IMG/VR virus record: IMGVR_UViG_3300007513_000007
Coordinates: 96,001 to 160,000 of that record
Source: a virus
Length of the DNA: 64,000 bases
Reading direction: 5' to 3' (one strand)
The translations under genes and the position numbers were made by a program. The notes under the pieces are model-generated. The model searched no databases. It saw only the letters and a program-made list of their open reading frames with translations, and was not told where the DNA came from. Shown here piece after piece: positions 1 through 64,000 of this stretch; position 1 is the stretch's first letter; each line of letters begins with the position of its first letter.

Positions 1-168
1 CCCGTCAGGCGTGATCCAGGTGTTCCCTCCGCAAGCTGACCCTTGCGGGACCGATACGCTCGCATACTTGAGGGCCTCCCCGAGTCGCGTCTCCGGGACC
101 ACGACCACCAGATGATCAACGTGTCCAGATTCGCGCAAGGTTCTTCCCATACAATGGCCGATGCTCAT
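1..168 (-). CDS. hypothetical protein, partial (runs off the window start)
   Basis: ATG at 168 overlaps the upstream gene's TGA (ATGA) and is preceded by GAGGAGG; frame is open to the window edge (MSIGHCMGRTLRESGHVDHLVVVVPE...). Confidence 0.6.
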   Translation of the reverse strand, partial: MSIGHCMGRTLRESGHVDHLVVVVPETRLGEALKYASVSVPQGSACGGNTWITPDG

Positions 169-1202
169 GCTTCCTCCTCGGGGAGCAGAAGTGCGCCCCA
201 TCCGTACTGGCGGTCAGCGATGGCGTTGATAGCCCTGACTTCCAGAATGTAAGCCTTGTTCTTGTCGAGACGCAGGAGTTCCCCGTTCTCGCCACCAATC
301 AAGTCCAGGGTGAGTGTTTCCGCTGCGGCGGTTGCGGGCGAAAAGGAATCACTCACCTCGTCACACCCGTACACCTCAACCGTCCATACGGCCTTGAGTG
401 CTTTCTCCGCATCCTTTACATCGCCCTTGCCCACCTTGTAGCCCGCTTTCTTGAACTGTTGTGTCATCAGTTCCTCGACCACGGGCCGCAAAGACCTGCG
501 CCCTTGGGTGGTAGCGATGGCGAGATACGCAGCCTTCTGGCGTTCTTCTTGGGTCAAGGCTGCAAGTGCGACAGGTGAAGGCTTTGCCACCTCTCTCAAG
601 GTTGGAAGGGTTCCAGCCTCATACCCCTTCACACCAAGAGGAGGGGCTGGGAGGGCGTCCTTCGCGGTCTGGACAAGGGCCTGAACCTCTGGGTCGTCCT
701 CCCCCCTGGACTCCAGCAAAGCCTTCACCGTTGTCTGCTGCCGGTCATAAAGCTGCTGGTACTCTTTCCGGGCGCTGCGAAGCTCTTGGGCAACCTCGTC
801 GGATGCTTGTTGGAGCATGACACCCAAGGCGATGGGATCAGGCGAGATTGTGTGTACCGGGACTGCTGGGGTGCCTCCTTCGGGGAGAGGGCCTACACGG
901 TACTCTGGGGCATCCCCGTCGATGCTGCACCGCTCCTTGATAGCGGCTTCCATGAGGGGGTTCACAATGGTACTGCCATTGTCATGCTCAAGGGTGGTAG
1001 GGGCAGCAGGACCTCCAACTTGGACAAGGGACCCCAGGGACTCTGCCTTGTCGGGGTTCTTTGCCAGCAGACCTGCAATCAGCACGGCTGCTTCCATCGG
1101 GGTGTGTTCGCCCCTCTTGGCAGCTTCCATAATCTCCGCTGCTCCGGGCAGCCCCATCACCAACTCGTTGGCTTGGTTCAGCAGCTTCATCGAGTCACTC
1201 AT
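165..1202 (-). CDS. hypothetical protein (~345 aa)
   Basis: Long ORF; start moved to ATG 1202 (MSDSMKLL), which has a strong SD (GGGAGGAGAGG) and overlaps the upstream stop by 8 nt. Confidence 0.8.
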   Translation of the reverse strand: MSDSMKLLNQANELVMGLPGAAEIMEAAKRGEHTPMEAAVLIAGLLAKNPDKAESLGSLVQVGGPAAPTTLEHDNGSTIVNPLMEAAIKERCSIDGDAPEYRVGPLPEGGTPAVPVHTISPDPIALGVMLQQASDEVAQELRSARKEYQQLYDRQQTTVKALLESRGEDDPEVQALVQTAKDALPAPPLGVKGYEAGTLPTLREVAKPSPVALAALTQEERQKAAYLAIATTQGRRSLRPVVEELMTQQFKKAGYKVGKGDVKDAEKALKAVWTVEVYGCDEVSDSFSPATAAAETLTLDLIGGENGELLRLDKNKAYILEVRAINAIADRQYGWGALLLPEEEA

Positions 1203-2298
1203 CCTCTCCTCCCTTCTGATGAGTACCCCCACCCATCGTTATTCGACCCCCCGGCTCGATTTTTCGCTCGCGGGGATTCCTCACCACAGGGGTAGGGGCA
1301 GCCCAATCATCAACGGACGACGGTGCTGTAGGGCCTCCCACCATAAGACCCTCGGAAGGGATGGTGGTGTTTCTGGCCCTGCCCATAAATCCTGCGGGGG
1401 CTTCCCGTGTAGGAGGCTTCGGAGCCTTTTCCCGAATGGGGGCAGCCGGTTGTTCTTGAGGGGCGTTGTTCAAGCGTTGTTGAATGTCGATGACATGCTT
1501 GCAAAGTGTTCGCTTGAACACAAAAGCGGGACAAGAACACGACCACGACCCGTCATCAAAGCAACGCACATCATAGATGTCCCCAGAGTCACCTCGAACC
1601 CTCCAAAAACCAGTTTCAAGCTGGGTTTCATCCTGAGTCGGTTCGTTATCGCTATCTGATTCGGGCTGCTCGTGCTGCTCGTGTTCTGATTCAGGCTCAT
1701 GCTGCTCTGGTTCCGGTTCTGGAGGAGGCTGGAGCTTCAGACGCAGACCTTCGGCGGCTCGCAGCACAGTCTTGCGATCCTCTTTCGTACCGCCCATTTC
1801 GAGAGGGGACAGCAAGAAGTCGATTTCTTCAATCGTCGTCGCATCCCGCAGTCTCCGTACCGCCTGCTTCGCATTGAGTTCCTTTAGCGGATGGTTCTTG
1901 GGGGGTTCAGGTTCAGGTTCAGGCTCTGGTTCAGGCTTGATTGGAACCGCCATCCCCACCATTTCGGCGGCGGCCTTGCCGATTTCCTCCTCCGTAGGGA
2001 TGCTCCAATCCCCTTTCTGGGCACTCACTTCAAGGGCAAGCGCACTCTGAACCATGTCTTGAAAGTCAACTTCACGGATCGCATCGAACCTTGAATCGGA
2101 TTCCGATGCAAACCTCGGATTTTCCAGGAGCACGTCCTTCTGGGTCAACATCCGCTTGGTCCAGAGGGTTTGGGACTGGACAGAGTTCACACACCCAGGA
2201 TTGAGGCAGCTACCACAGAACAGCTTCTTGAACGCAGCGGGGGATTCTTTCCGATGATCTCCGCTGTAACACTCGTCCCATAGATCACGGGAGTTCAT
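1195..2298 (-). CDS. SWIM zinc-finger domain protein with Pro/Glu-rich linkers
   Basis: SWIM signature YDV...WSCSCPAF..KRTLCKHV; N-terminal CGSCLNPGC cluster; PEPEPE repeats; ATGA overlap with upstream gene. Confidence 0.8.
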   Translation of the reverse strand: MNSRDLWDECYSGDHRKESPAAFKKLFCGSCLNPGCVNSVQSQTLWTKRMLTQKDVLLENPRFASESDSRFDAIREVDFQDMVQSALALEVSAQKGDWSIPTEEEIGKAAAEMVGMAVPIKPEPEPEPEPEPPKNHPLKELNAKQAVRRLRDATTIEEIDFLLSPLEMGGTKEDRKTVLRAAEGLRLKLQPPPEPEPEQHEPESEHEQHEQPESDSDNEPTQDETQLETGFWRVRGDSGDIYDVRCFDDGSWSCSCPAFVFKRTLCKHVIDIQQRLNNAPQEQPAAPIREKAPKPPTREAPAGFMGRARNTTIPSEGLMVGGPTAPSSVDDWAAPTPVVRNPRERKIEPGGRITMGGGTHQKGGEDE

Positions 2299-2606
2299 CG
2301 GCGCTTCCCGAAACGACCGCGACTCAACATGTTGGTTGGAGGCTGTACGGTATCTACAGCCCTCTCCAGCTTCGGGCCGTGGCCTTCAGGTAGCGCGAAC
2401 TTACAACTGGGGCACTTGTCCTGACTCATCTTCATCAGGCCACAGACGCGCTTCCATGTCTTGACGTGTTCGTAGCGATGTTCAGAAACATGAGGTCGTA
2501 CCGCCTCCGGGTCCGGGCCGTACCCAAACACTTCTTTGGGAGGCCAGATTTTTCCGTTCTGGCAAAACGTGCCGTCCTCCAGCGTTCCCATCTTGTCACG
2601 AGGCAT
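2295..2606 (-). CDS. small Cys-containing hypothetical protein (~103 aa)
   Basis: Start moved to ATG 2606 (MPRDKMG), SD GGAGGG; C...C...CPSC pattern suggests metal binding. Confidence 0.65.
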   Translation of the reverse strand: MPRDKMGTLEDGTFCQNGKIWPPKEVFGYGPDPEAVRPHVSEHRYEHVKTWKRVCGLMKMSQDKCPSCKFALPEGHGPKLERAVDTVQPPTNMLSRGRFGKRR

Positions 2607-2925
2607 CTTTTCCCTCCAAAGCCATCCTGTACTCTCCCCGCTTCTCCCGAAGCGAGCCAAGACGACCCTGCAAGGTAGAGTACAGCGCGTCATCACCGTA
2701 CCCAAGAAGCTCCAACACCCCCTCCAATGTAGCGATCTCGGCATCCGTTCTGGACAGCTTCAGTGCCACCTTGGCTCTGCTTCTGATTTCCAAGGGGATG
2801 ACACCCAACCGCTCGGCTTCGACAGACCATGCCAGAATCTCTGCCATAGCCTCTGAAAGAACGCTCAAATCCGCTTCAAGTTGGCGAACCTGGGATTCCA
2901 GCTTGGCGATGTTGTCAGACATCAC
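2596..2925 (-). CDS. hypothetical coiled-coil protein
   Basis: ORF coupled to the polymerase stop (GTGA overlap); heptad-like helical sequence. Confidence 0.7.
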   Translation of the reverse strand: MMSDNIAKLESQVRQLEADLSVLSEAMAEILAWSVEAERLGVIPLEIRSRAKVALKLSRTDAEIATLEGVLELLGYGDDALYSTLQGRLGSLREKRGEYRMALEGKDAS

Positions 2926-5666
2926 AAACCCTCGTGTCGAGCAACGATCTGGAACTCGATAAAAGACACCCGCACCTCTTCGTTTAGAAGATCAATACCG
3001 CCATCAGTCTCGATTCGGAGAGTGTCGGTCCCCCTCCCCGCACAGGAATCAATGACACGAGCAAGCCTTTCAGCGGTCGTGAGTGTCAGCTTATGGGAGG
3101 GCACACGGTAGACGTGGACCTCCCCGCCCCCGTTCTCGGAAATATCTTGGGGGAGTGTCTTCCCTTTTCCGTTCACCACTTCGGGTTTTGGATCACTTTG
3201 CACAGCCGTTGGTTGGGGGGCAGGTGCCTCGCCATCAACCGGAGTGCCTCCTTTTTCCAGGTAGGTGGCGTACTTGGTAGGGAAAACCGACACCAACCGA
3301 GGTGTCCAGTTGCCTCCTCCCTGGTTGTTCTCCATTTCAGTGAGGTTGTTAGGAACAGTCCAGTTGCCGCCAAACTCAATGTCTACCTTGAGTGGGATCA
3401 GCCACGGGAGGTTGCAAGAGGTCTTGTTGACCATGACGTCTTCGATGAGGATCACCGCCTCTTCCGCGACAGCCTCCTCGATCTCAAAGACCAACTCATC
3501 ATGGATGGTGACGGTCATGAGGACCTTCTTCAGCCACCCCCGCTTCTTGATTTCCCGGTAAAGGAGCGCCATCGCCAACTTCATGATGTCGGCACTGGTC
3601 CCCTGCACGGGGCCGTTCACACTGTTCCGCTCTGCTTTGGCACGGAAGCCGCCCATCTCATGGTCGATGTCAGGGAGGGGGTACTTCCTTCCAAATGCAG
3701 TGGTGACGTACTTCTGCTTCTTGGCGGTCTTGTGCTGGAGCCTCCACCACTGCCGAAGGCCGGTGTAGGTCTTGTCGAACTGCCTCTTGATTCGGTGGCC
3801 CTCTTCCTTGTCCACTCCGACTGCACGCTGGGCCGCCATCCCACCGCCGCCGTAGCACATGGCGAAGTTGAGGGCCTTTGCGTTCTGCCGCTTCTGCTTG
3901 AAACCGCTCCCAGAGCGGCTGTCATCACCGTAGATGGAGAGGGCCGTCAGTGTGTGGAGGTCACCAATCTTATCGGAACCGCAGTCAGGACAGAAGGGAG
4001 GCGGCCTCTGGCCTTTCTCAAACTTTCGGTCGCAGGAGGAGCAGCGGAAGAACTCCGTGATCCATTTCGGCTCGCCAGAGATGTTCGTGACAATCCGAAG
4101 CTCCACACCCGAGTAGTCGATGGCGAAAAGGATGCGGCCCGGTCGAGCAGTCAAGCATTCTCGCATCCGAAGCAGGCATGAAGGCTTGGACTTGTCATAG
4201 GTGGCTGGGATGCTGTGAAGGTTCCACCGCACCTGCCCGTTGAAACTCTTCTTGTTTGGGGCGGGGGTGCTGAATCGCCCCGTATCCACTTTGTGGGCGT
4301 TGAATCCAACCCAGATGCACCCGTCTGGAGCGCGTTGGGTGCTGGTGTCGAGCCACACAGGGAACAGGTTGGAGGACAATCCCTTGGCTACTTCCCGGAA
4401 CCTCTTGACCTTGGCCATGAAAGGAAACTGGTCACCTGCGTTGTCAATCACCCTTTCAAGCTCGTCCTTGGAGGTCTTCACCTGCCCGCTCTTTTCCGTA
4501 GGGCGCAAGCCTTGAACCTTCAACTCCCGCATCATCAAGCCGAGGTTGGCCGGGATTGTCACGTCATAGATTGCTGGGAAAGTGACTGATTCCTGGAGTT
4601 TAGGATTGGTGAGCGAAGGTACTGACTTGGAGATGGGAGGAGGGGTTTCAAAAGGTACTTGGGTAGCCCGCTCTCGCACCTCCATGTAGTTGGGTCGGAT
4701 AGTGGTGGGGTCGAAAGCGGTTTCCGAACCGTCCCCTTCCAACATGACCCGAAACCAGCCTGGGCGAATATCGCGCCCGAGAAGCTCCGACCCATCCCGA
4801 TACACTTCCTTCAAGCACTCCATCCATTCGGCTTGACCGATTCGGATAAGCTCCTCGATCTTGTCTCGGTCAACATGGATACGGCACCGCTCCATCCACC
4901 GGGTAGCGGTCACACACCCCTTCTCCAAGGCATAGATGGTGGACTGGCTGCGCTGGTGGTCGTCTTTGTTCACCACCGTTGGGTGCAGAATATGGAAGAG
5001 CCGCAGAGTGCAGATGGCATCGGCAGCGGCGTACCACACCGTCGGTTCCCATTCGGGGTCCAATGTAGAGAAGTCCAGGAACCCCTTGCGGCGCTTTTCA
5101 ACAGGGAAAAGCTCCTTCAACTCGATCATCTCCATGCCGAGTTCGTTTTTGGAGAGGGCCTTCAGCCCTTTGTTCCTCTCTCTGGTGTTCCGAAGGTAAG
5201 CGAGGATGAACGTGTCCTCCCACTTCTTCGGGTTGTCCCATTCCCCGATAGGTCCGTAGTCATCGTGCTGAAGGAACTCTTGGTCAAACTTGCCGTTGTG
5301 GAAGACCGCTACCGCATCTGATTCGACCAACCTCTTCACGGCCTCTGCAACCAACCGGGGAGGGACGTTGGCTTCAGTCTCCTTGTGTCTGACGGGGATG
5401 TAGTAGCCCGTGTCAGGGTTGGGAGAGATGCAGTACCCCACGATCTTATCGTTCGTGTAGGGGGAGCCGTCGTCACTGTAAAAGACCCGTGCATCCAGGC
5501 CAGTGGTTTCCAGGTCCAGGCCGTACACTCCTGCTTCGATGCACTCCTCTACGATCCGATCAAGGTCGGCAGTCGTGGCAAGAGACATAGTGACAGAATC
5601 CATCCACGGCTTCTTCTCCACCACGGGTTTTTCCATCTCTTGAAGCTGATCAAAGAAGTCCGACAC
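2922..5666 (-). CDS. polA: family A DNA polymerase with 3'-5' exonuclease; thumb insertion, C4 zinc-ribbon insertion and C-terminal extension
   Basis: ExoI DLETTGLD, ExoII FHNGKFD, ExoIII YAAADA; motif A DYSGVELR, motif B RQNAKALNFAMCYG, motif C TIHDEL; GTG 5666 has SD GGAGG (track start is TTG 5687). Confidence 0.95.
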   Translation of the reverse strand: MSDFFDQLQEMEKPVVEKKPWMDSVTMSLATTADLDRIVEECIEAGVYGLDLETTGLDARVFYSDDGSPYTNDKIVGYCISPNPDTGYYIPVRHKETEANVPPRLVAEAVKRLVESDAVAVFHNGKFDQEFLQHDDYGPIGEWDNPKKWEDTFILAYLRNTRERNKGLKALSKNELGMEMIELKELFPVEKRRKGFLDFSTLDPEWEPTVWYAAADAICTLRLFHILHPTVVNKDDHQRSQSTIYALEKGCVTATRWMERCRIHVDRDKIEELIRIGQAEWMECLKEVYRDGSELLGRDIRPGWFRVMLEGDGSETAFDPTTIRPNYMEVRERATQVPFETPPPISKSVPSLTNPKLQESVTFPAIYDVTIPANLGLMMRELKVQGLRPTEKSGQVKTSKDELERVIDNAGDQFPFMAKVKRFREVAKGLSSNLFPVWLDTSTQRAPDGCIWVGFNAHKVDTGRFSTPAPNKKSFNGQVRWNLHSIPATYDKSKPSCLLRMRECLTARPGRILFAIDYSGVELRIVTNISGEPKWITEFFRCSSCDRKFEKGQRPPPFCPDCGSDKIGDLHTLTALSIYGDDSRSGSGFKQKRQNAKALNFAMCYGGGGMAAQRAVGVDKEEGHRIKRQFDKTYTGLRQWWRLQHKTAKKQKYVTTAFGRKYPLPDIDHEMGGFRAKAERNSVNGPVQGTSADIMKLAMALLYREIKKRGWLKKVLMTVTIHDELVFEIEEAVAEEAVILIEDVMVNKTSCNLPWLIPLKVDIEFGGNWTVPNNLTEMENNQGGGNWTPRLVSVFPTKYATYLEKGGTPVDGEAPAPQPTAVQSDPKPEVVNGKGKTLPQDISENGGGEVHVYRVPSHKLTLTTAERLARVIDSCAGRGTDTLRIETDGGIDLLNEEVRVSFIEFQIVARHEGL

Positions 5667-5694
5667 TTTCCCTCCGCAGGATAGCAATACCCAT

Positions 5695-6288
5695 TCACTT
5701 GGCCTGTCCGACCCCCAGCACCTCTTTTGCAGACCGCAAAATCTTCAGGAACAAGACATCAGCTTGCCGGTCGTCTATTGACTCCTTCTGGTGCAGGTAA
5801 GCAACCTTGTCGAAGGCTTCCCAGAGAGCCGCTGATTTCTCCATTGTCAGCGACTTTTCTCGGGTCAACTCCAGGACAAACCGCTCCACTCTTCGCCGGG
5901 TCTCCTCAACATCAGGGCCGCTGTGGAGGGCACCCTCCACTTTCTTGGACAAGGATTCCCATGAATCCCCTGCTTCCCACGGGAGTGCAGGCAGGCCGTA
6001 CCGTGCTTCAAGCATCTTCAAGGCGTCACCGAATCCGACACCCTCTTTCTCTCGAACCAGGGTGATGGCGTCCCGTGTTTGCCCGCAGGCAAAGCAATAG
6101 AAGCTCGCTGAATCAGGGTAGACCCGTGCGGAAGGCTTGGTGTCGTGACCATCCCCGTGAAGATCACAAGAGAACTGCTGCTCCCTGTCCCCACCTTCGG
6201 GGAAAACCGCGTACCCGTAGTCAGCCAGCACTTGGACTATGGGGATTTCTTCTCTGATTCGGTCGGCTCTGCGCCTGCCCCTACTCAT
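5695..6288 (-). CDS. stand-alone CHC2 zinc-finger protein (DnaG primase zinc-binding domain, no TOPRIM)
   Basis: FSCDLH...KPSARVY...FYCFACG..DAITLV..KEGVGFGDAL matches zf-CHC2; start ATG 6288 with SD GGGGAGG, overlapping the upstream stop. Confidence 0.85.
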   Translation of the reverse strand: MSRGRRRADRIREEIPIVQVLADYGYAVFPEGGDREQQFSCDLHGDGHDTKPSARVYPDSASFYCFACGQTRDAITLVREKEGVGFGDALKMLEARYGLPALPWEAGDSWESLSKKVEGALHSGPDVEETRRRVERFVLELTREKSLTMEKSAALWEAFDKVAYLHQKESIDDRQADVLFLKILRSAKEVLGVGQAK

Positions 6289-6943
6289 CCTCCCCACCCA
6301 CCTGCTTGAAGTACCGGGAAGCCCCTCCCGTGTCGGGGGGCCTGTAAACATGCGCTCCACCATCGTCGTCAGAACGATAGCTGTACCCGCTTCTTTTCGG
6401 TTGGTGTGTGACTCCCCACGAAGGACACTCCCCTGATTGGGCGTCCAGGGCTTTTACCGGACAACCCGGCTCGCAGATCCAGTTGGCTACGGATTCGTTT
6501 CCCTCAATATCCCCGTAAGCGGCTCCTGCAACCTCAGTGCTACCGCGCCAACCCGCCGAATATATGTCTTTCCCCTTCCCTTCCAGACCGCATTCTTTCT
6601 TGCCGCCTGTAGCTCCCCGCTTGTCTCCTTTGACCTTGCGCGTGCCCTCACACCGACACCCTGGAAGGTGCTGGAGGATGAGGTTTCCAGGCCACCTTCC
6701 CGTAGGCTGCTCGTAGTCAGCGAAGCCTCGGCGCATCGCCTGGGAGTCGCCCTTACGTTGAGAGGTCCACAAGTCGTAGCCCCCACCGCGAGGCGCGGGG
6801 TTCTTGGCGTAGGCCCCGCCGTCGAGGCTGTCCTGGGTGGAGATCCTGGAGGCGTCGATGTTCAGGCCCCCACACCCATGCTTCAGGGTGTTGGAGGCGA
6901 CGGTCCCGGACAGGGGTTTACGCAGAACGTGGACAACCTTCAC
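6281..6943 (-). CDS. stand-alone central segment of a phage N4/N6 DNA methylase (no catalytic or SAM-binding motif)
   Basis: RKPLSGTVASNTLKHGCGGLNIDASRI, GRWPGNLIL, CPVKALDAQSG and GGASRYF are typical of that segment; no DPPY and no FxGxG. Confidence 0.7.
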   Translation of the reverse strand: MKVVHVLRKPLSGTVASNTLKHGCGGLNIDASRISTQDSLDGGAYAKNPAPRGGGYDLWTSQRKGDSQAMRRGFADYEQPTGRWPGNLILQHLPGCRCEGTRKVKGDKRGATGGKKECGLEGKGKDIYSAGWRGSTEVAGAAYGDIEGNESVANWICEPGCPVKALDAQSGECPSWGVTHQPKRSGYSYRSDDDGGAHVYRPPDTGGASRYFKQVGGEDE

Positions 6944-6944
6944 C

Positions 6945-8537
6945 TCAACCCCCAGTGATCTGTTCTACAAGGGCTTGCTCATCAACCTTCCCGTCAATGG
7001 CGTCCCCAGCTTTCCGCGCTGCTTCAGGAGTCACGTCATGAGTGGTCACAAGCCTCCTGCAATCCCACACGATCCCAGAATAGAAGTCAGCGAAAGGTTC
7101 GTCGTCCCGTGACTTCAGGCATTGGAGCTTCAACAGCCCCTTCCCAGCGAGTTCTGTGTCAATCCAGCCTGCGGTTACGATGTCAGAGGACCGTTCCGCT
7201 TCGTTGGCATAGGACAGGTGGGTGAGGTTGTAGGCACCGCCATTCTTTTCTGCGTTCTTGTAGCCTTCACGGTTGATCTGGAACAGGGACACCACAGCAA
7301 TCCCAGCGCCCCGGTTGAAGGACATAGCCAAACGCTTCAGATCACGAATCACCTCATTGAGATTCTCTGTGGTCGAGCGGTGCCTGTGCCTGGGGGACAT
7401 CAGGCCCGCGTGATCCGCAATAATCATCGAGACTTGAGGATCTTTTGAGTGGATGAGTTCAGACTTCGACTTCAAATCAGTAACAGTGAAGTCTGACTTG
7501 TCGGGGTCAGCCACCTCAATATGGATGGAGCCGTAGTTGTTGGCGCGGTCATTGAAGTCTGGAACAACATGCTCCATCAGGAACTTTCGCTCTGGACGGT
7601 TGGGGTCCTTGCAGCCGTCAACCAGACCTTCCCGCTCTTCCTCGGACATCTTCTCCAGCACGTCGGGAGCGAGGGTGTCCAACTCCCCATCCCGGATCCG
7701 TTGGTAGGAGACGCACCTTCCAATCCCCAACTCCTTTCGTACCTCATGGAACTTGTCATGGGCCGAGTGAAGTGCGTACAGGATGCGGCGAACTTGTTGG
7801 TAGGGCATCTCCAGGGAGAAGAAAATGGAAGAGTGTCGGTAGTGGACGGCTTGGTTGTAGACCCAGTTGAGAGCGAGGGTGCTCTTGAGTCCCCCAGTGA
7901 AAGCAGCGTGAGTCCAGAGTTCTCCTCGTTTGGCCCCTTTCAAGGCTACATCCATCTGCTCCAAGCCTGTGAACTGCCCGATACCAGCGAGAGGGTCTGA
8001 TTCAACCCTCTCGTACTCCTTGACGAAGGAATCCCCGTCGGCAGTGACCTCGCCCGAAAGGCGCACCCCGGTCGCAGGCATCACAACCTCATGGCCTCGG
8101 TCCAGGATGTACCGGATGGCACTGGCAGGACCACGGAGCAGCCGTTCCTCACGGCCTTCTTTGATAGTGATTCCCGTGTCTACAATCCGTGCTGCTTCGC
8201 GCAGAACCTCTGAAACGATTCGTACCCTGCGATCCTCTGCCCGAGCCTCCAGAATGCGGAGGAAGTCGCCTTGTGTGCGTGAGGGGACGACCGACAAGGC
8301 ATCGAGCCGGTCCACCACCTCGACTTCGCGCACACTGGTGAAGTGGTTTCGTAGGGTAGTCGCGTCAGGAACGTGGTGGTACTGGTCCCGAAAATCCAGG
8401 ACGTAGCTCCAGAGGGCGTTGTCTTCAGGGTTGTCGAACCCAAGCCCTGAATCACGGAGAGCCTGCATATTCCGCAGGAACAACTCCTTATCGTCGGTTG
8501 CCTCCGCGATGAACGTGGAGCGAAGCAGTGTCTTCAC
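6945..8537 (-). CDS. dnaB: DnaB-like (SF4) replicative helicase
   Basis: Walker A variant AFTGGLKST, FFSLEM, Walker B IIADH, LFQINREG, NEAERSSD, KSRD. Confidence 0.88.
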   Translation of the reverse strand: MKTLLRSTFIAEATDDKELFLRNMQALRDSGLGFDNPEDNALWSYVLDFRDQYHHVPDATTLRNHFTSVREVEVVDRLDALSVVPSRTQGDFLRILEARAEDRRVRIVSEVLREAARIVDTGITIKEGREERLLRGPASAIRYILDRGHEVVMPATGVRLSGEVTADGDSFVKEYERVESDPLAGIGQFTGLEQMDVALKGAKRGELWTHAAFTGGLKSTLALNWVYNQAVHYRHSSIFFSLEMPYQQVRRILYALHSAHDKFHEVRKELGIGRCVSYQRIRDGELDTLAPDVLEKMSEEEREGLVDGCKDPNRPERKFLMEHVVPDFNDRANNYGSIHIEVADPDKSDFTVTDLKSKSELIHSKDPQVSMIIADHAGLMSPRHRHRSTTENLNEVIRDLKRLAMSFNRGAGIAVVSLFQINREGYKNAEKNGGAYNLTHLSYANEAERSSDIVTAGWIDTELAGKGLLKLQCLKSRDDEPFADFYSGIVWDCRRLVTTHDVTPEAARKAGDAIDGKVDEQALVEQITGG

Positions 8538-9295
8538 TTCTTACCTCCACGATTAGTCTTGCGGTTACCTGCTCCCATCGGTGGAGGTGCTACATGACCC
8601 GTCGCTGATTGGGTTGTGGTGGTATTGGAAGTCTTATTGGAGGTCTTATTGGCGGCCCTCTTTCCCGAGGCCAACACTTCTTGGTCCCACCCCTCCAAAG
8701 TACCGGCCACCGCATCCGACCAAAAAAGGTGGCCTGCTTTCAGATGGTGGTTCGGCTCATCCCAGATCCAGGTGGGCTTTCCAGCGTGGTGTCGAAGGTT
8801 GATGGCTTCAGCCAAAACCTCGGGGGAAGCCTCGTTGCGGGCCACCTTGACGCCCATTCGTATGATGAGCAGACCGGGAGGCATCACAAGGTCCGGGATG
8901 GAGAGGTAGGAGGTGGACACCATGTAGGCGTCAGGATCAATGATGTCCATTCCCTTGAGAGCTACGGAACCCAACCATGCGGTCACAATCTCTGCGTCGG
9001 ACGTGACCTTGAACCCCCAAGTGGGGGGCATCCGAACCGCAACGTGTCGCATATGACGTTTGAAGGTCCGACTGTCGGCCCTCACCCTCAAGTTCTTCTT
9101 TTCGTACCCCAACAAGGGTGATTCGGGGATGATGGCCGCTTTCGACAGACCTTTCATCCCACGCTCCACGTTGGAGAGAATATCGCTGTGCAAGACGCAG
9201 ACGCACCTGCGGTAAGAGGGTGGGTGGGGAGGCTTGGATTCAGCCCGTACAGTCCCGGTGCCCTCGCAGTGGGGGCAGTCCTCTCTCGCACTCAT
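8534..9295 (-). CDS. degenerate DnaC/IstB-like helicase-loader homologue with N-terminal zinc finger
   Basis: CPHCEGTG...RRCVC; GLLIIRMG at the Walker B position; LAEAINLRHHAGKPTWI resembles the DnaC sensor region; no Walker A; directly upstream of dnaB. Confidence 0.6.
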   Translation of the reverse strand: MSAREDCPHCEGTGTVRAESKPPHPPSYRRCVCVLHSDILSNVERGMKGLSKAAIIPESPLLGYEKKNLRVRADSRTFKRHMRHVAVRMPPTWGFKVTSDAEIVTAWLGSVALKGMDIIDPDAYMVSTSYLSIPDLVMPPGLLIIRMGVKVARNEASPEVLAEAINLRHHAGKPTWIWDEPNHHLKAGHLFWSDAVAGTLEGWDQEVLASGKRAANKTSNKTSNTTTTQSATGHVAPPPMGAGNRKTNRGGKK

Positions 9296-10875
9296 CCCTG
9301 TCTCCCGATAGCGTCCATAACCAATGCGTCGTAAAGGTCTTTCACGTCAGACCCTACCGAGTAGACCTTTCCAGTACCCTTTTCGCCCCTCAACCTTTCC
9401 CCAAGAACCGCCTCGATCAACCCCATCTTCTTGCGGAGGACCGCCTGCACCCGTTCATCCACTGTGTCGTTACAGATGAGGTGGAAGGCGTACACCCGGT
9501 CATGGTCGGAACCGATACGGATCATCCGGCCCAACACCTGGAGGTAGTCTCCAGCACTCCACGGAGTGTCGAAGAACACGAGAGCCTTGGCCGCCTGAAG
9601 GTTGATCGCATCGCCCCCAGCCATCGTGATGAAGATGACATTGGTATCCGAGTTGGGGTCTTGGAAGGCTTCCATCGCCGCCTTTCGCTCGTCCCCGTCT
9701 TCTTCCCCGGTCACCCGGACACACTTGGCACCGGCTTTTTCCAGAATGGGGATGGCGACGTCCACCATCTTCTTGAAGCGGGTGAAGACAATGACCTTCT
9801 CCCCTGCCAGTTCCCCTTCCTCCGACACCAGTGATTCCAGCGCGTCCATCTTCTCGGATGAGTAGCCCTCGAACCCGATGAGGTCAGGGTGGTTCACGAT
9901 CTCCTGGCAGTAGATGAGAGCCGTGAGTTGTGTTGTCTCCCGGTCCTCCCCATCCCCATGCTCCAACAACCCATCCAGAGCTTCTTTGTACTTCTCTCGT
10001 TGGAACTTGGACATGCCGACATAAACATCCCTGGTTGTCAGGACCGGAAGCTCATGGGCAACCTGATGCTTGGGCCTTCCAAGGTAGTAGGGGTCAATCG
10101 CATCTCGGAAGCGGTGAACGTCTTGGTCCCGGTAGCCCACAATCACAGGGATTTGCCGACCGCGTGCCACCGTCTGCATCCGCAAGATGCAGTAGTTCTG
10201 CATGAAGGCGTTCTTGGACATTCGGAACAGGTCTGGAACCACCACACGGTAGATCCCGTACCCCTCCATAAGAGAGTTCTTGATGAGGGTGGCCGTCAAA
10301 GCCCATACCCGTTCTGCCTGCCCACTCAGGTACTGGCAAATCTTATGGACCCGTGTGGAGGCGTTTTTGTAGACCGTGGCCTCGTCGGTGACGAGGACAT
10401 ACCCCTCCCAATGCTGGATGCGGGCAAAGTCGTTACACGCGCTGCTGTACCCCTGAATGAGCACAGAAGGCCCTGTGGAAGCCTCCCAGTCGCTTTGAAT
10501 CTTGACCCGCTTGGCGGGACTGCCCTGGGCCACAAAGACAGCGACATGCTGGGTAAAACGCTCGAACTCCGACTCCCATTGAGGAACGGAAGACTTCTTG
10601 GTGAGGATGAGAACCTTTTGGTCCGGGTTTTTCTCCCACAGATGGCACAAGGCAGCAATCGTCTCAACGGTCTTGCCAAGACCTGTATCGTCACCCACCA
10701 CGAAGCGTTTCATAGCCAGTAGGTGGACTACCATTTGGGTCTGGTAGGAGCGCAACTCGAAAGGCACTACGCTCCCATCACGCTTGGTGATGGTGGAGGC
10801 CATATGAGAAGGTGCGGGGAGTTTCAGATCATCCTTTTCACGGATCTTCTTCAACTTCGCGTGAACGCTTTGCAT
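9292..10875 (-). CDS. SNF2/SWI2-family SF2 helicase-like ATPase
   Basis: LRSYQ, GDDTGLGKT, DEAT (DEAH variant), LTATLIKN, QEIVNHP, VIVFTRF, AGGDAINLQAA, QVLGRMIRIG. Confidence 0.92.
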   Translation of the reverse strand: MQSVHAKLKKIREKDDLKLPAPSHMASTITKRDGSVVPFELRSYQTQMVVHLLAMKRFVVGDDTGLGKTVETIAALCHLWEKNPDQKVLILTKKSSVPQWESEFERFTQHVAVFVAQGSPAKRVKIQSDWEASTGPSVLIQGYSSACNDFARIQHWEGYVLVTDEATVYKNASTRVHKICQYLSGQAERVWALTATLIKNSLMEGYGIYRVVVPDLFRMSKNAFMQNYCILRMQTVARGRQIPVIVGYRDQDVHRFRDAIDPYYLGRPKHQVAHELPVLTTRDVYVGMSKFQREKYKEALDGLLEHGDGEDRETTQLTALIYCQEIVNHPDLIGFEGYSSEKMDALESLVSEEGELAGEKVIVFTRFKKMVDVAIPILEKAGAKCVRVTGEEDGDERKAAMEAFQDPNSDTNVIFITMAGGDAINLQAAKALVFFDTPWSAGDYLQVLGRMIRIGSDHDRVYAFHLICNDTVDERVQAVLRKKMGLIEAVLGERLRGEKGTGKVYSVGSDVKDLYDALVMDAIGRQG

Positions 10876-10929
10876 CGAGGGGCCTCCATCTACAAGGGAA
10901 TACCCTCAAATGCCCCTCTGGCACCCCCC

Positions 10930-11556
10930 CTATGCAGTCAACAAAGCCTTCATCGCCTGGGGCCTGTCCACGGGCAGGCGGTTGTAGTCCAAGCCCCGGA
11001 TGAAATCAGCCTCAAAAAGCTCCTCCGCGTCCTCCTTGCTGCACTCCTCACCGTAGAGACAGGAGCAGGCTTTCTGGACTGCGGGGACGGCCTGCGCCTC
11101 CAGGCGAGCAAACACCCGAAGCAGAGGCTTTTGGAACTCTCTTGCGGAAGCCTTGGCCAGTTCCTTGAACACCTTGCCCATCGCCTTGGGGTCTTCCGGC
11201 ATCAGGAATCCTCGGGTCCCTCCCTGCTGCCTGTCTCTGACCCGGACCTTTTTTCCAGCCATGTAAAACAACTCTGTCAGGAGACGTAGCTGCTTCCGTT
11301 CTTGGGGGGACAGTCCTGACGGCCACACTGATTCACGGGCAAACAGGTTGGCGATGACGTAGTTAGGGGCAACCCGGTACTCGTGTCCCAGTCGCATGAT
11401 GAGAGGCCACACCTGCGACCCGAAAGGCTTCATGGCAGCGTTTAGCTTCTTGGACACGTCCTTGACGATGTTGAATATCTCATCGCCCTCCGCATACATA
11501 CATGCTTGGTTCGGATCGTTGGTGTTTAGGGGTGGGGTGGCAACTCGATGCTGCAT
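10930..11556 (-). CDS. hypothetical protein
   Basis: ~208-aa ORF; SD GAGGAG; overlaps the upstream stop (TGATG). Confidence 0.75.
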   Translation of the reverse strand: MQHRVATPPLNTNDPNQACMYAEGDEIFNIVKDVSKKLNAAMKPFGSQVWPLIMRLGHEYRVAPNYVIANLFARESVWPSGLSPQERKQLRLLTELFYMAGKKVRVRDRQQGGTRGFLMPEDPKAMGKVFKELAKASAREFQKPLLRVFARLEAQAVPAVQKACSCLYGEECSKEDAEELFEADFIRGLDYNRLPVDRPQAMKALLTA

Positions 11557-12362
11557 CACGGCTCCTCAATCATAAGGATGACCTTTCCAGGCCCATCACA
11601 AGACAAGGTGTAGCCCGTCTTGGTTCGCATGGATCGGACTGCACCTGAAGTGAAGGCTTGAGATCCTCCAGGAAGGATGACATGGCCCACCTTCGCGGAT
11701 TTAGGGGAAGGTTTGGGTGCTTTCATCTTGGCGACTGCTTTGGCGATGTCTGCTGAAAGCATCCCGCCCAACCCCAGAGCACGCAAAGCGGAGAGGGTGC
11801 GCTCCCCAAGCTCCCCGTCCACAGGACCGCAGTTGATACCCAGACGGTGGAGGTGCGCTTGGATCAGGCGTTCCGTAGGTTGTCCCCCCTCCCACTTGCC
11901 CACAACTACTTGGGCCGCAGCACACGCTGAAGGCCATGCCCACTCGCCTCTTCCTTCCCCGTGTAGGGAATCTATGACATGGTTCCAAGGACCGAGGAAG
12001 TGGAAAACATGGTCATGCACACCAGGGACCGGGTATCGCTGCCAAGGCGTGAACCCCAACGGCACTGCCAACCCCCACAGGATTGCAAGCTCCAACTCCT
12101 TTCGAGTTCCTGCATCCCCGTCGAAGTCCGTCAGTGACACCTTCAACCCGACCTCTCGGCCAGCCATCCTCATCGAAAGGTGTGGGGGAAGCTCGGTAGG
12201 ACCAACCTCTCCTTGCCAGTTCGCTTCTTGGGCCGGGGTTCCTGAATAGTGGACCTTCACCCCGCCGTGCTCAACAGCCGCCTTCTCCAGCTTCTGCATC
12301 GCCTTCTCTACGTCAGGCGTCACCAGAGTTGAACGGAATGGAACCAGCTTGTCGTGCTTCAC
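11556..12362 (-). CDS. peptidoglycan-binding domain protein with a degenerate M15-like peptidase N-terminus
   Basis: IQAHLHRLGINCGPVDGELGERTLSALRAL matches PG_binding_1; N-terminal layout resembles M15 but has SMRMAGREVG at SxHxxGxAxD; GTG start with SD GGAGG. Confidence 0.7.
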   Translation of the reverse strand: MKHDKLVPFRSTLVTPDVEKAMQKLEKAAVEHGGVKVHYSGTPAQEANWQGEVGPTELPPHLSMRMAGREVGLKVSLTDFDGDAGTRKELELAILWGLAVPLGFTPWQRYPVPGVHDHVFHFLGPWNHVIDSLHGEGRGEWAWPSACAAAQVVVGKWEGGQPTERLIQAHLHRLGINCGPVDGELGERTLSALRALGLGGMLSADIAKAVAKMKAPKPSPKSAKVGHVILPGGSQAFTSGAVRSMRTKTGYTLSCDGPGKVILMIEEP

Positions 12363-12387
12363 GGGGGCCTCCAGCTATACGGTCGTC

Positions 12388-12402
12388 ATAGAGGCTTTAC
12401 CC
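12388..12402 (-). promoter_or_regulatory. class II motif, variant GGGT-N7-CTAT
   Basis: Plus strand reads ATAG-AGGCTTT-ACCC; 26 nt upstream of GTG 12362. Confidence 0.6.
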
Positions 12403-12408
12403 ATATCA

Positions 12409-12440
12409 GGGGGGTTCCCACTCTCCCCCCTCCCCGTAAA
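12409..12440 (+). promoter_or_regulatory. class I bipartite promoter motif GGGGGTTCC-N16-CGTA
   Basis: GGGGGGTTCC 12409-12418 and CGTAAA 12435-12440; upstream of ATG 12462. Confidence 0.75.
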
Positions 12441-12461
12441 GAGGAGGAAGGAGACAGTAAA

Positions 12462-12974
12462 ATGCCTACACCGACAACCATTGGACAAGCTACACGGGCC
12501 TACCATGCGGGACAGCCTTTCCTCATCCGTCTGGAGTACCGAGGATCTAACCACAAGAACGAGTGTGGATACTCTTCCAAGTGGTGGACCCTGGAGTATG
12601 ACCCGAAGCGAGGGTCGATACACGAGGTCTACTGCAACTGGGGCGCTACCGGAACAACTGGACGAGCAAACCCGGTCGTGTACGACTTCGAGAAGGCGTC
12701 AAAGAAGTTTGACGAGAAGATGTACAAGAAGGGCTACACCTACTGCTCCTCTACTAATGGCGGTGCCTACAACCTCAAGAGCGCGGCTCCTGTGAAGGAG
12801 AAGCTGGCTTCCATGCCTTTCCCCTTCAACGCCATTCACTCCATCCATTCGCAGGGGGATGGTTATGTCGCGATGGACGAGAACGGTGCCCTTCTGATGT
12901 CTCTGCTGCCAAACGTGGCGCAAGAGCTTATCGGTATGAGCGAAGACCTCCGTACTCGCAGCCCTTGGGCTTGA
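12462..12974 (+). CDS. WGR-like domain protein
   Basis: SSKWWTL...VYCNWGATGTTG...ASKKFDEKMYKKGY matches the WGR pattern with WGA in place of WGR; ATG 12462 with SD GAGGAGG. Confidence 0.75.
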   Translation: MPTPTTIGQATRAYHAGQPFLIRLEYRGSNHKNECGYSSKWWTLEYDPKRGSIHEVYCNWGATGTTGRANPVVYDFEKASKKFDEKMYKKGYTYCSSTNGGAYNLKSAAPVKEKLASMPFPFNAIHSIHSQGDGYVAMDENGALLMSLLPNVAQELIGMSEDLRTRSPWA

Positions 12975-12978
12975 GAGC

Positions 12979-15900
12979 CTACGGGCAGGGATCGTCGCTG
13001 GCAGGATCAATGTTCGGGTAGGGGGCAAGTTCAATGTTCGCGTCTTCAGCACCCTTGGTGTGACCGCTTACCATCGGATACCCCTCCAGCCGATAACGAT
13101 CCGCAGCCGAGTAGCCCTTACCGTACCCGGTGGGGCTAATCTGCCCAGCCAAGAGATAGTCTGTGCCTTCCTCAAGAGGCCCGCGTCCGTAGATTGCTGT
13201 GGTAGCAACCACCATCTGAACCTCATCCCCATAAGAGGTAGTCTCATTAGTGGAGAAGGCTGTTTCCTTGTAGTTCCGAACCAGGAAGGCACGACCAACC
13301 AAAGCAGCACCCTTCAGGACAGGGGCATCTTCCGTGCTCCACCCTCCAAAACTCCACTCCACCGGCCCTCCGGGGAGCTTGTCGAGGTTGTATAGGGAGC
13401 CGCCGCCCCGGTACAAACGGAACTGCCTGACGCCCGCTGGAGCGTCATAAGAGTAGGCGAGGTACTGCTCAACGGCCCCGTCCACCATTCCAATAGAAGC
13501 GCCAGCTTCGCCCAGCAGTCTCCGATACTCCCCCTCTTGTCCGAGAGGTGACGTCACCGTGGGTGCGAAGTCAGAGACCGTTGCTTTGCTGTCGAAAGGC
13601 ATCCCGACACGCAACGGGTCTTCCCCAACAAAGTCCGAGTCTTGGACCAGGATTCCAAGAGGCAGTCGTTCTGTCATTCCCGCTACGTTCACAGGTGTAG
13701 GACTACCGATGCTCGCCGCGCCGTTCATCGGGATGTCCGGTGCCCATAGAGTGAGCCGGTTCAGGTTCGTCAAGTTGTTGGGAACCGAGCCGAAACCACC
13801 TATTCCACCTCTCCAGCCCAGTATTCCGGGAGACGGCAGCCACTTATCAATCCGGCCACCGAGGACGGCGTGTTGCGAACCACCTGCGGTCCTGTCGGTG
13901 TTCAACTCCACCACAATATCCTGGCCCGCCGAACCCCCATCAAGGGACGTAAGCCATACTTTGTTGTCCCCCGTGTAAGTGGGCATCACCCGCAAGCCTC
14001 TAATCAGACGTTGGTTCTGGCTTCCACTGATCATCAGCGTATACAGGGCGAGTGCGGAGGCAGTGGCATCTGCACCAACAGTCAGGACGGCGCTTCCCCA
14101 TTCATAGGTGACTGCCACCTCACCCCTTCGGATGGTGATCGTCTCGTTACCGTCGGCAGTTGAAAGCAAGCTGTTGGTGACGACGCTGTAGCCTACCCCA
14201 CCCTGGTTCGCCCAAGAGGGTTGTCCTTCAGTGAAGGCGCGTGCAGCAACCTGATACTGGGGTGCCGTGGCCGATGCCGGGATCCGGCCTCCCGAATCAT
14301 TCAGGTAGCCGACATCCGTGATGGTTCCCGGAAAAACAGAACCCCCGATTTTTCCGGTTCCCAGCGTAGTGTAAAAGTCACACGCGGCAAGGATTTCCAG
14401 AGAGCGTGGGTTGGGCTTCTCGGGGATCTGGGTGTACCCGTGGGCATTGTCATACTGTTGAATAGCTGCGTGGATTTCGTAGGCATTAGCCACCGAAACC
14501 TGCCCGTACCGGGTCGAGTAGTCAGTAAGTCCAGGACTCCGAACAGAGAGGCCCTTGGTCATGTAGGGGTCGCCCTGGTACACAGACCTTCGATACGCGA
14601 TGTAGGTCTGTGTGTCGTTTGGAGCGGCTGCGGGGATCACCATCTCACAGTCAGTCAAGTTCCCAAGCGCCGTGGGGTCGTTTCCTTCACCGTTGTGGAT
14701 ACGCACAGCAACATAGTTGTTGTCGTCAATGAACCCGGTGCCGAACCCAAAGCAGGTGAACTGAACAAGGAAGTCGAAATCATCCCAGTCTTCACCGTCC
14801 GTGTAGTGGGCAGACCGGCGAATATCGATCACGTCTTCTGGGATCATGTAGGTATGAGAGCCAGAATCACCGGTAACATCTTCACCGCCGCTGCGGTTGA
14901 TGTAGAGGGTCTGCTTGTCTGCACCTGTCCGAAGCAGGTTGGGGATATGGCCTGTCACTGGGGTTACCCGGTCAGCCTCCCATGCCCCAATACCATCCCA
15001 GTCCCGCATGTCGTAAACGCCGTAAACACGGGCGATGCCGAGGTATGGGGGAAGCTCAACACCCCGGAGTCCTCGGGGAGTGTCCGTCGAGATGACGTTT
15101 ACATCCTCTCGGCAGCGACCCTGGTAGCAAGTGCCAGCGCCACCGGAGATGGCTCCGTACTGGCCGTACTCCAAGCCTGTAGTAGCCGGATCTCCAGTCT
15201 GACAGTACATGAATCCAACGCCTGCGACCCCGCCGTTGTCCGTGCCACCGATGACATTGAATACCTGGGAGGAGTCAGAGGTGTTGTCGTGGAAGAGGTG
15301 GTTCACACCTTCCAAAAAGGAACCCGTCCCGGCACCGCTTGTGTCTTGGTAGAAGGGGATGTCCTGACGACCAAAGCGAGGCATGTACTGCGGAGGCAAG
15401 GAATATCCCCAAGTACGGGACCCCTGAAAGAGACCTGCGCCGTCAATGCTTGATCCCGCCCCTGGCCCGAGGGCGTAGGTTGCCGGGTACAAGGCCGTGC
15501 TTGCGCTCAAATCATAGAGGGGGAGGGTCATGCCCTTGTGCTGGAAGGGACGGAAAAGAACCGTCTTCGACCCAGGATCAACGAATAGCTCTGATTCACG
15601 GGACTCTTGTGAGAGGTGGATCCTTCCACCGCCGTAAGATTCCGCGTAGGGGGCGCTCATGCCCTTGCTGTCCAACCGATTCCAGGTCTGGAGCAACTCG
15701 GTCGGGTAGTAGGATTCCGCTACCGAAACGACGCCCGCCTCCGAATAGAACACAGGGTCAATCGAGGTGGGTGCCTGCCGAAGCAGGCTGGATCCAGGCT
15801 GGATCACGGCAAAGGCATCAATGCCCTCGTTTGCAACCCGCGCTGTGCCACCCCGACCGGGGGAGTAGGAAAGCGTGAGGCTAACGAGGAAATCCCCACT

Positions 15901-18456
15901 GATGGGCTGGGCAATGGGGTTGGCCCCCAGATTTGACGAGTTCCAGGGGTTCGCTTGGCCTGCGAAATCCCCGTCAATATCAGTGAATACAATGCAAGCC
16001 GCAGCCTGCCCTGTAACCGCGCCTGTACCGTCCTCCGCGCTTGTCATCCAAGAGCGTGCTTCAGCGGACACGTTGTTTTCCGCAATCATGGCTGGGGGAA
16101 AGGTCCCTTCCACCTTCGCCACCACCATCCGATCACTGGCCGACGCCAAGAAGGGAGTGTATGCCGCAGTCTGGCCCGCCCCGAGCACTCGCCAGCACCC
16201 GTTGTTAGATGCGTTGGAGCACCCGGTCACCACCAAAAATACCTCGGTACTTATTCCCGAACGGTCTTGCCCGTTATTGGTCAGCAACCCAAAGAGGGTG
16301 TTCTTGCCGTGGTAGAGAGGATGGGTGAGGAGGGCGGGGTCGTTACGGAAAGCCCCCGCAGTGTTCTTGGAGTACCAGTCTCCAGCGAGATCGAAATCCA
16401 GTCCGGTAAAGACGATTTCATCGTAGCCTCCGACAGAGGTGCCTGGGGACAAGTCAGCCGTCGTTACCTGAAGCTCCAGGTCAAGGAGTCCCCCCAAGAA
16501 AATAAAAGGGTACTGGAAATCAGTGATGGACAGAGGGTACTGCGGCCCAGGCTTCAGTGTGGCACTCTCCCCCGGAGTAGGGGTGGCCGTCGCCTGCTGG
16601 TCCAGGTACTGCACCGTCACAGGGGCCTGCAACCCTTCCTTGCCCCTCATTGAAGGCGGTCGGCCCTGAAGCAACGCCATCTCCCTGGGGTTCACGAACC
16701 GCACAGCCCGTTCTGTTCCTGCACGCATCGAACCCCGCGCACCACTGGTGCCGTCGTTGCCTCCGATAAACAAGAAGATGGAGTCGCCGTTGCTGATGCC
16801 AGCGGCATCGGTTTGTTGCCCAGAAGCCGAGAAATCAGCGGCAACGTCCCACGCATGAGAGCTTGCCCAAGAGGTAACGGGGGCAGCGCCGCCCTGGTCC
16901 GCAAGGAGAAGCGTCACGTCTGCCTGCATAACTGCTGCGTCCGAGAAGCCGGTCCTGATACCATCAGGCCCGTCCAGAGCAACGGTCTGTGCTGGAACCG
17001 TGGAGGAGCCATCGTTCCAAAGGGTGTCCACCTCAACGACCACGGTGCCTTCGTCATCATTGACTGCACCCTGCTTCCAGGTCGAATGAAGCTCACCCTG
17101 AAGCAGCTTGCTCAAGTTGTGGGCGAGAAGCTGGTCGTAGTCCCATTCCGAAGGGGTAACGCCTCGGCGCATGTCCAGGATGTCGGCATTGATGATCTGA
17201 TCCGAGAAAAGACCATCGGGGCGGGAGTTGAAGAAGGTAAGAGGAGTGCCAGCCAGATGAACGGTGTCCTGCGTTCCCCAGCGACCCCGGCCTTGGTCAG
17301 TCGTTCCCGAAGACCCGTTGTTGATTGTCATGGTGCCGGTTGCTACATCCATCGTCGTGACATGGACGATTTCATCGCCAAGTTTCACGAAGACATGGTC
17401 CCAGGAGAGGTCGGAGTTGTCCCACCCCGAACCGGCCAGCCCTGTAAGAGCCACTGATCCAGTAACCCCAGCGGCGAGGCTGTCTGTAAGGGAGACCTGG
17501 GTAAAGGTCTTCTCTGCTTCAGCAGCCTCCGTCAGCGAAACCGAGAAGGGGTTCCGGTTGAGAGCACCGTTCTGGTTTGCGGCAGTAGACCCATTGAGGG
17601 CAGCCACGAAGTTATCGCTGTTCCTGCGGAATACCGAACAGATGGGGATGGCATAGCTGTACCCATCTACTGTTTTGAGGTCATTGGTCGGGTCGCCGTT
17701 CCCTGCACGCCACAGTCCAGGATCCCCAAGCGCATCACGCATGTTGGTCCAACCCAGCCCCGTCACGGGAGTGGTTGCTGCGCCCTGCGCGAGCACGTTG
17801 GTGTCATCAAGACCGTCAGGCCAAGTAGCAAGATCAATGCTTTGTCCTGCACCGTCACCGCTACCGAAAACCCTGATTCGGTACTGAACCTGGAGCCTTT
17901 CAGTAGTCTCGAACCCAATCGTCGGATCTTCGATGTCATCGGGTTCGTTGGTTCCACCGAACATGGTGTTCCCGTACTTCCAGATGAAGGCTGCGCTGGG
18001 CTTGTTCTCTGTCGAGGGGTTGGGGGCCACCTGGGCCAACCACACCTCAAGAAAAACGAAGTCGATGCGGGTATCGGAGGCCGGGGGCGGCCACAAGTTG
18101 AGCTTGTTGCTGGGGTGAGCATCCGTATTGGAAGTCCCGGTAACGGGGATGACCCATCCGTTCACGTTCGCCCAGAGGATCGGGGACGTTTCGCTGGGTG
18201 CTTCGTTGCCAAACAACAGCCAGTTCGACCAATCAGGGTCAGTGACGTAGTCAGCAGACGCCCTCACAGGGTCCAAAAGCCACCCGGAGTGCATCTTTGC
18301 CCGGTTCTCGGTGGCGGCTCTTTCCCAGTCCACCTGGGCCATCAAGTTGAGTTCTGAATCAAGGGGCGGCTTGCTCGCCTGCCACACAACCACCTGAAAC
18401 TGACGATTAGACGCCGAGAGCGTGCGGCTTACGCCATTTCCGAAGTCCTGTGCCAT
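12979..18456 (-). CDS. large virion structural protein (1825 aa), paralogue of 26464-29853
   Basis: Gly/Thr/Asp-rich beta-type composition; QASKPPLDSELNL, DFVFLEVW and DPGLW...TVDGYSYAIP blocks shared with the paralogue; location in the virion module. Confidence 0.75.
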   Translation of the reverse strand: MAQDFGNGVSRTLSASNRQFQVVVWQASKPPLDSELNLMAQVDWERAATENRAKMHSGWLLDPVRASADYVTDPDWSNWLLFGNEAPSETSPILWANVNGWVIPVTGTSNTDAHPSNKLNLWPPPASDTRIDFVFLEVWLAQVAPNPSTENKPSAAFIWKYGNTMFGGTNEPDDIEDPTIGFETTERLQVQYRIRVFGSGDGAGQSIDLATWPDGLDDTNVLAQGAATTPVTGLGWTNMRDALGDPGLWRAGNGDPTNDLKTVDGYSYAIPICSVFRRNSDNFVAALNGSTAANQNGALNRNPFSVSLTEAAEAEKTFTQVSLTDSLAAGVTGSVALTGLAGSGWDNSDLSWDHVFVKLGDEIVHVTTMDVATGTMTINNGSSGTTDQGRGRWGTQDTVHLAGTPLTFFNSRPDGLFSDQIINADILDMRRGVTPSEWDYDQLLAHNLSKLLQGELHSTWKQGAVNDDEGTVVVEVDTLWNDGSSTVPAQTVALDGPDGIRTGFSDAAVMQADVTLLLADQGGAAPVTSWASSHAWDVAADFSASGQQTDAAGISNGDSIFLFIGGNDGTSGARGSMRAGTERAVRFVNPREMALLQGRPPSMRGKEGLQAPVTVQYLDQQATATPTPGESATLKPGPQYPLSITDFQYPFIFLGGLLDLELQVTTADLSPGTSVGGYDEIVFTGLDFDLAGDWYSKNTAGAFRNDPALLTHPLYHGKNTLFGLLTNNGQDRSGISTEVFLVVTGCSNASNNGCWRVLGAGQTAAYTPFLASASDRMVVAKVEGTFPPAMIAENNVSAEARSWMTSAEDGTGAVTGQAAACIVFTDIDGDFAGQANPWNSSNLGANPIAQPISGDFLVSLTLSYSPGRGGTARVANEGIDAFAVIQPGSSLLRQAPTSIDPVFYSEAGVVSVAESYYPTELLQTWNRLDSKGMSAPYAESYGGGRIHLSQESRESELFVDPGSKTVLFRPFQHKGMTLPLYDLSASTALYPATYALGPGAGSSIDGAGLFQGSRTWGYSLPPQYMPRFGRQDIPFYQDTSGAGTGSFLEGVNHLFHDNTSDSSQVFNVIGGTDNGGVAGVGFMYCQTGDPATTGLEYGQYGAISGGAGTCYQGRCREDVNVISTDTPRGLRGVELPPYLGIARVYGVYDMRDWDGIGAWEADRVTPVTGHIPNLLRTGADKQTLYINRSGGEDVTGDSGSHTYMIPEDVIDIRRSAHYTDGEDWDDFDFLVQFTCFGFGTGFIDDNNYVAVRIHNGEGNDPTALGNLTDCEMVIPAAAPNDTQTYIAYRRSVYQGDPYMTKGLSVRSPGLTDYSTRYGQVSVANAYEIHAAIQQYDNAHGYTQIPEKPNPRSLEILAACDFYTTLGTGKIGGSVFPGTITDVGYLNDSGGRIPASATAPQYQVAARAFTEGQPSWANQGGVGYSVVTNSLLSTADGNETITIRRGEVAVTYEWGSAVLTVGADATASALALYTLMISGSQNQRLIRGLRVMPTYTGDNKVWLTSLDGGSAGQDIVVELNTDRTAGGSQHAVLGGRIDKWLPSPGILGWRGGIGGFGSVPNNLTNLNRLTLWAPDIPMNGAASIGSPTPVNVAGMTERLPLGILVQDSDFVGEDPLRVGMPFDSKATVSDFAPTVTSPLGQEGEYRRLLGEAGASIGMVDGAVEQYLAYSYDAPAGVRQFRLYRGGGSLYNLDKLPGGPVEWSFGGWSTEDAPVLKGAALVGRAFLVRNYKETAFSTNETTSYGDEVQMVVATTAIYGRGPLEEGTDYLLAGQISPTGYGKGYSAADRYRLEGYPMVSGHTKGAEDANIELAPYPNIDPASDDPCP

Positions 18457-18518
18457 GTTCGTACATTCTCCGATGAAAGCAAGGTGGGGTCACGCCCTAC
18501 CCTACCCCCGCGAACGAT

Positions 18519-18533
18519 ATAGAAAGGCGACCG
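18519..18533 (-). promoter_or_regulatory. class II motif CGGT-N7-CTAT
   Basis: Plus strand reads ATAG-AAAGGCG-ACCG; intergenic, 63 nt upstream of 18456. Confidence 0.75.
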
Positions 18534-18537
18534 GGCA

Positions 18538-18711
18538 TCACTGATTAGATAGCGCCCGAAGTTTTACCTTGGCCTTGGCCTTGGCTTTTTCTGAAGCAGA
18601 GGGGTTGCGAAGGATGGCGCTGAAGTATTTTTGCCTTCCCGCCGCCCACTTGGATGACTGCTCCCGGTTCAAATCCTTGGCCCTGATGATATGTCGAGGT
18701 TCGTCACTCAT
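18538..18711 (-). CDS. small basic protein (57 aa; below the ORF-track cutoff)
   Basis: Hand translation gives MSDEPRHIIRAKDLNREQSSKWAAGRQKYFSAILRNPSASEKAKAKAKVKLRALSNQ*; fills the gap 3 nt after the upstream stop. Confidence 0.65.
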   Translation of the reverse strand: MSDEPRHIIRAKDLNREQSSKWAAGRQKYFSAILRNPSASEKAKAKAKVKLRALSNQ

Positions 18712-18714
18712 GGC

Positions 18715-19506
18715 TTACCCGCTTACCCAGGAATCCACGAAGAGGACGCAGAACCCTAAAAGGACATACTCATTTCTGGGGTGGTTGTTGAGAAAGCACA
18801 CCCGAAGGTTTGCTCCCAGGTTTACAAGATCCGTAGGCTCCAAGTATCCGGCCTGATACCAAGTAGCCCCGTCATCGTTACTCAAATAGGCATCCACCAA
18901 GGCTTCAGCAGGAGTAACGTGTCGAAGAAACCGATAACCGGGCTGATTCCCAAGGTTGACGGTGGAGGATCCGTAGCCTCGGGCTACATCCTCCTGTCGC
19001 GCAACTTCAGCTACCGCGTACCACACCATTCCCTCATCAGTTCCTGCGGGGTCGGTTGTCACGGCTGAAATGTCGATGGTGTCTGTGACGAGAAGCCCCT
19101 TACGGCCTCCAGCAGCACTGTTCCTCTTGAGGAGGGTCACACACCCAGGTGCGTTCCCGCTGGGCGCTCCTACGCCTCTCCCCACCATGCAACGAGGGCC
19201 TGATGCCCCAGCCACAGCCGGAACGGGAGCGCCTGGAGCCAAGTCCAAGGCTACGATGTCAGCCGCTTCAATCAAGAAGTTGTAGTGGATGAACTCATAC
19301 ATCGGATACCGAACCAGCAACTCTTGTGCAGAAAGCCCAGAAAGACCGGCCCCTTGCGGGAGGATCTGGGAGCTTTCAGTGATGCTGACGGCGGCACCGT
19401 CTGGAATAGGAAACGGATAATGGCCGCTCATGTTCGTGTACTCCCCTTGGGGAGTAGCACTCGCTCTCACGATCCGATTGGTCGCCAAATCTACAATAGC
19501 CCTCAT
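18715..19506 (-). CDS. hypothetical protein, probably virion-associated
   Basis: 263-aa ORF with ATGA coupling inside the structural operon. Confidence 0.7.
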   Translation of the reverse strand: MRAIVDLATNRIVRASATPQGEYTNMSGHYPFPIPDGAAVSITESSQILPQGAGLSGLSAQELLVRYPMYEFIHYNFLIEAADIVALDLAPGAPVPAVAGASGPRCMVGRGVGAPSGNAPGCVTLLKRNSAAGGRKGLLVTDTIDISAVTTDPAGTDEGMVWYAVAEVARQEDVARGYGSSTVNLGNQPGYRFLRHVTPAEALVDAYLSNDDGATWYQAGYLEPTDLVNLGANLRVCFLNNHPRNEYVLLGFCVLFVDSWVSG

Positions 19507-20471
19507 TGGTTACCCTTCTTGATGAAGACCTTGGGCGACAACTCTTTCGTGCGGAGAGGAGCCTTCAAGTCGGTTGCAATAGTCTTGGTTGCGACAGCGG
19601 TTACCACCCCTTTCGAGTTGAAGGTAAGCCCCTCTACCGTTGTGGGGACAGCTTGTTCCTCCTTGGCCGCCTTGCGGATCTTGTCGGTCGCCGCCTTACG
19701 GTTGTACTTTCCGTTGTTGATGTAGGTGAGGTGGCCGTAAAGCTCGGGCAACGGGATGTTCTGTGCATGGCCGTCTGCTGTGTAAAGCAAGACGTCCATC
19801 TTGGCCTCGTCTGCCGCGCTCGGGTTCTTCAACTGATCCGGGGTGATGAAAGCCCTGGCACCAGAACCCGCCAACCCTCTGTAAGAGGCTGTGAGATTCG
19901 TATAGTTGCTCGCAAGGCGTCCAAGATGCTGGGGAAGCAACGCATCAATGCGGTTTTTGTTGCCCACAATGCAGAACCCAAAAGGGCACTTGAGAAAGAC
20001 GAGTTCCATCAAGAGCTTGTCTTCTCTCTCGTCGCTATCCCATAGAGCATGGCGGCACGAAACCACAAAGTCCCAGTTTTCCTCGGTTCCCTTGAGGAAC
20101 TCCCAGGTGTTGCCGACCTGAAACACGGGGGAGTTGTTGAACCCCATGCCCCCGGCAAGTGCTTGGGCGCTCTGCACCTGGGGAATGGCAATGTCGATGC
20201 CGCAGTAGGTGATGTCTGGACGAACAGCCGCGATTCGCGAGGCCAGCAACCCTGACCCGCACCCAAGCTCCAAAACCCTGGTAGCTCCCGCAGGAATCTG
20301 GGCGGCGATCTCATCGAAGACCGTCGTGATTTCCCCTTCGGACCACCACCCTGAATCAGTTTTCGGCATCCAACCGTTGCGGACCATGTAGTTGGCAGGC
20401 TCTTTGAGGGCAGCCGAGGAAGACGCCGCAAGGGCGTCCACGATTCTTACGCGGCGTGAAAGTTCAGACAT
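19503..20471 (-). CDS. class I SAM-dependent methyltransferase
   Basis: Motif I VLELGCGSGLL, motif II GIDIA, FQVGN, WDFVVS; no DNA-MTase catalytic motif. Confidence 0.82.
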   Translation of the reverse strand: MSELSRRVRIVDALAASSSAALKEPANYMVRNGWMPKTDSGWWSEGEITTVFDEIAAQIPAGATRVLELGCGSGLLASRIAAVRPDITYCGIDIAIPQVQSAQALAGGMGFNNSPVFQVGNTWEFLKGTEENWDFVVSCRHALWDSDEREDKLLMELVFLKCPFGFCIVGNKNRIDALLPQHLGRLASNYTNLTASYRGLAGSGARAFITPDQLKNPSAADEAKMDVLLYTADGHAQNIPLPELYGHLTYINNGKYNRKAATDKIRKAAKEEQAVPTTVEGLTFNSKGVVTAVATKTIATDLKAPLRTKELSPKVFIKKGNQ

Positions 20472-20489
20472 GGGAAACCTCTACTTGCA

Positions 20490-23400
20490 TCATCCGTTCA
20501 CGTTACCGATGTTCTTGTTGGTGGCATGGCTCCAAGTCAAACCACCATCGAAGTTGTCAGTGGAGGCTGCCATGTCGGTATTGAGGTTGCTGTTGATGAC
20601 AGACGCCGTGAAGTTGGTGTTGAACATGTCTGTCACAACCGCACGGGTTGCCTGATAGTTGACGCAGGAGTTCCCTGTGATGTTCCAGAACTTGAGTTCC
20701 CCTGGCTCCAGAGAAGAAGCAAGCACCAAGCCGTTCCGACCTGCATCCTTGCTCTGGTTGCGAAGACTATTATCAGCGATGGTAAACACGTTCATCGCAG
20801 TGGGGCCGAACATCCCCTCAATGACAAGATCCCCGACGGCACTGATGTCACCACTTCCCGTAGTGGCCGTATTCCCAGCCGTGCTCTCGATACTGTTGCC
20901 GATGAACTGAAACTCTCGTACCGCCGTAGTAGCAAGGCCGGGGCCGACAGCGATGCCCCACTGACCATGACCTCGAACACGGTTATTGTTGAAGCCCCAC
21001 TGAGTCACCTGACCAAGACACACCGCATAAATGCCGACTGTTCCTTGGGCGGTGTCAGGCAGCGGGTTGAGGAAAAGGATCTGGTTACGGCTCACGTCCC
21101 AGAAGTTGCATAGGAAGTTGTCACCACCCCCTCCTGTAACCAAGTCCACCCCCGTGAAATCATTAGTGGGTTCGTGGGTGATCTGGTTGTCACAGACGGA
21201 GAAGTTCCTGAAAATCTGATTCCCGGCCTCCCAGGCAATACCCTTCACCCCTCGATACTGTACGTTGTGAATGGCGTTTCCATCCACCTTCAACCCCACC
21301 CAGTCCACCATGTAGTCCTGAAGAAAGCCTCGGTTCCCCAACCGGATGCCATGCTCGGTGTCGATGATGGAGTTCGTGCAGACGCTTACATTGGTGAAGT
21401 AAGCACCCCCGCTGCTGTTGTCGTGCTGGATATGGACGCCGCCAATGCTTTGGTTTTCAACGGTGTTTCCTTGGATAAGGTTCCCGTCTACCTTGCAGCC
21501 TTCCAACACGTTGAGGGCGTCTGCAACGAAGTTGATCTGACCGTTATCGCTGATACTCACCTTCACAGTAGCATTGGTGCTGATGTTGTTGTCGCAGAGC
21601 GATGCGTTGTACATCGCTCCATACGCATCAACGCGGATTCCTTCATAGGTGTTCTGTCTGACGCTGTTGCCGTCAATGTTGACCAGCGTGCTGGTATCCG
21701 GTGTGAGCAGCCGGATACCGTAACCGAGAGACTGACCCTCCACCTTGTTGATCTGATTCCCCACAACACTGATCTGCGAGATTTGGGACCATGCGTCCAA
21801 GTTCAACACAATCCCAGGCGCGTCGAAGTCGTTACCTCCAACCTGAACCAAGTTGTTGGCGACCCGGACATTCTTGAGAAGGTCCAGTGTCCCGCTTGAC
21901 CCGCTGATCTTGAGTCCACTACAGCTACCGGACCCTCTCGTCCCGCACCGGAGAATGGTGTTTTCAGAGATGTTCCACCCCTGGTCCTTTCCGGCAGTGC
22001 CGCCCTCGGACCCAACCCACAACTCGATACCGGCCTGCCCAGCACCCGTGATGGTGTTGCCTGTCATGTTCAGGTTCTTCCAGGAGTTGCCCTGGGTATG
22101 CTTGAGGTAAATCCCAACAGGGAAGTATTGGGCTGCGGCATCCCCCTCACCCAGTTCCGTTAGGGTGTTGTCGGAAATCGTTACGCCGTTCCCTCCAATA
22201 TCCAAGTAAATCCCGTGACACCCCCTCACCAACTCGTTCCCACGAATGTTGTTGTTAGAGATAGAAGCCCCTTGAAGGCTCGTCAGGTACTGGCCGCCGC
22301 TGGTCGTGCCGATAATCGTGATTGCCAGGAAGGGGTTGACGTTGAACAAGCTGCCTGGGTTGACGTCCCCGACACTGCTGATGATGTTGCCGTCCACTTT
22401 GAGGTTCTTCACAACCTGGACGTTCCCGGTCACACCGTTAGTGAAGTTGCAGTAGATGGCGTGTACGTCATTGATGGGGCGAATCTCGTTGTTCGAGATT
22501 GAAACCCCATCGACATCACCCGCGACACCGTTGAAGTCCACGTCAAAGCTGATTTCGCCGTTCTGGCAGTCGTTGTTTTCAATGACAATGTCTTCGATGT
22601 CGATGCCGCCGCTCGCAGCCGCCTTATGCTCAATCTCAATCTCAATCGCGTGGCCGTTGTCGTCGGTGACGTTGTAGGTCGAGATGAGGCGGTTCCGACA
22701 GATCGACCAGTTAGAGATCGGGTTTGTGTTGGTTTCGTGCCGAAGGCTGAAGGTTCCACCGTCACCCACGCCGCCCCCGCCAGGGGAAGCCGACCTGCCT
22801 CCGAAAGCAGTGTTGTCCTCGATGGTGAGCCTATCGACTGCCACCCCTCGCGTCGTGGCTTGGATCGGCCAGAAGCCTGACGGAATATACGGGAGGTTCC
22901 CGCCTCGAAACATCCAAAGGCGGTTGTTTACGATAGAAATGTCTTGGGCGTCGAGAGCGATCCAAGTAGCTGGGGTAGCGCCGAGGTTTTGCTGGGTCCA
23001 GTAGATGCCCCAAGTGTTCGTCGCAATATCGTTGCCCGCGATAGCGATGTTCTGCATTTTGCTTTCGGGGTACGTCAGGAGGATGCCGGTGTGCAGCCAC
23101 AACGGTTGTGAGAGGTCTCCGTTGTCCCCACCGATTCGGTTGTCCTTGATCTGCACGCCTGTCAGAATGGGTCGATCCGACCCGGCAACAGCCGCCTGAA
23201 GATGGACCCCCACGCCTCCCTGGTTTGCCAGGGCACCCGTAACTTCCGGGATGATGTTGTTGCAGATCGACACTTCTCGCATGGTTGTGTCACCCGTGGG
23301 GTGCATCCAAATCCCGTGGTTGTAAGCCTTGTCGAGAATGTTCCCGTCAATCTTGACGCCTCGAACATTTGCTTCTTCAGCCACTGCCACGCAGATTCCT

Positions 23401-26400
23401 GCCGTATCGGCAACCCCAGTAGTTTCTGCCATGCGGTTTACGGTGTTCCCGCTGATGCTCAAAAGCTGCATACTGAGGGCGTCAACTCCGAGGTAGTCCG
23501 TGGATTCTGCGAAAATGCCGAAACCTTCCACCGTGTTGATCTGGTTGCCGGTAACGACGGTGTCTCGGAGCGCGGCCATGTTCGTGGCCGAGTTCGTGGT
23601 CCACGCCCGGAGGTAGATGCCGGTGCTGGCAATCCCACTATGGGCATAAGACATAAGGTGGCTGATGGTGTTGTTTGCCACCCGCACTTCTTGAAGGTTG
23701 TGATTATAGGTGTCGTCCGAGTTTATACATAGGACTTCAATACCCCTGATTCGGCACACGTCACCGGGCACAGCGACCGTCACGGGGTCGTTATCAATGA
23801 TGTTGTCGGAGATGTTGTACCCCCGCCACTCATAGGTCGATGCTCCAGCCCCGGCCCCGGCCTGGGTGATAAGGACCCTGATGCCTACGCTGACACCGGC
23901 AGCCTTCGAGTACATCTTGTTGATCTGGTTGCCTGTGATGTTCAACTGCTGCGAGTTGAGGGCGCAGACCCCGATTGTGCCCTCATCGCTCCCCGTTATC
24001 CCAACCACACCGCTCAAGGACCGTTGAATACCCATCTCACGAATACTGTTGTTCGACACCACCACCTGCTTGGCGTTGAGGATGCCGATGCCCATAGACG
24101 CTTGATCAGTAAGCGGGACGGTGAAGGCAGGTGTCCAGATGGCACCGCCGCAACATTCGATGGTGTTGCCGGTGATGACATAGTTCTCTGGGGATCCATT
24201 GGAGGAGAAGGGCGATGACCCTTCCACCAGGATGCCGTGAGCACAGGAACTGATGTTGTTCCCGGCGATATTCACTTGCTGGGCTACCAGGGAACCACCA
24301 AGGGACTTTCCACAGAGGATTCCTACTGCGGGACTCTCTCCGGGGGCCGCACTGCTGATGAACCCGTTGATGGTGTTGTCGCGGATTCCAACCTGAAGGT
24401 AGTAGCCTCCAACACGGATAGCGGCGTTCATCATGCCCAGGAGTTGGTTTTCATTGATGTCGAATATCCCGGAGCGGTTGTCGCTCCCTGTCTCGACAAG
24501 CACGCCGTATGCCCCGCCTGTGTTACCCGCGAGGGCGAGCGCACCACCCATATGGAAACTGTTCCGAGAGACCTTCAGGCGAGTGTATTCGCCGTAAAGG
24601 ATGACACCGCCCATAGCCGGAACGCCCGTGGCAAGATTCCCGGCGTTGTCGGTGATAGCCACGTCTTTCGCGGCAAGGCTCCCTGTGTGCATCACAAGGA
24701 ATCCAGGGCACTCCTCAATGGTGTTCCCGGATACCACCAGCCCTTCAACACTGCTCCCGAAGTAAATGCCGCCCCCCGAACCTGCCGTCAGAGGAGCGTG
24801 GACAGTCGTATTGGACCAGTTGGAGAAGCTGTTGCCGGTGATATTCACACTCGAAGCAGCGTGCGACCCCGCGAAGGGAACGTAGGCAATAGCCCAGCCG
24901 TCTGCGGGTGAGGCGTGTGCCGTGTCCAGTGTGCCGTGTCGCTGGATGACGTTGCCCGAGATGAAATGCTCCCGCAAGGGAGCCGAGTTCAAGGAGGTGT
25001 CAAAGAGGACTCCTGAACCGGCAGTCGAGTCCGAAATAATGACGTTGTTATTGATATGAACCCTGTCGGATGCGGAAGTTCCTGCCGGGTTCCAGAAACG
25101 GATCCCGTAGTCACCGTTTTCATTGATGTCGATGTGGTTGTCTTGGATCCAGACTTCTTCACAAGCACCAAGGTCGAAGCCTCGGCTTGCCTTGATGTTG
25201 TTGTTCTCGAACCAAAGGTCGGCAGCGACACCGACCCCCGGCGAGAACTGGACACCAGTGGATGCTGCGGCTGTCGGCAGGGCCACCACGGTACAGCCTC
25301 GAACCCGTCCACTGTTTACATCTTGTCCCGCGATCCCGGTGGTGAGGTAGTTGGAAAAAACGCAATCCTCAATCAGAAGGTTGGGGTAGCCGCCGCCGCT
25401 GGAAAGCAGGTTTACGGGAGTCCCCCACCCGTCCGCGCCGTCGGCGGTAAAGCGGACCCGAGAAATCTTGATGTTCTCTTGCTTTGTGGTCGAGTTGCTG
25501 AAGATGGCAGAGTTGTTCGCAGCGTTTGAGGAAAGGATCTCCAGATCCTTGAACTCGACGTTGTCCTGATCCGTGATGTCGAACAACACAGTCGAGGAGG
25601 ATCCCGGCGCATGTCGAATGACGGCCTCTCCGTCCCCCTCGAAGACAACATGGTGGCGAGGGACCGTGAGGGTGTTGTAGATGACGTGGCGACCTCGAAT
25701 GAGGATCCGGGTCTTTGTCTCCTGATCCGCGAGGCCGTTGTTGTGATAATACTCCATCCAGAACAGGGCAGCGTCGAGAGTAACGAAGCACGATTCGGAC
25801 CAGCTTTGGACGTTCTCCCCTTCCCTGCTGGAATACGCCAGCTTCCGGTCCAGGTCAGCCACGAAGAACCGGGCATCCTGGTAGGTATCAACAGTCGCTC
25901 CGGTTGTTGATACCTTGGCAAGCATGACGTGCTCAACACCGCCCGCATCAATAGGGGGTGGTGGAGCCAGCTTCGACACCATCTGCTCGTAAGTCGCGCT
26001 CGAACTGTCACAATCAACGTAGATGTAGCTGATCTGGTTAGCAGGAAGGGTGATGGTCGCGCCGCCCAACTCGATGACGTGGGCGTTGATAAGAACTGTG
26101 GTGGGATCAACCAGCGTGAGAGTGAGATTCGGTCCAGGAAGAGTAGGGTTGTAGGGGGTGCCGCCAGCCAGGGCGAGTTCTTGGAAGAACCCTCCAGCCA
26201 CCATTCCGTTCATGCGGCCTGCACCAGCACCAGCACAGATTTCCTGTAGAGCGCCCTCAACCTCGTCGGAGGTGTAGCAGTGGCCTGCGTCGTCAATACC
26301 GATGGTCACAGCCATATGGGCACGGCTGGGGTCCACGACGTGAACGCGAAGCGGGTCTACATCCCGTTCCGGGTAACGAAGAGAGTTGTCCTCGACGGTC

Positions 26401-26459
26401 CCCTCGGGAGCCAGACCAGCGCCAACGCCGATAGTACCTGGGTCTACTCTACGGGGCAT
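20490..26459 (-). CDS. giant right-handed parallel beta-helix protein (tailspike/depolymerase-like, 1989 aa)
   Basis: Many I/V-x-x-N-x-I Asn-ladder repeats; N-terminal fibre motif HVVDPSRAH...VEGALQEI; RILIRGRH beta-helix cap region. Confidence 0.85.
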   Translation of the reverse strand: MPRRVDPGTIGVGAGLAPEGTVEDNSLRYPERDVDPLRVHVVDPSRAHMAVTIGIDDAGHCYTSDEVEGALQEICAGAGAGRMNGMVAGGFFQELALAGGTPYNPTLPGPNLTLTLVDPTTVLINAHVIELGGATITLPANQISYIYVDCDSSSATYEQMVSKLAPPPPIDAGGVEHVMLAKVSTTGATVDTYQDARFFVADLDRKLAYSSREGENVQSWSESCFVTLDAALFWMEYYHNNGLADQETKTRILIRGRHVIYNTLTVPRHHVVFEGDGEAVIRHAPGSSSTVLFDITDQDNVEFKDLEILSSNAANNSAIFSNSTTKQENIKISRVRFTADGADGWGTPVNLLSSGGGYPNLLIEDCVFSNYLTTGIAGQDVNSGRVRGCTVVALPTAAASTGVQFSPGVGVAADLWFENNNIKASRGFDLGACEEVWIQDNHIDINENGDYGIRFWNPAGTSASDRVHINNNVIISDSTAGSGVLFDTSLNSAPLREHFISGNVIQRHGTLDTAHASPADGWAIAYVPFAGSHAASSVNITGNSFSNWSNTTVHAPLTAGSGGGIYFGSSVEGLVVSGNTIEECPGFLVMHTGSLAAKDVAITDNAGNLATGVPAMGGVILYGEYTRLKVSRNSFHMGGALALAGNTGGAYGVLVETGSDNRSGIFDINENQLLGMMNAAIRVGGYYLQVGIRDNTINGFISSAAPGESPAVGILCGKSLGGSLVAQQVNIAGNNISSCAHGILVEGSSPFSSNGSPENYVITGNTIECCGGAIWTPAFTVPLTDQASMGIGILNAKQVVVSNNSIREMGIQRSLSGVVGITGSDEGTIGVCALNSQQLNITGNQINKMYSKAAGVSVGIRVLITQAGAGAGASTYEWRGYNISDNIIDNDPVTVAVPGDVCRIRGIEVLCINSDDTYNHNLQEVRVANNTISHLMSYAHSGIASTGIYLRAWTTNSATNMAALRDTVVTGNQINTVEGFGIFAESTDYLGVDALSMQLLSISGNTVNRMAETTGVADTAGICVAVAEEANVRGVKIDGNILDKAYNHGIWMHPTGDTTMREVSICNNIIPEVTGALANQGGVGVHLQAAVAGSDRPILTGVQIKDNRIGGDNGDLSQPLWLHTGILLTYPESKMQNIAIAGNDIATNTWGIYWTQQNLGATPATWIALDAQDISIVNNRLWMFRGGNLPYIPSGFWPIQATTRGVAVDRLTIEDNTAFGGRSASPGGGGVGDGGTFSLRHETNTNPISNWSICRNRLISTYNVTDDNGHAIEIEIEHKAAASGGIDIEDIVIENNDCQNGEISFDVDFNGVAGDVDGVSISNNEIRPINDVHAIYCNFTNGVTGNVQVVKNLKVDGNIISSVGDVNPGSLFNVNPFLAITIIGTTSGGQYLTSLQGASISNNNIRGNELVRGCHGIYLDIGGNGVTISDNTLTELGEGDAAAQYFPVGIYLKHTQGNSWKNLNMTGNTITGAGQAGIELWVGSEGGTAGKDQGWNISENTILRCGTRGSGSCSGLKISGSSGTLDLLKNVRVANNLVQVGGNDFDAPGIVLNLDAWSQISQISVVGNQINKVEGQSLGYGIRLLTPDTSTLVNIDGNSVRQNTYEGIRVDAYGAMYNASLCDNNISTNATVKVSISDNGQINFVADALNVLEGCKVDGNLIQGNTVENQSIGGVHIQHDNSSGGAYFTNVSVCTNSIIDTEHGIRLGNRGFLQDYMVDWVGLKVDGNAIHNVQYRGVKGIAWEAGNQIFRNFSVCDNQITHEPTNDFTGVDLVTGGGGDNFLCNFWDVSRNQILFLNPLPDTAQGTVGIYAVCLGQVTQWGFNNNRVRGHGQWGIAVGPGLATTAVREFQFIGNSIESTAGNTATTGSGDISAVGDLVIEGMFGPTAMNVFTIADNSLRNQSKDAGRNGLVLASSLEPGELKFWNITGNSCVNYQATRAVVTDMFNTNFTASVINSNLNTDMAASTDNFDGGLTWSHATNKNIGNVNG

Positions 26460-26463
26460 CTCT

Positions 26464-29400
26464 TTACTCCGAGGCCAAAATGGTCATGCCCTGTGTGCGG
26501 TAAACGCCAACACAGGTGCGGTTGTCTGTTTCGGTGAAACGAATGGTGTTGTTCTCATCAAGCACGGCGTATCGAGTAACAACCAAGAGAAGGACTTCGT
26601 TCTCCCTCCACATGGTGGCTCCTGGAACGCCGTCCAAACCACTCTTCACCCGTGCCAGGAAGGGGAAGCTCACTTTGTGGGTAGAAACCCCGGACAAAGG
26701 CTGGGTCATCGCCGTTGGACGGTAAGAGCCGGTATCCGACACCTTGTAGTGGGACCGGAACTCGGTATCCATGTCAGGCATCCTGAAAGTGAACTCCTGC
26801 GTTCCGTCAACGGCCACCATTTGATGCAGGTTCAAAAGGCCCACGTCGGCATCGAAGTCCATCACTGAAATATCGGCAGTTGCCTGAAGCACCCATTCAC
26901 CGGGGAAGTCCGCTGCGGGGGTGTCGTTGTTTACCGGAATCTGATCCGAGGGGTTCAGGTAAGGGAATGGAACATCCACGGAACCCACTGAAACGGTGTT
27001 GGTCCAAAGGTCACGGGACATCACCAAAGGTTCAACCGTGATGTCTTCAGGGAGGCTTGTGAGGCCCGCCTTACTGCCTGCCGTCTGTTCGGCCATTGTT
27101 CGGTAGTACACGGCAAGCTGGTATCCGTAAGCGGCACCAGAGTTGGGAAGGGGGTCTTGGGGGAACCAGCTAACTTGGCAGAGCGTGGAACCGGCATTGG
27201 TGAACGGAACCGAAGGAGCAGGTCCCGTGGTGTCCAACACGACCCTGCGTAGCGAGGAACCATAAGTAGTGTTGCCGTTGTCCGGGTTGCAAGGGGTCCC
27301 TGCGATCAAATCACTGACGGTTACCTCCGTGTTCTTTGACCCGTACATGCGCCGAGGAACGTAGACTGTAGCGGGGTCAGCAGACACCAAGACATCTGTG
27401 TAGGCGCTCGCTGCTGCTCCGTTATTGCAAGCATATTCCCAGTTCACTTCGCGGTGAGAGGGACGGAACAACGGAGGCAGTTGTTCCTGCCAGTCTGGAG
27501 GCCGTTCCGTGACGGGTCCGGTCTCGATGGCGGGTCCGTATTCGTAGACGCCAACCGAGGTAGGTGCGTCTGGAATCACGGAATCATCGTTGATGTCCAA
27601 CCACGGGGTGTCTGAAGTTCCAACCCCCACAGGATACGCCACCTCAAGCTCTACAAAGATACGTCGAGGACTCCCGTCATCAGTAGCCGAGCCAAGGTTT
27701 GCTACCATCTGTACATGGGCCGGGTCCCGTGCCGGGTTCCCCCCGCCATCAGCAGAAGTAGGGTTGGGGTCCAGGGTGATCTGGATGTAGTCCGTCCCAA
27801 GACCCGTGACCGTCTTGATCTGGACCTCCTGGCTTGTGGCTGCGCTCGATAGTCCGTCATCGTGCCTAATGGTCTTGATTCCGGTGATCATCGTCCCGGA
27901 GGGGAAGAAGTTGGAGACATGGCCTCCTGTACCGCCGTGGTAAGTGGCGGTGGCTTCATCCCAGGTCCCATCCCCAGTGGCGTTCAGGTCACCCAAGTCA
28001 ATATGGATGACATCGTTCTCGCCCCAGCCATTGGGCTGGCTTACTGCGTCTGCTTTGACCACAAAGTGGCCCGGTTGGGTGATCGTCGTGAACGTGGGAG
28101 ATACCGGAATCACGCGGTATTCAACCACCGGCTGGTCCGCGAATCTTCGACGGACATGGTCGAAGTTGGCGATGAAGTTTCCTCGGTTCGTGTCGCCTGA
28201 TTCAGTGGGATGGCCTCCCTCTGCGTCGGAACGACCAACCTCGTTGCAGACCATGTATTTCCAGCTAACGTCGCCGGAACCCCCGCCCATCGCGCCTGAC
28301 TTGTCGCCTGAATCAATCGCCCAAGTGCCCAAGCTGTTGTCGAGGAGCCGGTTCATCTGGCGCTCAAGTTCAGCTTTGAGGTCCAGGCCAGCCGGGTAGG
28401 TGTTCTTCCTCAAATCAAGGAAGTCGGTGTAGACAATGACATCATGAAAGAAGCCATCGGGACGATCTGACTCGTCAGCTTCGATGGTTCCAATCACAGG
28501 GTTTACAAAGACTGGGTGGGTGTACGGTAGAGCGCCGTTGGTGTTGTCCAGAGGATCAAACCCGACCATCCCGAGGGCTGCGCCGTCGTAGGCGTCGTTT
28601 CGCCTGAACACGAATCCAATAGGGATGGCGTATACATAGCCGTCCACAGTGCCCAGATCAGCCGCAGCGGTGCTGCTTCCGTCACCTGCTACCCAAAGGC
28701 CAGGGTCGCGGATGTCGTAGGCCACCGCGCTGCTGTTATCGATCACCGAAGTCATGTCGGCTTTCACGAACGGGTAGAGGGCTACACCTGCTGCTTGTGT
28801 CCCTTGAGCGAGCACGTTGGGGTTAGAGAAACCGTCCTGCTGCGTCTTGAAGTTGATAGCATCCGACACCCCGGAAGCCCTGATGCGGTACTGCCACTGA
28901 ACCCTCGCGGCGGTTTCTGTCCCGATAGTAGGGTCAGCAATCCGGTCAGCGAGGTTCGTGGATACAGGAGATTGGACGTTTCCGTGTCGATACAGGCTGG
29001 CCTGTGTGGGCTTGTTGGGGGTGTCCGCACCTCCCGCAAAAGTGGTCGGGCCTGCAAAGCCGTTTACGGTCATGCAACCGGCATTTGTGAGGACGAGGCT
29101 CAGGGTGACAGCATTTCCGGCTGCTCCTGCCAAAGCATCCACCACTCGAAGGTCTACCTCTGCGGGATTAGAAACATCGACCTGTGCCGTGCAAGTACCC
29201 GCAAAGCCGTTTACCGGGTCCAGGATGGCGTCTCGCATGTTGGCGGCGGCGTCGTTGGCGTTGGCACCCAGATTGAACTCATTGAGTCCTGGAGCGCCTG
29301 CTGTTGCCGTAAGGGCCAAACCGTTGATGACCACCTGATCACCGGCAACCATGTCGGCCCAGGTCACAACCTCAACGGTCGCAGAGGCACGAGGGGAATG

Positions 29401-29853
29401 GGAGACAAGGCATCGCCAGACCTCAAGGAATACAAAATCGGTGCGCTTGATGCTGGGGCCTGTGCCGTCGTAGACGGTGGCCGCGCTCAAATCAATGCGG
29501 TTTTGGTCAGGAAGTGCAGTGTTTGCGTACTCCACCACAATGGGAGCACCGGCTACCAGAGCCGTTCTCTTGCCCATCCAAAGCGAGTTCGCGTGGAAGT
29601 TAGGGTTGGAGGTGGGAAGGAATCCCATGCCTTCCTGGAAGGTAGGCGCGACTGGCCCCCGCAACCACCCAGACGGGACAGTGCGCTGTTGTACCAAAGA
29701 CCGCAGTTGGCGGCCCACTTCTTGGGATAGGTTCAGTTCAGCATCGAGGACAGGCTTACCAGATTGGTAGACCGCCTCATCCCACGAATGCTCCCCAGGA
29801 GGGAGGTATCGTGAAACTGAAGTACCTGTGAAGTATTTATCTCTAATGGCCAT
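26464..29853 (-). CDS. large virion structural protein (1129 aa), paralogue of 12979-18456
   Basis: QSGKPVLDAELNL, DFVFLEVW, DPTIGTET..VQWQYRIR, TVDGYVYAIPIGFVFRRN, RPDGFF. Confidence 0.75.
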   Translation of the reverse strand: MAIRDKYFTGTSVSRYLPPGEHSWDEAVYQSGKPVLDAELNLSQEVGRQLRSLVQQRTVPSGWLRGPVAPTFQEGMGFLPTSNPNFHANSLWMGKRTALVAGAPIVVEYANTALPDQNRIDLSAATVYDGTGPSIKRTDFVFLEVWRCLVSHSPRASATVEVVTWADMVAGDQVVINGLALTATAGAPGLNEFNLGANANDAAANMRDAILDPVNGFAGTCTAQVDVSNPAEVDLRVVDALAGAAGNAVTLSLVLTNAGCMTVNGFAGPTTFAGGADTPNKPTQASLYRHGNVQSPVSTNLADRIADPTIGTETAARVQWQYRIRASGVSDAINFKTQQDGFSNPNVLAQGTQAAGVALYPFVKADMTSVIDNSSAVAYDIRDPGLWVAGDGSSTAAADLGTVDGYVYAIPIGFVFRRNDAYDGAALGMVGFDPLDNTNGALPYTHPVFVNPVIGTIEADESDRPDGFFHDVIVYTDFLDLRKNTYPAGLDLKAELERQMNRLLDNSLGTWAIDSGDKSGAMGGGSGDVSWKYMVCNEVGRSDAEGGHPTESGDTNRGNFIANFDHVRRRFADQPVVEYRVIPVSPTFTTITQPGHFVVKADAVSQPNGWGENDVIHIDLGDLNATGDGTWDEATATYHGGTGGHVSNFFPSGTMITGIKTIRHDDGLSSAATSQEVQIKTVTGLGTDYIQITLDPNPTSADGGGNPARDPAHVQMVANLGSATDDGSPRRIFVELEVAYPVGVGTSDTPWLDINDDSVIPDAPTSVGVYEYGPAIETGPVTERPPDWQEQLPPLFRPSHREVNWEYACNNGAAASAYTDVLVSADPATVYVPRRMYGSKNTEVTVSDLIAGTPCNPDNGNTTYGSSLRRVVLDTTGPAPSVPFTNAGSTLCQVSWFPQDPLPNSGAAYGYQLAVYYRTMAEQTAGSKAGLTSLPEDITVEPLVMSRDLWTNTVSVGSVDVPFPYLNPSDQIPVNNDTPAADFPGEWVLQATADISVMDFDADVGLLNLHQMVAVDGTQEFTFRMPDMDTEFRSHYKVSDTGSYRPTAMTQPLSGVSTHKVSFPFLARVKSGLDGVPGATMWRENEVLLLVVTRYAVLDENNTIRFTETDNRTCVGVYRTQGMTILASE

Positions 29854-29904
29854 CCGGGTTTCCCGCTCCGACGAGGGAGTACCTTACCTACGGCATCGAG
29901 GCAT

Positions 29905-29919
29905 ATAGCCGGGACACCG
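29905..29919 (-). promoter_or_regulatory. class II motif CGGT-N7-CTAT
   Basis: Plus strand reads ATAG-CCGGGAC-ACCG; 52 nt upstream of 29853. Confidence 0.75.
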
Positions 29920-29933
29920 AAACGTATTCCTAA

Positions 29934-30119
29934 TCATTTTCGCACCGCCGACCCCGGCGAGATGCGTGTGTAAGAGGCACTTCTTCGCGTGCCTCGGCTT
30001 CCTGGCGCTGCTTTCGCAGCAAAAGTCTTTGGCAAACTCTTCGAGGATGTCGGCTTTTTCATGGTCGCATGACCAGCCGGTTTCTTCGAGGCTGTTTTCT
30101 TGCGGCACCCGCATCCCAT
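29934..30119 (-). CDS. small highly basic protein (MGCGCRKK..., 61 aa)
   Basis: SD GGAGG and its own class II motif; K/R/S/A-rich with no Asp or Glu. Preferred over the overlapping 29884-30339 frame. Confidence 0.7.
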   Translation of the reverse strand: MGCGCRKKTASKKPAGHATMKKPTSSKSLPKTFAAKAAPGSRGTRRSASYTRISPGSAVRK

Positions 30120-30145
30120 AGAGCCACCTCCGCTTCACAGTCTCG

Positions 30146-30160
30146 ATAGGCATGGAACCG
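30146..30160 (-). promoter_or_regulatory. class II motif CGGT-N7-CTAT
   Basis: Plus strand reads ATAG-GCATGGA-ACCG; 27 nt upstream of 30119. Confidence 0.75.
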
Positions 30161-30165
30161 AAGAT

Positions 30166-30197
30166 GGGGGGTTCCCAGGTTGAGGAGTTATCGTAGA
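30166..30197 (+). promoter_or_regulatory. class I bipartite promoter motif
   Basis: GGGGGGTTCC 30166-30175, N16, CGTAGA 30192-30197. Confidence 0.75.
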
Positions 30198-30227
30198 ACA
30201 CCTGTACAGGTGAAGGCGAAAGAGGTG

Positions 30228-31130
30228 CCCATGACTGCCCCAAAACTGACAGAAGAAGAGGCTCGCGCTGAACTCCTGCGCCCCGCAACGGGGAAGTGTG
30301 TGGTGGTAGTAAAGGGCCGCAAAGTCCCCAGAGACACAACGGGAATAGTTTTTTGGGAGGGGGAAGGAGGTCTACACAACCAAGGTGCTCGCATCGGATT
30401 CAAAGACGCAGCGGGAACTGCCCACTGGACCGCAGCCCACAACGTGGTGGTGGTGGTTCCAGGGTTCGACCCGACCATCGCCTCCAATGACAAGCCCCCT
30501 GCGGGCCACACCTGGAACGAGCTTCTGCAAGCGCACACGCCTGAAGTGCCCTCCAAGGGTCAGCAGGTACGCATCAAAGAAACCTCCGAAGAGGGCGAAG
30601 TTTTTTGGGTGAAGGGTCATCGGCTTGGAGTCCGTGTGGGTTCAGGAAAAGACGATGTTCGTTGGGCTGACGCTTCCGAGGTGGAGGTTGTAAAGGATAA
30701 GCTCCAGATTCTTCAGGACTTCGCTAACGGCATCGGCACTCCCCCTCCCTTGGGCCAAGGGGTGTCTCCTCTGCCGCCCACCGTGGTGCCTGTGATCCCG
30801 CACCAGCCGCAACCCCCTTCTCCCCGCCCTACAGGACCGTCCAACTGGAATGGCGGGTTCGGTGTACCAGAGGTGGAGCCTCCAGAGGGCTGGCCTGCTC
30901 TCCCTTCCCCTTATTCCGAGATCCGTGAAGTACGGGTGTCTATCCGGGAAGACTCGGAAGGTATTTATGAGGGGGTGTATGAGGCATACGACGCCAATGG
31001 AGATTTTCTCCTCCTCATCACGGATGAGATCGCCTCCCTGCTGCAACGTCGGTACTACGTCGCTTGCTACAAAGTAGGCGGGGGAGGGCTGCTCCAGGAG
31101 TACACCACGTCCGTTGCTTCAGGTCGTTAG
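30228..31130 (+). CDS. hypothetical protein: two SH3/KOW-like beta repeats, Pro-rich linker, C-terminal module resembling that of the WGR protein
   Basis: ATG 30228 with SD GAGG; internal repeat G..V.V.....G.VFW....R.G......W....V.VV occurs twice. Confidence 0.75.
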   Translation, partial: PMTAPKLTEEEARAELLRPATGKCVVVVKGRKVPRDTTGIVFWEGEGGLHNQGARIGFKDAAGTAHWTAAHNVVVVVPGFDPTIASNDKPPAGHTWNELLQAHTPEVPSKGQQVRIKETSEEGEVFWVKGHRLGVRVGSGKDDVRWADASEVEVVKDKLQILQDFANGIGTPPPLGQGVSPLPPTVVPVIPHQPQPPSPRPTGPSNWNGGFGVPEVEPPEGWPALPSPYSEIREVRVSIREDSEGIYEGVYEAYDANGDFLLLITDEIASLLQRRYYVACYKVGGGGLLQEYTTSVASGR

Positions 31131-31765
31131 AACGTGATTCGCCAAGTGATGGTGAGCCGTGCCGTGCTGGGCTTGGAGATAACCCCAAAGGTCAGGTAGT
31201 TGATCAACACGTCGTAGTCACGCAAGTCCCGTGACAGTTCCCGTGCCGGGTAAATGTCCGGGTTGGGGTAAGTGACCAGGGGATTGTCCGAACGGGTAGA
31301 CATGATCCCCATTTCATTCAAAGGCCCTACCGCCTCTGCCTCATCGTAGGTGCAGGTGAAGTCCACAACATTGGTGGGGATTTCGGAAGCGCCGCCGTCA
31401 GCGTTCCTGAATGTAGTCGAACTCCACGCCTTCCTCTGAATCTCTGCGTTGAGGGAACGCTGATCTGGGCTTGGGGCGTCCGGGGAAAGCAATGACCCCA
31501 AAGCCCCCGTCCCAACAGCCAGCATATTCGCGCCGTTGTTAGGCTCTGAAGGGTCCTTGAAGTAGCGTGCGGCTTGGATTCCAGCGTCTGCCGTGATGAC
31601 GTTGTTGTAGTGCTCGTCGTGGAGAACTTCCCCGGTAACGGAGTCCACCATCTTGACGAAGACTTCCCCTTTGGGGAGGGTCATCGCAGCAGCATGTTCG
31701 ATGGAGAATCCCATGTTTACCCGACCTCGTGGAGATTGAAACCTGTCTTTCATCATTGAACTCAT
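31127..31765 (-). CDS. tail collar / fibre-attachment-like baseplate protein
   Basis: NVIT..G, LAVGTG, LNAEIQRK, YDEAEAVGPLNEMGI, LINYLTF..ISKP..LTITWRITF resemble the tail-collar (DUF3751-like) pattern; start moved to ATG 31765. Confidence 0.7.
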   Translation of the reverse strand: MSSMMKDRFQSPRGRVNMGFSIEHAAAMTLPKGEVFVKMVDSVTGEVLHDEHYNNVITADAGIQAARYFKDPSEPNNGANMLAVGTGALGSLLSPDAPSPDQRSLNAEIQRKAWSSTTFRNADGGASEIPTNVVDFTCTYDEAEAVGPLNEMGIMSTRSDNPLVTYPNPDIYPARELSRDLRDYDVLINYLTFGVISKPSTARLTITWRITF

Positions 31766-31834
31766 GCTGTCCTGCCTCCGTGTCCTCCACTCTACCGAAG
31801 GCCAGCGAGTACATGGTGTCGAACGTCTGGAGCC

Positions 31835-31849
31835 ATAGCCAAACCATCG
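31835..31849 (-). promoter_or_regulatory. class II motif, variant CGAT-N7-CTAT
   Basis: Plus strand reads ATAG-CCAAACC-ATCG; 70 nt upstream of 31765. Confidence 0.5.
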
Positions 31850-31869
31850 AAACAGGAAACTTGAGAAAA

Positions 31870-31900
31870 GGGGGTTCCCGTTGGACACCTCTCCCGTAAG
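31870..31900 (+). promoter_or_regulatory. class I bipartite promoter motif
   Basis: GGGGGTTCC 31870-31878, N16, CGTAAG 31895-31900; no ORF downstream. Confidence 0.72.
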
Positions 31901-31904
31901 GAGT

Positions 31905-32150
31905 TCATCGAGGGGAAGGCCGCTCAAACCAACAGGCCCTCTCCTCCCCCTCCAACTATGAGGACCAACTCGATGGATTGTATTTAGGGGCTTTTGTCGC
32001 CATTGTCCCGACCCAAGGTGACCTCCGGTGTGCGAGGTAGGCCACACCCCTGACGCAGCGGCAGGCCGAAGAGGTCCGCTGAAACCCCCCACAACCCCAA
32101 CAAGGACGAAGAAACCCCCCGCCCACAAAGGGTCGGGGGGTTTCCTGTTG
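31905..32150 (+). ncRNA. candidate structured non-coding RNA (~240 nt)
   Basis: Lies between a class I promoter motif and a terminator hairpin; plus-strand ATG ORFs inside it are 9 aa or shorter; stems at 31910-15/31947-52, 32027-32/32043-48 and 32056-61/32076-81. Confidence 0.5.
32111..32144. terminator. intrinsic terminator, probably bidirectional
   Basis: GAAACCCCCCGCCC-ACAAA-GGGTCGGGGGGTTTC; short T-rich tails on both strands; 24 nt past the holin-like stop. Confidence 0.8.
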
Positions 32151-32167
32151 TGTCGAACTGGGAAGGG

Positions 32168-32701
32168 CTATTCAGACTTGCCCTTGAGCATATGCTTGAA
32201 CATAAGCTCCCAGCCACCGATTGCAACTACCCCCGCCAGGACACCCTGTACAAGTGCATCCATAAGGGCCACGCCACTCGCGAGGCCGACACCCAAGGTG
32301 CTGGCCACTGCAAGGCCCATAGCCACCCAAGGAATCGCCTTGGCACCAACCTTGTCCTTCAAGCCGAACTTGTTGGCCAGCATGACAAGGAGCATCATCA
32401 GGAATCCCAGTGCAAGGGACCAGTCTTTGTCTTGGACCGCTTTGACAAGAAGGCTGATGTCATCGGCTGCTTCGTCCAGGGTCTCTGGAACAGCTTCGGC
32501 TTCCTCGGCCTTGTCGTCGCCGTCTTCTGCCTTCTCCTCTCCTTCAGAGGCAGCAGCATCTTCAGAAGCGGGTGCCGCCTCTTCCGCAGCCTCGGCTGCT
32601 TCCGCTGCTTCAGCAGCCTCGGCTGCTGGTTCCTCTGCAAAAGCAGTAGTGGGGACCGTCAAGCCGAACATCAGCACGATCAGGGTTAGAAAATGTCGCA
32701 T
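32168..32701 (-). CDS. holin-like membrane protein with signal peptide and acidic AAE-repeat region
   Basis: ATG 32701 with SD GGAGG; signal-peptide-like N-terminus ending TTAFA; EAAEAAE repeats; three C-terminal hydrophobic segments; basic C-tail. Confidence 0.65.
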   Translation of the reverse strand: MRHFLTLIVLMFGLTVPTTAFAEEPAAEAAEAAEAAEAAEEAAPASEDAAASEGEEKAEDGDDKAEEAEAVPETLDEAADDISLLVKAVQDKDWSLALGFLMMLLVMLANKFGLKDKVGAKAIPWVAMGLAVASTLGVGLASGVALMDALVQGVLAGVVAIGGWELMFKHMLKGKSE

Positions 32702-32740
32702 ATGTTTCCTCCATGAAAAATGGTCAACCCGACTGGGATG

Positions 32741-32755
32741 ATAGGGAAATAACCG
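32741..32755 (-). promoter_or_regulatory. class II motif CGGT-N7-CTAT
   Basis: Plus strand reads ATAG-GGAAATA-ACCG; 40 nt upstream of 32701. Confidence 0.75.
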
Positions 32756-32786
32756 TCGGTAGTTGAAAATGCACCTTGTAGGGCGC

Positions 32787-35700
32787 TTACGGGGCGCTTG
32801 CGGCCTCAATGGTGAATACCGTAACAGTGGGGCTGGGGAGGGGAAGCCCTCCAGACAGCACAAGCTGGTAACCATCCAACTGGGAACCGCCAGCCAACAC
32901 AGACCTCTTGACGAGGGTTCCGGTGCGCGGGTTGGGTCGGAAAGCCACCTCGTTGCTCAACGTAAAGGTAAGGGAGCGGGACGAGGAGATGTTTACCTGA
33001 TTGGTCGTGGGGAGTGTTTCCACTTGAGCGTGGCACAGGCCGAGGAAGCTATTGGCGGTGTCGTTGATCGCATCTCGAATGTTCGCCACTGTTTCAGCAT
33101 CGGTAGCACCAATCTGGAACTCATCCGCTCCTGGAGCGCCTGCTGAAGCAGTAAGGGGAAGGCCGCCAATGGTGATGGTGTCTCCCGCGAGGATAGAGGC
33201 GTTGTCCAAGACGATGACCTCTCCAAACCATGTCTTGGCTCCCCACGGTCCCAAGCGGGAGGTGCCCGTATCCGACCCGTAGTCCACCAAACGTGCCACG
33301 CACTTCCCAACACCAAACGTGCCAGGGACGCCATCCGGGTTGTCCGTCACGGGGATCGGGTTGGTTGGAGGTACGTTGTCCCCCATCCAGCCTGGGTCGA
33401 AACTGTCTGTGCGAGGTGTCACGTCCTGCATGACAATGCGGAACTCTTGATTCAGGCCCATTCCTGGGGGCGGCTTTCCTGAAGGGCCTCTCGCATTGGG
33501 GTAAAGAACCGCTGTTCCGGGTCCAAGCACGCCGCCTTGAATCACGCCGCCTGAAGCAAGCAACACCGAAGACTGGTCGAAGTAGGTGGATGACTTCTTG
33601 AAGGTCGGGGAGGATTTACCCCAAGGACCTGCGGGACCCTCTGGCACTGTGAAGCTGTTGCCGTAGTCTGTTCCGTCAACCTCGATGCCTGCGAATCCTT
33701 GAGCGATTCCGGGACCATCGCACAGCGAGGAAATCCAGATGCTCTCCCCGTCCTCAACCTCACAGAAAGACATGTCCGTGTAGAGGGAGGTGGCCGTCTC
33801 CTTGAACTTCACCACCCGGTGAGGGTCGTTGGTGATGAGTGTTTCGGCGTCGTCCAGGACATCAAGAGGGTCGTTGATCCGGGACCCAGCAAGAACTTCC
33901 CGGATTGATTCAGTATGTCGCCCCGTCGGTACAGGAGGCGTTCCTTCATTGAGGAGCGTGACTGACTGCTCTATCGGCTGCGAACAGAGGTATGTCTCCG
34001 TCACAGGCTGACTTGCAACAAAGGTGATGGTTACGGGATAGCTGGAAGAGGGAAGGGGAGCTACAAAAGTGATGGTCTGGGTTGCTTTGTCAAAGGCCCA
34101 GTCTGCTATGGGAATCACCACCCCATCCACCTGAACCACAAAGACCCGATCTGCCTGCATGGCGCTGGCACGGACGCTCACTGTGGTGTGCGAAGATGAG
34201 TTGATCGTCACTACTTCAGGGGTGGTGTCGTACAACCACTCGCCTGAAGTAAGGCGGTGATACCGATTCAGGATCATGTTTTGAGGGGCAATCCCAAAAC
34301 CGTCAGGGGCACCTCTCAAGCGGTAACGGACAGAACGCCATCTCTGCGACGTGATGGAATACGGGTTGATGGACCCCCACCGAATGGACCCCTTCTCCTT
34401 CTCCAAGGTGGGGATGTCCGGGGTCTCTACGGAGATCCAAGCCGCACTTGGATCAGTGGTTTCGGTAGCGAAGTCGCCCGTGTACCAAGGTGGAGGGGAA
34501 AGATCAGGCCGGTAAACGCAGACGCCCCACTCTGGGTCGTAGTACATCCGCGCCCGGATATAGTCCTGCTTCCAGTCCATAGGGACGATCTGGGCACTGG
34601 GATCCGTGTTTGCGACAGAGAGGGAGTCCAGGCGAGGAAGGCGGTAGCCATCGAGCTTGTCCGGGTCAGCCCCTACGAGCAAACCAAGGGTACGAACGAT
34701 AGCTCCGTTCGCCCCTGCGGCTGCTGTCACAAGAGTACGCAGCGGGACTACGCTGAAGGAATCCCACACCGAAAGGGAGGTTGCAGCCTCGATAACGCCG
34801 AACCTGCCGTAGAAGGTGTTCTGTTTATCGGAGGGCACCTCCAGGAAGGAGTCGAGGGGCGCTGATCCCTGGACCTCGTCGTCCACTACAAGCACAGCGA
34901 TGTTAGCTGTGGGGTCGCACACCAGTCGGTAGTCATGGAACCGCTGGTCGTCCCATCCGACACTCCAAGCATCCACAATCACAGAGGGGTCACCGGGGAC
35001 CTCTGGCAGCTTGATTAGCCCCACCTTGCCGTCGGGGAGCCAATCCACTTGTATGTTGATCGCTGTCGTGGCACTGAAGGGGACGACCACCCCAAACGTG
35101 GGGCCAGCACGACCATCGGCTGCTTCAGAGGACCGGATCTTTATGCGAGCATCCGCAATCACCCCGTCCAAAAGAAGAGGGTCGCTTGAGGGCAGCGTTT
35201 TACCTTGAGACCAGAGGGAGCCGCCCACGCCGCCCTGGGAAACCACCAAGCGGTTCCCGAACACGGCCACCGTATTGGTATCCGTGTTGTTCCAGCTTGC
35301 GGGACTCCAGTTCGCATCAACGGGCTTCAGCAAACCGGACAGGCTGCAAGCGGGAAGGTTCAGCAGCTTCCTGTATACAGGCGTCCCATCGGATTCGGTG
35401 ACGTTCTCCCCTTGGAGGTATGAGATGGTGCTAACTCTTGAAACACGTTCCGTATCCTCGATGATCAGCGAGGCGCTGGCAGAACCTTGGATGTGGCTTT
35501 CCACCTTGAAGGTGGCCTCCACCTCGGTCCTTGTCTTGGGCGTGAGGAACGGGACGGCCCTGTTGTACGAAAACGTGAGGTTATTCCCATGATTCAGGGC
35601 GTTAGTAGCCTGCGAGTTGGACTTCAACAGCAGTGTGTCCCCTGTTGAATCAACCTCCGCATAGCCAAACCCACCGGAGATGAACCAAGGAGTGGGGCCG

Positions 35701-38609
35701 GTTTGTGGAACTCGGTTCATCTCCGTGAGGACCGTGATTCCGTGGGATGTCTCGACAAGGTACTTGGGAATCACCGAGTAGTGGACCACCTCCCAAGCCG
35801 AGATATTAGTTGCCCTCCTCGACAAAGAACCCCAGAACACGGAGCCGTTCTCTGGCCCCTTTGGAATAGCTGGGATCACAAGGGAAGTGGAAGCAGGGAA
35901 CGCAGTCGCCACAACCTCGGAGACCAAAGTCCCTGACACAGAGCCGCCGATGGATACCGTTGTGACCCCTCCAGGGAAATCGGTCAACATCCGAACAGAG
36001 ACAAGCTCCTCACCCCACGGGACATCGAAGAGAAGGTAAACGGTGTCGTTGCCGAACAGGTCCACCCGTGCGGGCAAGGATTCGTTCAGGACAAGGGTTA
36101 TTGTCCCGTCCTCATTCAAGTAGGTCCCGCACGATGCGACTGTGTAAACCCCGGCTTGGGGACCCGTCGGAATACGAATCGCGCTTCCGGCTTTGACCCC
36201 GGAAAGGAGGGTGTTGTAGGGGAGCTTGATGGTGGTCGCGGTTGTGGCAATCCCGTCCAGGCCGGGGCCAACCTTCCAAGCGGATTCCAGATCGGGCCGT
36301 GCAGCGTTTTCGAGAAGCCCCAGCGACCGGACGCCGTCAACCTTGAGGAATCCCACAAAAGGCATCTTCAGGCCGTCATGGACCCCTATCCCCACACCCG
36401 AAAAGACCCCATCGTAGGTGCCGGTGTCTTTCAGTTGGACGCGAACGCTGTACTCAACAGCACACGCCAAGGACAAATCGACGTTTCTCTCGTAAAGAGC
36501 GGGGGTGCCGTCCTTGTAGGTTCCAGATACAGCATCTACGAGGATGTAGTCGTCCTCATTCCCGACATATCCGGCGTCAGTCCCAGTGAGCGCCCAAGGA
36601 GCCGCTGAATCATCGGCGGGGGGCACCCTTCCGTGGTAGGTGACCACCTCCTCTTGAGAGGATGCTTTCATCCCCCCCACAGAAAGTTCGTGAGGGTTTT
36701 GGTTGGTCAAAAGGGTCGTTGGCTGGTTCAGAAGGGCAGAATAGCCCCCCAGTTGGAAACCCATGTACCGGTGGCCGATATGTTTCGGGCTTTTCTGGGG
36801 CTTCGGACCAAGGAGCGTCCCCATCGGGAAGCGGTGGTAGAGGGAGGCTCCCTTTGAAGATGCCGGAACAGGTGAGTGCGCTCCCGGCGTGTGTCCTACT
36901 GACCGGTCCCATTTGTTCAGGGTCAGACCTCTGGTGTTGAGGCCCTCCATCACCATTGGAGGGTTTGAGAACCAGATGTAGTCGAGTTCAACCGACATGT
37001 CCCCCGGAGCCGCCAGCGGGATCGGAATGGTGGGGTAGATTTCGCCAACCCAAGGGTTTACGTCCCGAACCTCAATCCCGACCCCATCCAACCGGACTTC
37101 AACATCATCCCGAGTCGCGGGGGTTGCATCACCCCACCCTCGAACCAACGGCCCTCGGGCTGTCTGAATCACGTCACGGGTAAGAACAACGGATCCCAGG
37201 AAGGCGTCCTTCAGTTCATGGATAAAGTTCCAAGTCGAACTGAAAACGGTGGAGGAAGCACTAATCTCTACCTGCTTGACGACGAAAAGCTGGACTTCGT
37301 GAGGGGCCAGCAACAAAGCCTGTGCCCCTACGGGAATAGTCGTAGGAGTCACGGCCCCGATGGGGAAGGTGAGGAGAGGTACTCCGTTGAACAGGACCGA
37401 GTAGAAGCCCCCGTACTGATTCCTGACCAGGGTTAGGGTCTCGGCAGAGTTCGCCCCCCACTCCGCAGGAACAGTTCCCACAACCCCCAGAGGTGTCGAA
37501 ATGTCGATCACCTTGGTGCCTGCGATGTCGCCCAACGTCAGGATGACCTGACGGCTTCCGTCATTCACCGTGAAGCTAAATAGGGACGACCCGGTAACCG
37601 GAGGGTGAATGTGGGCGCTTCCGCACTGGAAAACGATGTCTGCCCTGTAAGTGGTCCCGTCAATAAGCCTCCCAGAAGTGTCTCCAAAGGACCACCCGTA
37701 AGTGACCCCCACTGCCTTGCTCAAAACAAGCTGGTTGGACACGATCTCGGAGGTTCCAGTGCCGACCTCAACGCCGTCGAAGGACGTGGCTGCACTGGGA
37801 AGCTCTTTGCCCTGGTAGTCAAATGCTTCAGCAGGGCCAACCGTCAGGTCGTACTCCACCTTCGTCATCGGTGAGACGTCGAGAAAGACCTTGCTTGGGA
37901 GAGCCGCTACCTGTTCTGCCGAATGGATGACCGGAGCCACGGGGTAGTCCCCCACAACAGAATACGAAGCGACCGCATCCACTCCAGGAGAGAACGATGA
38001 TTCAGGGAGGAGGGCCTGGGGCAGCCCTCTTGAATCAAAGAACTCCAGGAGAACAGTACGGCCATCGTCACCGGGAGGAGCCGGGATAAGAGCATTGACC
38101 GTGTACTTGTCTCCGTAAGCAGAGAAAGAAGCCGAGTTGGTCGGGGGCGGCCCGACGATATTTCCAGCCAAATCACGAGGGCCGGTTGGGCCGGGGTCTA
38201 CGGTGACGACGTAAAGACCGCCCAGTGTGGACCCGGTGTGGTAGACGATGACGGACGTGTAACCGTCGTGTGATCCAGGCGTTCCGGGAGACACCTGCAC
38301 TACCGTGAGGGGAACCCCGTAAGTAGCGGTGAGGACGTAGTTGGCGGCGTCCGTAAGATGGCTGTCGTGAGCCATCTCCTCGCTGAAGAGAACCTCTACG
38401 GAATACCCGTCAATAGGGTTGGCCCCCGTCACCCGAGGAGGCGTGATGTCTACCGAACCATACGAGGAAAGACCGTAGGCGGCCCCGCCATAACCCCCAC
38501 CCGGTGGGACCGGGAGCCTTGGGTGGGCTGCACTACCGTAGGGTGAGAATCCGTAGGCGTTGCCTCCGTACCCAAATCCCCCCATCAATCCCGGTAGAAA
38601 TACAGCCAC
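32787..38609 (-). CDS. large multidomain virion protein (1940 aa) with Gly-Tyr N-terminal repeat and Ig-like domains
   Basis: GYGGNAYGFSPYG...GYGGAAYGLSSYG; PPRVTGANPIDGYSVEVLFSEEM resembles an SbsA/Big_5 Ig-like domain; beta-rich throughout. Confidence 0.75.
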   Translation of the reverse strand: MAVFLPGLMGGFGYGGNAYGFSPYGSAAHPRLPVPPGGGYGGAAYGLSSYGSVDITPPRVTGANPIDGYSVEVLFSEEMAHDSHLTDAANYVLTATYGVPLTVVQVSPGTPGSHDGYTSVIVYHTGSTLGGLYVVTVDPGPTGPRDLAGNIVGPPPTNSASFSAYGDKYTVNALIPAPPGDDGRTVLLEFFDSRGLPQALLPESSFSPGVDAVASYSVVGDYPVAPVIHSAEQVAALPSKVFLDVSPMTKVEYDLTVGPAEAFDYQGKELPSAATSFDGVEVGTGTSEIVSNQLVLSKAVGVTYGWSFGDTSGRLIDGTTYRADIVFQCGSAHIHPPVTGSSLFSFTVNDGSRQVILTLGDIAGTKVIDISTPLGVVGTVPAEWGANSAETLTLVRNQYGGFYSVLFNGVPLLTFPIGAVTPTTIPVGAQALLLAPHEVQLFVVKQVEISASSTVFSSTWNFIHELKDAFLGSVVLTRDVIQTARGPLVRGWGDATPATRDDVEVRLDGVGIEVRDVNPWVGEIYPTIPIPLAAPGDMSVELDYIWFSNPPMVMEGLNTRGLTLNKWDRSVGHTPGAHSPVPASSKGASLYHRFPMGTLLGPKPQKSPKHIGHRYMGFQLGGYSALLNQPTTLLTNQNPHELSVGGMKASSQEEVVTYHGRVPPADDSAAPWALTGTDAGYVGNEDDYILVDAVSGTYKDGTPALYERNVDLSLACAVEYSVRVQLKDTGTYDGVFSGVGIGVHDGLKMPFVGFLKVDGVRSLGLLENAARPDLESAWKVGPGLDGIATTATTIKLPYNTLLSGVKAGSAIRIPTGPQAGVYTVASCGTYLNEDGTITLVLNESLPARVDLFGNDTVYLLFDVPWGEELVSVRMLTDFPGGVTTVSIGGSVSGTLVSEVVATAFPASTSLVIPAIPKGPENGSVFWGSLSRRATNISAWEVVHYSVIPKYLVETSHGITVLTEMNRVPQTGPTPWFISGGFGYAEVDSTGDTLLLKSNSQATNALNHGNNLTFSYNRAVPFLTPKTRTEVEATFKVESHIQGSASASLIIEDTERVSRVSTISYLQGENVTESDGTPVYRKLLNLPACSLSGLLKPVDANWSPASWNNTDTNTVAVFGNRLVVSQGGVGGSLWSQGKTLPSSDPLLLDGVIADARIKIRSSEAADGRAGPTFGVVVPFSATTAINIQVDWLPDGKVGLIKLPEVPGDPSVIVDAWSVGWDDQRFHDYRLVCDPTANIAVLVVDDEVQGSAPLDSFLEVPSDKQNTFYGRFGVIEAATSLSVWDSFSVVPLRTLVTAAAGANGAIVRTLGLLVGADPDKLDGYRLPRLDSLSVANTDPSAQIVPMDWKQDYIRARMYYDPEWGVCVYRPDLSPPPWYTGDFATETTDPSAAWISVETPDIPTLEKEKGSIRWGSINPYSITSQRWRSVRYRLRGAPDGFGIAPQNMILNRYHRLTSGEWLYDTTPEVVTINSSSHTTVSVRASAMQADRVFVVQVDGVVIPIADWAFDKATQTITFVAPLPSSSYPVTITFVASQPVTETYLCSQPIEQSVTLLNEGTPPVPTGRHTESIREVLAGSRINDPLDVLDDAETLITNDPHRVVKFKETATSLYTDMSFCEVEDGESIWISSLCDGPGIAQGFAGIEVDGTDYGNSFTVPEGPAGPWGKSSPTFKKSSTYFDQSSVLLASGGVIQGGVLGPGTAVLYPNARGPSGKPPPGMGLNQEFRIVMQDVTPRTDSFDPGWMGDNVPPTNPIPVTDNPDGVPGTFGVGKCVARLVDYGSDTGTSRLGPWGAKTWFGEVIVLDNASILAGDTITIGGLPLTASAGAPGADEFQIGATDAETVANIRDAINDTANSFLGLCHAQVETLPTTNQVNISSSRSLTFTLSNEVAFRPNPRTGTLVKRSVLAGGSQLDGYQLVLSGGLPLPSPTVTVFTIEAASAP

Positions 38610-38622
38610 ACAGCCACCCTAC

Positions 38623-39381
38623 TTATGCGGGCACAAGAGCGCGTTGGTCTGTTCCAAAAGCGGCACTTCCGATAAGGATGGGTGTATCGCCGTTGCTGAA
38701 GGTCAAGTCCAGGACGAGGTTGGCGATGCCCATAGGCTTGAACACAGCAGTGGAGGGGTTGCCTGCACCAAAGAAGTTGGCGAGCTTTAGGGGTTGGGAA
38801 ATGGTAACCCCGTTCTCGAAGCCGGAAAGACCCACGGCATTAGCCGGAAAGACCGTGCCTTCGCAGTCAACCATCTTCAGGGCAACAGTAGGGAAGCCCA
38901 GGCCCGTGTGGATTGCACCGATGTTGAACGTCCCGAACACTGGATCAGCCCCGAACCAAGTGACTTGAATATGGTTGAAGTCCACAACGAAAGGCCACAC
39001 GATCCGAATACCGGCAGCACCATCCGGGGCGAGGAGCTTCACAATCTGCTCGCCCATGAGAGTGCCATCAGTCTCTTTGGTGGGCGACAGTGACTCTGTC
39101 ACGTTGAAGGTGCCCGAGGTCACCTGCACCCAGGCATCCCGCGCCCCAACGGACGAGATATGAGGGGGTGCCAGCATAGCCGTGGAACTTGCGTTCAGGC
39201 CCTTGCTGTCAGTCATCTTGAAGGACTGGTTACCTGCATCATCCGTCGATAGTGACAGCGTAGGGCGAAGCTGCCCTTTATTCTGGTAGTCCTTCGGAGT
39301 GACGCCTGTCTTGAAGGCAAGTTCGTCGTAAAGGATAACGGAGTTGTAGAAAGGGGAGCCGCAGCCGCCAAGGAGTGACAT
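38623..39381 (-). CDS. hypothetical virion-associated beta-sandwich protein
   Basis: 252-aa ORF with SD GAGGTG, in operon context. Confidence 0.7.
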   Translation of the reverse strand: MSLLGGCGSPFYNSVILYDELAFKTGVTPKDYQNKGQLRPTLSLSTDDAGNQSFKMTDSKGLNASSTAMLAPPHISSVGARDAWVQVTSGTFNVTESLSPTKETDGTLMGEQIVKLLAPDGAAGIRIVWPFVVDFNHIQVTWFGADPVFGTFNIGAIHTGLGFPTVALKMVDCEGTVFPANAVGLSGFENGVTISQPLKLANFFGAGNPSTAVFKPMGIANLVLDLTFSNGDTPILIGSAAFGTDQRALVPA

Positions 39382-39393
39382 AGTTCACCTCAT

Positions 39394-40236
39394 TTAGCTC
39401 AAGGGGTTGTTTGCGTAGACGACCACAATCGAAAAGGCGGGGACAGCCCCGAAGGTGGTGTTGCTCATCACCACCTCGATAGGCACTTTGTTTCCCGTGT
39501 CGTTCAAGGTCCACTGGGGGTGTAGGAGAATCTCCGCTGGGATTTCGACCCCTGGTTGAGAGGTCCAATCAAGAAGGCTTCCCGCCGCACCGCCCTGGAA
39601 ATGAACCTGAAGGGTGGGGGCAGAACCGTTCTCGTCCGGGGTGCGCTGGTCAGCGGTGCCGTCGAACTCAAACCTCACCTCGGACACCCTGGCCGTCGCA
39701 TTGAGGGTGGTGGTGGAAGTCCGGGTCACACCGTCGAAATCCACGTCGATCTTCAGCGTTTCGTAGGAGGCCGTGATTTGAGTAAGGTTGGTGGCGATGT
39801 CGGCTGCGTTGGTCGAGATGCCCGCAGCGTTCGTGTTCGCTGTCGTCTGGTTGGCCGTGATGTTCGTAACATTCGTGGAGATATTCCCCGTATTCGTGCC
39901 AATAGCGGTGCCGTTAGTCGTGATGCTCGTGGTGTTCGCGGTGATGTCGCTCGCGTTATTGCCAATGCTCGTGGCATTAGCCGAGATGTTTCCTTCGTTG
40001 GTCGTCGCTTTGGAGGCTGTGGTGTCGAACTCCGACCGGATCACAACGCTATTCGCGTTGGCTGACGTCCCGGCAAAGAGCGGCCTCAACTCCGAGAGGT
40101 CCTTTTTGGCGCACTGGATGTTCCCGCTGTCGTCCGTGTAAATCACCGACGGGTCCAGAAGACCATTCGGGTGGGTCTTGGGCATCGTGATGAGTGTGGC
40201 CCAAGTTTGGGGAGCTACGGTAGTGAAGTCAGCCAT
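39394..40236 (-). CDS. fibre/spike protein with an Asn-heptad trimeric coiled-coil stalk
   Basis: About ten I-x-x-N heptads (ISANATSIGNNASDITANTTSITTNGTA...). Confidence 0.75.
   Translation of the reverse strand: MADFTTVAPQTWATLITMPKTHPNGLLDPSVIYTDDSGNIQCAKKDLSELRPLFAGTSANANSVVIRSEFDTTASKATTNEGNISANATSIGNNASDITANTTSITTNGTAIGTNTGNISTNVTNITANQTTANTNAAGISTNAADIATNLTQITASYETLKIDVDFDGVTRTSTTTLNATARVSEVRFEFDGTADQRTPDENGSAPTLQVHFQGGAAGSLLDWTSQPGVEIPAEILLHPQWTLNDTGNKVPIEVVMSNTTFGAVPAFSIVVVYANNPLS
39770..40030 (-). repeat. degenerate 21-nt (heptad) coding repeat
   Basis: Periodic Ile/Asn spacing of 7 residues. Confidence 0.7.
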
Positions 40237-40238
40237 TG

Positions 40239-40811
40239 TTAGGTCCTCGGAGTTTCTACATATCGGATGACCAGTTGGCCTGTCCCTTGAGTCATGGCTA
40301 CGGCCAGATTGGCCTCGATGGTCAGGTAAATGCGGGTAGCCCCGGCCAGTTCAGCCCAGTCATTCACCCAATACATCCCGCTGGTGACTGGCGTGTTGTC
40401 CGCGTGGTCCTGGAAGCGTTCCCACGCACCAACCGGAGGACCCACAGGGAACACTCCAGAGTTGTCCTCGGTCCCAATGCTCATCTTCGTTACGATGTTC
40501 CAGGCTACGTCGATGTAAACGCCAGCCCCCATAACAATAGCGTTGAGGGGAAGAATCGTAGAGGTTTGGATCTGGGCATACCTGGGAGCACCAGCAGCGG
40601 TAACCTGGGCGTTGTAGTCGCTGAAGCTGAACGGAGTAGCGATGACCTGCTGGGTGGTCGCAATAGAGCCACCAACGGGAGCATCCCACACCGCATTTCC
40701 TGAAGCATCGGAAGTCAGAACATGGCCTGCACTGGCCCCGGAAACCACCTTGAGAGTATTAGTCTCAACTTCACCGAGGCTCTGGATCGAATCTACTTTC
40801 TTATTGGCCAT
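40239..40811 (-). CDS. small fibre/decoration-like protein
   Basis: GHVLTSDASGNAVW fibre motif plus C-terminal jelly-roll-like segment (LPLNAIVMGAGVYIDVAWN...SIGT). Confidence 0.7.
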   Translation of the reverse strand: MANKKVDSIQSLGEVETNTLKVVSGASAGHVLTSDASGNAVWDAPVGGSIATTQQVIATPFSFSDYNAQVTAAGAPRYAQIQTSTILPLNAIVMGAGVYIDVAWNIVTKMSIGTEDNSGVFPVGPPVGAWERFQDHADNTPVTSGMYWVNDWAELAGATRIYLTIEANLAVAMTQGTGQLVIRYVETPRT

Positions 40812-40820
40812 AGGTAACCT

Positions 40821-43800
40821 CTACGCTTTGTGGAGCATGACGCAGACAAAGCCCGCACCGGTTGTGGAAGCAGAAGCGCCCGTAGTTACTGTAAGAATCA
40901 CGTCGGGAGGAATGGGTCCTGCCGTCACAGGCTCCACTGGCTCCGTCGAGTAGCCCGAAGCAGTGTTGGTGGAATCGGTGTCTCCCGATGCGAAGTACGC
41001 ATTTACGGATCCGGTGTTACCAACCTCAATAGTGCTGGGGTCGTTGTTGAAGACAGTCGTGTACCGGACCCAAACCTTGAGGATCACGTCCCCGGCTGCA
41101 AGGTCTGTAACTACGTTCACCGTTCCCGAAGTGTGGTCGAAGTCCACCCGCTTGATTTCGACACCGCCTTGCGGAGCGGGGTCTTGCCAACTGACGCCCC
41201 CAGCATTGTGGGTGCCGTCTGTGGTCAGAACCTGTCCGGCAGTTCCATCTACCGTAGGAAGGAACCAATGGGCACCCCCAAGGTCAGACCCGTTGATGAT
41301 GATTTCAGGCGCACCCGCTGCGGTCGCATCCAGTTGTAGTACGTCGTCGCCAAACCCGCTCCTGAGCAGGAGCGTGGGGGTCGTAGCCATCCCGCCCATG
41401 CGGCTCAAGAAGTGGAAGCCTGCTACCCCTGCTTGCTTGAACTCCAAGGTAGCGTGCGTCTCCAAGCCCGGACCACCCTGCGGGCCGCCGTCCACGACAA
41501 GTGAGGCGATGCTGCCAGCGACATACCCAGACGCATCAATCGTGGCCGCCGTAGTGTGCAAGCCTACTGCGGGAGCGTCTACCTCATAGGTAAGGGTCAG
41601 GTTGTTGTGGCCTGCGTCGTCCTGGAAAGTGATTCCAGGAAGGGAGGCAACGCCGTCTCCAAAGAGGCCGAGTTGGCACAAGAGGGTGCTGTTGCTCTGG
41701 AACTTGAGAAGTGCTGTGTCGGCTGCGGCCCCACCGTGATCCAAAGTAACAGTGGCGTCGTGCCCTGGTGCGGCTCCCGTAGTGAGAGTCAAGCCAGCGT
41801 CTCCCGCACCACCACCATCCAAGGTCAGGACCACCTTGTTGTCAGTGGCAAGGTCGGTGAGAGTGGCTTCGCTGTTCTGAAGCAGCTTGCCGGTAGCGGA
41901 ATCAAAGCGAGCCAACGCGGTGTCCGTCGCGGCTACGGGGCCTACAACATCACCAGTTCCCCCACTTGAAAACAGCGTCCAGGCTGTGCCCGAACCGGCT
42001 GACGTGTTTTGGTAAAGGCTTGCCGTCGCACCCGTGTCTCGGACGAACAATGATCCCGCGTCTGCCGACACGGATCCATTGGGGTCTGCGGTGCCCGCGA
42101 AGAGGCCGAAGGATTCCCCTCCCGCTCCCGCTTGGGAAAGGTTTAGGATTTGGGCATCCACGCCCGCGTCCACCTGGATTATCGGTGCCACCGTGTTGGT
42201 TCCACCGATGGTGATTTGGTCTTCCGCATCAAGAGTGAGGAGGGCGTTCCCCGTCGCATTAGCAGCACTAACCAGAAGCGTTCGATCTGCGGCGTCGTCC
42301 GCATTCATCCGAATCTGCGTGTTGGACCCTCCCATGAAGGATGCACCTGCACTGGAGGCGATGCCAATAGACACCGCTTCAACCGTAAAGGCGAGAAGCT
42401 CGGTGCCTATTCCGAACAGGACCGTCCCGTCGCCCGCAGCAGCACCGCTGACGTTGAGGCCCCCACCCGCAGTGGAAAGGGTGAGGTCGATGTCAGTACC
42501 CGTCGAAGTGGTGATGGTATGCCCAGCATCGTAGGCATCTTGAAGGGTGCCCCCACCACCGCCAGCGGCCCAGGAAACATTCCCCGCACCATCAGTCTGA
42601 AGAACATCATTTGGGTTTCCGTCAGCACTGGGAAGGGAAAACGCACCATTGATGGTGAGGACTCCCGGAGTTCCTGCTGCTTCAGTGCCGAAAGAGAACC
42701 TTTCGTTGCCCGCAGAATCCTGAATCACGAGGACATCGGATGTTCCGAGAAGTCCGAACGCGCCCTTGGAGGGTCCCGCAGCAGAGAAGGTTATGCCTGC
42801 CAAGTCAGCCACGGCCCCGCCGTGGTCCAAGTTCAACAGGGCGCTTGCTCCTGCGCCCGCAGCAGCCCCATTGAAGGTCATCTCGATGTCGCCGTTTACG
42901 GATTCCGTGTGATCGAGGAGAATGACCTCACTGTTCTTGATTAGCTTCCCGGTGGCAGCGTTGAAACGAGCCAGGGCATGGTCTGTGGCTGAAACAGGAC
43001 CTACAACGTCTCCGGTTCCAGCAATCGTGGCCCAAGCGACAGCACCTGCACCATCAGTCTGGAGAACTTGATTTAGAGTTCCGTCTGCACTGGGAAGGGT
43101 GAACTCACTGCCGCCCGCATGGTCGCCAAGGGTAAGGGCACCCGAGGTCGAGACAGACATGACAGTGAGGTTAGTGCCCAGTTCTTTGAATCGAAGATTG
43201 CCTGAAGTGACAGGATTGATGGTCTCTACCGCCCACCGGGCATTAGACGCATCCTCAAACATAAGGATGGAGGGGTCGGTGGAGTGGCCAGACTTCAGCG
43301 TGAGAGATGCCGTATGGCCCGCCCCGAGCGAAGACGCATCAAGAGCGAGATCCCCGTCTACAAGTGTGGCATTAGGGGCATTGTAGATGTTGGTGTCCGT
43401 GGTCATCAAGGCAAGCTGTGTTGCCACTGTGCTCGCTGCTGAGGAGGTGACCGTGCCGCCTCCAGCAGGGGCAGCCCAAGTTACGCCTCCAGCCCCATCG
43501 GTTTGGAGAACCTGTCCTGCCGTACCGTCCACGTCAGGAAGGACGTACTCGTGGGGGCTGATTCCAATGGTCAAGGCCCCCGTGCTGCTAACCAAGAGCA
43601 CGTCGTTGATACCGCCGTTCTTGAAGCGGAAGGGCCTGCCCGCAATCGACCCGTCTACACCGAGGTCCCATTGAGGAAGGCTGGCGAGGTCGAACCCGAC
43701 ATTGACCAAATCAGACGCCGCAGTGGCATCCATCCGAATCTGGGCAGAGGTGGGTGAAGCGAGTGTGGAGGCATCAACCTTGAGGGTTACGGCAGGGTCA

Positions 43801-45173
43801 GCCTTGTCGCTGATGCTCACAAGGGTGTTGGAGATCAGCTTGCCGGTAGCATCAGAGAAATGCGGAACCTGGGTTGCCACAGTTCCAGCCGCCCCGGATG
43901 TTACATCACCCCCCAGGCTGCCTCCGATGATTCCGTTTCCGGTTGCGTTCACCACCAGTGCCGTGTTCGCCACAATCGTGGCGTCGAAAGGCATCTGGAC
44001 GCCTCCGACTGTGATGGCATTTACAGTCGGGTTGGGGTAGGTCCCAGCAAGGTCACCCCCGGCCCCACCGGAAGGGGGCGAACTGCCATACAAGGCACCC
44101 GGCCCGGTGGTGTTTGACGTGTAGGTGCCGCCAACATTGTCGAAGCTCGTAAGGGTGACGTTATCAACGAGGAAATCAGTGTTGTTCAGCGGTGCTGCTG
44201 CGCCAAAGGACGCACTGATAGTGAACCCGCAGTTGAAGAAGCCGATAGGGTCCTGGACATTGGCAAGAGTGGTAGCGCCACCCCCGGCATCAAAGGTGAA
44301 GTCCGTTCCCGTGAACAAGCACCCGGAGATATGGCCGTAACCGGCCATGTTGATGTCTCCCCCAAACTCCGAGTTCACAAGGCGCTTGATCCCAACGGTC
44401 TGTCCTGCGCCGCCATCAAGGACGGGGTCGGCTCCCGAGAAAGAAGCAAGGATGGAATCCACCACTTCGATGCGAAGCTGGCCACCCCCGGCCCAGCCGG
44501 TAGCGTCAAAGAAGCCGCCTGTTCCACCAGCCCCCTGTAGCCCACAATCAATAAGGTGAACCTCATACGAGGAGGGCTGCGTGCTTTGGAACGTGATGGT
44601 GTCGGTAAACCGGAACCGCTCGAACGAGATGGTAAAAATGGCGTTCGTGGAAGGAGCAACAGCAGCATTCAGGGAGATGGTGCGCGGCGTAGCTGAAGCA
44701 GTGTCCGTAAGGTAAACCTCTCCGTCACCGACAAGGGAGATGGAACGCTTGTCTGGGAAGACGAGGTTCTCGTCATAGAAGCCGCCACTGATGATAACCG
44801 TGACGCCTTGGAGTTCCTCAACCGGAACCGCAGGAGTGCCGATAGCCGTCAAAGCATCCTGGATGGTGGTGTAAGGGGCAGCGATAGAGCCATCGCTTCC
44901 TCCAAGAGCGTAGGACGAATCAACGTACAGCCGTCCGCGCAAGGGGTTGACGGTCGCACCGCCGCCCCCGCTGCCAAGCTCCACCCATGTCGGCCCTGTG
45001 GGGTCTGTCAGAACGAAGAAGGTATAAGGAGTACCAGCGCCAACGCGAGCCATCTTTCCGGTGTCTGCCCCGGTATAAACCGCCGCATCCCGATCAACCG
45101 TGGAAGTGTACTCCCACGCCACGAGAGTGTGGATTCCTTGCGCTGTTGTTTGATCACCGTGAAATGCACTCAT
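40821..45173 (-). CDS. long modular tail-fibre-like protein (1450 aa)
   Basis: LYVD..G.DGS..APYTTIQDAL beta-helix start; 4 copies of LPxxDGxxxQVLxTDG; 2 copies of GTGDVVGPVxATDxALARF; TLQDAYDAG. Confidence 0.8.
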   Translation of the reverse strand: MSAFHGDQTTAQGIHTLVAWEYTSTVDRDAAVYTGADTGKMARVGAGTPYTFFVLTDPTGPTWVELGSGGGGATVNPLRGRLYVDSSYALGGSDGSIAAPYTTIQDALTAIGTPAVPVEELQGVTVIISGGFYDENLVFPDKRSISLVGDGEVYLTDTASATPRTISLNAAVAPSTNAIFTISFERFRFTDTITFQSTQPSSYEVHLIDCGLQGAGGTGGFFDATGWAGGGQLRIEVVDSILASFSGADPVLDGGAGQTVGIKRLVNSEFGGDINMAGYGHISGCLFTGTDFTFDAGGGATTLANVQDPIGFFNCGFTISASFGAAAPLNNTDFLVDNVTLTSFDNVGGTYTSNTTGPGALYGSSPPSGGAGGDLAGTYPNPTVNAITVGGVQMPFDATIVANTALVVNATGNGIIGGSLGGDVTSGAAGTVATQVPHFSDATGKLISNTLVSISDKADPAVTLKVDASTLASPTSAQIRMDATAASDLVNVGFDLASLPQWDLGVDGSIAGRPFRFKNGGINDVLLVSSTGALTIGISPHEYVLPDVDGTAGQVLQTDGAGGVTWAAPAGGGTVTSSAASTVATQLALMTTDTNIYNAPNATLVDGDLALDASSLGAGHTASLTLKSGHSTDPSILMFEDASNARWAVETINPVTSGNLRFKELGTNLTVMSVSTSGALTLGDHAGGSEFTLPSADGTLNQVLQTDGAGAVAWATIAGTGDVVGPVSATDHALARFNAATGKLIKNSEVILLDHTESVNGDIEMTFNGAAAGAGASALLNLDHGGAVADLAGITFSAAGPSKGAFGLLGTSDVLVIQDSAGNERFSFGTEAAGTPGVLTINGAFSLPSADGNPNDVLQTDGAGNVSWAAGGGGGTLQDAYDAGHTITTSTGTDIDLTLSTAGGGLNVSGAAAGDGTVLFGIGTELLAFTVEAVSIGIASSAGASFMGGSNTQIRMNADDAADRTLLVSAANATGNALLTLDAEDQITIGGTNTVAPIIQVDAGVDAQILNLSQAGAGGESFGLFAGTADPNGSVSADAGSLFVRDTGATASLYQNTSAGSGTAWTLFSSGGTGDVVGPVAATDTALARFDSATGKLLQNSEATLTDLATDNKVVLTLDGGGAGDAGLTLTTGAAPGHDATVTLDHGGAAADTALLKFQSNSTLLCQLGLFGDGVASLPGITFQDDAGHNNLTLTYEVDAPAVGLHTTAATIDASGYVAGSIASLVVDGGPQGGPGLETHATLEFKQAGVAGFHFLSRMGGMATTPTLLLRSGFGDDVLQLDATAAGAPEIIINGSDLGGAHWFLPTVDGTAGQVLTTDGTHNAGGVSWQDPAPQGGVEIKRVDFDHTSGTVNVVTDLAAGDVILKVWVRYTTVFNNDPSTIEVGNTGSVNAYFASGDTDSTNTASGYSTEPVEPVTAGPIPPDVILTVTTGASASTTGAGFVCVMLHKA

Positions 45174-47983
45174 GTCACCACCATATGGCCGTCGCCGTTG
45201 GTTACCAGATACCCGTCAGCATCGACCAGAGGGGTCGCTTTGACAAAGGCAGCAGGGGTCGCGGCGAAAAGGATCTGTCCCTCATCATCGGGAACAGGCA
45301 AACCACCGGGACCGCCGCCTAAAAGATCCGTGATCACCCCTGCTTCATCAACGTAGTAGGGATTGTTGATGAGGGGTGCCCCTGGATCAGTCCCGTCAGA
45401 AACAAAGATGCCGCCCTTTGCAGGCCCCGTTGGCGGGACGGGGGCATTATCGAAAATGATTCCAGTAGGATCAATGAGGCCCGGAACCGTCAGCTTTCCG
45501 GTGTCCGCGTTGTAGATCATGGGGCCGATGGCTGGGCCAGGAAGGGGGCCGAAGGTGATCTCGTTGTGGTCTGTGACCCGGATTTCCATATGGTCAACCC
45601 AGGCACCACCCACAGGAACCTGACCCTCGAAGCCTCCCAACTCCAAGTCGATGCCTGCCCCGCCACCGCCATCCGAACTCACCCAAAAGATGTCTGTGAT
45701 GGGACCCTTCGTGGTGGTCGTAAGCTGAATCACGCCACCACCTGCGTCAGTGGCGGTCACACGGCCAGTAGTGTTGAACTTCGACAACACAGTTGCAAAG
45801 TTGTCTCCCGGTGCAAAGCTGACGGTAAAGCCGCCTGCTTCAGTGCCGAAGGTGATGTCTCCACCAGTAACCAGAGGGTCTACACAAGCACCGAGTGCCG
45901 TGAGTGTGGCAGCGGTAGCCGTTTCCGGGCGTCCGAAGAAGATGGATCCGGGACTCCCCGTGATCGAACCACCCGGACCAATAAAGACCGACCCCGCATC
46001 CGTAACGGCAACGGGTTCAGAAGTGTCTCCCCCCAGAATGTAAACGTCACCAGCATGAGGCGGCGTGACCTTGAGGCCCTCCAAGCCCTGGCCGCCAGCA
46101 ACAATGACCTTTCCGATGCGGTCACCGCCGTCAGAAGGACTGGTCCCCACAAACAGGTTGTAGTTTCGCCAGGGGTTTTCCTCAATGGAGGCGGCACGCA
46201 GGAAAGTGGTGGACCCGTAAAGGGCGTCCCCCGGCCAGATTTGCCACCCCATCGTGATTTCAGCACCGATGCCGAACGGGTTGGGGTTGAGGTTGATTTC
46301 AGGCTTACCCACACCGCCAATCTCAACGGTTCCGGTGACTTGGAGGGAGCCTTGGGTGCTTCCCGGCACGGGGGCTGGGCTTGGAACCGCCGCATCTACG
46401 ATTTGCACGGCCCCTGCGTCTGCGACGATGGTCCTGCCGCTGCCGCCTGCACCAAGGCCGCCGTCGTAAGCGTCGTCCAGGGTACGCACTTGGCTGGCGT
46501 AGTCGTAAATCTGATCCAGGGCGTTCTGGACATCGGTAGCCGTGATGTCGGGTGCCGCAGGCAAAAGTGTCGGGTCATAGCCGATGGTGTCTGACGGAGT
46601 AGAGGCCACCAAGGAAGTGGGCAGTCCGTCGGGAAAGGTGATCGTGCCGTGTTCCGTGCTTCCGATGGAGAAGGTAGTGGTTCCGATAATGGCGGCTGTA
46701 CGGAACGTGATGGCTGAATCAAGGATAGACCACCGGACCTGAAGGGACGTTCCCACAGGTGGGGACGTTCCACCCGCCCCGCCCGGATTCACGTCAATAG
46801 ACTCGGTCGCTCCAGAGATGCGGCTGTAGGAAACAAAGAGTTGCCCTACGTCTTGGATGCGGGCACCGAACGTGCCGTCCATGACCAGGGTTGAATCAGC
46901 GAGGTCAAGGACCCCGTCCGTAGACCCAACCATAATCCCGGAACGTCCTTGGAAGAAGCACTCCCGAACTCGAAGCTCGGAATCCATTCCTCCAAGCAGG
47001 TAGCAGTCAACCCCAGCCCCCGAGTTCATGGTGAAGTGGCAATCTACAAACTCTGAGGTGCCTGTCCCGCCAGAACTATGGGTAAAGGCTGGGCCTTGGG
47101 AGGGGTCAAGCCCCTCTACTTCAAAGCTGCAACGGTAAGAGGAAACGCCACCTCCACCCGTTACGGTGATAGCCGCAAAGGTTGCGGGGTGCTGCTGGAG
47201 GAAGGTGAGGTTGTGAAGCAGCACCCTTTGGGTGGACGCCGTAGTGGTCAGGGTGTGGCCTGACAGGGCCTCGTTTCGGATACGAACAATGTTCGAGGGA
47301 CTGCTTGAGGAGGAACCGGGCCACCCAAAAACGTGAACCGACTCGTGAAGAGTAAGGCTCTCGTCGTAGGTTCCAGGTCGAACCAAAACAACCCAAGGTT
47401 CCATTGCTGTGGGGCCTTGGGTCACCGCGTAGTCGATGGCAGCCTGGATAGTGGTGTAGTCACCACCTCCAGAGCCATCGACGTACACGACGTGACCAGA
47501 GGTGTAAGACGGCTTGATGAGGTTGAGGAGGGCGAGCAGGTTGTTGTTCTGCTCGTCCGTCCATCCAACCGGGTCGATGTCTACAGGGATGGGGGTAGCA
47601 GCACCCCCGTACTGTTCCCCTGCCGCAACAAGCAGGAGGTCTTCCGTATCAAGGGTGACCTTGACCCGGAGCCTGATGAACTGCTCGTTCTCTGTCGGCA
47701 GCCCTTGATCCAGCACAAGCCGAATCAGGTAAGGGCCTCCGTGAGTGATCGTGAAATCACCCGGAGCGGCTGTTGTCGGATCCCCCGTAAAGGAGGCCGT
47801 AGAGCCATGCGGCTGATACGCGATAGACCACGCATAAGTCGTGGACGGCGTAACCCCCGTAGACACCGACACGCAGGTAACCGTGTCGGATACCCAAAGG
47901 TCGTTGCTACTAACTCCCGTGAATGGTCCTGGAGGTCCCCCCGAAGGTCGGGTGATGGTGGCCTCGATAATCGCTACCGCCAT
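45170..47983 (-). CDS. tailspike/fibre protein with PKD/Ig-like N-terminus and pectin-lyase-like beta-helix
   Basis: TYAWSI..P.GSTASF...YLIRLV; VVYVDGSGGGDYTTIQAAID..VLVRPGTYDE; TDVQNALDQI; TLDDAYDGG. Confidence 0.78.
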   Translation of the reverse strand: MAVAIIEATITRPSGGPPGPFTGVSSNDLWVSDTVTCVSVSTGVTPSTTYAWSIAYQPHGSTASFTGDPTTAAPGDFTITHGGPYLIRLVLDQGLPTENEQFIRLRVKVTLDTEDLLLVAAGEQYGGAATPIPVDIDPVGWTDEQNNNLLALLNLIKPSYTSGHVVYVDGSGGGDYTTIQAAIDYAVTQGPTAMEPWVVLVRPGTYDESLTLHESVHVFGWPGSSSSSPSNIVRIRNEALSGHTLTTTASTQRVLLHNLTFLQQHPATFAAITVTGGGGVSSYRCSFEVEGLDPSQGPAFTHSSGGTGTSEFVDCHFTMNSGAGVDCYLLGGMDSELRVRECFFQGRSGIMVGSTDGVLDLADSTLVMDGTFGARIQDVGQLFVSYSRISGATESIDVNPGGAGGTSPPVGTSLQVRWSILDSAITFRTAAIIGTTTFSIGSTEHGTITFPDGLPTSLVASTPSDTIGYDPTLLPAAPDITATDVQNALDQIYDYASQVRTLDDAYDGGLGAGGSGRTIVADAGAVQIVDAAVPSPAPVPGSTQGSLQVTGTVEIGGVGKPEINLNPNPFGIGAEITMGWQIWPGDALYGSTTFLRAASIEENPWRNYNLFVGTSPSDGGDRIGKVIVAGGQGLEGLKVTPPHAGDVYILGGDTSEPVAVTDAGSVFIGPGGSITGSPGSIFFGRPETATAATLTALGACVDPLVTGGDITFGTEAGGFTVSFAPGDNFATVLSKFNTTGRVTATDAGGGVIQLTTTTKGPITDIFWVSSDGGGGAGIDLELGGFEGQVPVGGAWVDHMEIRVTDHNEITFGPLPGPAIGPMIYNADTGKLTVPGLIDPTGIIFDNAPVPPTGPAKGGIFVSDGTDPGAPLINNPYYVDEAGVITDLLGGGPGGLPVPDDEGQILFAATPAAFVKATPLVDADGYLVTNGDGHMVVT

Positions 47984-48012
47984 CTCGACACCTCACCGGA
48001 GATCCCCGAGGG

Positions 48013-48068
48013 CCATGAACACACTGCTGCCGGAAGTTGGAGCTTCTGAAATAGCAGTGCGTTCATGG
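48013..48068. other. intergenic long hairpin (16-bp outer stem plus 6-bp inner stem)
   Basis: CCATGAACACACTGCT (48013-28) versus AGCAGTGCGTTCATGG (48053-68); the single difference is a G-U pair in minus-strand RNA. Confidence 0.7.
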
Positions 48069-48107
48069 TCACCTCATTGGGACACCCCATCAGGAAGGGA
48101 GGGAGGA

Positions 48108-48683
48108 TCAGGTAGCGGGTTCCGAGTAGCTGATAAGCACGTTGGCAGCACCAGCACTCAAAGTAGCGGCACCGCAGTTCACCGTCACAGTGAGCGGCCC
48201 GCCAGAAGAGTTCATATGGACCGTAGACACGACGTAGTCGGCTGCTGCTGTCGTGTCGCTGTCTGCGGCATCCAAGAAGTTGGCTCCGACACCCGTAAGC
48301 TCTGCCGTAAGAGGCATCGCGGTGGGCGTTCCAGTGTTCTCGAACTGGGTCGTGACGTTGACACGAACATCGAGGATGATGGCGTTGTTAGGGACGGTGG
48401 CGGTGCTTGCTACACCAGTGCCCTGGTTACCGAATGCGACTGGAATCATGATCCATGACTGCTCCGATCCGGCTCCGGGAGGAAGATCGGAAAGCCGTGC
48501 CGCGTCATCCGCACCAACAGGTGCGCCAACGCGAACAGGGACGAGTGTTCCACCGGCATCTTTGACATCGACGGCTGTACCCGTGATGTTGTCGAGGTGG
48601 ATGCCTTGAAGGCCAGAACTGGAATCCTGGAAGATCCAGAACGTATCTTCGATAGTACCGAGAAGTTTGCGAACGACGGACAT
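48108..48683 (-). CDS. decoration/cement-like protein with C-terminal jelly-roll-like domain
   Basis: SD AAGGAG; DDAARLSDL fibre motif; VPNNAIILDVRVNVTTQF. Confidence 0.7.
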   Translation of the reverse strand: MSVVRKLLGTIEDTFWIFQDSSSGLQGIHLDNITGTAVDVKDAGGTLVPVRVGAPVGADDAARLSDLPPGAGSEQSWIMIPVAFGNQGTGVASTATVPNNAIILDVRVNVTTQFENTGTPTAMPLTAELTGVGANFLDAADSDTTAAADYVVSTVHMNSSGGPLTVTVNCGAATLSAGAANVLISYSEPAT

Positions 48684-48758
48684 GAGAGTCTCCTTGCGGG
48701 GGGGGGTTAGTCAAAAAGCTCCGCTTGAGGCACTCTGCCTCGTCAATCTATGGCTGCA

Positions 48759-48773
48759 ATAGAGAAGCCACCG
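48759..48773 (-). promoter_or_regulatory. class II motif CGGT-N7-CTAT
   Basis: Plus strand reads ATAG-AGAAGCC-ACCG; 76 nt upstream of 48683. Confidence 0.75.
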
Positions 48774-48778
48774 GAAAC

Positions 48779-49564
48779 CTATGCTCGTCGGATGAGAGCC
48801 TGTATCGTGCCGACGCCCTGCGTCTCCCCACCACCGGGAGCGATGCTCACCCACAACTCCCCGAAGACGCCGAAAATGTCTCCTGGCGAATAGGCGAGCG
48901 TGTAGGTGGTGTTGGTTACGTCAACATCCACAATCGGGAAATACTTTTCCGGGGCTGCGTCTGTTCCCACGGAAACTGTGGAAGCTGCATCCAGGAACGG
49001 CGTGGAGAAGCTCAACCAGATTTCGAGGACTGAATCCCCTGCATCCAATGTAGTGACAGACACAGGAGAGCCAGCGTTCCACTGGAAAGTAGAAGCCACA
49101 GTCTCCACGGTTCCCGTAGGGATGAGTGCTTCAAGCTGTGTGAGGTTGTAGTTCTGCTCGTTGGCCCACCCTTCAACATCGACATCCACCGGGATGATTC
49201 CAGTAGAGTCCCGCCGCTCTCCTGCGGCTACCAGCTTTAGGGAGGCACGGGTCGTCAGTGCCCGAAGTCGAACGTACTGCGTCCCCTCGGATGCTGTGCC
49301 TGCGTTCACCACCAGTCGGATCAGGTAGGCTCCCGGCATATCGCAGTTGAAGAATCCTGGAGCCGGGTCAGCAGCGTTGCCGGAAAACGTCGCCATCGAC
49401 CCCTCGGGGGCATAAACGATAGTCCAAGCATAGGTAGCTGCCGCGTCGATAGAACTGACGTAGACGTTGTCCCCGGCCCCTGCAAAGGACAGGTCATCAC
49501 GGCTGTGCTCATCCACGTCAGTGGCGTGGTCGGCGTTCAGCCAGCTTCGGATTCGTGCTGCCAT
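48779..49564 (-). CDS. virion protein: N-terminal domain shared with 45170-47983, plus jelly-roll-like C-terminal domain
   Basis: TYAWTIVYAPEGSMATF...GAYLIRLVV...LVAAGE...IPVDVDVEGWANEQNYNL; ATG 49564 with SD GGAG. Confidence 0.75.
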   Translation of the reverse strand: MAARIRSWLNADHATDVDEHSRDDLSFAGAGDNVYVSSIDAAATYAWTIVYAPEGSMATFSGNAADPAPGFFNCDMPGAYLIRLVVNAGTASEGTQYVRLRALTTRASLKLVAAGERRDSTGIIPVDVDVEGWANEQNYNLTQLEALIPTGTVETVASTFQWNAGSPVSVTTLDAGDSVLEIWLSFSTPFLDAASTVSVGTDAAPEKYFPIVDVDVTNTTYTLAYSPGDIFGVFGELWVSIAPGGGETQGVGTIQALIRRA

Positions 49565-49601
49565 CAAGAAGTCTCCAAAGGAACCCTACCGGCCTGCGGG
49601 C

Positions 49602-49616
49602 ATAGGCAAGACACCG
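49602..49616 (-). promoter_or_regulatory. class II motif CGGT-N7-CTAT
   Basis: Plus strand reads ATAG-GCAAGAC-ACCG; 38 nt upstream of 49564. Confidence 0.75.
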
Positions 49617-49628
49617 GGCGAAGATTTA

Positions 49629-49659
49629 GGGGGTTCCGGTATACCCTCCGAACCGTATA
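49629..49659 (+). promoter_or_regulatory. class I bipartite promoter motif
   Basis: GGGGGTTCC 49629-49637, N16, CGTATA 49654-49659. Confidence 0.75.
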
Positions 49660-49677
49660 GAGAGCATAGGAGGAGTC

Positions 49678-49902
49678 ATGGCTTCGCAGGCATGTAAATC
49701 TTGGAAGGATGGGACGAAGCGTTTTATCCCTCGCTCTCGCGGTCGAGTAGGCCATCAGCGTCAGTTCGGTACTCATATGTCTCGGGCGGCTATGGCTGCC
49801 GAAGCGCGTACCGCAGAACGCTCCGCTCGTCGGGCGGGTAAGGTCGCCATCGAGGAAGGGCTGGCAGATTGGGAAGATGAAGAAGCCACACCTAACTATT
49901 GA
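49678..49902 (+). CDS. small hypothetical protein (74 aa)
   Basis: Strong SD AGGAGGAG; first gene after the class I motif; basic N-terminus, acidic C-terminus. Confidence 0.7.
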   Translation: MASQACKSWKDGTKRFIPRSRGRVGHQRQFGTHMSRAAMAAEARTAERSARRAGKVAIEEGLADWEDEEATPNY

Positions 49903-50314
49903 ACTGGTCCCCCGAGGACAATGGGGGGCTAACCTCCGGTCAGAGCTTCCGAAGGCTGAATGGGACCGTCTACGCAAGGCGACGTACAAGGCAGCCCACT
50001 ACCGCTGCGAGATATGCGGAGGTAAGGGTCCCAAGTGGCCCGTCGAGTGCCACGAACGGTGGGACTACAACGAGGAAACCAAAGTCCAGAAGCTGGTTGG
50101 CTTGATTGCCTTGTGTCCCAAGTGCCATGAGGTAAAGCATATCGGAAGAGCGGGGGCTGTCGGAAGAGCACCACAGGCCGTTGAACACCTCATGGAGATC
50201 AACGGCTGGAGTGCTGACGACGCGATGGCCTATGTAGACGGTTGCTTTGAAGTGTGGGCACGACGGTCCCAAGAAGACTGGAGCCTTGATTTATCATGGT
50301 TGGAGGGTAGCTAA
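49877..50314 (+). CDS. HNH endonuclease family protein
   Basis: WDRLRK..YRCEICGG..ECHE..LIALCPKCHEVKH (zinc-binding HNH pattern). Confidence 0.85.
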   Translation: MKKPHLTIELVPRGQWGANLRSELPKAEWDRLRKATYKAAHYRCEICGGKGPKWPVECHERWDYNEETKVQKLVGLIALCPKCHEVKHIGRAGAVGRAPQAVEHLMEINGWSADDAMAYVDGCFEVWARRSQEDWSLDLSWLEGS

Positions 50315-50384
50315 ACCACTTTTCCGGGTAGTATGAAAGTGCCCATAAGGGCGACACACACACTACACAGAAAAGGAGGAAGCT

Positions 50385-50591
50385 ATGCCTTCCCAAACAC
50401 CAGACGGAACCGCTATTTCAGCCAACCCCTACCAGATGCGGTTCGACCTCCTCCATCTTGCCAAGGACATCCTTGAGCAGAACGCCCATATGGCCCGAGA
50501 GGACAAGTCCAAGGAGCGCAAGACCTACTACACCCTCGATGAAGTCATCGAGACTGCACAAACTCTGAACAAGTTCGTGTCCAACAAGTAG
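50385..50591 (+). CDS. small phage hypothetical protein
   Basis: SD AGGAGGA; NPYQMRFDLLHLAKDIL...TLDEVIETAQTLNKFVSNK resembles a small protein pattern I recall from T4-like and large phages (not searched). Confidence 0.75.
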   Translation: MPSQTPDGTAISANPYQMRFDLLHLAKDILEQNAHMAREDKSKERKTYYTLDEVIETAQTLNKFVSNK

Positions 50592-50607
50592 GGCGCAGGG
50601 GGCGGGA

Positions 50608-51030
50608 GTGTCGGCAAGGTACGCCCAAATCGCCGCGATTATGGACGATAGCCATAACGTGGCCTGCATTTTGAGGGAACTCGAAAGGCGACAGGTCTCC
50701 GAACTGATACTCCCGCCTCTACCCACAAAACAGGGAACAGCCGCGTATGTCGCGATCACTCCAGGGAAGAAGATGCGACAACCCTGGAATGGGGGTGAAC
50801 TGGTGGATGCAGATTCCTCTTGGCCGTTGTGCATGGCGATGGAGGTATGGGATAGCGGCGACGGGTGGATGATCACCGTGCGCGGAGGTGATGAGGTAGG
50901 TCCTTTTGACACAGAGGACGACGCCCACCAGGAAGCGAAAAACCTCCTTGAAGAAGGGGGTGCCTTGTTGCTTCAGGACTCACCTTGGGACAAAGAGGAC
51001 CAAAACAGGTTCCCGTTGTCACAGCCCTAA
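50608..51030 (+). CDS. hypothetical protein
   Basis: 140-aa ORF, GTG start after GGGAG; stop overlaps the convergent gene by 4 nt. Confidence 0.6.
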   Translation: MSARYAQIAAIMDDSHNVACILRELERRQVSELILPPLPTKQGTAAYVAITPGKKMRQPWNGGELVDADSSWPLCMAMEVWDSGDGWMITVRGGDEVGPFDTEDDAHQEAKNLLEEGGALLLQDSPWDKEDQNRFPLSQP

Positions 51031-52394
51031 ATGTAGAACTGGTTGGAAACATCCTCTCCGACAACAGGACGAGGCTTCTGAACGCCCAAACGGTCAACCG
51101 TAACCGTGTACGCCTGTGCATCGGAAACTTCCGGGATTCGTCTGTCCAGCTTCAAGGTGCTGGGGGAGATTCGCGCCTTCGAGCCAGAGGGCCACACTTG
51201 ATGAGGAACCCCTCCGATGTAGAGGGTACGCCGTTTCCCTATGGGGCCACCCCTGCTCCCGAGTACATCCTGTAAACGGTAGCTTCCCTGGTAAGGGCCT
51301 GCGTGGATGGTAAGAACCTCCCCGTCCACGCACTTGCCCCAGTCAGCAGTAACGTCAGACACCGTGTTCTTGTCGAGAACGCGCAGTTTGCCTTCCAGGC
51401 CCGTAGGAAAGGTCCTGTACCAAAAAGCGGTGGGCTGCACCTCTACCAGAGGAAACGCCTGCACCGAAGCTACCTGATACCTGCCTTTGTTTTCCCCGGA
51501 CTCGATATGGAACACCGCTCCGGGCCGAATCCCCTCGAAAGAAACCGAGGTGTCGGTGAAAAAGAAACGATTGGAGAGGACGGTCCCAGTCCCTGAAATG
51601 CGCTTGGCACCCAGGCACCACTTCCGCATGTCGTCGTAGTAGTAAGAATCGAGGTCGAGCGAAAGCCCGTTCTCGTCCGAGGCTATGACCCCAAACGCAT
51701 CCGTGAAGAGGTAGCTGAACGAGTAAAAGACATGGGCTGGCTTCAAGGCGTAGAGAACTAACTTGGCGTTGTACTCGTAAAGGAAAGGGTCCAGAGGGAA
51801 GCTGTTGTCATTGTCGATCAACACCTCAACCTCGAACTGCTCCTCCAAAGTAAAACCGCCCGTAGGGTCCCGTGGCGGCGTGTACAGGTACTTTTCGATG
51901 ATCCGGGCAGTCACGTTTGGATCAATCGCCTCCAGGCCCCCCTTCATGGACTTCTTGGTTGCACCCGCAATCAGCAGCGAAGCGATCTTCTTCAGGAAGG
52001 TCCGGTAAGGAACGTCACCTTCAATCTCGGGAATATCCTTCGTGCGAACAGTCGTGGCTCCCCCCTGCGGAAAAACCATCTCCCCAAGGATTTGCCAGAG
52101 GACTTCCGGGCGAGTGAAGTCCCACACTACATCCTTGTACTCTTCATTCATCTCGATCTGAAGCGCCGCCAGTTCCTTTGCCATCGCCTGGAACTGGAGG
52201 GTGTACCAAGGCCCGTTAGTGTTGGATACATAGTTGGACGGGAGGATAGCTCTGAAAGTTGCCATGAGGTGCTGGGTCAGCACGTTGATGTCACGCTCAA
52301 ATCCCTGGCCTGTCAGCGGGTAAGGGGCTGGGTTTTGAGCCAGGGCAAAAGGAAGATCCGATACCGGGCGATCTCCATCATCGTCATCAGACAT
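51027..52394 (-). CDS. baseplate wedge protein, P2 gpI-like
   Basis: LPSNY...ELA...TRPEVLWQILG...YRTFLKKI..LLIAGAT..LKPAHV; directly after gpJ. Confidence 0.7.
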   Translation of the reverse strand: MSDDDDGDRPVSDLPFALAQNPAPYPLTGQGFERDINVLTQHLMATFRAILPSNYVSNTNGPWYTLQFQAMAKELAALQIEMNEEYKDVVWDFTRPEVLWQILGEMVFPQGGATTVRTKDIPEIEGDVPYRTFLKKIASLLIAGATKKSMKGGLEAIDPNVTARIIEKYLYTPPRDPTGGFTLEEQFEVEVLIDNDNSFPLDPFLYEYNAKLVLYALKPAHVFYSFSYLFTDAFGVIASDENGLSLDLDSYYYDDMRKWCLGAKRISGTGTVLSNRFFFTDTSVSFEGIRPGAVFHIESGENKGRYQVASVQAFPLVEVQPTAFWYRTFPTGLEGKLRVLDKNTVSDVTADWGKCVDGEVLTIHAGPYQGSYRLQDVLGSRGGPIGKRRTLYIGGVPHQVWPSGSKARISPSTLKLDRRIPEVSDAQAYTVTVDRLGVQKPRPVVGEDVSNQFYI

Positions 52395-55300
52395 TTTGAT
52401 CCTCGTCGTAAGTCAGCGTGAGTTCCCCCTGCGAGATGACTGATGTTGGGTTGACCACAATGTTCTTGGGACCCGAATCAGGACCAACAATGTAGGTGAC
52501 AGCATAGGCGTGCTCGGTAGGAGACTCCCCAACAGGAAGGGAGACAAGAAGCCGGTTGGCAGTAAGCTCCACACGGCGAGCAACTCTTGAATCAGCCGTG
52601 GCATACCCTTGCGCGGAAAGGGTTGCATCATCCGAGTAGCCTTGGATGGAGCGCCCCTCGGATCCGATGAGGTACGCCTGTCCTGAAGCAAGGCCCAAGG
52701 TGCTCAACGACTCGGAGCTTTGAAGCAAGCTGATTTCCACCTCGTCCTGGAAGACGCCCTTGAAATCACCCTCGGCCCCTCCCCCGTCAACCGTGGCCGC
52801 CTCCAGTTCTTGGACAACGATGTAGACAACGGACACGTTGGTAGTAAGGGATTGCAGAAGCACAGAATCACTCGAAGCGTCTGTGGACAAGGCATCTCTT
52901 ACCACCTGGGACCCCTCCTGACGGAGAAGGGTGGTGAGAGGAACCACAACATATGAAACCCCGGACGTGTTCTCGATAAGCTGAATCACGTCCGATTGAC
53001 GAAGGGGGTTTCCGAGGCGCATGTTGCCGAAAAGGTTGGCGAAGTTCGTTCTCAAGAGAGAGTCAACTTGAGTCCGGTCCTGTCCTTTCTGAAGGATGAC
53101 CGAGGCGCTTACGTCAACTGGAACAGGGATGGCTTCTTTTGCCAGGACATCAGCGGTGGCGTGCTTGGAGAAATCCAAATCCTGCTGTGCCGAAGACACG
53201 ATGAGGTTGGTGGTGTAGGACACCGTGAAGTTCTCATCATGCGAATACGAGAGCGAAACCGTAGAGCCAGAAGGGATGGCACTGTTACTGGTTCGCCGGA
53301 TACCCAAAGCCTGCGTTTGAGTCCCCGGATCGATGGAGTAGTCAGAAACTCCACTGGGGTCGTCAGGTCCCCGGTAGATGATGCTCCCGTCTTCGTTGGT
53401 GACCACAAGGGTGAAGTAAAGGGCACCCAGCTTTGTGACGTACTCGACATACTGGCCTGTCATGACATGCGTCTCATCCGTCACGTCTGTCAGGTCACCC
53501 GAAGGGATGAAGTTGCCAGAGCCGTCCTCGTACCCTGTGATGGAGAGGTACGCTTGGGCCAAGGACGAACGGCCTGTGAAAAGAGGCGCATCCGGGCGAA
53601 CCAGCTTGTAGGATTCTTCAGGAAGGGTTCCGCTTACCGTCCCAACCACCGAGGTTATGCTTCTCACAGGTTGTCGAAGCAGAACAAAATCGTTCGCGGA
53701 AGCCTTTCGGTAGGCTCCAAGGACAACATCAGTCAGGTCGAGTGCGGGTTGAACAACATCGGTTGAGAGTTGGATGGTGTCGTAGGAGACGACCTCCACA
53801 CCCGTTAGATCAAACACCTCCCCTGTTGAGATGTTCCGTAGCTCATACCCCAAATCAGGGTAGTCCAGCATCGCCGCTATGGGGGAGGAAGACGAAAGCG
53901 ACGGATCCACAGCCCGGAAGGTGTAGTCGGAGGAGCTTCCGAGAACTTCAAACTGAATGTCCTGGAAAATCTCGAAAGAGAAGGCAAAGATGTCGGTGAC
54001 GCTGGCGGTGTTCTCGCCCTGGACCCAAACATCCACCTTCCCCCCGTGATGCTTTCCGTCTGTTCCTATGTCTCGCTGCATCAGAGGGTCGCCTGCGGCT
54101 ACCACCTCTGCCTTCAGAACACCTGCGGTGTCCGCTGCGGTCTGGAGGTAGCCCTGCGCGGTTCCTGAATCAACAGAGGCGAGGGCCGACAGAACTCGGG
54201 TTGTGAAGGCAAGGTTTGACTCCAAGTCCTCACCTCCGAACGCCGCTCCAGAGTTCGTGCATCCGATCTGCTGGTCTGCCGTAAGGTTGGTGACGAGTTG
54301 GTTGATCTGTCCCGCACCCACGTTTCCATTAGAACCCACCTGGGAGCATCGCACCGGCACCTCAATCTCGTACCGCCCCTTGGTGGGGTTGTAGGTGCTG
54401 GCAAGGTTTCCGAGGTCGATGGTTCCAGAACGGGTCGTTGCAAAGGTGGATGCACCACCCATGACCTGTGTTCCGATAGGAATGACCACCGAGGTAGTTG
54501 GTCGAGCCTTGACGTAAAAGGTGACCTCTGTGCGAGCCGCCTTACCAGTACGTCTTTTCATCCCGTAGTTCGACCCGTAAGCATCAAAAGTGCTGTCGAT
54601 CAGGTCTTGTACCTGTACATCGGTGGTGTAGTACAAAGCCTGCTTCAAGCCCCTCTTGTACCCAGAGTGTGGGACCGGGATGGAAGTGCCTACCCCTTGA
54701 GGGTCGTCTACCTGGAGCATGAGAAGGGGGGTTCGGGCACGATGGTAGAAGTCCAACAAGAACCGCATACGCTCTGCTTCAGAAGCAAACGGGTCGATCA
54801 CCGTGTCACGGAGAACGGAGCCTGCTTCCACACGGAGTTGGGGGTTGGTCCTGAAAATGTTGGTGATGAAGTCCGTGATGATGTTCTTCTTGGAAGGCGC
54901 GGGCAGGCTGATCATCGCCCCCGTCACCTTCAAGGGTCGTCCCACAACCTCTTCGGAAAGAGTGGACTCGTACTGTAGGTTGCGGAGAGGGTCGTAGTAG
55001 ACGGCACTTACCGCGTAGTAGAGCGGATCTTCAAAGGGGATAGCGGAGAAAGCAGCGATTCGTACTGTCGCAGGGTCACTGGTGGGGCTGCCTGATCGAC
55101 TATGGTTGAACGAATATCGAGTGGCCTCACGAATGGTGGAGTAGGTTCCGGTGAACAGGATGTCGCGAGCTATCTCGGGAACCTCAACCGTTTCGTCGTA
55201 GTCAAGTTGTTCAACTGTGCCGTCCTTATCAACCTGAACGCTAACGGTCTGGACATAGAGGGGGTCAGCCACAGGGGTTCCGTTATTATCCACCGCGATC

Positions 55301-55869
55301 TTCGAGTTCACCGTGAAAGACGCAAAGGCATCCTCCTCTTCTTCCACAACCCCGTCGGCTACAAGGTCTACGTTGATGCGGCTGTACCCCGTGCCGCCCC
55401 CGCCAGGGGAAGCCGAGGCATAGAAGTTCATCCCCTGGAAACCCACAACGTCTTCGTCCACCTCTGCCGAAATCTCAACGTAGTAGTTGTTCTGGGTGAT
55501 CCTTATGTTGGTGGGGGAAGAAGCAACCACACCAACATCCCTGTCCGAAGACAGCGTGATCAAGGCTTCGATTTCAGTCGTCACGGAGCCGTTCGAGAGG
55601 ATTCCTCGAATCAAGACGGTGTTCACCCCGCTCCTCAACAACAAACCATCCGGCTCATAAGAGGGGTTAGGGATAGTCCACTGGTGACCTGTCAGAAGCA
55701 CAAGGGAAGGGTCAGACGAATAGCCGCTCCCGTTGACAGACACCTGAACATCAACGGTTGTGGTGGGCATCGTGCCCCGGAGGAACTGCCGGTCAATGGT
55801 GGTCGAGTACCGAAGGCTCTCCGCAGGCACCCCATCAGGGCCAACAATCAATGGTTTTGTTTGTGCCAT
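52387..55869 (-). CDS. baseplate J-like protein with N-terminal Ig/FN3-like extension
   Basis: GSVLRDTVIDP, YGMKRRTGKAA..VTF, IPIGTQV, GSNGNVGAGQI, CTN..AFGGEDLESN, SGTAQGY. Confidence 0.88.
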   Translation of the reverse strand: MAQTKPLIVGPDGVPAESLRYSTTIDRQFLRGTMPTTTVDVQVSVNGSGYSSDPSLVLLTGHQWTIPNPSYEPDGLLLRSGVNTVLIRGILSNGSVTTEIEALITLSSDRDVGVVASSPTNIRITQNNYYVEISAEVDEDVVGFQGMNFYASASPGGGGTGYSRINVDLVADGVVEEEEDAFASFTVNSKIAVDNNGTPVADPLYVQTVSVQVDKDGTVEQLDYDETVEVPEIARDILFTGTYSTIREATRYSFNHSRSGSPTSDPATVRIAAFSAIPFEDPLYYAVSAVYYDPLRNLQYESTLSEEVVGRPLKVTGAMISLPAPSKKNIITDFITNIFRTNPQLRVEAGSVLRDTVIDPFASEAERMRFLLDFYHRARTPLLMLQVDDPQGVGTSIPVPHSGYKRGLKQALYYTTDVQVQDLIDSTFDAYGSNYGMKRRTGKAARTEVTFYVKARPTTSVVIPIGTQVMGGASTFATTRSGTIDLGNLASTYNPTKGRYEIEVPVRCSQVGSNGNVGAGQINQLVTNLTADQQIGCTNSGAAFGGEDLESNLAFTTRVLSALASVDSGTAQGYLQTAADTAGVLKAEVVAAGDPLMQRDIGTDGKHHGGKVDVWVQGENTASVTDIFAFSFEIFQDIQFEVLGSSSDYTFRAVDPSLSSSSPIAAMLDYPDLGYELRNISTGEVFDLTGVEVVSYDTIQLSTDVVQPALDLTDVVLGAYRKASANDFVLLRQPVRSITSVVGTVSGTLPEESYKLVRPDAPLFTGRSSLAQAYLSITGYEDGSGNFIPSGDLTDVTDETHVMTGQYVEYVTKLGALYFTLVVTNEDGSIIYRGPDDPSGVSDYSIDPGTQTQALGIRRTSNSAIPSGSTVSLSYSHDENFTVSYTTNLIVSSAQQDLDFSKHATADVLAKEAIPVPVDVSASVILQKGQDRTQVDSLLRTNFANLFGNMRLGNPLRQSDVIQLIENTSGVSYVVVPLTTLLRQEGSQVVRDALSTDASSDSVLLQSLTTNVSVVYIVVQELEAATVDGGGAEGDFKGVFQDEVEISLLQSSESLSTLGLASGQAYLIGSEGRSIQGYSDDATLSAQGYATADSRVARRVELTANRLLVSLPVGESPTEHAYAVTYIVGPDSGPKNIVVNPTSVISQGELTLTYDEDQNV

Positions 55870-57032
55870 CAGTACCCCTGATCCTCGCCAAGACCCGCAG
55901 CGTTGAGGCCAAGGGTCTGTCCATTAGTACCCGCCAAGGCCACCGCTCCGGGCGCGGTGTAGGCTATCGAGAGCCGAATGGGCCTACCCGAAGCGTTTTG
56001 AACGATGACGCTAACCAAAAAGGTGGTTGGATCATCCCCTTCTGCCACGTCAACGCTAACAACGCTGTACAACTGTTCCTGAAGGGTGAGGTTTTGATAC
56101 TCGCGCAACTGCGACTGGACGCTCTTGACTTTCGCAAGACCCTTCTGGACGGATGCCTTGATTGTAAGGGCTGCGTCCCCAAACCTCTTCTGCCCGATGC
56201 TGTCCATAAGCCGGGTCCCATAGTTGGGGTGGAAAGGGTTTGATGCGAGAGAGGTGAGCAACATCTTCAAACAACTCTGGTAGAGGATGTCCTCGTTGTA
56301 GATGAGGACAGGCTGCCCCAAGGCATTGAAGCGGTAGTCATTCTCTACATACGTTGCGTTGCAGCGAGGGCACCTTTCTGGGGTTGAGACATAGCTGATT
56401 TTGAAGGTGCAGTGCCCTTTGATGGGGACTTGGAACACGGGGTATCTGCTAACCGCTGTGAGTGCGTTAGCCAGTTGAGGGCTGGGGTAGGTTTCCCGCT
56501 GCGTATGCAGCTTCCAGGGCGGGTAAAGCATCTTGCCTCGCGCACCTTTTTGAATCTCCCATCCCAAGGCATCCGCACCATCCCCTCCCACACGGAGGAA
56601 TGATTCCGCTCCAATGGAGGCACTATCCAACAACCTTACAGCACCGTTGTAAGAGCCGACGGCCACTACCTCATCTACATTGGCAGATCGGATAGCCTTC
56701 AGAACATCCTTCAAAGATACGTTGTCTCCTTCAGGAAGGCGCACTTCAAAAGACCCTTTGCTTGCCGTGATGGTAAGCAGGTTTGCATCCGGTCCTGACA
56801 AGTTGGAGCAGGTCTGGATTTGGAAGGGGGCGCTCCTGCTTCCAGTGAGAAGGGCTTGGCTGTAAAAGCCAGTGTTGGGGATGTAGTATTTGTCATCCAC
56901 AAGGATCTGGACTGAATCCTGGCTTGCCACAGGCGCTTTCGTCCCTAATGAGCGCCTGTCACGAGACAGGTAGGTAGGCTCTTCAAGGATTAGATGGCTG
57001 CATGGCCAGCCGATTCGGAACTCGTAGGACAC
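55869..57032 (-). CDS. baseplate wedge protein with C-terminal gp25/W-like domain
   Basis: LYQSCLKMLLTSLASNPFHPNYGTRLMDSIG...LYSVVSVDV...FLVSVIV; CPRC; GTG 57032 with SD GGAGG. Confidence 0.8.
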   Translation of the reverse strand: MSYEFRIGWPCSHLILEEPTYLSRDRRSLGTKAPVASQDSVQILVDDKYYIPNTGFYSQALLTGSRSAPFQIQTCSNLSGPDANLLTITASKGSFEVRLPEGDNVSLKDVLKAIRSANVDEVVAVGSYNGAVRLLDSASIGAESFLRVGGDGADALGWEIQKGARGKMLYPPWKLHTQRETYPSPQLANALTAVSRYPVFQVPIKGHCTFKISYVSTPERCPRCNATYVENDYRFNALGQPVLIYNEDILYQSCLKMLLTSLASNPFHPNYGTRLMDSIGQKRFGDAALTIKASVQKGLAKVKSVQSQLREYQNLTLQEQLYSVVSVDVAEGDDPTTFLVSVIVQNASGRPIRLSIAYTAPGAVALAGTNGQTLGLNAAGLGEDQGY

Positions 57033-57055
57033 TGGACCTCCGACGGTCGTCGCCA

Positions 57056-57070
57056 ATAGGCAGGGCACCG
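57056..57070 (-). promoter_or_regulatory. class II motif CGGT-N7-CTAT
   Basis: Plus strand reads ATAG-GCAGGGC-ACCG; 24 nt upstream of GTG 57032 and immediately after the upstream stop. Confidence 0.75.
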
Positions 57071-57071
57071 C

Positions 57072-57923
57072 CTACAAGCTGTTATCCCCTTCCCCATCGG
57101 CGTCGTCCAAAAGCGTCGGGTGAAAGGCAAGACCTTCCGTATTGACGGAATCTTCGTTGGCCGTCACGATGTTTGTGGAATCATCTTCGTCCATCGTGAA
57201 GAAGATGCTATCCATACGGGCAACCAACTGCGCTGTTGTGGCGGTGGGGTCAAACAAGACCTCGGAAAAGGGTAGGTTCCCCACAGCGGTGGCTTGGCCG
57301 CCCGCCTGGGAAAGCCATTCAAGCTCCTCCTGCAACTGCTCGACCAAATCACACTGCTTGAGTATCCGTCGCTCAAGGTCCGTGAACCGATAGGCAAGCT
57401 CCTGTTTGTAAGGCGCACGCAACCTGTGCATGGTGGTGACGTCACCGGGATCTTCGGGAGCAGAAGGACCACCCTTCCGACCCCACTTGTAAAGATCAAC
57501 AGTCGAATCACCTTGCTGGGGTTTGGATGCGTCAAAGGGACCCCACGCAAAAGTGCCGGTTTCCAGGCTCACCAGACCACCACCCGGCTGATTCCTGACG
57601 ATCAACTCATCTTTGGTCGAGAGGCCCGTCCGGGGGTTGAGGAACATGGAGATGTCAAACGGGTTGCCCCCCAAGGAAACGTAAGCCAGCATCAGCTTAC
57701 CTATTGCCGACTGGTTGGAACTCACGGATAGAAGGCGGCGTTGGTTAGTGGCGTGGCCTGCCTCATCCTTGTTCCAGAACAAGTTCACTTCTCCGATCCG
57801 CTCTATCTGTGAACGGATCGCCCTTTCACGGGAAGACAGTTGACGCCGACCCTCCAACGCGAAGGCACGGCACGTCACCCACTGGGTACGCCTAAAGGAT
57901 GCTCCGAAGGCCCAGAACCCCAT
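57072..57923 (-). CDS. hypothetical protein
   Basis: 283-aa ORF with TGATG coupling. Confidence 0.75.
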   Translation of the reverse strand: MGFWAFGASFRRTQWVTCRAFALEGRRQLSSRERAIRSQIERIGEVNLFWNKDEAGHATNQRRLLSVSSNQSAIGKLMLAYVSLGGNPFDISMFLNPRTGLSTKDELIVRNQPGGGLVSLETGTFAWGPFDASKPQQGDSTVDLYKWGRKGGPSAPEDPGDVTTMHRLRAPYKQELAYRFTDLERRILKQCDLVEQLQEELEWLSQAGGQATAVGNLPFSEVLFDPTATTAQLVARMDSIFFTMDEDDSTNIVTANEDSVNTEGLAFHPTLLDDADGEGDNSL

Positions 57924-60664
57924 CAGTCATCTCCCCCGCCACCCATGATGGCAGCGAGAAGCTCCAGGAGGATCAACGGAAGGCCACCAGCCGCAATAAC
58001 CATCCCTCCCCCGTAAGCACTTCTGTCGTCCTCTGGCTTATCCGTAGCCATCACAAGGCCCTGAAGCAGCCCGTCAGTCCCGTTCTCTACCAGGATCAGC
58101 CCCGAGCAGGAGGGGAGGGCGAACATATCGATCATCCTCAAGAGGGACCGGATGTACTGGATGAGCATTTGAAGCTGGTAGATGCGCTTCTGGATGCCTT
58201 CGATATACCGGATGATTTCATCAACCAGTCCCTGGAGGCCATCCAGGATAGCCATGAGGAACCTTTCAATCTTGTCCAGAATCTCGTTCACAGGCGCGAG
58301 AGCTTTGTCGAAGGGGCGTACCGCAATCCAGCCTCCTGCGCTGCTGGGCATCATCCGGCCTTGCATGAACAAGATAGTCTCTGCGCTGTACATGACCTCA
58401 TCTGGGAGCACGTTACAGATGTAGTCAGCCTTGACGCCGCTGGGAGTGCCTCCGTAAACCACGGGGATGGTTGAAGGCGCACTGGACGCCATAGCGTTGA
58501 GTGTTTGGTTGGGGTCTGGAATAAAGAGAGGACCCGGATCAAACTCCAACTCAGTGCCGTCAGCAACTCCCGGCGAAGATGTAAGCGTTCTGGGACGGTC
58601 AGTAGAGGACCATGCTTCCATCCGGTTCGGGTTGTCTGGACCCCAAGGAATCGCCGCCAGATTCCCGGCAACGCCTTTGGCGGCCTCTGTGAACGCCTCC
58701 TTTGCCACGTCGTTGGTTTTCCTCTGATACCCCACGCTCTCCAAGATGGTGTTGGAGGGGTATTTGGAGTCAATATCTGACCACTTGAACTCAAGCAGGT
58801 CCTTGGCCAAGTCCTCAACCACGCTGATAAAGTTTTCAGAGGGGTTGATCCTACGGTAAGCCGCACCTGCCCACGCAATAGCGTTGCGAAGCACTTGTGC
58901 GCGGAAGCCTTTAGGATTCTTTCCCCTGTACAGAGGCATCAGGTAGTTCTTATTTTCTGTGAGCTTCGGCCCAAACCCGCACTTTTGCTGCACCTGCATG
59001 GCAGCATTGCCCAGGGGGTTGATGGCTGCGTATCTGCTTGCGTCATTGAAAGCGTAGGCCGAGTCCGCAGTGAACTCACCCTTCTCCATGCCAGGGAAGT
59101 TGCTTACCAACTGGGCCGTCACGAAAGCGGCGGTGAGGGCTTCGATGTAGGCCATCGAACTGTCGGTTGGAAAGGTAAGCTCTACGGGGGCCGATACGGG
59201 GCCGATGTCCAGAGAAGATGCCCCATCTGGGTTAGGTTCTGGGGCCGATCCTTGGTCTCCTGGGTCCGAGGGAGGTGCCCACCTACCGGGGCCATACGGG
59301 GCAAAGGAGGTAGGCGTATCTGCCCTTGCAAGAGCGTCCTGTGAAAAGTTCCACAACCGATAGTCCTGCTCACCCATCTTCGTGGGGGCGACCATAGGCG
59401 ACGAAGGACTACCCAAATCCTGGTAAACGGACTTGCCCAAAGCACGCACACGAACGTAGTAGGTCGGGTTCTCTGCATCTACCAACTTCACCGTCCCGTC
59501 GGAGTTGGTCTCTACGGTTGCGTGAACGGGCATCTCGGATTTCTTCAACATGATGGTGAAGGTGCCGCCGCCAAGGATTTTACTGATAGCTGTGTTGCTG
59601 ACGAGCCAAGCCTTCCCGAAATAAGTCTTCTCCCCGTCCTTCATCACGCAAGGGGGGATCCACGGATCGTTCGGACTCATCGTAAAAAACATGCAGGTCG
59701 GGGAACCCCCCATCCACGGGGACCCGTCCGGGTCTACGAAGGTGCCGTAAGTGGAGGTGGTATCCGTGCCCTGGTACTCGGTATAGCCGCCCGCCTGAAC
59801 GAGATCCCCAAACCCAACAGTGTCCATCGGGCTGTAGCAACGGAGAAGCCCTCCAGAAGCCGGGTCAAGAGAGTTTGCGAACCACCAACCATCCCCTGTT
59901 GCCTTGGGGTAGCAGCCCAAGGCGGTGAACCCGTCCCGGAAAGTGCTCACTTCGACAAGGAAGGCGCGTGGGGCAGCGTAGCTTGTGCCCGGTAGGCCGC
60001 CCGTAGGGGTAGGCAACGACCAAGATATAACAGCCTCTTCAGGAACCGACCCGCTTCCCGCCAGTGCGTCACCGAGCGCCTTGAAAGCGGCCATTCCAGC
60101 CCCCTCCGTACCATAAGACACTGTGGGGGTGGAGCATCTGGGCAAAGGGTTAGTCTTCGTGGCGGGCATCCCTTTGAAGAAGTTGATGATCTTCATGATG
60201 AGCCGGATCAGGTCATCAATGTCCTGTCCAGAAATGTAGAAGAAGGCAGCCACCGCCGCCGAAGACGAGGACCAGTCGGGACGGTCAGGGTCTGACCGGT
60301 CCACCAGTCGGCTAATCATCCTGGTCTGGTATGCCGTGAAACCGCCCCTCAAGTCCTTGAAGCGGTTGCTGAACTTGAACAGGTGATGGTCTCCGTGGAT
60401 ATACAAGCCCAGTTGTCGAAGATCATTGATGATGTTCCTGATCTCTTCGATGATGGCTTCGATGATGGCGCGGATGGGGTCCAGCAAGCCAATCAAGAAC
60501 GCCTTGATGATGTTCAGGATGAACTGGACAATGTTCAGGATGAGCAGCAGGGCTTCGAGAACCGAATCAATGGCCTCGATGATGGGCCGGATGGGTTCCA
60601 GTAGCTTGCTCAAATCAGGCTGTACTGTAAGCCACCCCGCCTCTCCGCTGCCGCCTTCAGACAT
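57923..60664 (-). CDS. large hypothetical protein with amphipathic/hydrophobic helical termini
   Basis: 913 aa; Ile/Leu-rich helices at both N- and C-termini; baseplate-proximal. Confidence 0.75.
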   Translation of the reverse strand: MSEGGSGEAGWLTVQPDLSKLLEPIRPIIEAIDSVLEALLLILNIVQFILNIIKAFLIGLLDPIRAIIEAIIEEIRNIINDLRQLGLYIHGDHHLFKFSNRFKDLRGGFTAYQTRMISRLVDRSDPDRPDWSSSSAAVAAFFYISGQDIDDLIRLIMKIINFFKGMPATKTNPLPRCSTPTVSYGTEGAGMAAFKALGDALAGSGSVPEEAVISWSLPTPTGGLPGTSYAAPRAFLVEVSTFRDGFTALGCYPKATGDGWWFANSLDPASGGLLRCYSPMDTVGFGDLVQAGGYTEYQGTDTTSTYGTFVDPDGSPWMGGSPTCMFFTMSPNDPWIPPCVMKDGEKTYFGKAWLVSNTAISKILGGGTFTIMLKKSEMPVHATVETNSDGTVKLVDAENPTYYVRVRALGKSVYQDLGSPSSPMVAPTKMGEQDYRLWNFSQDALARADTPTSFAPYGPGRWAPPSDPGDQGSAPEPNPDGASSLDIGPVSAPVELTFPTDSSMAYIEALTAAFVTAQLVSNFPGMEKGEFTADSAYAFNDASRYAAINPLGNAAMQVQQKCGFGPKLTENKNYLMPLYRGKNPKGFRAQVLRNAIAWAGAAYRRINPSENFISVVEDLAKDLLEFKWSDIDSKYPSNTILESVGYQRKTNDVAKEAFTEAAKGVAGNLAAIPWGPDNPNRMEAWSSTDRPRTLTSSPGVADGTELEFDPGPLFIPDPNQTLNAMASSAPSTIPVVYGGTPSGVKADYICNVLPDEVMYSAETILFMQGRMMPSSAGGWIAVRPFDKALAPVNEILDKIERFLMAILDGLQGLVDEIIRYIEGIQKRIYQLQMLIQYIRSLLRMIDMFALPSCSGLILVENGTDGLLQGLVMATDKPEDDRSAYGGGMVIAAGGLPLILLELLAAIMGGGGDD

Positions 60665-60667
60665 AAC

Positions 60668-60904
60668 TCACGCCCCGCCGCCGTTCTTCAGCCTTTGGAG
60701 AGCGATATGTAGCTGGGCCATCTCGGCATGGTCTCGCTCGACCTGCTGCTCAAGAAGCACAGCGACCTTTCCGAGAGCTTCTTTCTGCCTCTCCAGAATA
60801 GGGCTTTTGACTTCTTTTTCCTCAACATCAGTCCAACCCCCGACGTTGATGCCTTTCGAGCGCAGTTGCTCTCGCATCCTTTTGATGTCGTCTTCTACTG
60901 ACAT
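60668..60904 (-). CDS. small coiled-coil protein
   Basis: 78 aa with SD GGAG. Confidence 0.7.
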   Translation of the reverse strand: MSVEDDIKRMREQLRSKGINVGGWTDVEEKEVKSPILERQKEALGKVAVLLEQQVERDHAEMAQLHIALQRLKNGGGA

Positions 60905-60945
60905 TGGCGTCTCCTACCCGAAAGGCCCTACATACACTTTACCGG

Positions 60946-63900
60946 TCACTTGTTCTTGAGGGCTTTCTTCTGCTTCACAAGGATCTTCTCTTTCACCAAC
61001 TTCCGGCCAAGCCGCCTTTCAGCCCTGTCTGCGATTTGAATAGACCCATCCCCCCAATCAGCCCGGAACTGAATCCAGGAGTACCGGATTCCCCGAAAGT
61101 CATCATCATTGGAGAGGACGTCGTCCAAGAGGTCCGGGAGGACCGGGCGGCCTTCCCCGGTAGAGAAGCTGGCATAGAAATCAGGGCCACCGGTCGGCTC
61201 TGAATCAAGTCGCATATCCATGATCCAGAACCTACGGTCCAGCAACGAAAGGCAATCTTGGTTGCTGGCAAAGGGCTGGTACTCGGTCAGCCCTGTCAGG
61301 CTCTTGTACAAAGCGTTGTAGATAAGACCCACTCCGTCAGAGGTGTCTCCCGGAGTTCCCAAATCATCAATGTGTTCGTCCCGCTGGAAAACGTAGTAGG
61401 AGCCGCCTCGGTAGTTGTCCCACCACTCGTGGATTTCTTCGATCCACGACAGCATACGTTCCCGCATGAACAAAACGAGTTCGGCAGCCTCATCCGAAAA
61501 TACGGGGGAGGGCCGGATGATCTTGTATCCAAAGGGGGCGATGCTGTTGTAACGATTGTAGACCCCTCCAGGGAAATCGTAAGGGCGCTTGGCAAAGGAG
61601 GGGTCAGCCGGGTCCTCGACGTAGGAGGTGTGCCGCAACATTTGCTGCCCCTCTTCTCCTGGAACGGGTCCGGGTTCGCCTATCGACCCTTTGACTTGGG
61701 GGAGGACAACGTATCCGTTTGCAGGCGGGTCAGACCCAAAGATCACGTCGCTTGACGAGTCATCGCCACCACCTGCAAACCGGCAAGTACCGTCCACCTG
61801 CAAACGGCCTGTAGTAGAGTCCTCGTCCCCCAATACCCGGTAGAATCCCCGGTTATCATCAAGGATGGCAGGTCCCCCCTGCATCCAAGAGCCATCCAGC
61901 CGCTCCTCAATACTCGTATCCCCCATCGGGCGCTTTGCATACTCGGCGGGGTCGTACAAGCTGGTACGCCTCAAAGGATCTTGCCCTGCGGGGTCGATGA
62001 TAAGGTAGTCACCCTTTTGGACTCCCAGCGCCTCCCATGCGCCAGCCCCTGAAACATCAGAGTCTCGGAGGGTGTTTTCCCTATCCACGAAGCCACCCGT
62101 AGTGTTTACATCGGCGGGGTTGTAAACCACCTCCCTTTCGTAAACCACCTCATCAGTCAGGTACTCCAGAAGTTGCTCGTTAGACTGTTCATGAGGAACC
62201 GGAGCTTGTTGGAGGTAGACCTCAAAGTACGATCCGATGTCCGGGGCTGCGTCACCCCCGGACATGCCGGGATACTTCAGAATCAAGGAGTTGGACGTGA
62301 GGACCCTGTCGATCTCGACAGTCTCCAGCAGGCTTCCATCAGAGTCGATGACGCGAAGCATGTCTCCAGGATGGATGTTTACGGCAGGGTCGTTGAAGTC
62401 GCCCACGTTCGTAGCTGTTCCGTCAGCCCACACACTTGTATCAGCAGTGTAGGTGCGTGTGGCAGCATCATAAGAACTGACCGCACCCCGGCGAATCTCA
62501 TACACCAACTTCAAACGGTCAATATCAGCAACAACCCTGTCTTGGATTTCATGCCACCTGCGAATACGCCGCACAAAGAACGAGGCTCTCTCCGAAGGCA
62601 TAAACGCTGAAGTAAAGTCGCTGCTGTTCCGTGGGCCAATGTTCTCGTAGTCCGTGATGGTGTGGTCAGCGTCCACAACGTGAGGGAAGGACTGAAGCAG
62701 GCTCTTGGCTGTTCTCGGGAAGGACGGCTCCAGGATAAGCCCCGCCACCCCGGAGAAGCCCTTATGGTCCTCTCCGTCATCGGCCAAGTCATCCCCTGTC
62801 CAGAAGAAAAGCCCAGGAAGCACACAGGTGAGGTTGTGGTCGTAAGTGTAGACCGCAGCAGGGTCCACCACCAAAGCACCGGTCAAATCAAACTGAATCT
62901 CGTTCCATTGAGGATCTACCGCATTGTTCTGGATATGGCTGATGTCAATGTAGGTGGCGACCCCTTCAATCTCATTGTCGGCTGCCTCATTGCGCCACAA
63001 AACCGGGGCCTTCAGGTCGGCCTGGAATGTCGCCGGATCAACAGGAACAGGAACCCGGACACCCAACACGGTGTCAACGATGGCCCCCGTGTGGACAATC
63101 TCACTCAAGTCAGAGTCCCACAGCACCACCCGGCCCGTGTTCTCGGGGGAGACATTGGCGGGATCGGGAAGGTTGTTGGTGTTCCGCATGGAAATCCACC
63201 GGAATCCCGCACAAACATTCGCACCGTGCTTGTCGGCAGGGGCACCTTGGAAGTTGTTATCTGGCAGCGACCTGACAACCCCGTGGGAGTCTGTGTAAGT
63301 ACCGAAGGAGCCGATGGGAAGGTACTGCATCCCCGAGAGCTTCTGGCCCACTGCAAGCACGTCCTCAAACATGTCCCAGCTATTGGTAGGGGAGAGAGGG
63401 TCAAGCATGTCCCCCTGCGCGTTTTCGGGGGGATTCAAGACGCCGTACTGGAGGTGGAACTCGGAGTTACCGTCGGCATCCGTGAAGACCCCTGTGTACT
63501 GGACCTTGTACACGCAATCCTTGTCGATCTCATAGCCTGCCGGGAGCAGGACAGAATAAGCCGACTTGAGGACCAGATAAAGCTGCCCCGACGCCGGGAA
63601 CGCATGGCCTGTTGGGGAGTAGTACACCGATGGGAGGGCACCCTTCACAGTGATGGTGAAGGTGCTCCCTGCTGAATCGTGGTCCCACTTGAGGACCGTA
63701 GGGAAGGGAAGCTCCAACCAGCCTTCCTGACCGGCATAGACCCCCTTTGACAGACCTCGGAGGCTGGGAGTTCCTGCGGCATTGTCTGGCTCGAAGGCGT
63801 AGCGAACGACGTAGGTGCCGCTCCTGGTACAACCAAAAAGACGGTTAGTGCCCGAGTCCCAAACGCCAGGGACTACAACAATATCCCCTGATTGAACCTC

Positions 63901-63999
63901 TCCCACAGACCCAGCCAAAATACTCGCGCCTGTGTTTAGGATGTAAGACCTTGCCCCTTGGTAAGCCGCGTCTGTGAAGTCGTGCTCATAGTCGTAGAA
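60946..63999 (-). CDS. large virion structural protein, partial (5' end beyond the window)
   Basis: Frame stays open from 63918 to the window edge (FYDYEHDFTDAAYQGARSYILNTGASILAGSV...), so the track's TTG start is internal. Confidence 0.75.
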   Translation of the reverse strand, partial: FYDYEHDFTDAAYQGARSYILNTGASILAGSVGEVQSGDIVVVPGVWDSGTNRLFGCTRSGTYVVRYAFEPDNAAGTPSLRGLSKGVYAGQEGWLELPFPTVLKWDHDSAGSTFTITVKGALPSVYYSPTGHAFPASGQLYLVLKSAYSVLLPAGYEIDKDCVYKVQYTGVFTDADGNSEFHLQYGVLNPPENAQGDMLDPLSPTNSWDMFEDVLAVGQKLSGMQYLPIGSFGTYTDSHGVVRSLPDNNFQGAPADKHGANVCAGFRWISMRNTNNLPDPANVSPENTGRVVLWDSDLSEIVHTGAIVDTVLGVRVPVPVDPATFQADLKAPVLWRNEAADNEIEGVATYIDISHIQNNAVDPQWNEIQFDLTGALVVDPAAVYTYDHNLTCVLPGLFFWTGDDLADDGEDHKGFSGVAGLILEPSFPRTAKSLLQSFPHVVDADHTITDYENIGPRNSSDFTSAFMPSERASFFVRRIRRWHEIQDRVVADIDRLKLVYEIRRGAVSSYDAATRTYTADTSVWADGTATNVGDFNDPAVNIHPGDMLRVIDSDGSLLETVEIDRVLTSNSLILKYPGMSGGDAAPDIGSYFEVYLQQAPVPHEQSNEQLLEYLTDEVVYEREVVYNPADVNTTGGFVDRENTLRDSDVSGAGAWEALGVQKGDYLIIDPAGQDPLRRTSLYDPAEYAKRPMGDTSIEERLDGSWMQGGPAILDDNRGFYRVLGDEDSTTGRLQVDGTCRFAGGGDDSSSDVIFGSDPPANGYVVLPQVKGSIGEPGPVPGEEGQQMLRHTSYVEDPADPSFAKRPYDFPGGVYNRYNSIAPFGYKIIRPSPVFSDEAAELVLFMRERMLSWIEEIHEWWDNYRGGSYYVFQRDEHIDDLGTPGDTSDGVGLIYNALYKSLTGLTEYQPFASNQDCLSLLDRRFWIMDMRLDSEPTGGPDFYASFSTGEGRPVLPDLLDDVLSNDDDFRGIRYSWIQFRADWGDGSIQIADRAERRLGRKLVKEKILVKQKKALKNK

Positions 64000-64000
64000 C

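Follow-up and report, generated by a model that had tools for sequence, protein, structure and literature searches.

Do two solitary genes in a phage genome end in the same domain, and if so, what might that domain do? The window (the whole 64,000-nucleotide stretch of viral DNA analysed here) contains a block of giant genes on the minus strand. Within this block, two genes each lie alone on the plus strand, as a sequence-only reading of the window had noted: gene A (P0001, 170 aa, positions 12462..12974) and gene B (P0002, 299 aa, positions 30231..31130). Pfam searches returned no matches for the neighbouring genes (268, 209, 1825, 1129, 212, 263 and 145 aa). The same reading had proposed that both genes carry a common C-terminal module behind different N-terminal domains. 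It located MPFPF at position 12813 and LPSPY at about position 30900, and both motifs lie where it placed them, in the plus-strand ORFs of genes A and B, respectively. Our sequence comparisons confirm that a module of about 45 residues, homologous between the two genes, forms the C-terminal part of each.

Gene A, as read from its ORF and translation, encodes a protein in which a short linker connects a WGR domain to the C-terminal module. The core of the WGR domain (residues 37–90, positions 12570..12731, plus strand) is assigned from Pfam (PF05406) and from a PDB match. The Pfam score of 22.3 bits (E 1.5e-4) exceeds the cut-off of 22 by a small margin, and gene A homologs score just under that cut-off (P0028, 21.1 bits; P0012, 15.2 bits). 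Gene A has the homologs P0003, P0004, P0012, P0028 and P0025, and a profile of its family (alignment A6) matches PDB chain 2ra8_A at residues 12–85 (E 2.5e-4), which we take to be the WGR part of the chain. The W-G-R signature region reads NWG[AK]xGTxGR in A6: the W and the G are kept, and the next residue is A or K, not R. The WGR halves are basic (pI 8.4–9.6). The module follows at residues 114–160 (positions 12801..12941, plus strand), as delimited by alignment A3, AF2 and hhalign. Likeness to WGR proteins (PF05406; the PARP WGR domain, MolR and Bacteroides fragilis 2ra8) is confined to the N-terminal half of gene A, and we know of no report of such a C-terminal module in known WGR proteins. 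Our searches met the module in this metagenomic phage group only.

Gene B, likewise read from its ORF and translation, encodes two KOW/SH3-like repeats and, after a proline-rich linker, the module; a tail of 24 aa ends the protein. Repeat 1 (residues 19–76, positions 30285..30458, plus strand) was recognised by hhalign as an internal repeat and has the pattern GKxVVVVKGRKVPxxTxGxVFW. Its counterpart, repeat 2 (residues 105–154, positions 30543..30692, plus strand), aligns with it at 95% probability (E 3.9e-8). The linker (residues 155–219, positions 30693..30887, plus strand) is of variable length, and both its length and its sequence differ widely among gene B homologs (alignment A7). These homologs include P0005, P0007, P0026 and P0029, as well as long forms such as P0016 and P0018. 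The module occupies residues 220–275 (positions 30888..31055, plus strand; alignments A2 and A3), and the gene B frame reaches 72 bits with the module HMM.

The repeats of gene B gave weak matches to KOW/L24 families and did not reach a family cut-off. For P0016, a gene B homolog, TIGR01080 (L24) gave 17.8 bits where its cut-off is 47.65; KOW7_SPT5 gave E 0.24, and phrog_37790 matched repeat 1 weakly. The label ‘KOW/SH3-like’ is a resemblance of sequence pattern and not a family membership. ESM Atlas searches with the gene B N-terminus scored at most 0.86 and gave DUF4314 and MotB, which serve as leads only.

Several comparisons establish the homology of the two modules. The score set beforehand as the test, a profile–profile alignment between the modules, is significant: hhalign aligned the modules of WGR-type proteins with those of KOW-type proteins at 98.6% probability (E 5.3e-16), and at 97.1% (E 6.9e-11) with a stricter subset. 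As a negative control, the module aligned to KOW-like repeats at a probability below 1%. The N-terminal domains do differ, as proposed, with an hhalign probability of 0.0–0.1% between WGR domains and KOW-like repeats. A Smith–Waterman comparison of gene A with P0007, a gene B homolog of 47% identity, scored 61 against 29.4 +/- 4.7 in shuffled sequences, and none of 2000 shuffles scored as high. This match consists of 40 ungapped residues at the C-terminus of each protein. Direct BLASTP of P0001 against P0002 produced no alignment; BLASTP is blind to the match because copy B of the module carries 9 extra residues inserted in its first (beta1–beta2) hairpin.

The sequence-only reading had suggested building a profile from the two segments and searching this genome and phage databases with it. 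Searches with a module profile revealed a modular family with additional architectures in related phages. We identified 17 matches among 1.84e9 representative proteins and 26 proteins in a second database of 5.8e9 clusters, for a total of 32 module-bearing proteins over both databases, all of them metagenomic. The carriers found are all in phage-like contexts. Members share the signature [LM]PxP[FY]xxI[RH]x[IVL]-x4-6-G-[YW]xA[YF]DxxGx[FL][LIV][ML]xL-xxExAxxL. Their architectures comprise three mutually unrelated N-terminal kinds and one stand-alone form, which makes the module a transferable unit. A protein of the third architecture (P0017) matches the gene A module at 49% identity. In 29 of the 32 proteins, at most 24 residues follow the module, and a variable linker precedes it. 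All 21 members examined for charge have an acidic module (pI 4.1–5.0). A tree of the modules was mostly without resolution with respect to architecture.

Genes A and B hold the only two copies of the module in the 180-kb genome, and a six-frame HMM search of this genome and of all fetched loci found no copies beyond those known. A second phage contig (G001) likewise encodes exactly two copies, 17.9 kb apart, and gene positions are syntenic in three loci (L003, L004 and L009). The gene pair that carries the module is thus conserved between genomes. Module identity inside one genome is 26%, no higher than between genomes, so the modules show no trace of having co-evolved with a shared partner specific to their lineage. 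Searches of 50,697 GenBank phage records (tblastn with P0001 and P0002) produced no match, and a viral-contig search with P0001, P0002 and P0036 found no related loci.

AF2 predicts the fold of the module with high confidence (pLDDT 94.1, pTM 0.72, from a 12-sequence alignment). The model begins with a PxP[FY] strap at the N-terminus, continues as an antiparallel beta-meander of three strands (14–18, 21–25 and 31–35) and ends in a C-terminal helix (37–46). A single-sequence prediction of whole P0001 (pLDDT 45) was usable for the secondary structure of the module only. Scans of family members at E up to 1 gave no match over the module in Pfam, PHROGs, NCBIfam or PADLOC. Sequences in the PDB matched the module profile by chance hairpins only (E 1 or worse). 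Structure searches identified no clear relative by Foldseek against the PDB (best E 0.3), by VIA-align (wide) against the PDB (best Z 3.8) or in BFVD (best E 0.097). ESM Atlas scores for the module were at most 0.88, and the propeller-type hits are leads only. Together, sequence profiles and the predicted structure give good support to the module as an uncatalogued, confidently folding mini-domain of huge marine phages. As it stands, the finding is a new domain family with an inferred function, and not a new mechanism.

The best structural rows for the module were chemokines (Foldseek E 0.3–1, TMq 0.5–0.6; VIA Z 3.1–3.5, rmsd 2.4–2.6 over 40–41 residues). The chemokine (IL-8-like) fold resembles the predicted module in its extended N-terminal segment, three-stranded antiparallel beta-meander and helix packed on the sheet, and chemokines use this small fold for protein–protein contacts and dimerisation. 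However, chemokines are secreted eukaryotic proteins, whereas the module is intracellular and belongs to phages. The chemokine disulfides are absent, and there is no sequence relationship. We rejected the module as a chemokine/IL-8-like member (no conserved Cys in the alignment, Foldseek E of at least 0.3, VIA Z of at most 3.5). In the model, the likeness is an analogy of shape only, with scores typical of common small arrangements. Chromo and chromoshadow domains (HP1, CHD1) also combine a three-stranded sheet with a C-terminal helix in about 45–60 residues, and serve as terminal protein-binding or dimerisation modules on modular proteins. Their VIA scores (9baq_B, Z 3.0; 2h1e_B, Z 2.5) are far below convincing. 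The module gave no Pfam match to them, and no aromatic-cage or PxVxL-groove signature was identified in it.

The anatomy of the family suggests a role in protein contact. Most of the conserved positions in the module look like core or turn residues, judging from sequence pattern and predicted secondary structure. These conserved residues, the uniform acidity, the terminal place and the preceding linker make a protein–protein contact module the most likely reading; a catalytic or nucleic-acid-binding unit is unlikely. Genes A and B join different binding-type N-terminal domains to a common small autonomous domain: the N-terminal part (a basic WGR domain in gene A, two KOW/SH3-like barrels in gene B) is tethered by a flexible linker to the module. 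We assign a probability of roughly 55% to the reading that builds on this anatomy. In it, the module would make protein–protein contacts, either by self-association or by docking on one common partner, and would thereby bring different binding domains to the same destination or lend them the same valency.

Each of these two forms of contact is possible, and we hold each only tentatively. Pure self-association, as a dimer or oligomer, would provide avidity of the N-terminal domains for separate targets and would involve no common machine or partner. The small terminal beta3-alpha topology of the module recalls oligomerising chemokines and chromoshadow domains (weak matches, with TMq 0.5–0.6 and VIA Z 2.5–3.8). 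Conservation mainly at core-type positions, with no obvious surface motif, is also consistent with self-association, as is the observation that modules of the same genome are no closer than those of different genomes. Self-association is nevertheless a sub-case of the protein-contact reading and does not contradict it, and no observation here tells self-association apart from docking to a common partner.

The second form, adaptors that dock to one machine, was the idea of the sequence-only reading, and it fits the anatomy of the two genes. In a fuller, speculative version, the module would be a docking handle through which exchangeable WGR, KOW/SH3-like and third-type heads reach one phage or host machine, and a clade of huge marine phages would keep one receptor for it. 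Should the module prove to be a handle for docking or oligomerisation, it would offer a route to the roles that WGR and KOW-like heads play during phage infection, and would serve as a compact natural tag as well.

We consider it unlikely that the module is an address domain that routes its carriers to a particular structure or compartment of the phage (the inside of the capsid, the virion or a replication compartment, for example). An address function would suit a terminal, linker-tethered module on unrelated bodies, and both genes lie inside a block of giant, presumably structural, genes. The capsid-targeting sequence of phage T4 is similarly a short transferable unit at the terminus of unrelated phage proteins. 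However, T4-type tags are short peptides, mostly N-terminal, and are carried by many proteins, whereas the module is a folded, C-terminal domain of 45 residues. Two copies in the genome segment are far below expectation for a cargo-loading code. Moreover, genes A and B lie on the opposite strand from the giant genes and have the promoter class of non-structural regions.

It is very improbable that the modules resemble each other by chance or by convergence on a common beta-hairpin motif (YxAxDxNGxF, as in beta-propeller blades): the empty BLASTP of the two window proteins, the propeller families among ESM Atlas leads (scores below 0.9) and the 18–20-residue matches of the central hairpin alone to four long repeat proteins and to the propeller protein Ycf48 point that way, but the Smith–Waterman shuffles, the hhalign E-values (5e-16 and 7e-11, the negative controls being clean) and the AF2 fold of the joint alignment (pLDDT 94) contradict it, as do a match that spans the whole 42–47-residue unit, PxP[FY]xxI strap and helix included, and the same C-terminal place in 29 of 32 proteins. 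The four long repeat proteins (P0013, P0015, P0020 and P0024) were rejected as family members, as their match covers a hairpin of 18–25 residues only.

The two genes also have a promoter motif in common. Both carry the 12-mer GGGGGGTTCCCA ahead of the start codon, at a distance of 41 nt in gene A and 53 nt in gene B. Strict bipartite matches to a promoter-class motif are located on the plus strand upstream of gene A (GGGGTTCC-N-CGTAAA, positions 12411..12440) and of gene B (GGGGTTCC-N-CGTAGA, positions 30168..30197). The gene A motif is kept upstream of orthologs in four loci (L003, L004, L005 and L012), and the gene B motif is kept upstream of orthologs in four (L002, L013, L009 and L008). 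Strict copies number 30 in 180 kb, versus 0.1 in shuffled sequences. The proposed co-regulation therefore holds insofar as both genes have the same motif, conserved before their orthologs, but does not extend to a private regulon: 30 copies genome-wide imply that the pair belongs to a large temporal class. Genes A and B would be transcribed from this abundant GGGGTTCC...CGTA class, opposite to the giant genes around them. Promoter class and direction suggest an expression schedule that probably differs from that of the surrounding giant genes.

Gene A (12462-12974) and gene B (30231-31130) each stand alone on the plus strand of a window whose long ORFs lie nearly all on the minus strand, giants of 1825, 1989, 1129, 1940, and 1450 aa among them. 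Gene A encodes a 170-aa WGR protein (P0001) and gene B a 299-aa protein with two KOW/SH3-like repeats (P0002). The sequence-only reading proposed that both end in a shared module, and its segments are correctly placed, with MPFPF starting at 12813 and LPSPY at ~30900. The window spans positions 96001-160000 of an IMG/VR contig, which represents 180.6 kb of an uncultivated huge phage, with an estimated completeness of ~40%.

BLASTP of P0001 against P0002 left the C-terminal segments unaligned, and we therefore gathered relatives of both genes. These include a gene A homolog (P0004, 79% identical) and a gene B homolog (P0007, 47% identical). P0007 lacks a 9-residue insertion present in the window's gene B, and its C-terminus aligns with that of gene A without gaps over 40 residues. 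Gene A and P0007 give a Smith-Waterman score of 61, compared with 29.4 +/- 4.7 in shuffles, and 0 of 2000 shuffles attain it. Separately built profiles of the WGR-type and KOW-type modules match with an hhalign probability of 98.6% (E 5.3e-16), or 97.1% (E 6.9e-11) when the two most cross-similar sequences are omitted. Negative controls of the same size, pairing the module with KOW-like repeats, give probabilities below 1%. The module is thus a homologous domain in genes A and B. The profile-profile score, which the sequence-only reading had named among the results that could overturn homology, is significant, and the observation stands.

We identified 17 matches (E <1e-3) to a four-sequence module profile among 1.84 billion representative proteins, and 26 proteins matching a 12-sequence profile in a 5.8-billion-cluster database. 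In total, 32 module-bearing proteins were gathered, 29 of which carry the module 24 or fewer residues from the C-terminus. P0013, P0015, P0020, P0024, and Ycf48 (PDB 8am5_S) were set aside as false positives. These repeat or beta-propeller proteins match the module profile at the level of a motif only, the central hairpin G-Y-x-A-x-D-x-x-G-x-F, in stretches of just 18-25 residues.

Module-bearing proteins have several architectures. In the first, a WGR domain precedes the module (P0001, P0003, P0004, P0012, P0028, and P0025). The second consists of two KOW/SH3-like repeats joined to the module by a Pro-rich linker; an additional N-terminal ‘RVMSD’ domain and a charged helical region are present in some members and absent from others, including gene B (alignment A7). 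The third has an unrelated N-terminal domain (‘HEAY..LGLRPLDEFL...GATTW’; P0014, P0017, and P0022), and P0017 matches the gene A module at 49% identity. In a fourth form (metagenomic locus L011:91-631), the module lies at the start of a 94-aa protein (P0021). The preceding gene, which shares its last 8 nt with that of P0021, encodes a small barrel-like protein of 87 aa that terminates in a Pro/Glu-rich linker. Either the two genes are genuinely split or a frameshift has divided a fused gene, and the barrel-like protein would count as the module's fourth head. The N-terminal domains of the different architectures are mutually unrelated (hhalign probabilities 0-10%), as expected of the modular family that had been proposed, and variable linkers tether the module to these unrelated heads.

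The N-terminus of gene A passes the Pfam WGR threshold marginally (22.3 bits, threshold 22), and the gene A family profile matches PDB 2ra8_A (E 2.5e-4). The internal repeat of gene B is genuine (hhalign probability 95%, E 3.9e-8). The head of gene B matches KOW/L24 and phrog_37790 only weakly, so ‘SH3-like’ denotes resemblance rather than membership. The KOW-like unit (‘GKxVxVVKGRKVPKGTxGxVFW’) is mobile too (P0008, P0009, and P0010; long forms P0016, P0018, and others). Many metagenomic phage proteins have an N-terminal ‘RVMSD’ domain (phrog_30881-like) followed by this unit, without the C-terminal module. A metagenomic gene B variant (P0006) is 99% identical over its first two thirds, then shifts frame within the Pro-rich linker, ends in the +1 frame (window 30850-31077), and loses the module. 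Either this variant occurs naturally without the module or the assembly is at fault.

The module consensus is [LM]PxP[FY]xxI[RH]x[IVL], 4-6 residues, G-[YW]xA[YF]DxxGx[FL][LIV][ML]xL, and xxExAxxL. AlphaFold2 (12-sequence alignment; mean pLDDT 94.1, pTM 0.72) predicts an autonomously folding domain in which a short segment at the N-terminus is followed by three strands (14-18, 21-25, and 31-35) and a helix (37-46). Most invariant or near-invariant positions (P8, I12, G21, A24, D26, G29, A40, and L43) are likely core or turn residues. The module has no match in Pfam, PHROGs, NCBIfam, or PADLOC, or by sequence in the PDB. Structural searches gave a best Foldseek E of 0.3 against the PDB (to chemokines), a best VIA-align Z of 3.8 among 48,161 chains, and a best E of 0.097 against BFVD; ESM Atlas scores were 0.88 or less. 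Chemokines and chromodomains have the same widespread order of elements as the predicted module (N-loop, beta-meander, and C-helix), but these scores do not support kinship. No catalogued family covers the module, which represents a new small domain family put to modular use in huge marine phages. Modular phage proteins with a terminal module in common are a known theme rather than a new mechanism.

All 21 modules checked are acidic (net charge -1 to -7, pI 4.1-5.0), whereas the WGR halves are basic (pI 8.4-9.6), which speaks against the module itself binding nucleic acid directly. We infer that it is a protein-protein contact domain. It may self-associate, it may address its bearer to a structure, or it may dock on one shared partner, as proposed by the sequence-only reading, which suggested adaptors bringing host targets to one machine and whose interpretation as a whole is supported in part. 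The two modules of this genome are 26% identical, no more than modules of different genomes, and the module tree lacks resolution, so nothing points to co-evolution with a partner specific to the lineage. One exception crosses architectures. The module of P0025 (L005:816-959), a divergent WGR-type protein, is 48% identical to that of KOW-type P0027/P0019 (L010:112-255) and only 33-36% identical to other WGR-type modules. This closeness hints that modules have been exchanged or have co-evolved within a lineage; the tree flags the join as a possible long-branch artefact.

The pair of genes A and B is conserved in the phage clade. Related contigs retain the position of gene A, after a 268/273-aa gene and an SNF2-helicase and DnaB block, and that of gene B, between giant genes. 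A second IMG/VR contig (G001, 100.9 kb) contains exactly two module copies, one per type, 17.9 kb apart. No further copy was found in the 180-kb contig or any related locus examined, and no relatives were found among 50,697 GenBank phage records. Next to the gene B ortholog of a related contig (67 kb) lies a gene (L009:7050-8585, minus strand) for a 511-aa protein that matches WGR weakly and has no module.

Both genes have the exact 12-mer GGGGGGTTCCCA upstream. It belongs to a bipartite motif, GGGGTT[CT]C-N12-17-CGTA[AGT][AGT], of which it forms the upstream half. This motif has 30 strict copies in the 180-kb contig, compared with 0.1 in shuffles, mostly before genes in regions upstream of the window. 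The window contains just four copies (12411, before gene A; 30168, before gene B; 31871; and 49630). All lie on the plus strand, against the direction of the giant-gene block, and a plus-strand island follows each. The motif is retained upstream of gene A orthologs (L003, L004, L005, and L012) and gene B orthologs (L002, L013, L009, and L008). The suggested co-regulation thus holds insofar as both genes belong to one large promoter class, but not as a private regulon. Both are probably timed differently from the surrounding giant genes. The third island (49630-51030, plus strand), in which no module copy was found, contains a 145-aa Cys/His-rich ORF (49877-50314; CxxC and CPKCH motifs, no Pfam match), followed by 68-aa and 140-aa ORFs.

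What the first reader, a model, noticed from the sequence alone, without database searches (positions are those of the whole stretch)
31870..32150. Candidate phage non-coding RNA with its own promoter and terminator
The fourth class I motif has no protein gene downstream. Instead, about 240 nt containing several GC-rich stems end in a strong hairpin at 32111-32144. The other three copies drive real genes, so this one probably makes an RNA. It does not look like tRNA and I cannot assign a family. It could be a regulatory sRNA, a polymerase or protein decoy, or an anti-defence RNA.
Basis: partly seen in the sequence, partly recalled or inferred. Interest (0 to 1): 0.72.

Follow-up and report, generated by a model that had tools for sequence, protein, structure and literature searches.

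The report
Triple-pseudoknot RNA of marine jumbo phage
A marine giant phage carries a small non-coding RNA gene whose conserved 100-base core appears to fold into three knots in a row; it matches no catalogued RNA family, and what it binds is unknown.

Summary
Largely confirmed, with new boundaries. The promoter-like motif is real: 31 copies in the 180-kb phage record, and in a relative one copy sits directly before a tRNA gene. No protein gene follows this copy.

In four related variants only a ~100-nt core (31983-32083) is conserved. Window-versus-L004 core identity is ~80%, against 38-46% at neighbouring silent sites, and leader and trailer differ widely. The core parses as three back-to-back H-type pseudoknots (30 bp) on the + strand. 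All pairs hold in all five variants, one found after the model was fixed. Compensatory changes support the middle knot and one stem of the first; the third knot is invariant, so untested.

The terminator is probably shared with the convergent holin-like gene. A 2-4-codon micro-ORF ends at or just before the core; its peptide is not conserved. There is no Rfam match, no distant homologue and no expression data.

Best guess (0.4): a stable decoy that binds a host RNA-binding protein. The scan had not seen this sequence elsewhere, though it noted unrelated multi-pseudoknot phage RNAs.

The parts
31835..31849 (-). Outward-facing late-type motif (CGAT-N7-CTAT) in front of the 212-aa gene, back to back with the RNA's promoter
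Evidence: Conserved in all lineages.
31870..31898 (+). Class A promoter-like motif GGGGGTTCC-N16-CGTA; start site inferred about 31904-31906
   Evidence: 31 copies in the record, 8 in relative G048, 13 in G008, where one copy precedes a tRNA gene. Kept at this locus in every RNA-bearing variant, with a degenerate -35 part in L138 and L228.
31910..31946 (+). Leader hairpin found only in the window's lineage; not part of the conserved element
   Evidence: Folds; absent from L004, L127, L138 and L228.
31960..31987 (+). Shine-Dalgarno (31960-31964) and micro-ORF 31973-31987 (MDCI*); the G of its UAG is the first base of pseudoknot 1
   Evidence: SD plus a start codon 12 nt before the conserved UAG in four lineages; peptides MDCI, MD, MD, MKTL; L228 also MD. 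Translation not shown.
31987..32020 (+). Pseudoknot 1: stem 31987-91 with 32005-09 (invariant); stem 31998-32001 with 32017-20 (covaries)
   Evidence: one two-sided change (C-G to U-A) and one G-U/G-C exchange in the second stem; the first loop varies from 3 to 6 nt.
32021..32048 (+). Pseudoknot 2, the best supported: stem 32021-25 with 32034-38; stem 32027-32 with 32043-48; 1-nt connecting loops
   Evidence: three two-sided changes in stem 1 (two under the MAFFT gap placement) and one in stem 2; G-U intermediates work only on the + strand.
32049..32081 (+). Pseudoknot 3 (predicted): stem 32049-52 with 32062-65; stem 32056-61 with 32076-81; variable 10-11-nt loop
   Evidence: Found by the automatic parse in every variant. 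Both stems are invariant, so there is no covariation evidence; changes are confined to the loop.
32111..32149 (.). Probably bidirectional intrinsic terminator, shared with the convergent holin-like gene
   Evidence: Hairpin; called on the minus strand only. A hairpin of different sequence is at this place in all relatives read, with or without the RNA.
32168..32701 (-). Flanking holin-like gene (177 aa), convergent with the RNA
   Evidence: PHROG 1129 holin, E 2.8e-5.
31127..31765 (-). Flanking conserved gene (212 aa), divergent from the RNA; probably a virion protein
   Evidence: 911 homologues; distant hits to Bacillus phage G gp190 and an annotated Tunturi_5 virion protein.

Best explanation
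The locus is a stand-alone gene cassette for a trans-acting structured RNA, sitting between two late genes.

Step 1 (well supported by pattern; transcription not shown): RNA polymerase, probably with the phage's sigma70/ECF-like factor, starts at the class A promoter and stops at the shared terminator, giving a ~240-nt transcript.

Step 2 (supported by covariation for knot 2 and half of knot 1; inferred for the rest): the central ~95 nt fold into three contiguous H-type pseudoknots that could stack into a rod of about 30 bp.

Step 3 (inferred): the variable leader and trailer are dispensable and may be trimmed; the compact core resists exonucleases.

Step 4 (inferred, the weakest step): the core acts by shape, as a decoy for a host RNA-binding protein during early or middle infection. 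The likeliest partners are a pseudoknot-binding defence nuclease (as phage pseudo-ToxI does for ToxN) or ribosomal protein bS1, which binds pseudoknots.

Confidence that it is a functional structured RNA gene: about 0.85. Confidence in the decoy mechanism: about 0.4.
For: Selection: core 78/96 identical between the window and L004, while 4-fold silent sites of both flanking genes differ at 54-62%; leader and trailer differ in length two-fold. Structure: 149/149 cells paired in five variants, 4 pairs with two-sided change, 1/500 shuffles as high, slid controls 39-48% paired. An automatic parser returns the same 30-bp three-knot fold on + for each variant and only 10-17 bp on -; 0/600 alignment shuffles give three knots. 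L228, fetched after the model was fixed, keeps all 30 pairs. No reading frame through the core survives the indels. The promoter class precedes a tRNA gene in relative G008. No antisense target is shared by two genomes. Precedents: pseudo-ToxI of phage phiTE (PMC3475682); S1 binds pseudoknots (PMC7038950, PMC7708055).
Against: Only five closely related variants are known. Half of the helices (knot 1 stem 1 and both stems of knot 3) never vary, and alternative invariant pairings exist. On single sequences the permissive descriptor finds about 70 other three-knot parses in the genome, two with 30-31 bp, so the parse alone is not proof. The three knots are not sequence repeats and lack the single-stranded tails through which ToxI binds ToxN (PMC5086642). 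No binding partner or host was identified. The retained SD and start codon are not explained by a pure decoy.
Confidence: 0.4

Rival explanations
1. Ribosome-coupled RNA: the SD and micro-ORF recruit a ribosome that terminates at or just before knot 1. The RNA holds or titrates ribosomes or release factors, or the ribosome shields and sets its 5' end.
For: SD plus a start codon lie 12 nt before the conserved UAG in all lineages despite a divergent leader (ATG or GTG; SD -6 to -9 kcal/mol), and the window's lineage has an SD at the right spacing inside its longer leader. The peptide is not conserved, so only the act of translation could matter.
Against: Spacing from promoter to ATG (27-28 nt in relatives) is like that of ordinary class A genes, so the SD may be a leftover of the cassette. 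L004, L127 and L228 stop two codons earlier. A terminating ribosome would have to melt knot 1. The pattern was noticed after the fact, and chance is not excluded.
Confidence: 0.15
2. Scaffold or regulator for a phage protein (for example the phage sigma factor, or a replication or packaging component) rather than a host protein.
For: Same promoter class as many phage genes, and at least one more conserved ORF-less unit lies under it (G000 85003, 94% identical in G048). The phage encodes a sigma70/ECF-like protein.
Against: Relatives with 67-73% identical flanking proteins lack the cassette at this locus, and a model search of 47 related, mostly partial records found no convincing copy elsewhere. 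An accessory distribution fits a host-facing role better than a core one.
Confidence: 0.13
3. A new small ribozyme or ligand-binding aptamer (self-trimming RNA, or an RNA sponge for a signalling nucleotide).
For: Size (~100 nt), multiple pseudoknots and invariant unpaired bases (ACCCAA, AGG, ACG, the 5' UUUA) are typical of ribozymes and aptamers (own knowledge; conservation).
Against: No Rfam ribozyme came up at E up to 10. Hammerhead and HDV-like parses fail in some lineages (by hand). There is no downstream gene or expression platform.
Confidence: 0.1
4. Base-pairing sRNA: the invariant 3' block (32046-32065) is a seed for a host or phage mRNA instead of a third pseudoknot.
For: The 3' block is perfectly conserved and shows no covariation.
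Against: No 12-nt complementary site is shared by G000 and G048. The block pairs fully within the RNA. The host genome is unknown, so host targets were not tested.
Confidence: 0.1
5. No trans-acting RNA: the promoter only insulates the late operon by convergent transcription, and the core is a DNA site or a hitch-hiking stretch kept similar by recombination.
For: Some 100-nt windows between G000 and G048 are 94-100% identical, which may reflect gene flow, and the core is only in the top 15-20% genome-wide. The terminator is shared.
Against: The core has diverged: 11 substitutions in stems, all pair-preserving (simulated chance 0.003 or less; optimistic because the fold was chosen on these data), and G-U intermediates select the + strand RNA. 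The leader and trailer on either side are scrambled.
Confidence: 0.08

Closest known systems
ToxI type III antitoxin RNA and phage phiTE pseudo-ToxI (PMC3475682, PMC5086642)
   Same: Serial H-type pseudoknots of about 30-36 nt in one non-coding transcript; a phage-made RNA with no protein partner next to it.
   Different: The three knots are not sequence repeats, have no single-stranded A-rich tails or spacers for toxin cleavage, and give no Rfam match. No ToxN gene was found in the partial records (a weak test).
Upstream pseudoknot domain of the tobacco mosaic virus 3' UTR (PMC4683447)
   Same: Three consecutive pseudoknots acting as a protein-binding platform (eEF1A) through structure.
   Different: That is a cis element of a plant RNA-virus genome next to a tRNA-like structure. 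This is a stand-alone gene of a DNA phage; no sequence comparison was made and no shared ancestry is claimed.
tmRNA pseudoknot arc (pk1-pk4)
   Same: Starts with GGGGC, contains ACCCAAGG, has serial pseudoknots (resemblance to E. coli tmRNA recalled from memory).
   Different: No tRNA-like domain, CCA end or tag frame; RF00023 finds nothing in G000 or G048; local similarity to a related phage's tmRNA is at chance level.
Exoribonuclease-resistant RNAs (xrRNA, coremin; PMC5760640)
   Same: Compact pseudoknotted fold behind a variable leader; flaviviral xrRNA also blocks bacterial RNase J1.
   Different: No three-way junction with a threaded 5' end is evident. A coremin-like word (consensus from memory) in the knot 3 loop occurs only in the window's lineage.
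Phage structured RNAs of unknown function (GOLLD, ROOL, T4 rnaC/rnaD, candidates of PMC10690425 and PMC5737381)
   Same: Phage-encoded, promoter-to-terminator non-coding RNA found by comparative analysis.
   Different: Much smaller than GOLLD or ROOL, not in a tRNA cluster, no Rfam hit. The PMC10690425 candidate list could not be searched (no supplement held).

Membership tests
Any Rfam family (release 15) | Covariance-model match at or above the gathering score | tested here: not met
   no match over threshold; the weak hits (E 0.9-7) are mostly miRNA models on the terminator and leader hairpins.
tRNA / tmRNA | tRNA-like domain with T-arm and CCA end; tag reading frame | tested here: not met
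   ARAGORN finds none in the window; RF00023 finds none in G000; no conserved frame.
Type III antitoxin / pseudo-ToxI | Tandem near-identical repeats, each one pseudoknot | tested here: not met
   The three knots share no sequence; no such repeat family among those listed.
Type III antitoxin / pseudo-ToxI | H-type pseudoknot units of about 34-45 nt | tested here: inconclusive
   Units are 34, 28 and 33 nt; only knot 2 is fully supported by covariation.
Type III antitoxin / pseudo-ToxI | Single-stranded tails flanking each knot that carry the toxin cleavage site | tested here: not met
   Zero-nucleotide linkers in all variants.
Type III antitoxin / pseudo-ToxI | Adjacent ToxN-type toxin gene, or neutralisation of a host toxin | tested here: inconclusive
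   PF13958 found nothing in three partial records and nothing in the controls; neutralisation cannot be tested here.
Hammerhead ribozyme | CUGANGA and GAAA core with stem III pairing at the cleavage site | tested here: not met
   Position 9 is C, stem III cannot form in the window, and L138 has lost an A of GAAA; no Rfam hit.
HDV-like / theta ribozyme | Nested double pseudoknot with 7-bp P1, 7-nt L3, and CNRA J4/2 followed by P2 | tested here: not met
   The candidate P2 breaks in L127 and L138; P1 stops at 4 bp.
6S RNA | Long rod with a central bubble mimicking an open promoter | tested here: not met
   No Rfam hit; the RNAalifold rod has one compensatory pair and its closing stem is lost in L138.
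xrRNA / coremin | Blocks a 5'-3' exoribonuclease through its fold | not testable with these tools
   Needs an Xrn1 or RNase J1 assay.
Cis riboswitch or attenuator | Lies in the leader of a regulated gene on the same strand | tested here: not met
   No SD-led + strand gene follows; covariation selects the + strand, while both neighbours are on -.

The most novel reading that the evidence does not exclude
A phage gene for a spacer-less triple-pseudoknot RNA rod that neutralises a host defence or translation protein (or sponges a signalling nucleotide), with its 5' end set or shielded by a ribosome on a 2-4-codon micro-ORF: a kind of RNA counter-defence distinct from pseudo-ToxI and RNA anti-CRISPRs.
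Probability: 0.2. Interest if true: 0.82.

Novelty: new variant of a known kind. Interest (0 to 1): 0.58.

Why it matters
Few phage RNAs have a known function, and the RNA decoys described (pseudo-ToxI, RNA anti-CRISPRs) copy the sequence of a host RNA. A stand-alone RNA of three different, directly stacked pseudoknots would be a fold not catalogued in Rfam. At 100 nt it can be transcribed, probed, crystallised and used as bait without culturing the phage. The same promoter class marks at least one more conserved ORF-less unit, so this phage group may use several RNAs early in infection. The limits are a narrow distribution (five variants of one marine clade), an unknown host and no expression data.

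Tried and rejected
Structure models rejected: (1) a long-range helix 32021-26 with 32071-76 looked covarying in two sequences but breaks in L127 and L138; (2) the RNAalifold rod closed by 31970-79 is lost in L138; (3) a minus-strand fold, where at most one two-sided pair and 10-17 bp survive.

Family readings rejected: hammerhead, HDV-like, tmRNA half, SRP, 6S, riboswitch and CRISPR-repeat mimic. These rest on resemblances recalled from memory; none survived Rfam or the alignment.

Coding readings rejected: readthrough or frameshift past the UAG gives no conserved frame because of 1-3-nt indels. The 237-aa + strand ORF 32028-32741 has no SD and is mostly the antisense shadow of the holin-like gene.

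Homologue searches that found only chance hits: viral patterns, bacterial genomes (one Reyranella hit with no similarity outside the pattern), cultured phages, 47 related jumbo-phage records by DNA and by model (the best hits lie inside ORFs), G008 promoters, own genome. The metagenome scan returned only L004-type copies.

Expression: no RNA holder listed; DNA contigs laid say nothing on expression. The ToxN search was uninformative because controls were blank. A literature search for the sequence was blank; the supplement of PMC10690425 is not held. The host was not identified.

Full report
Setting. The window is part of a 180,576-base virus record, estimated 40% complete, held in marine and seawater metagenomes. 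It is a jumbo phage whose genes here run mostly on the minus strand. The flagged stretch lies between a holin-like gene (32168-32701, minus; PHROG 1129) and a conserved 212-aa gene (31127-31765, minus; 911 homologues).

The promoter. The pattern GGGGTTC-N17-CGTA occurs four times in the window and 31 times in the record; a looser version gave 1-5 hits per simulated genome. Twenty-three copies have an SD-led ORF within 120 nt; the copy at 31870 has none of 30 aa or more within 260 nt. The motif recurs 8 times in the close relative G048 and 13 times in the more distant G008. In G008 one copy lies about 14 nt before a tRNA gene, which is good indirect evidence that it is a promoter and can drive RNA genes. 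The record encodes a sigma70/ECF-like protein; that it reads this motif is inference.

The terminator. The hairpin 32111-32144 has an 11-bp outer stem. The scanner calls it on the minus strand only. A hairpin of different sequence sits at the same place in all relatives read, including two that lack the RNA. It is therefore the holin-like gene's terminator, probably used in both directions.

What is conserved. Loci of relatives were collected through both flanking proteins. Five distinct variants carry the element: the window (the same at this locus in nine other assemblies that could be compared, bar one base), L004, L127, L138 and L228. Their flanking proteins are 77-97% identical. All keep the promoter, a ~100-nt core (31983-32083) and a terminator, while the leader (42-89 nt) and trailer vary freely. 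Window and L004 share 78 of 96 core bases, whereas four-fold silent sites of the two flanking genes differ at 54% and 62%. Relatives with 67-73% identical proteins have only 8-145 nt between the two genes and no core. The cassette is thus an accessory element of one clade.

The fold. Nested folding does not distinguish the core from shuffles (z -0.41). A search for helices kept in all lineages showed crossing helices: 32021-25 with 32034-38 (three two-sided changes, p about 0.01 by column shuffling; two changes and p about 0.05 with the other gap placement), 32027-32 with 32043-48 (one), and 31998-32001 with 32017-20 (one, plus a G-U/G-C exchange). Adding three invariant helices gives three H-type pseudoknots, 31987-32020, 32021-32048 and 32049-32081, with no base between them. 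An automatic parser, whose loop limits I set after seeing the model, returns this same 30-bp solution for the alignment and for each sequence on the + strand, and 10-17 bp on the minus strand. None of 600 alignment shuffles gives three knots, and none of 600 single-sequence shuffles reaches 30 bp. L228 was fetched afterwards and keeps all 30 pairs. Over five variants 149 of 149 cells pair, four pairs change on both sides, 1 of 500 shuffles does as well, and slid controls pair at 39-48%. All indels and all other substitutions fall in loops.

Limits of the fold. With the same permissive rules about 70 other places in the genome can be parsed as three knots, two with 30-31 bp, so the claim rests on covariation, not on the parse. 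Covariation covers knot 2 and the second stem of knot 1. The first stem of knot 1 and both stems of knot 3 never vary, and other invariant pairings are possible. The variants are few and related, so the shuffle counts are not probabilities.

The micro-ORF. In all four lineages examined an SD (-6 to -9 kcal/mol) and a start codon lie 12 nt before the conserved UAG whose G begins knot 1; L228 is like L004. The peptides are MDCI, MD and MKTL, so the product is not conserved. No frame through the core is conserved either. This may be a remnant of the promoter-RBS cassette or a ribosome-based stabiliser; it is unexplained.

What it is not. Rfam gives nothing at the gathering threshold or convincing at E up to 10. 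It is not a tRNA or tmRNA. A model built from the alignment finds no second copy in the record and no convincing copy in 47 related, mostly partial records. Pattern scans of viral, metagenome and bacterial collections and a search of cultured phages add no new family member. The invariant 3' block has no antisense target shared by two genomes. No RNA run was listed, so expression is untested.

Mechanism. Shown: a real promoter-class motif, no protein gene, a core under selection, pair-preserving change on the + strand. Inferred: transcription, trimming, stacking into a ~30-bp rod, and action in trans. A shape-based decoy for a host RNA-binding protein is my best reading (0.4). The cassette is accessory, sits under a promoter class that appears to serve non-structural genes, has no mRNA target or downstream gene, and conserves both helices and some unpaired bases. 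Precedents are pseudo-ToxI of phage phiTE (PMC3475682), pseudoknot binding by bS1 (PMC7038950, PMC7708055) and the three-pseudoknot protein platform of tobacco mosaic virus (PMC4683447). It works, at most, like these; it fails the membership tests for type III antitoxins (no repeats, no tails; PMC5086642). Rivals are a ribosome-coupled RNA (0.15), a scaffold for a phage protein (0.13), a new ribozyme or aptamer (0.1), a base-pairing sRNA (0.1) and no trans-acting RNA (0.08).

Verdict. A probably real, uncatalogued phage RNA family with an unusual predicted architecture, narrow distribution and unknown function. New variant of a known kind; interest 0.58.

Noticed in passing
G000:C1:84760-85003 (minus strand; outside the window; L184): Another class A promoter fires into an ORF-less unit of about 230 nt that is 94% identical over 100 nt in relative G048, better conserved than the finding itself; no Rfam hit. 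A second ncRNA candidate.
   Followed up: partly
G000:C1:43192 (+), 51681 (-), 77288 (+), 86024 (-): Further class A promoter copies without a clear SD-led ORF close behind; some may drive RNAs. 86024 is followed by a short direct repeat. Rfam gave only terminator-type hits for those tested.
   Followed up: partly
G000:C1:79552-80472 (L180:253-1170): Sigma70/ECF-like protein missed by Pfam and PHROGs but placed with sigma factors by the ESM Atlas (score 0.97); candidate reader of the class A motif.
   Followed up: partly
G008:C1:20066-20184 (L214): Class A-type motif directly upstream of an atypical tRNA that ARAGORN reports with an unreadable anticodon; G008 carries 43 tRNA calls.
   Followed up: no
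L004:3640-3735, L127, L228 (between core and terminator): This clade has about 60 extra nt with one or two hairpins between knot 3 and the terminator, absent from the window and L138.
   Followed up: no
window 41200-43300 (G000 137.4k, 137.8k, 139.2k) and G000 89.7k: 100-nt windows 97-100% identical to G048 in genomes otherwise about 70% identical, suggesting recent recombination in the appendage genes.
   Followed up: no
window 31816-31826 and 32150-32160: The word GTGTCGAAC occurs before the promoter (conserved in most relatives) and again just after the terminator (not conserved).
   Followed up: no
L148:2085-2877: In one assembly of the same phage population the neighbouring class A gene (window 30231-31130) is called in pieces; assembly error or natural disruption.
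   Followed up: no
L200:1501-1861 (G036): A distantly related complete jumbo phage encodes a full tmRNA (168 bits).
   Followed up: partly
L013:3642-4526 and L012:6032-6639: In relatives lacking the RNA, an intein-like (Hint) protein and a DRAT-family gene lie near the same conserved gene.
   Followed up: no
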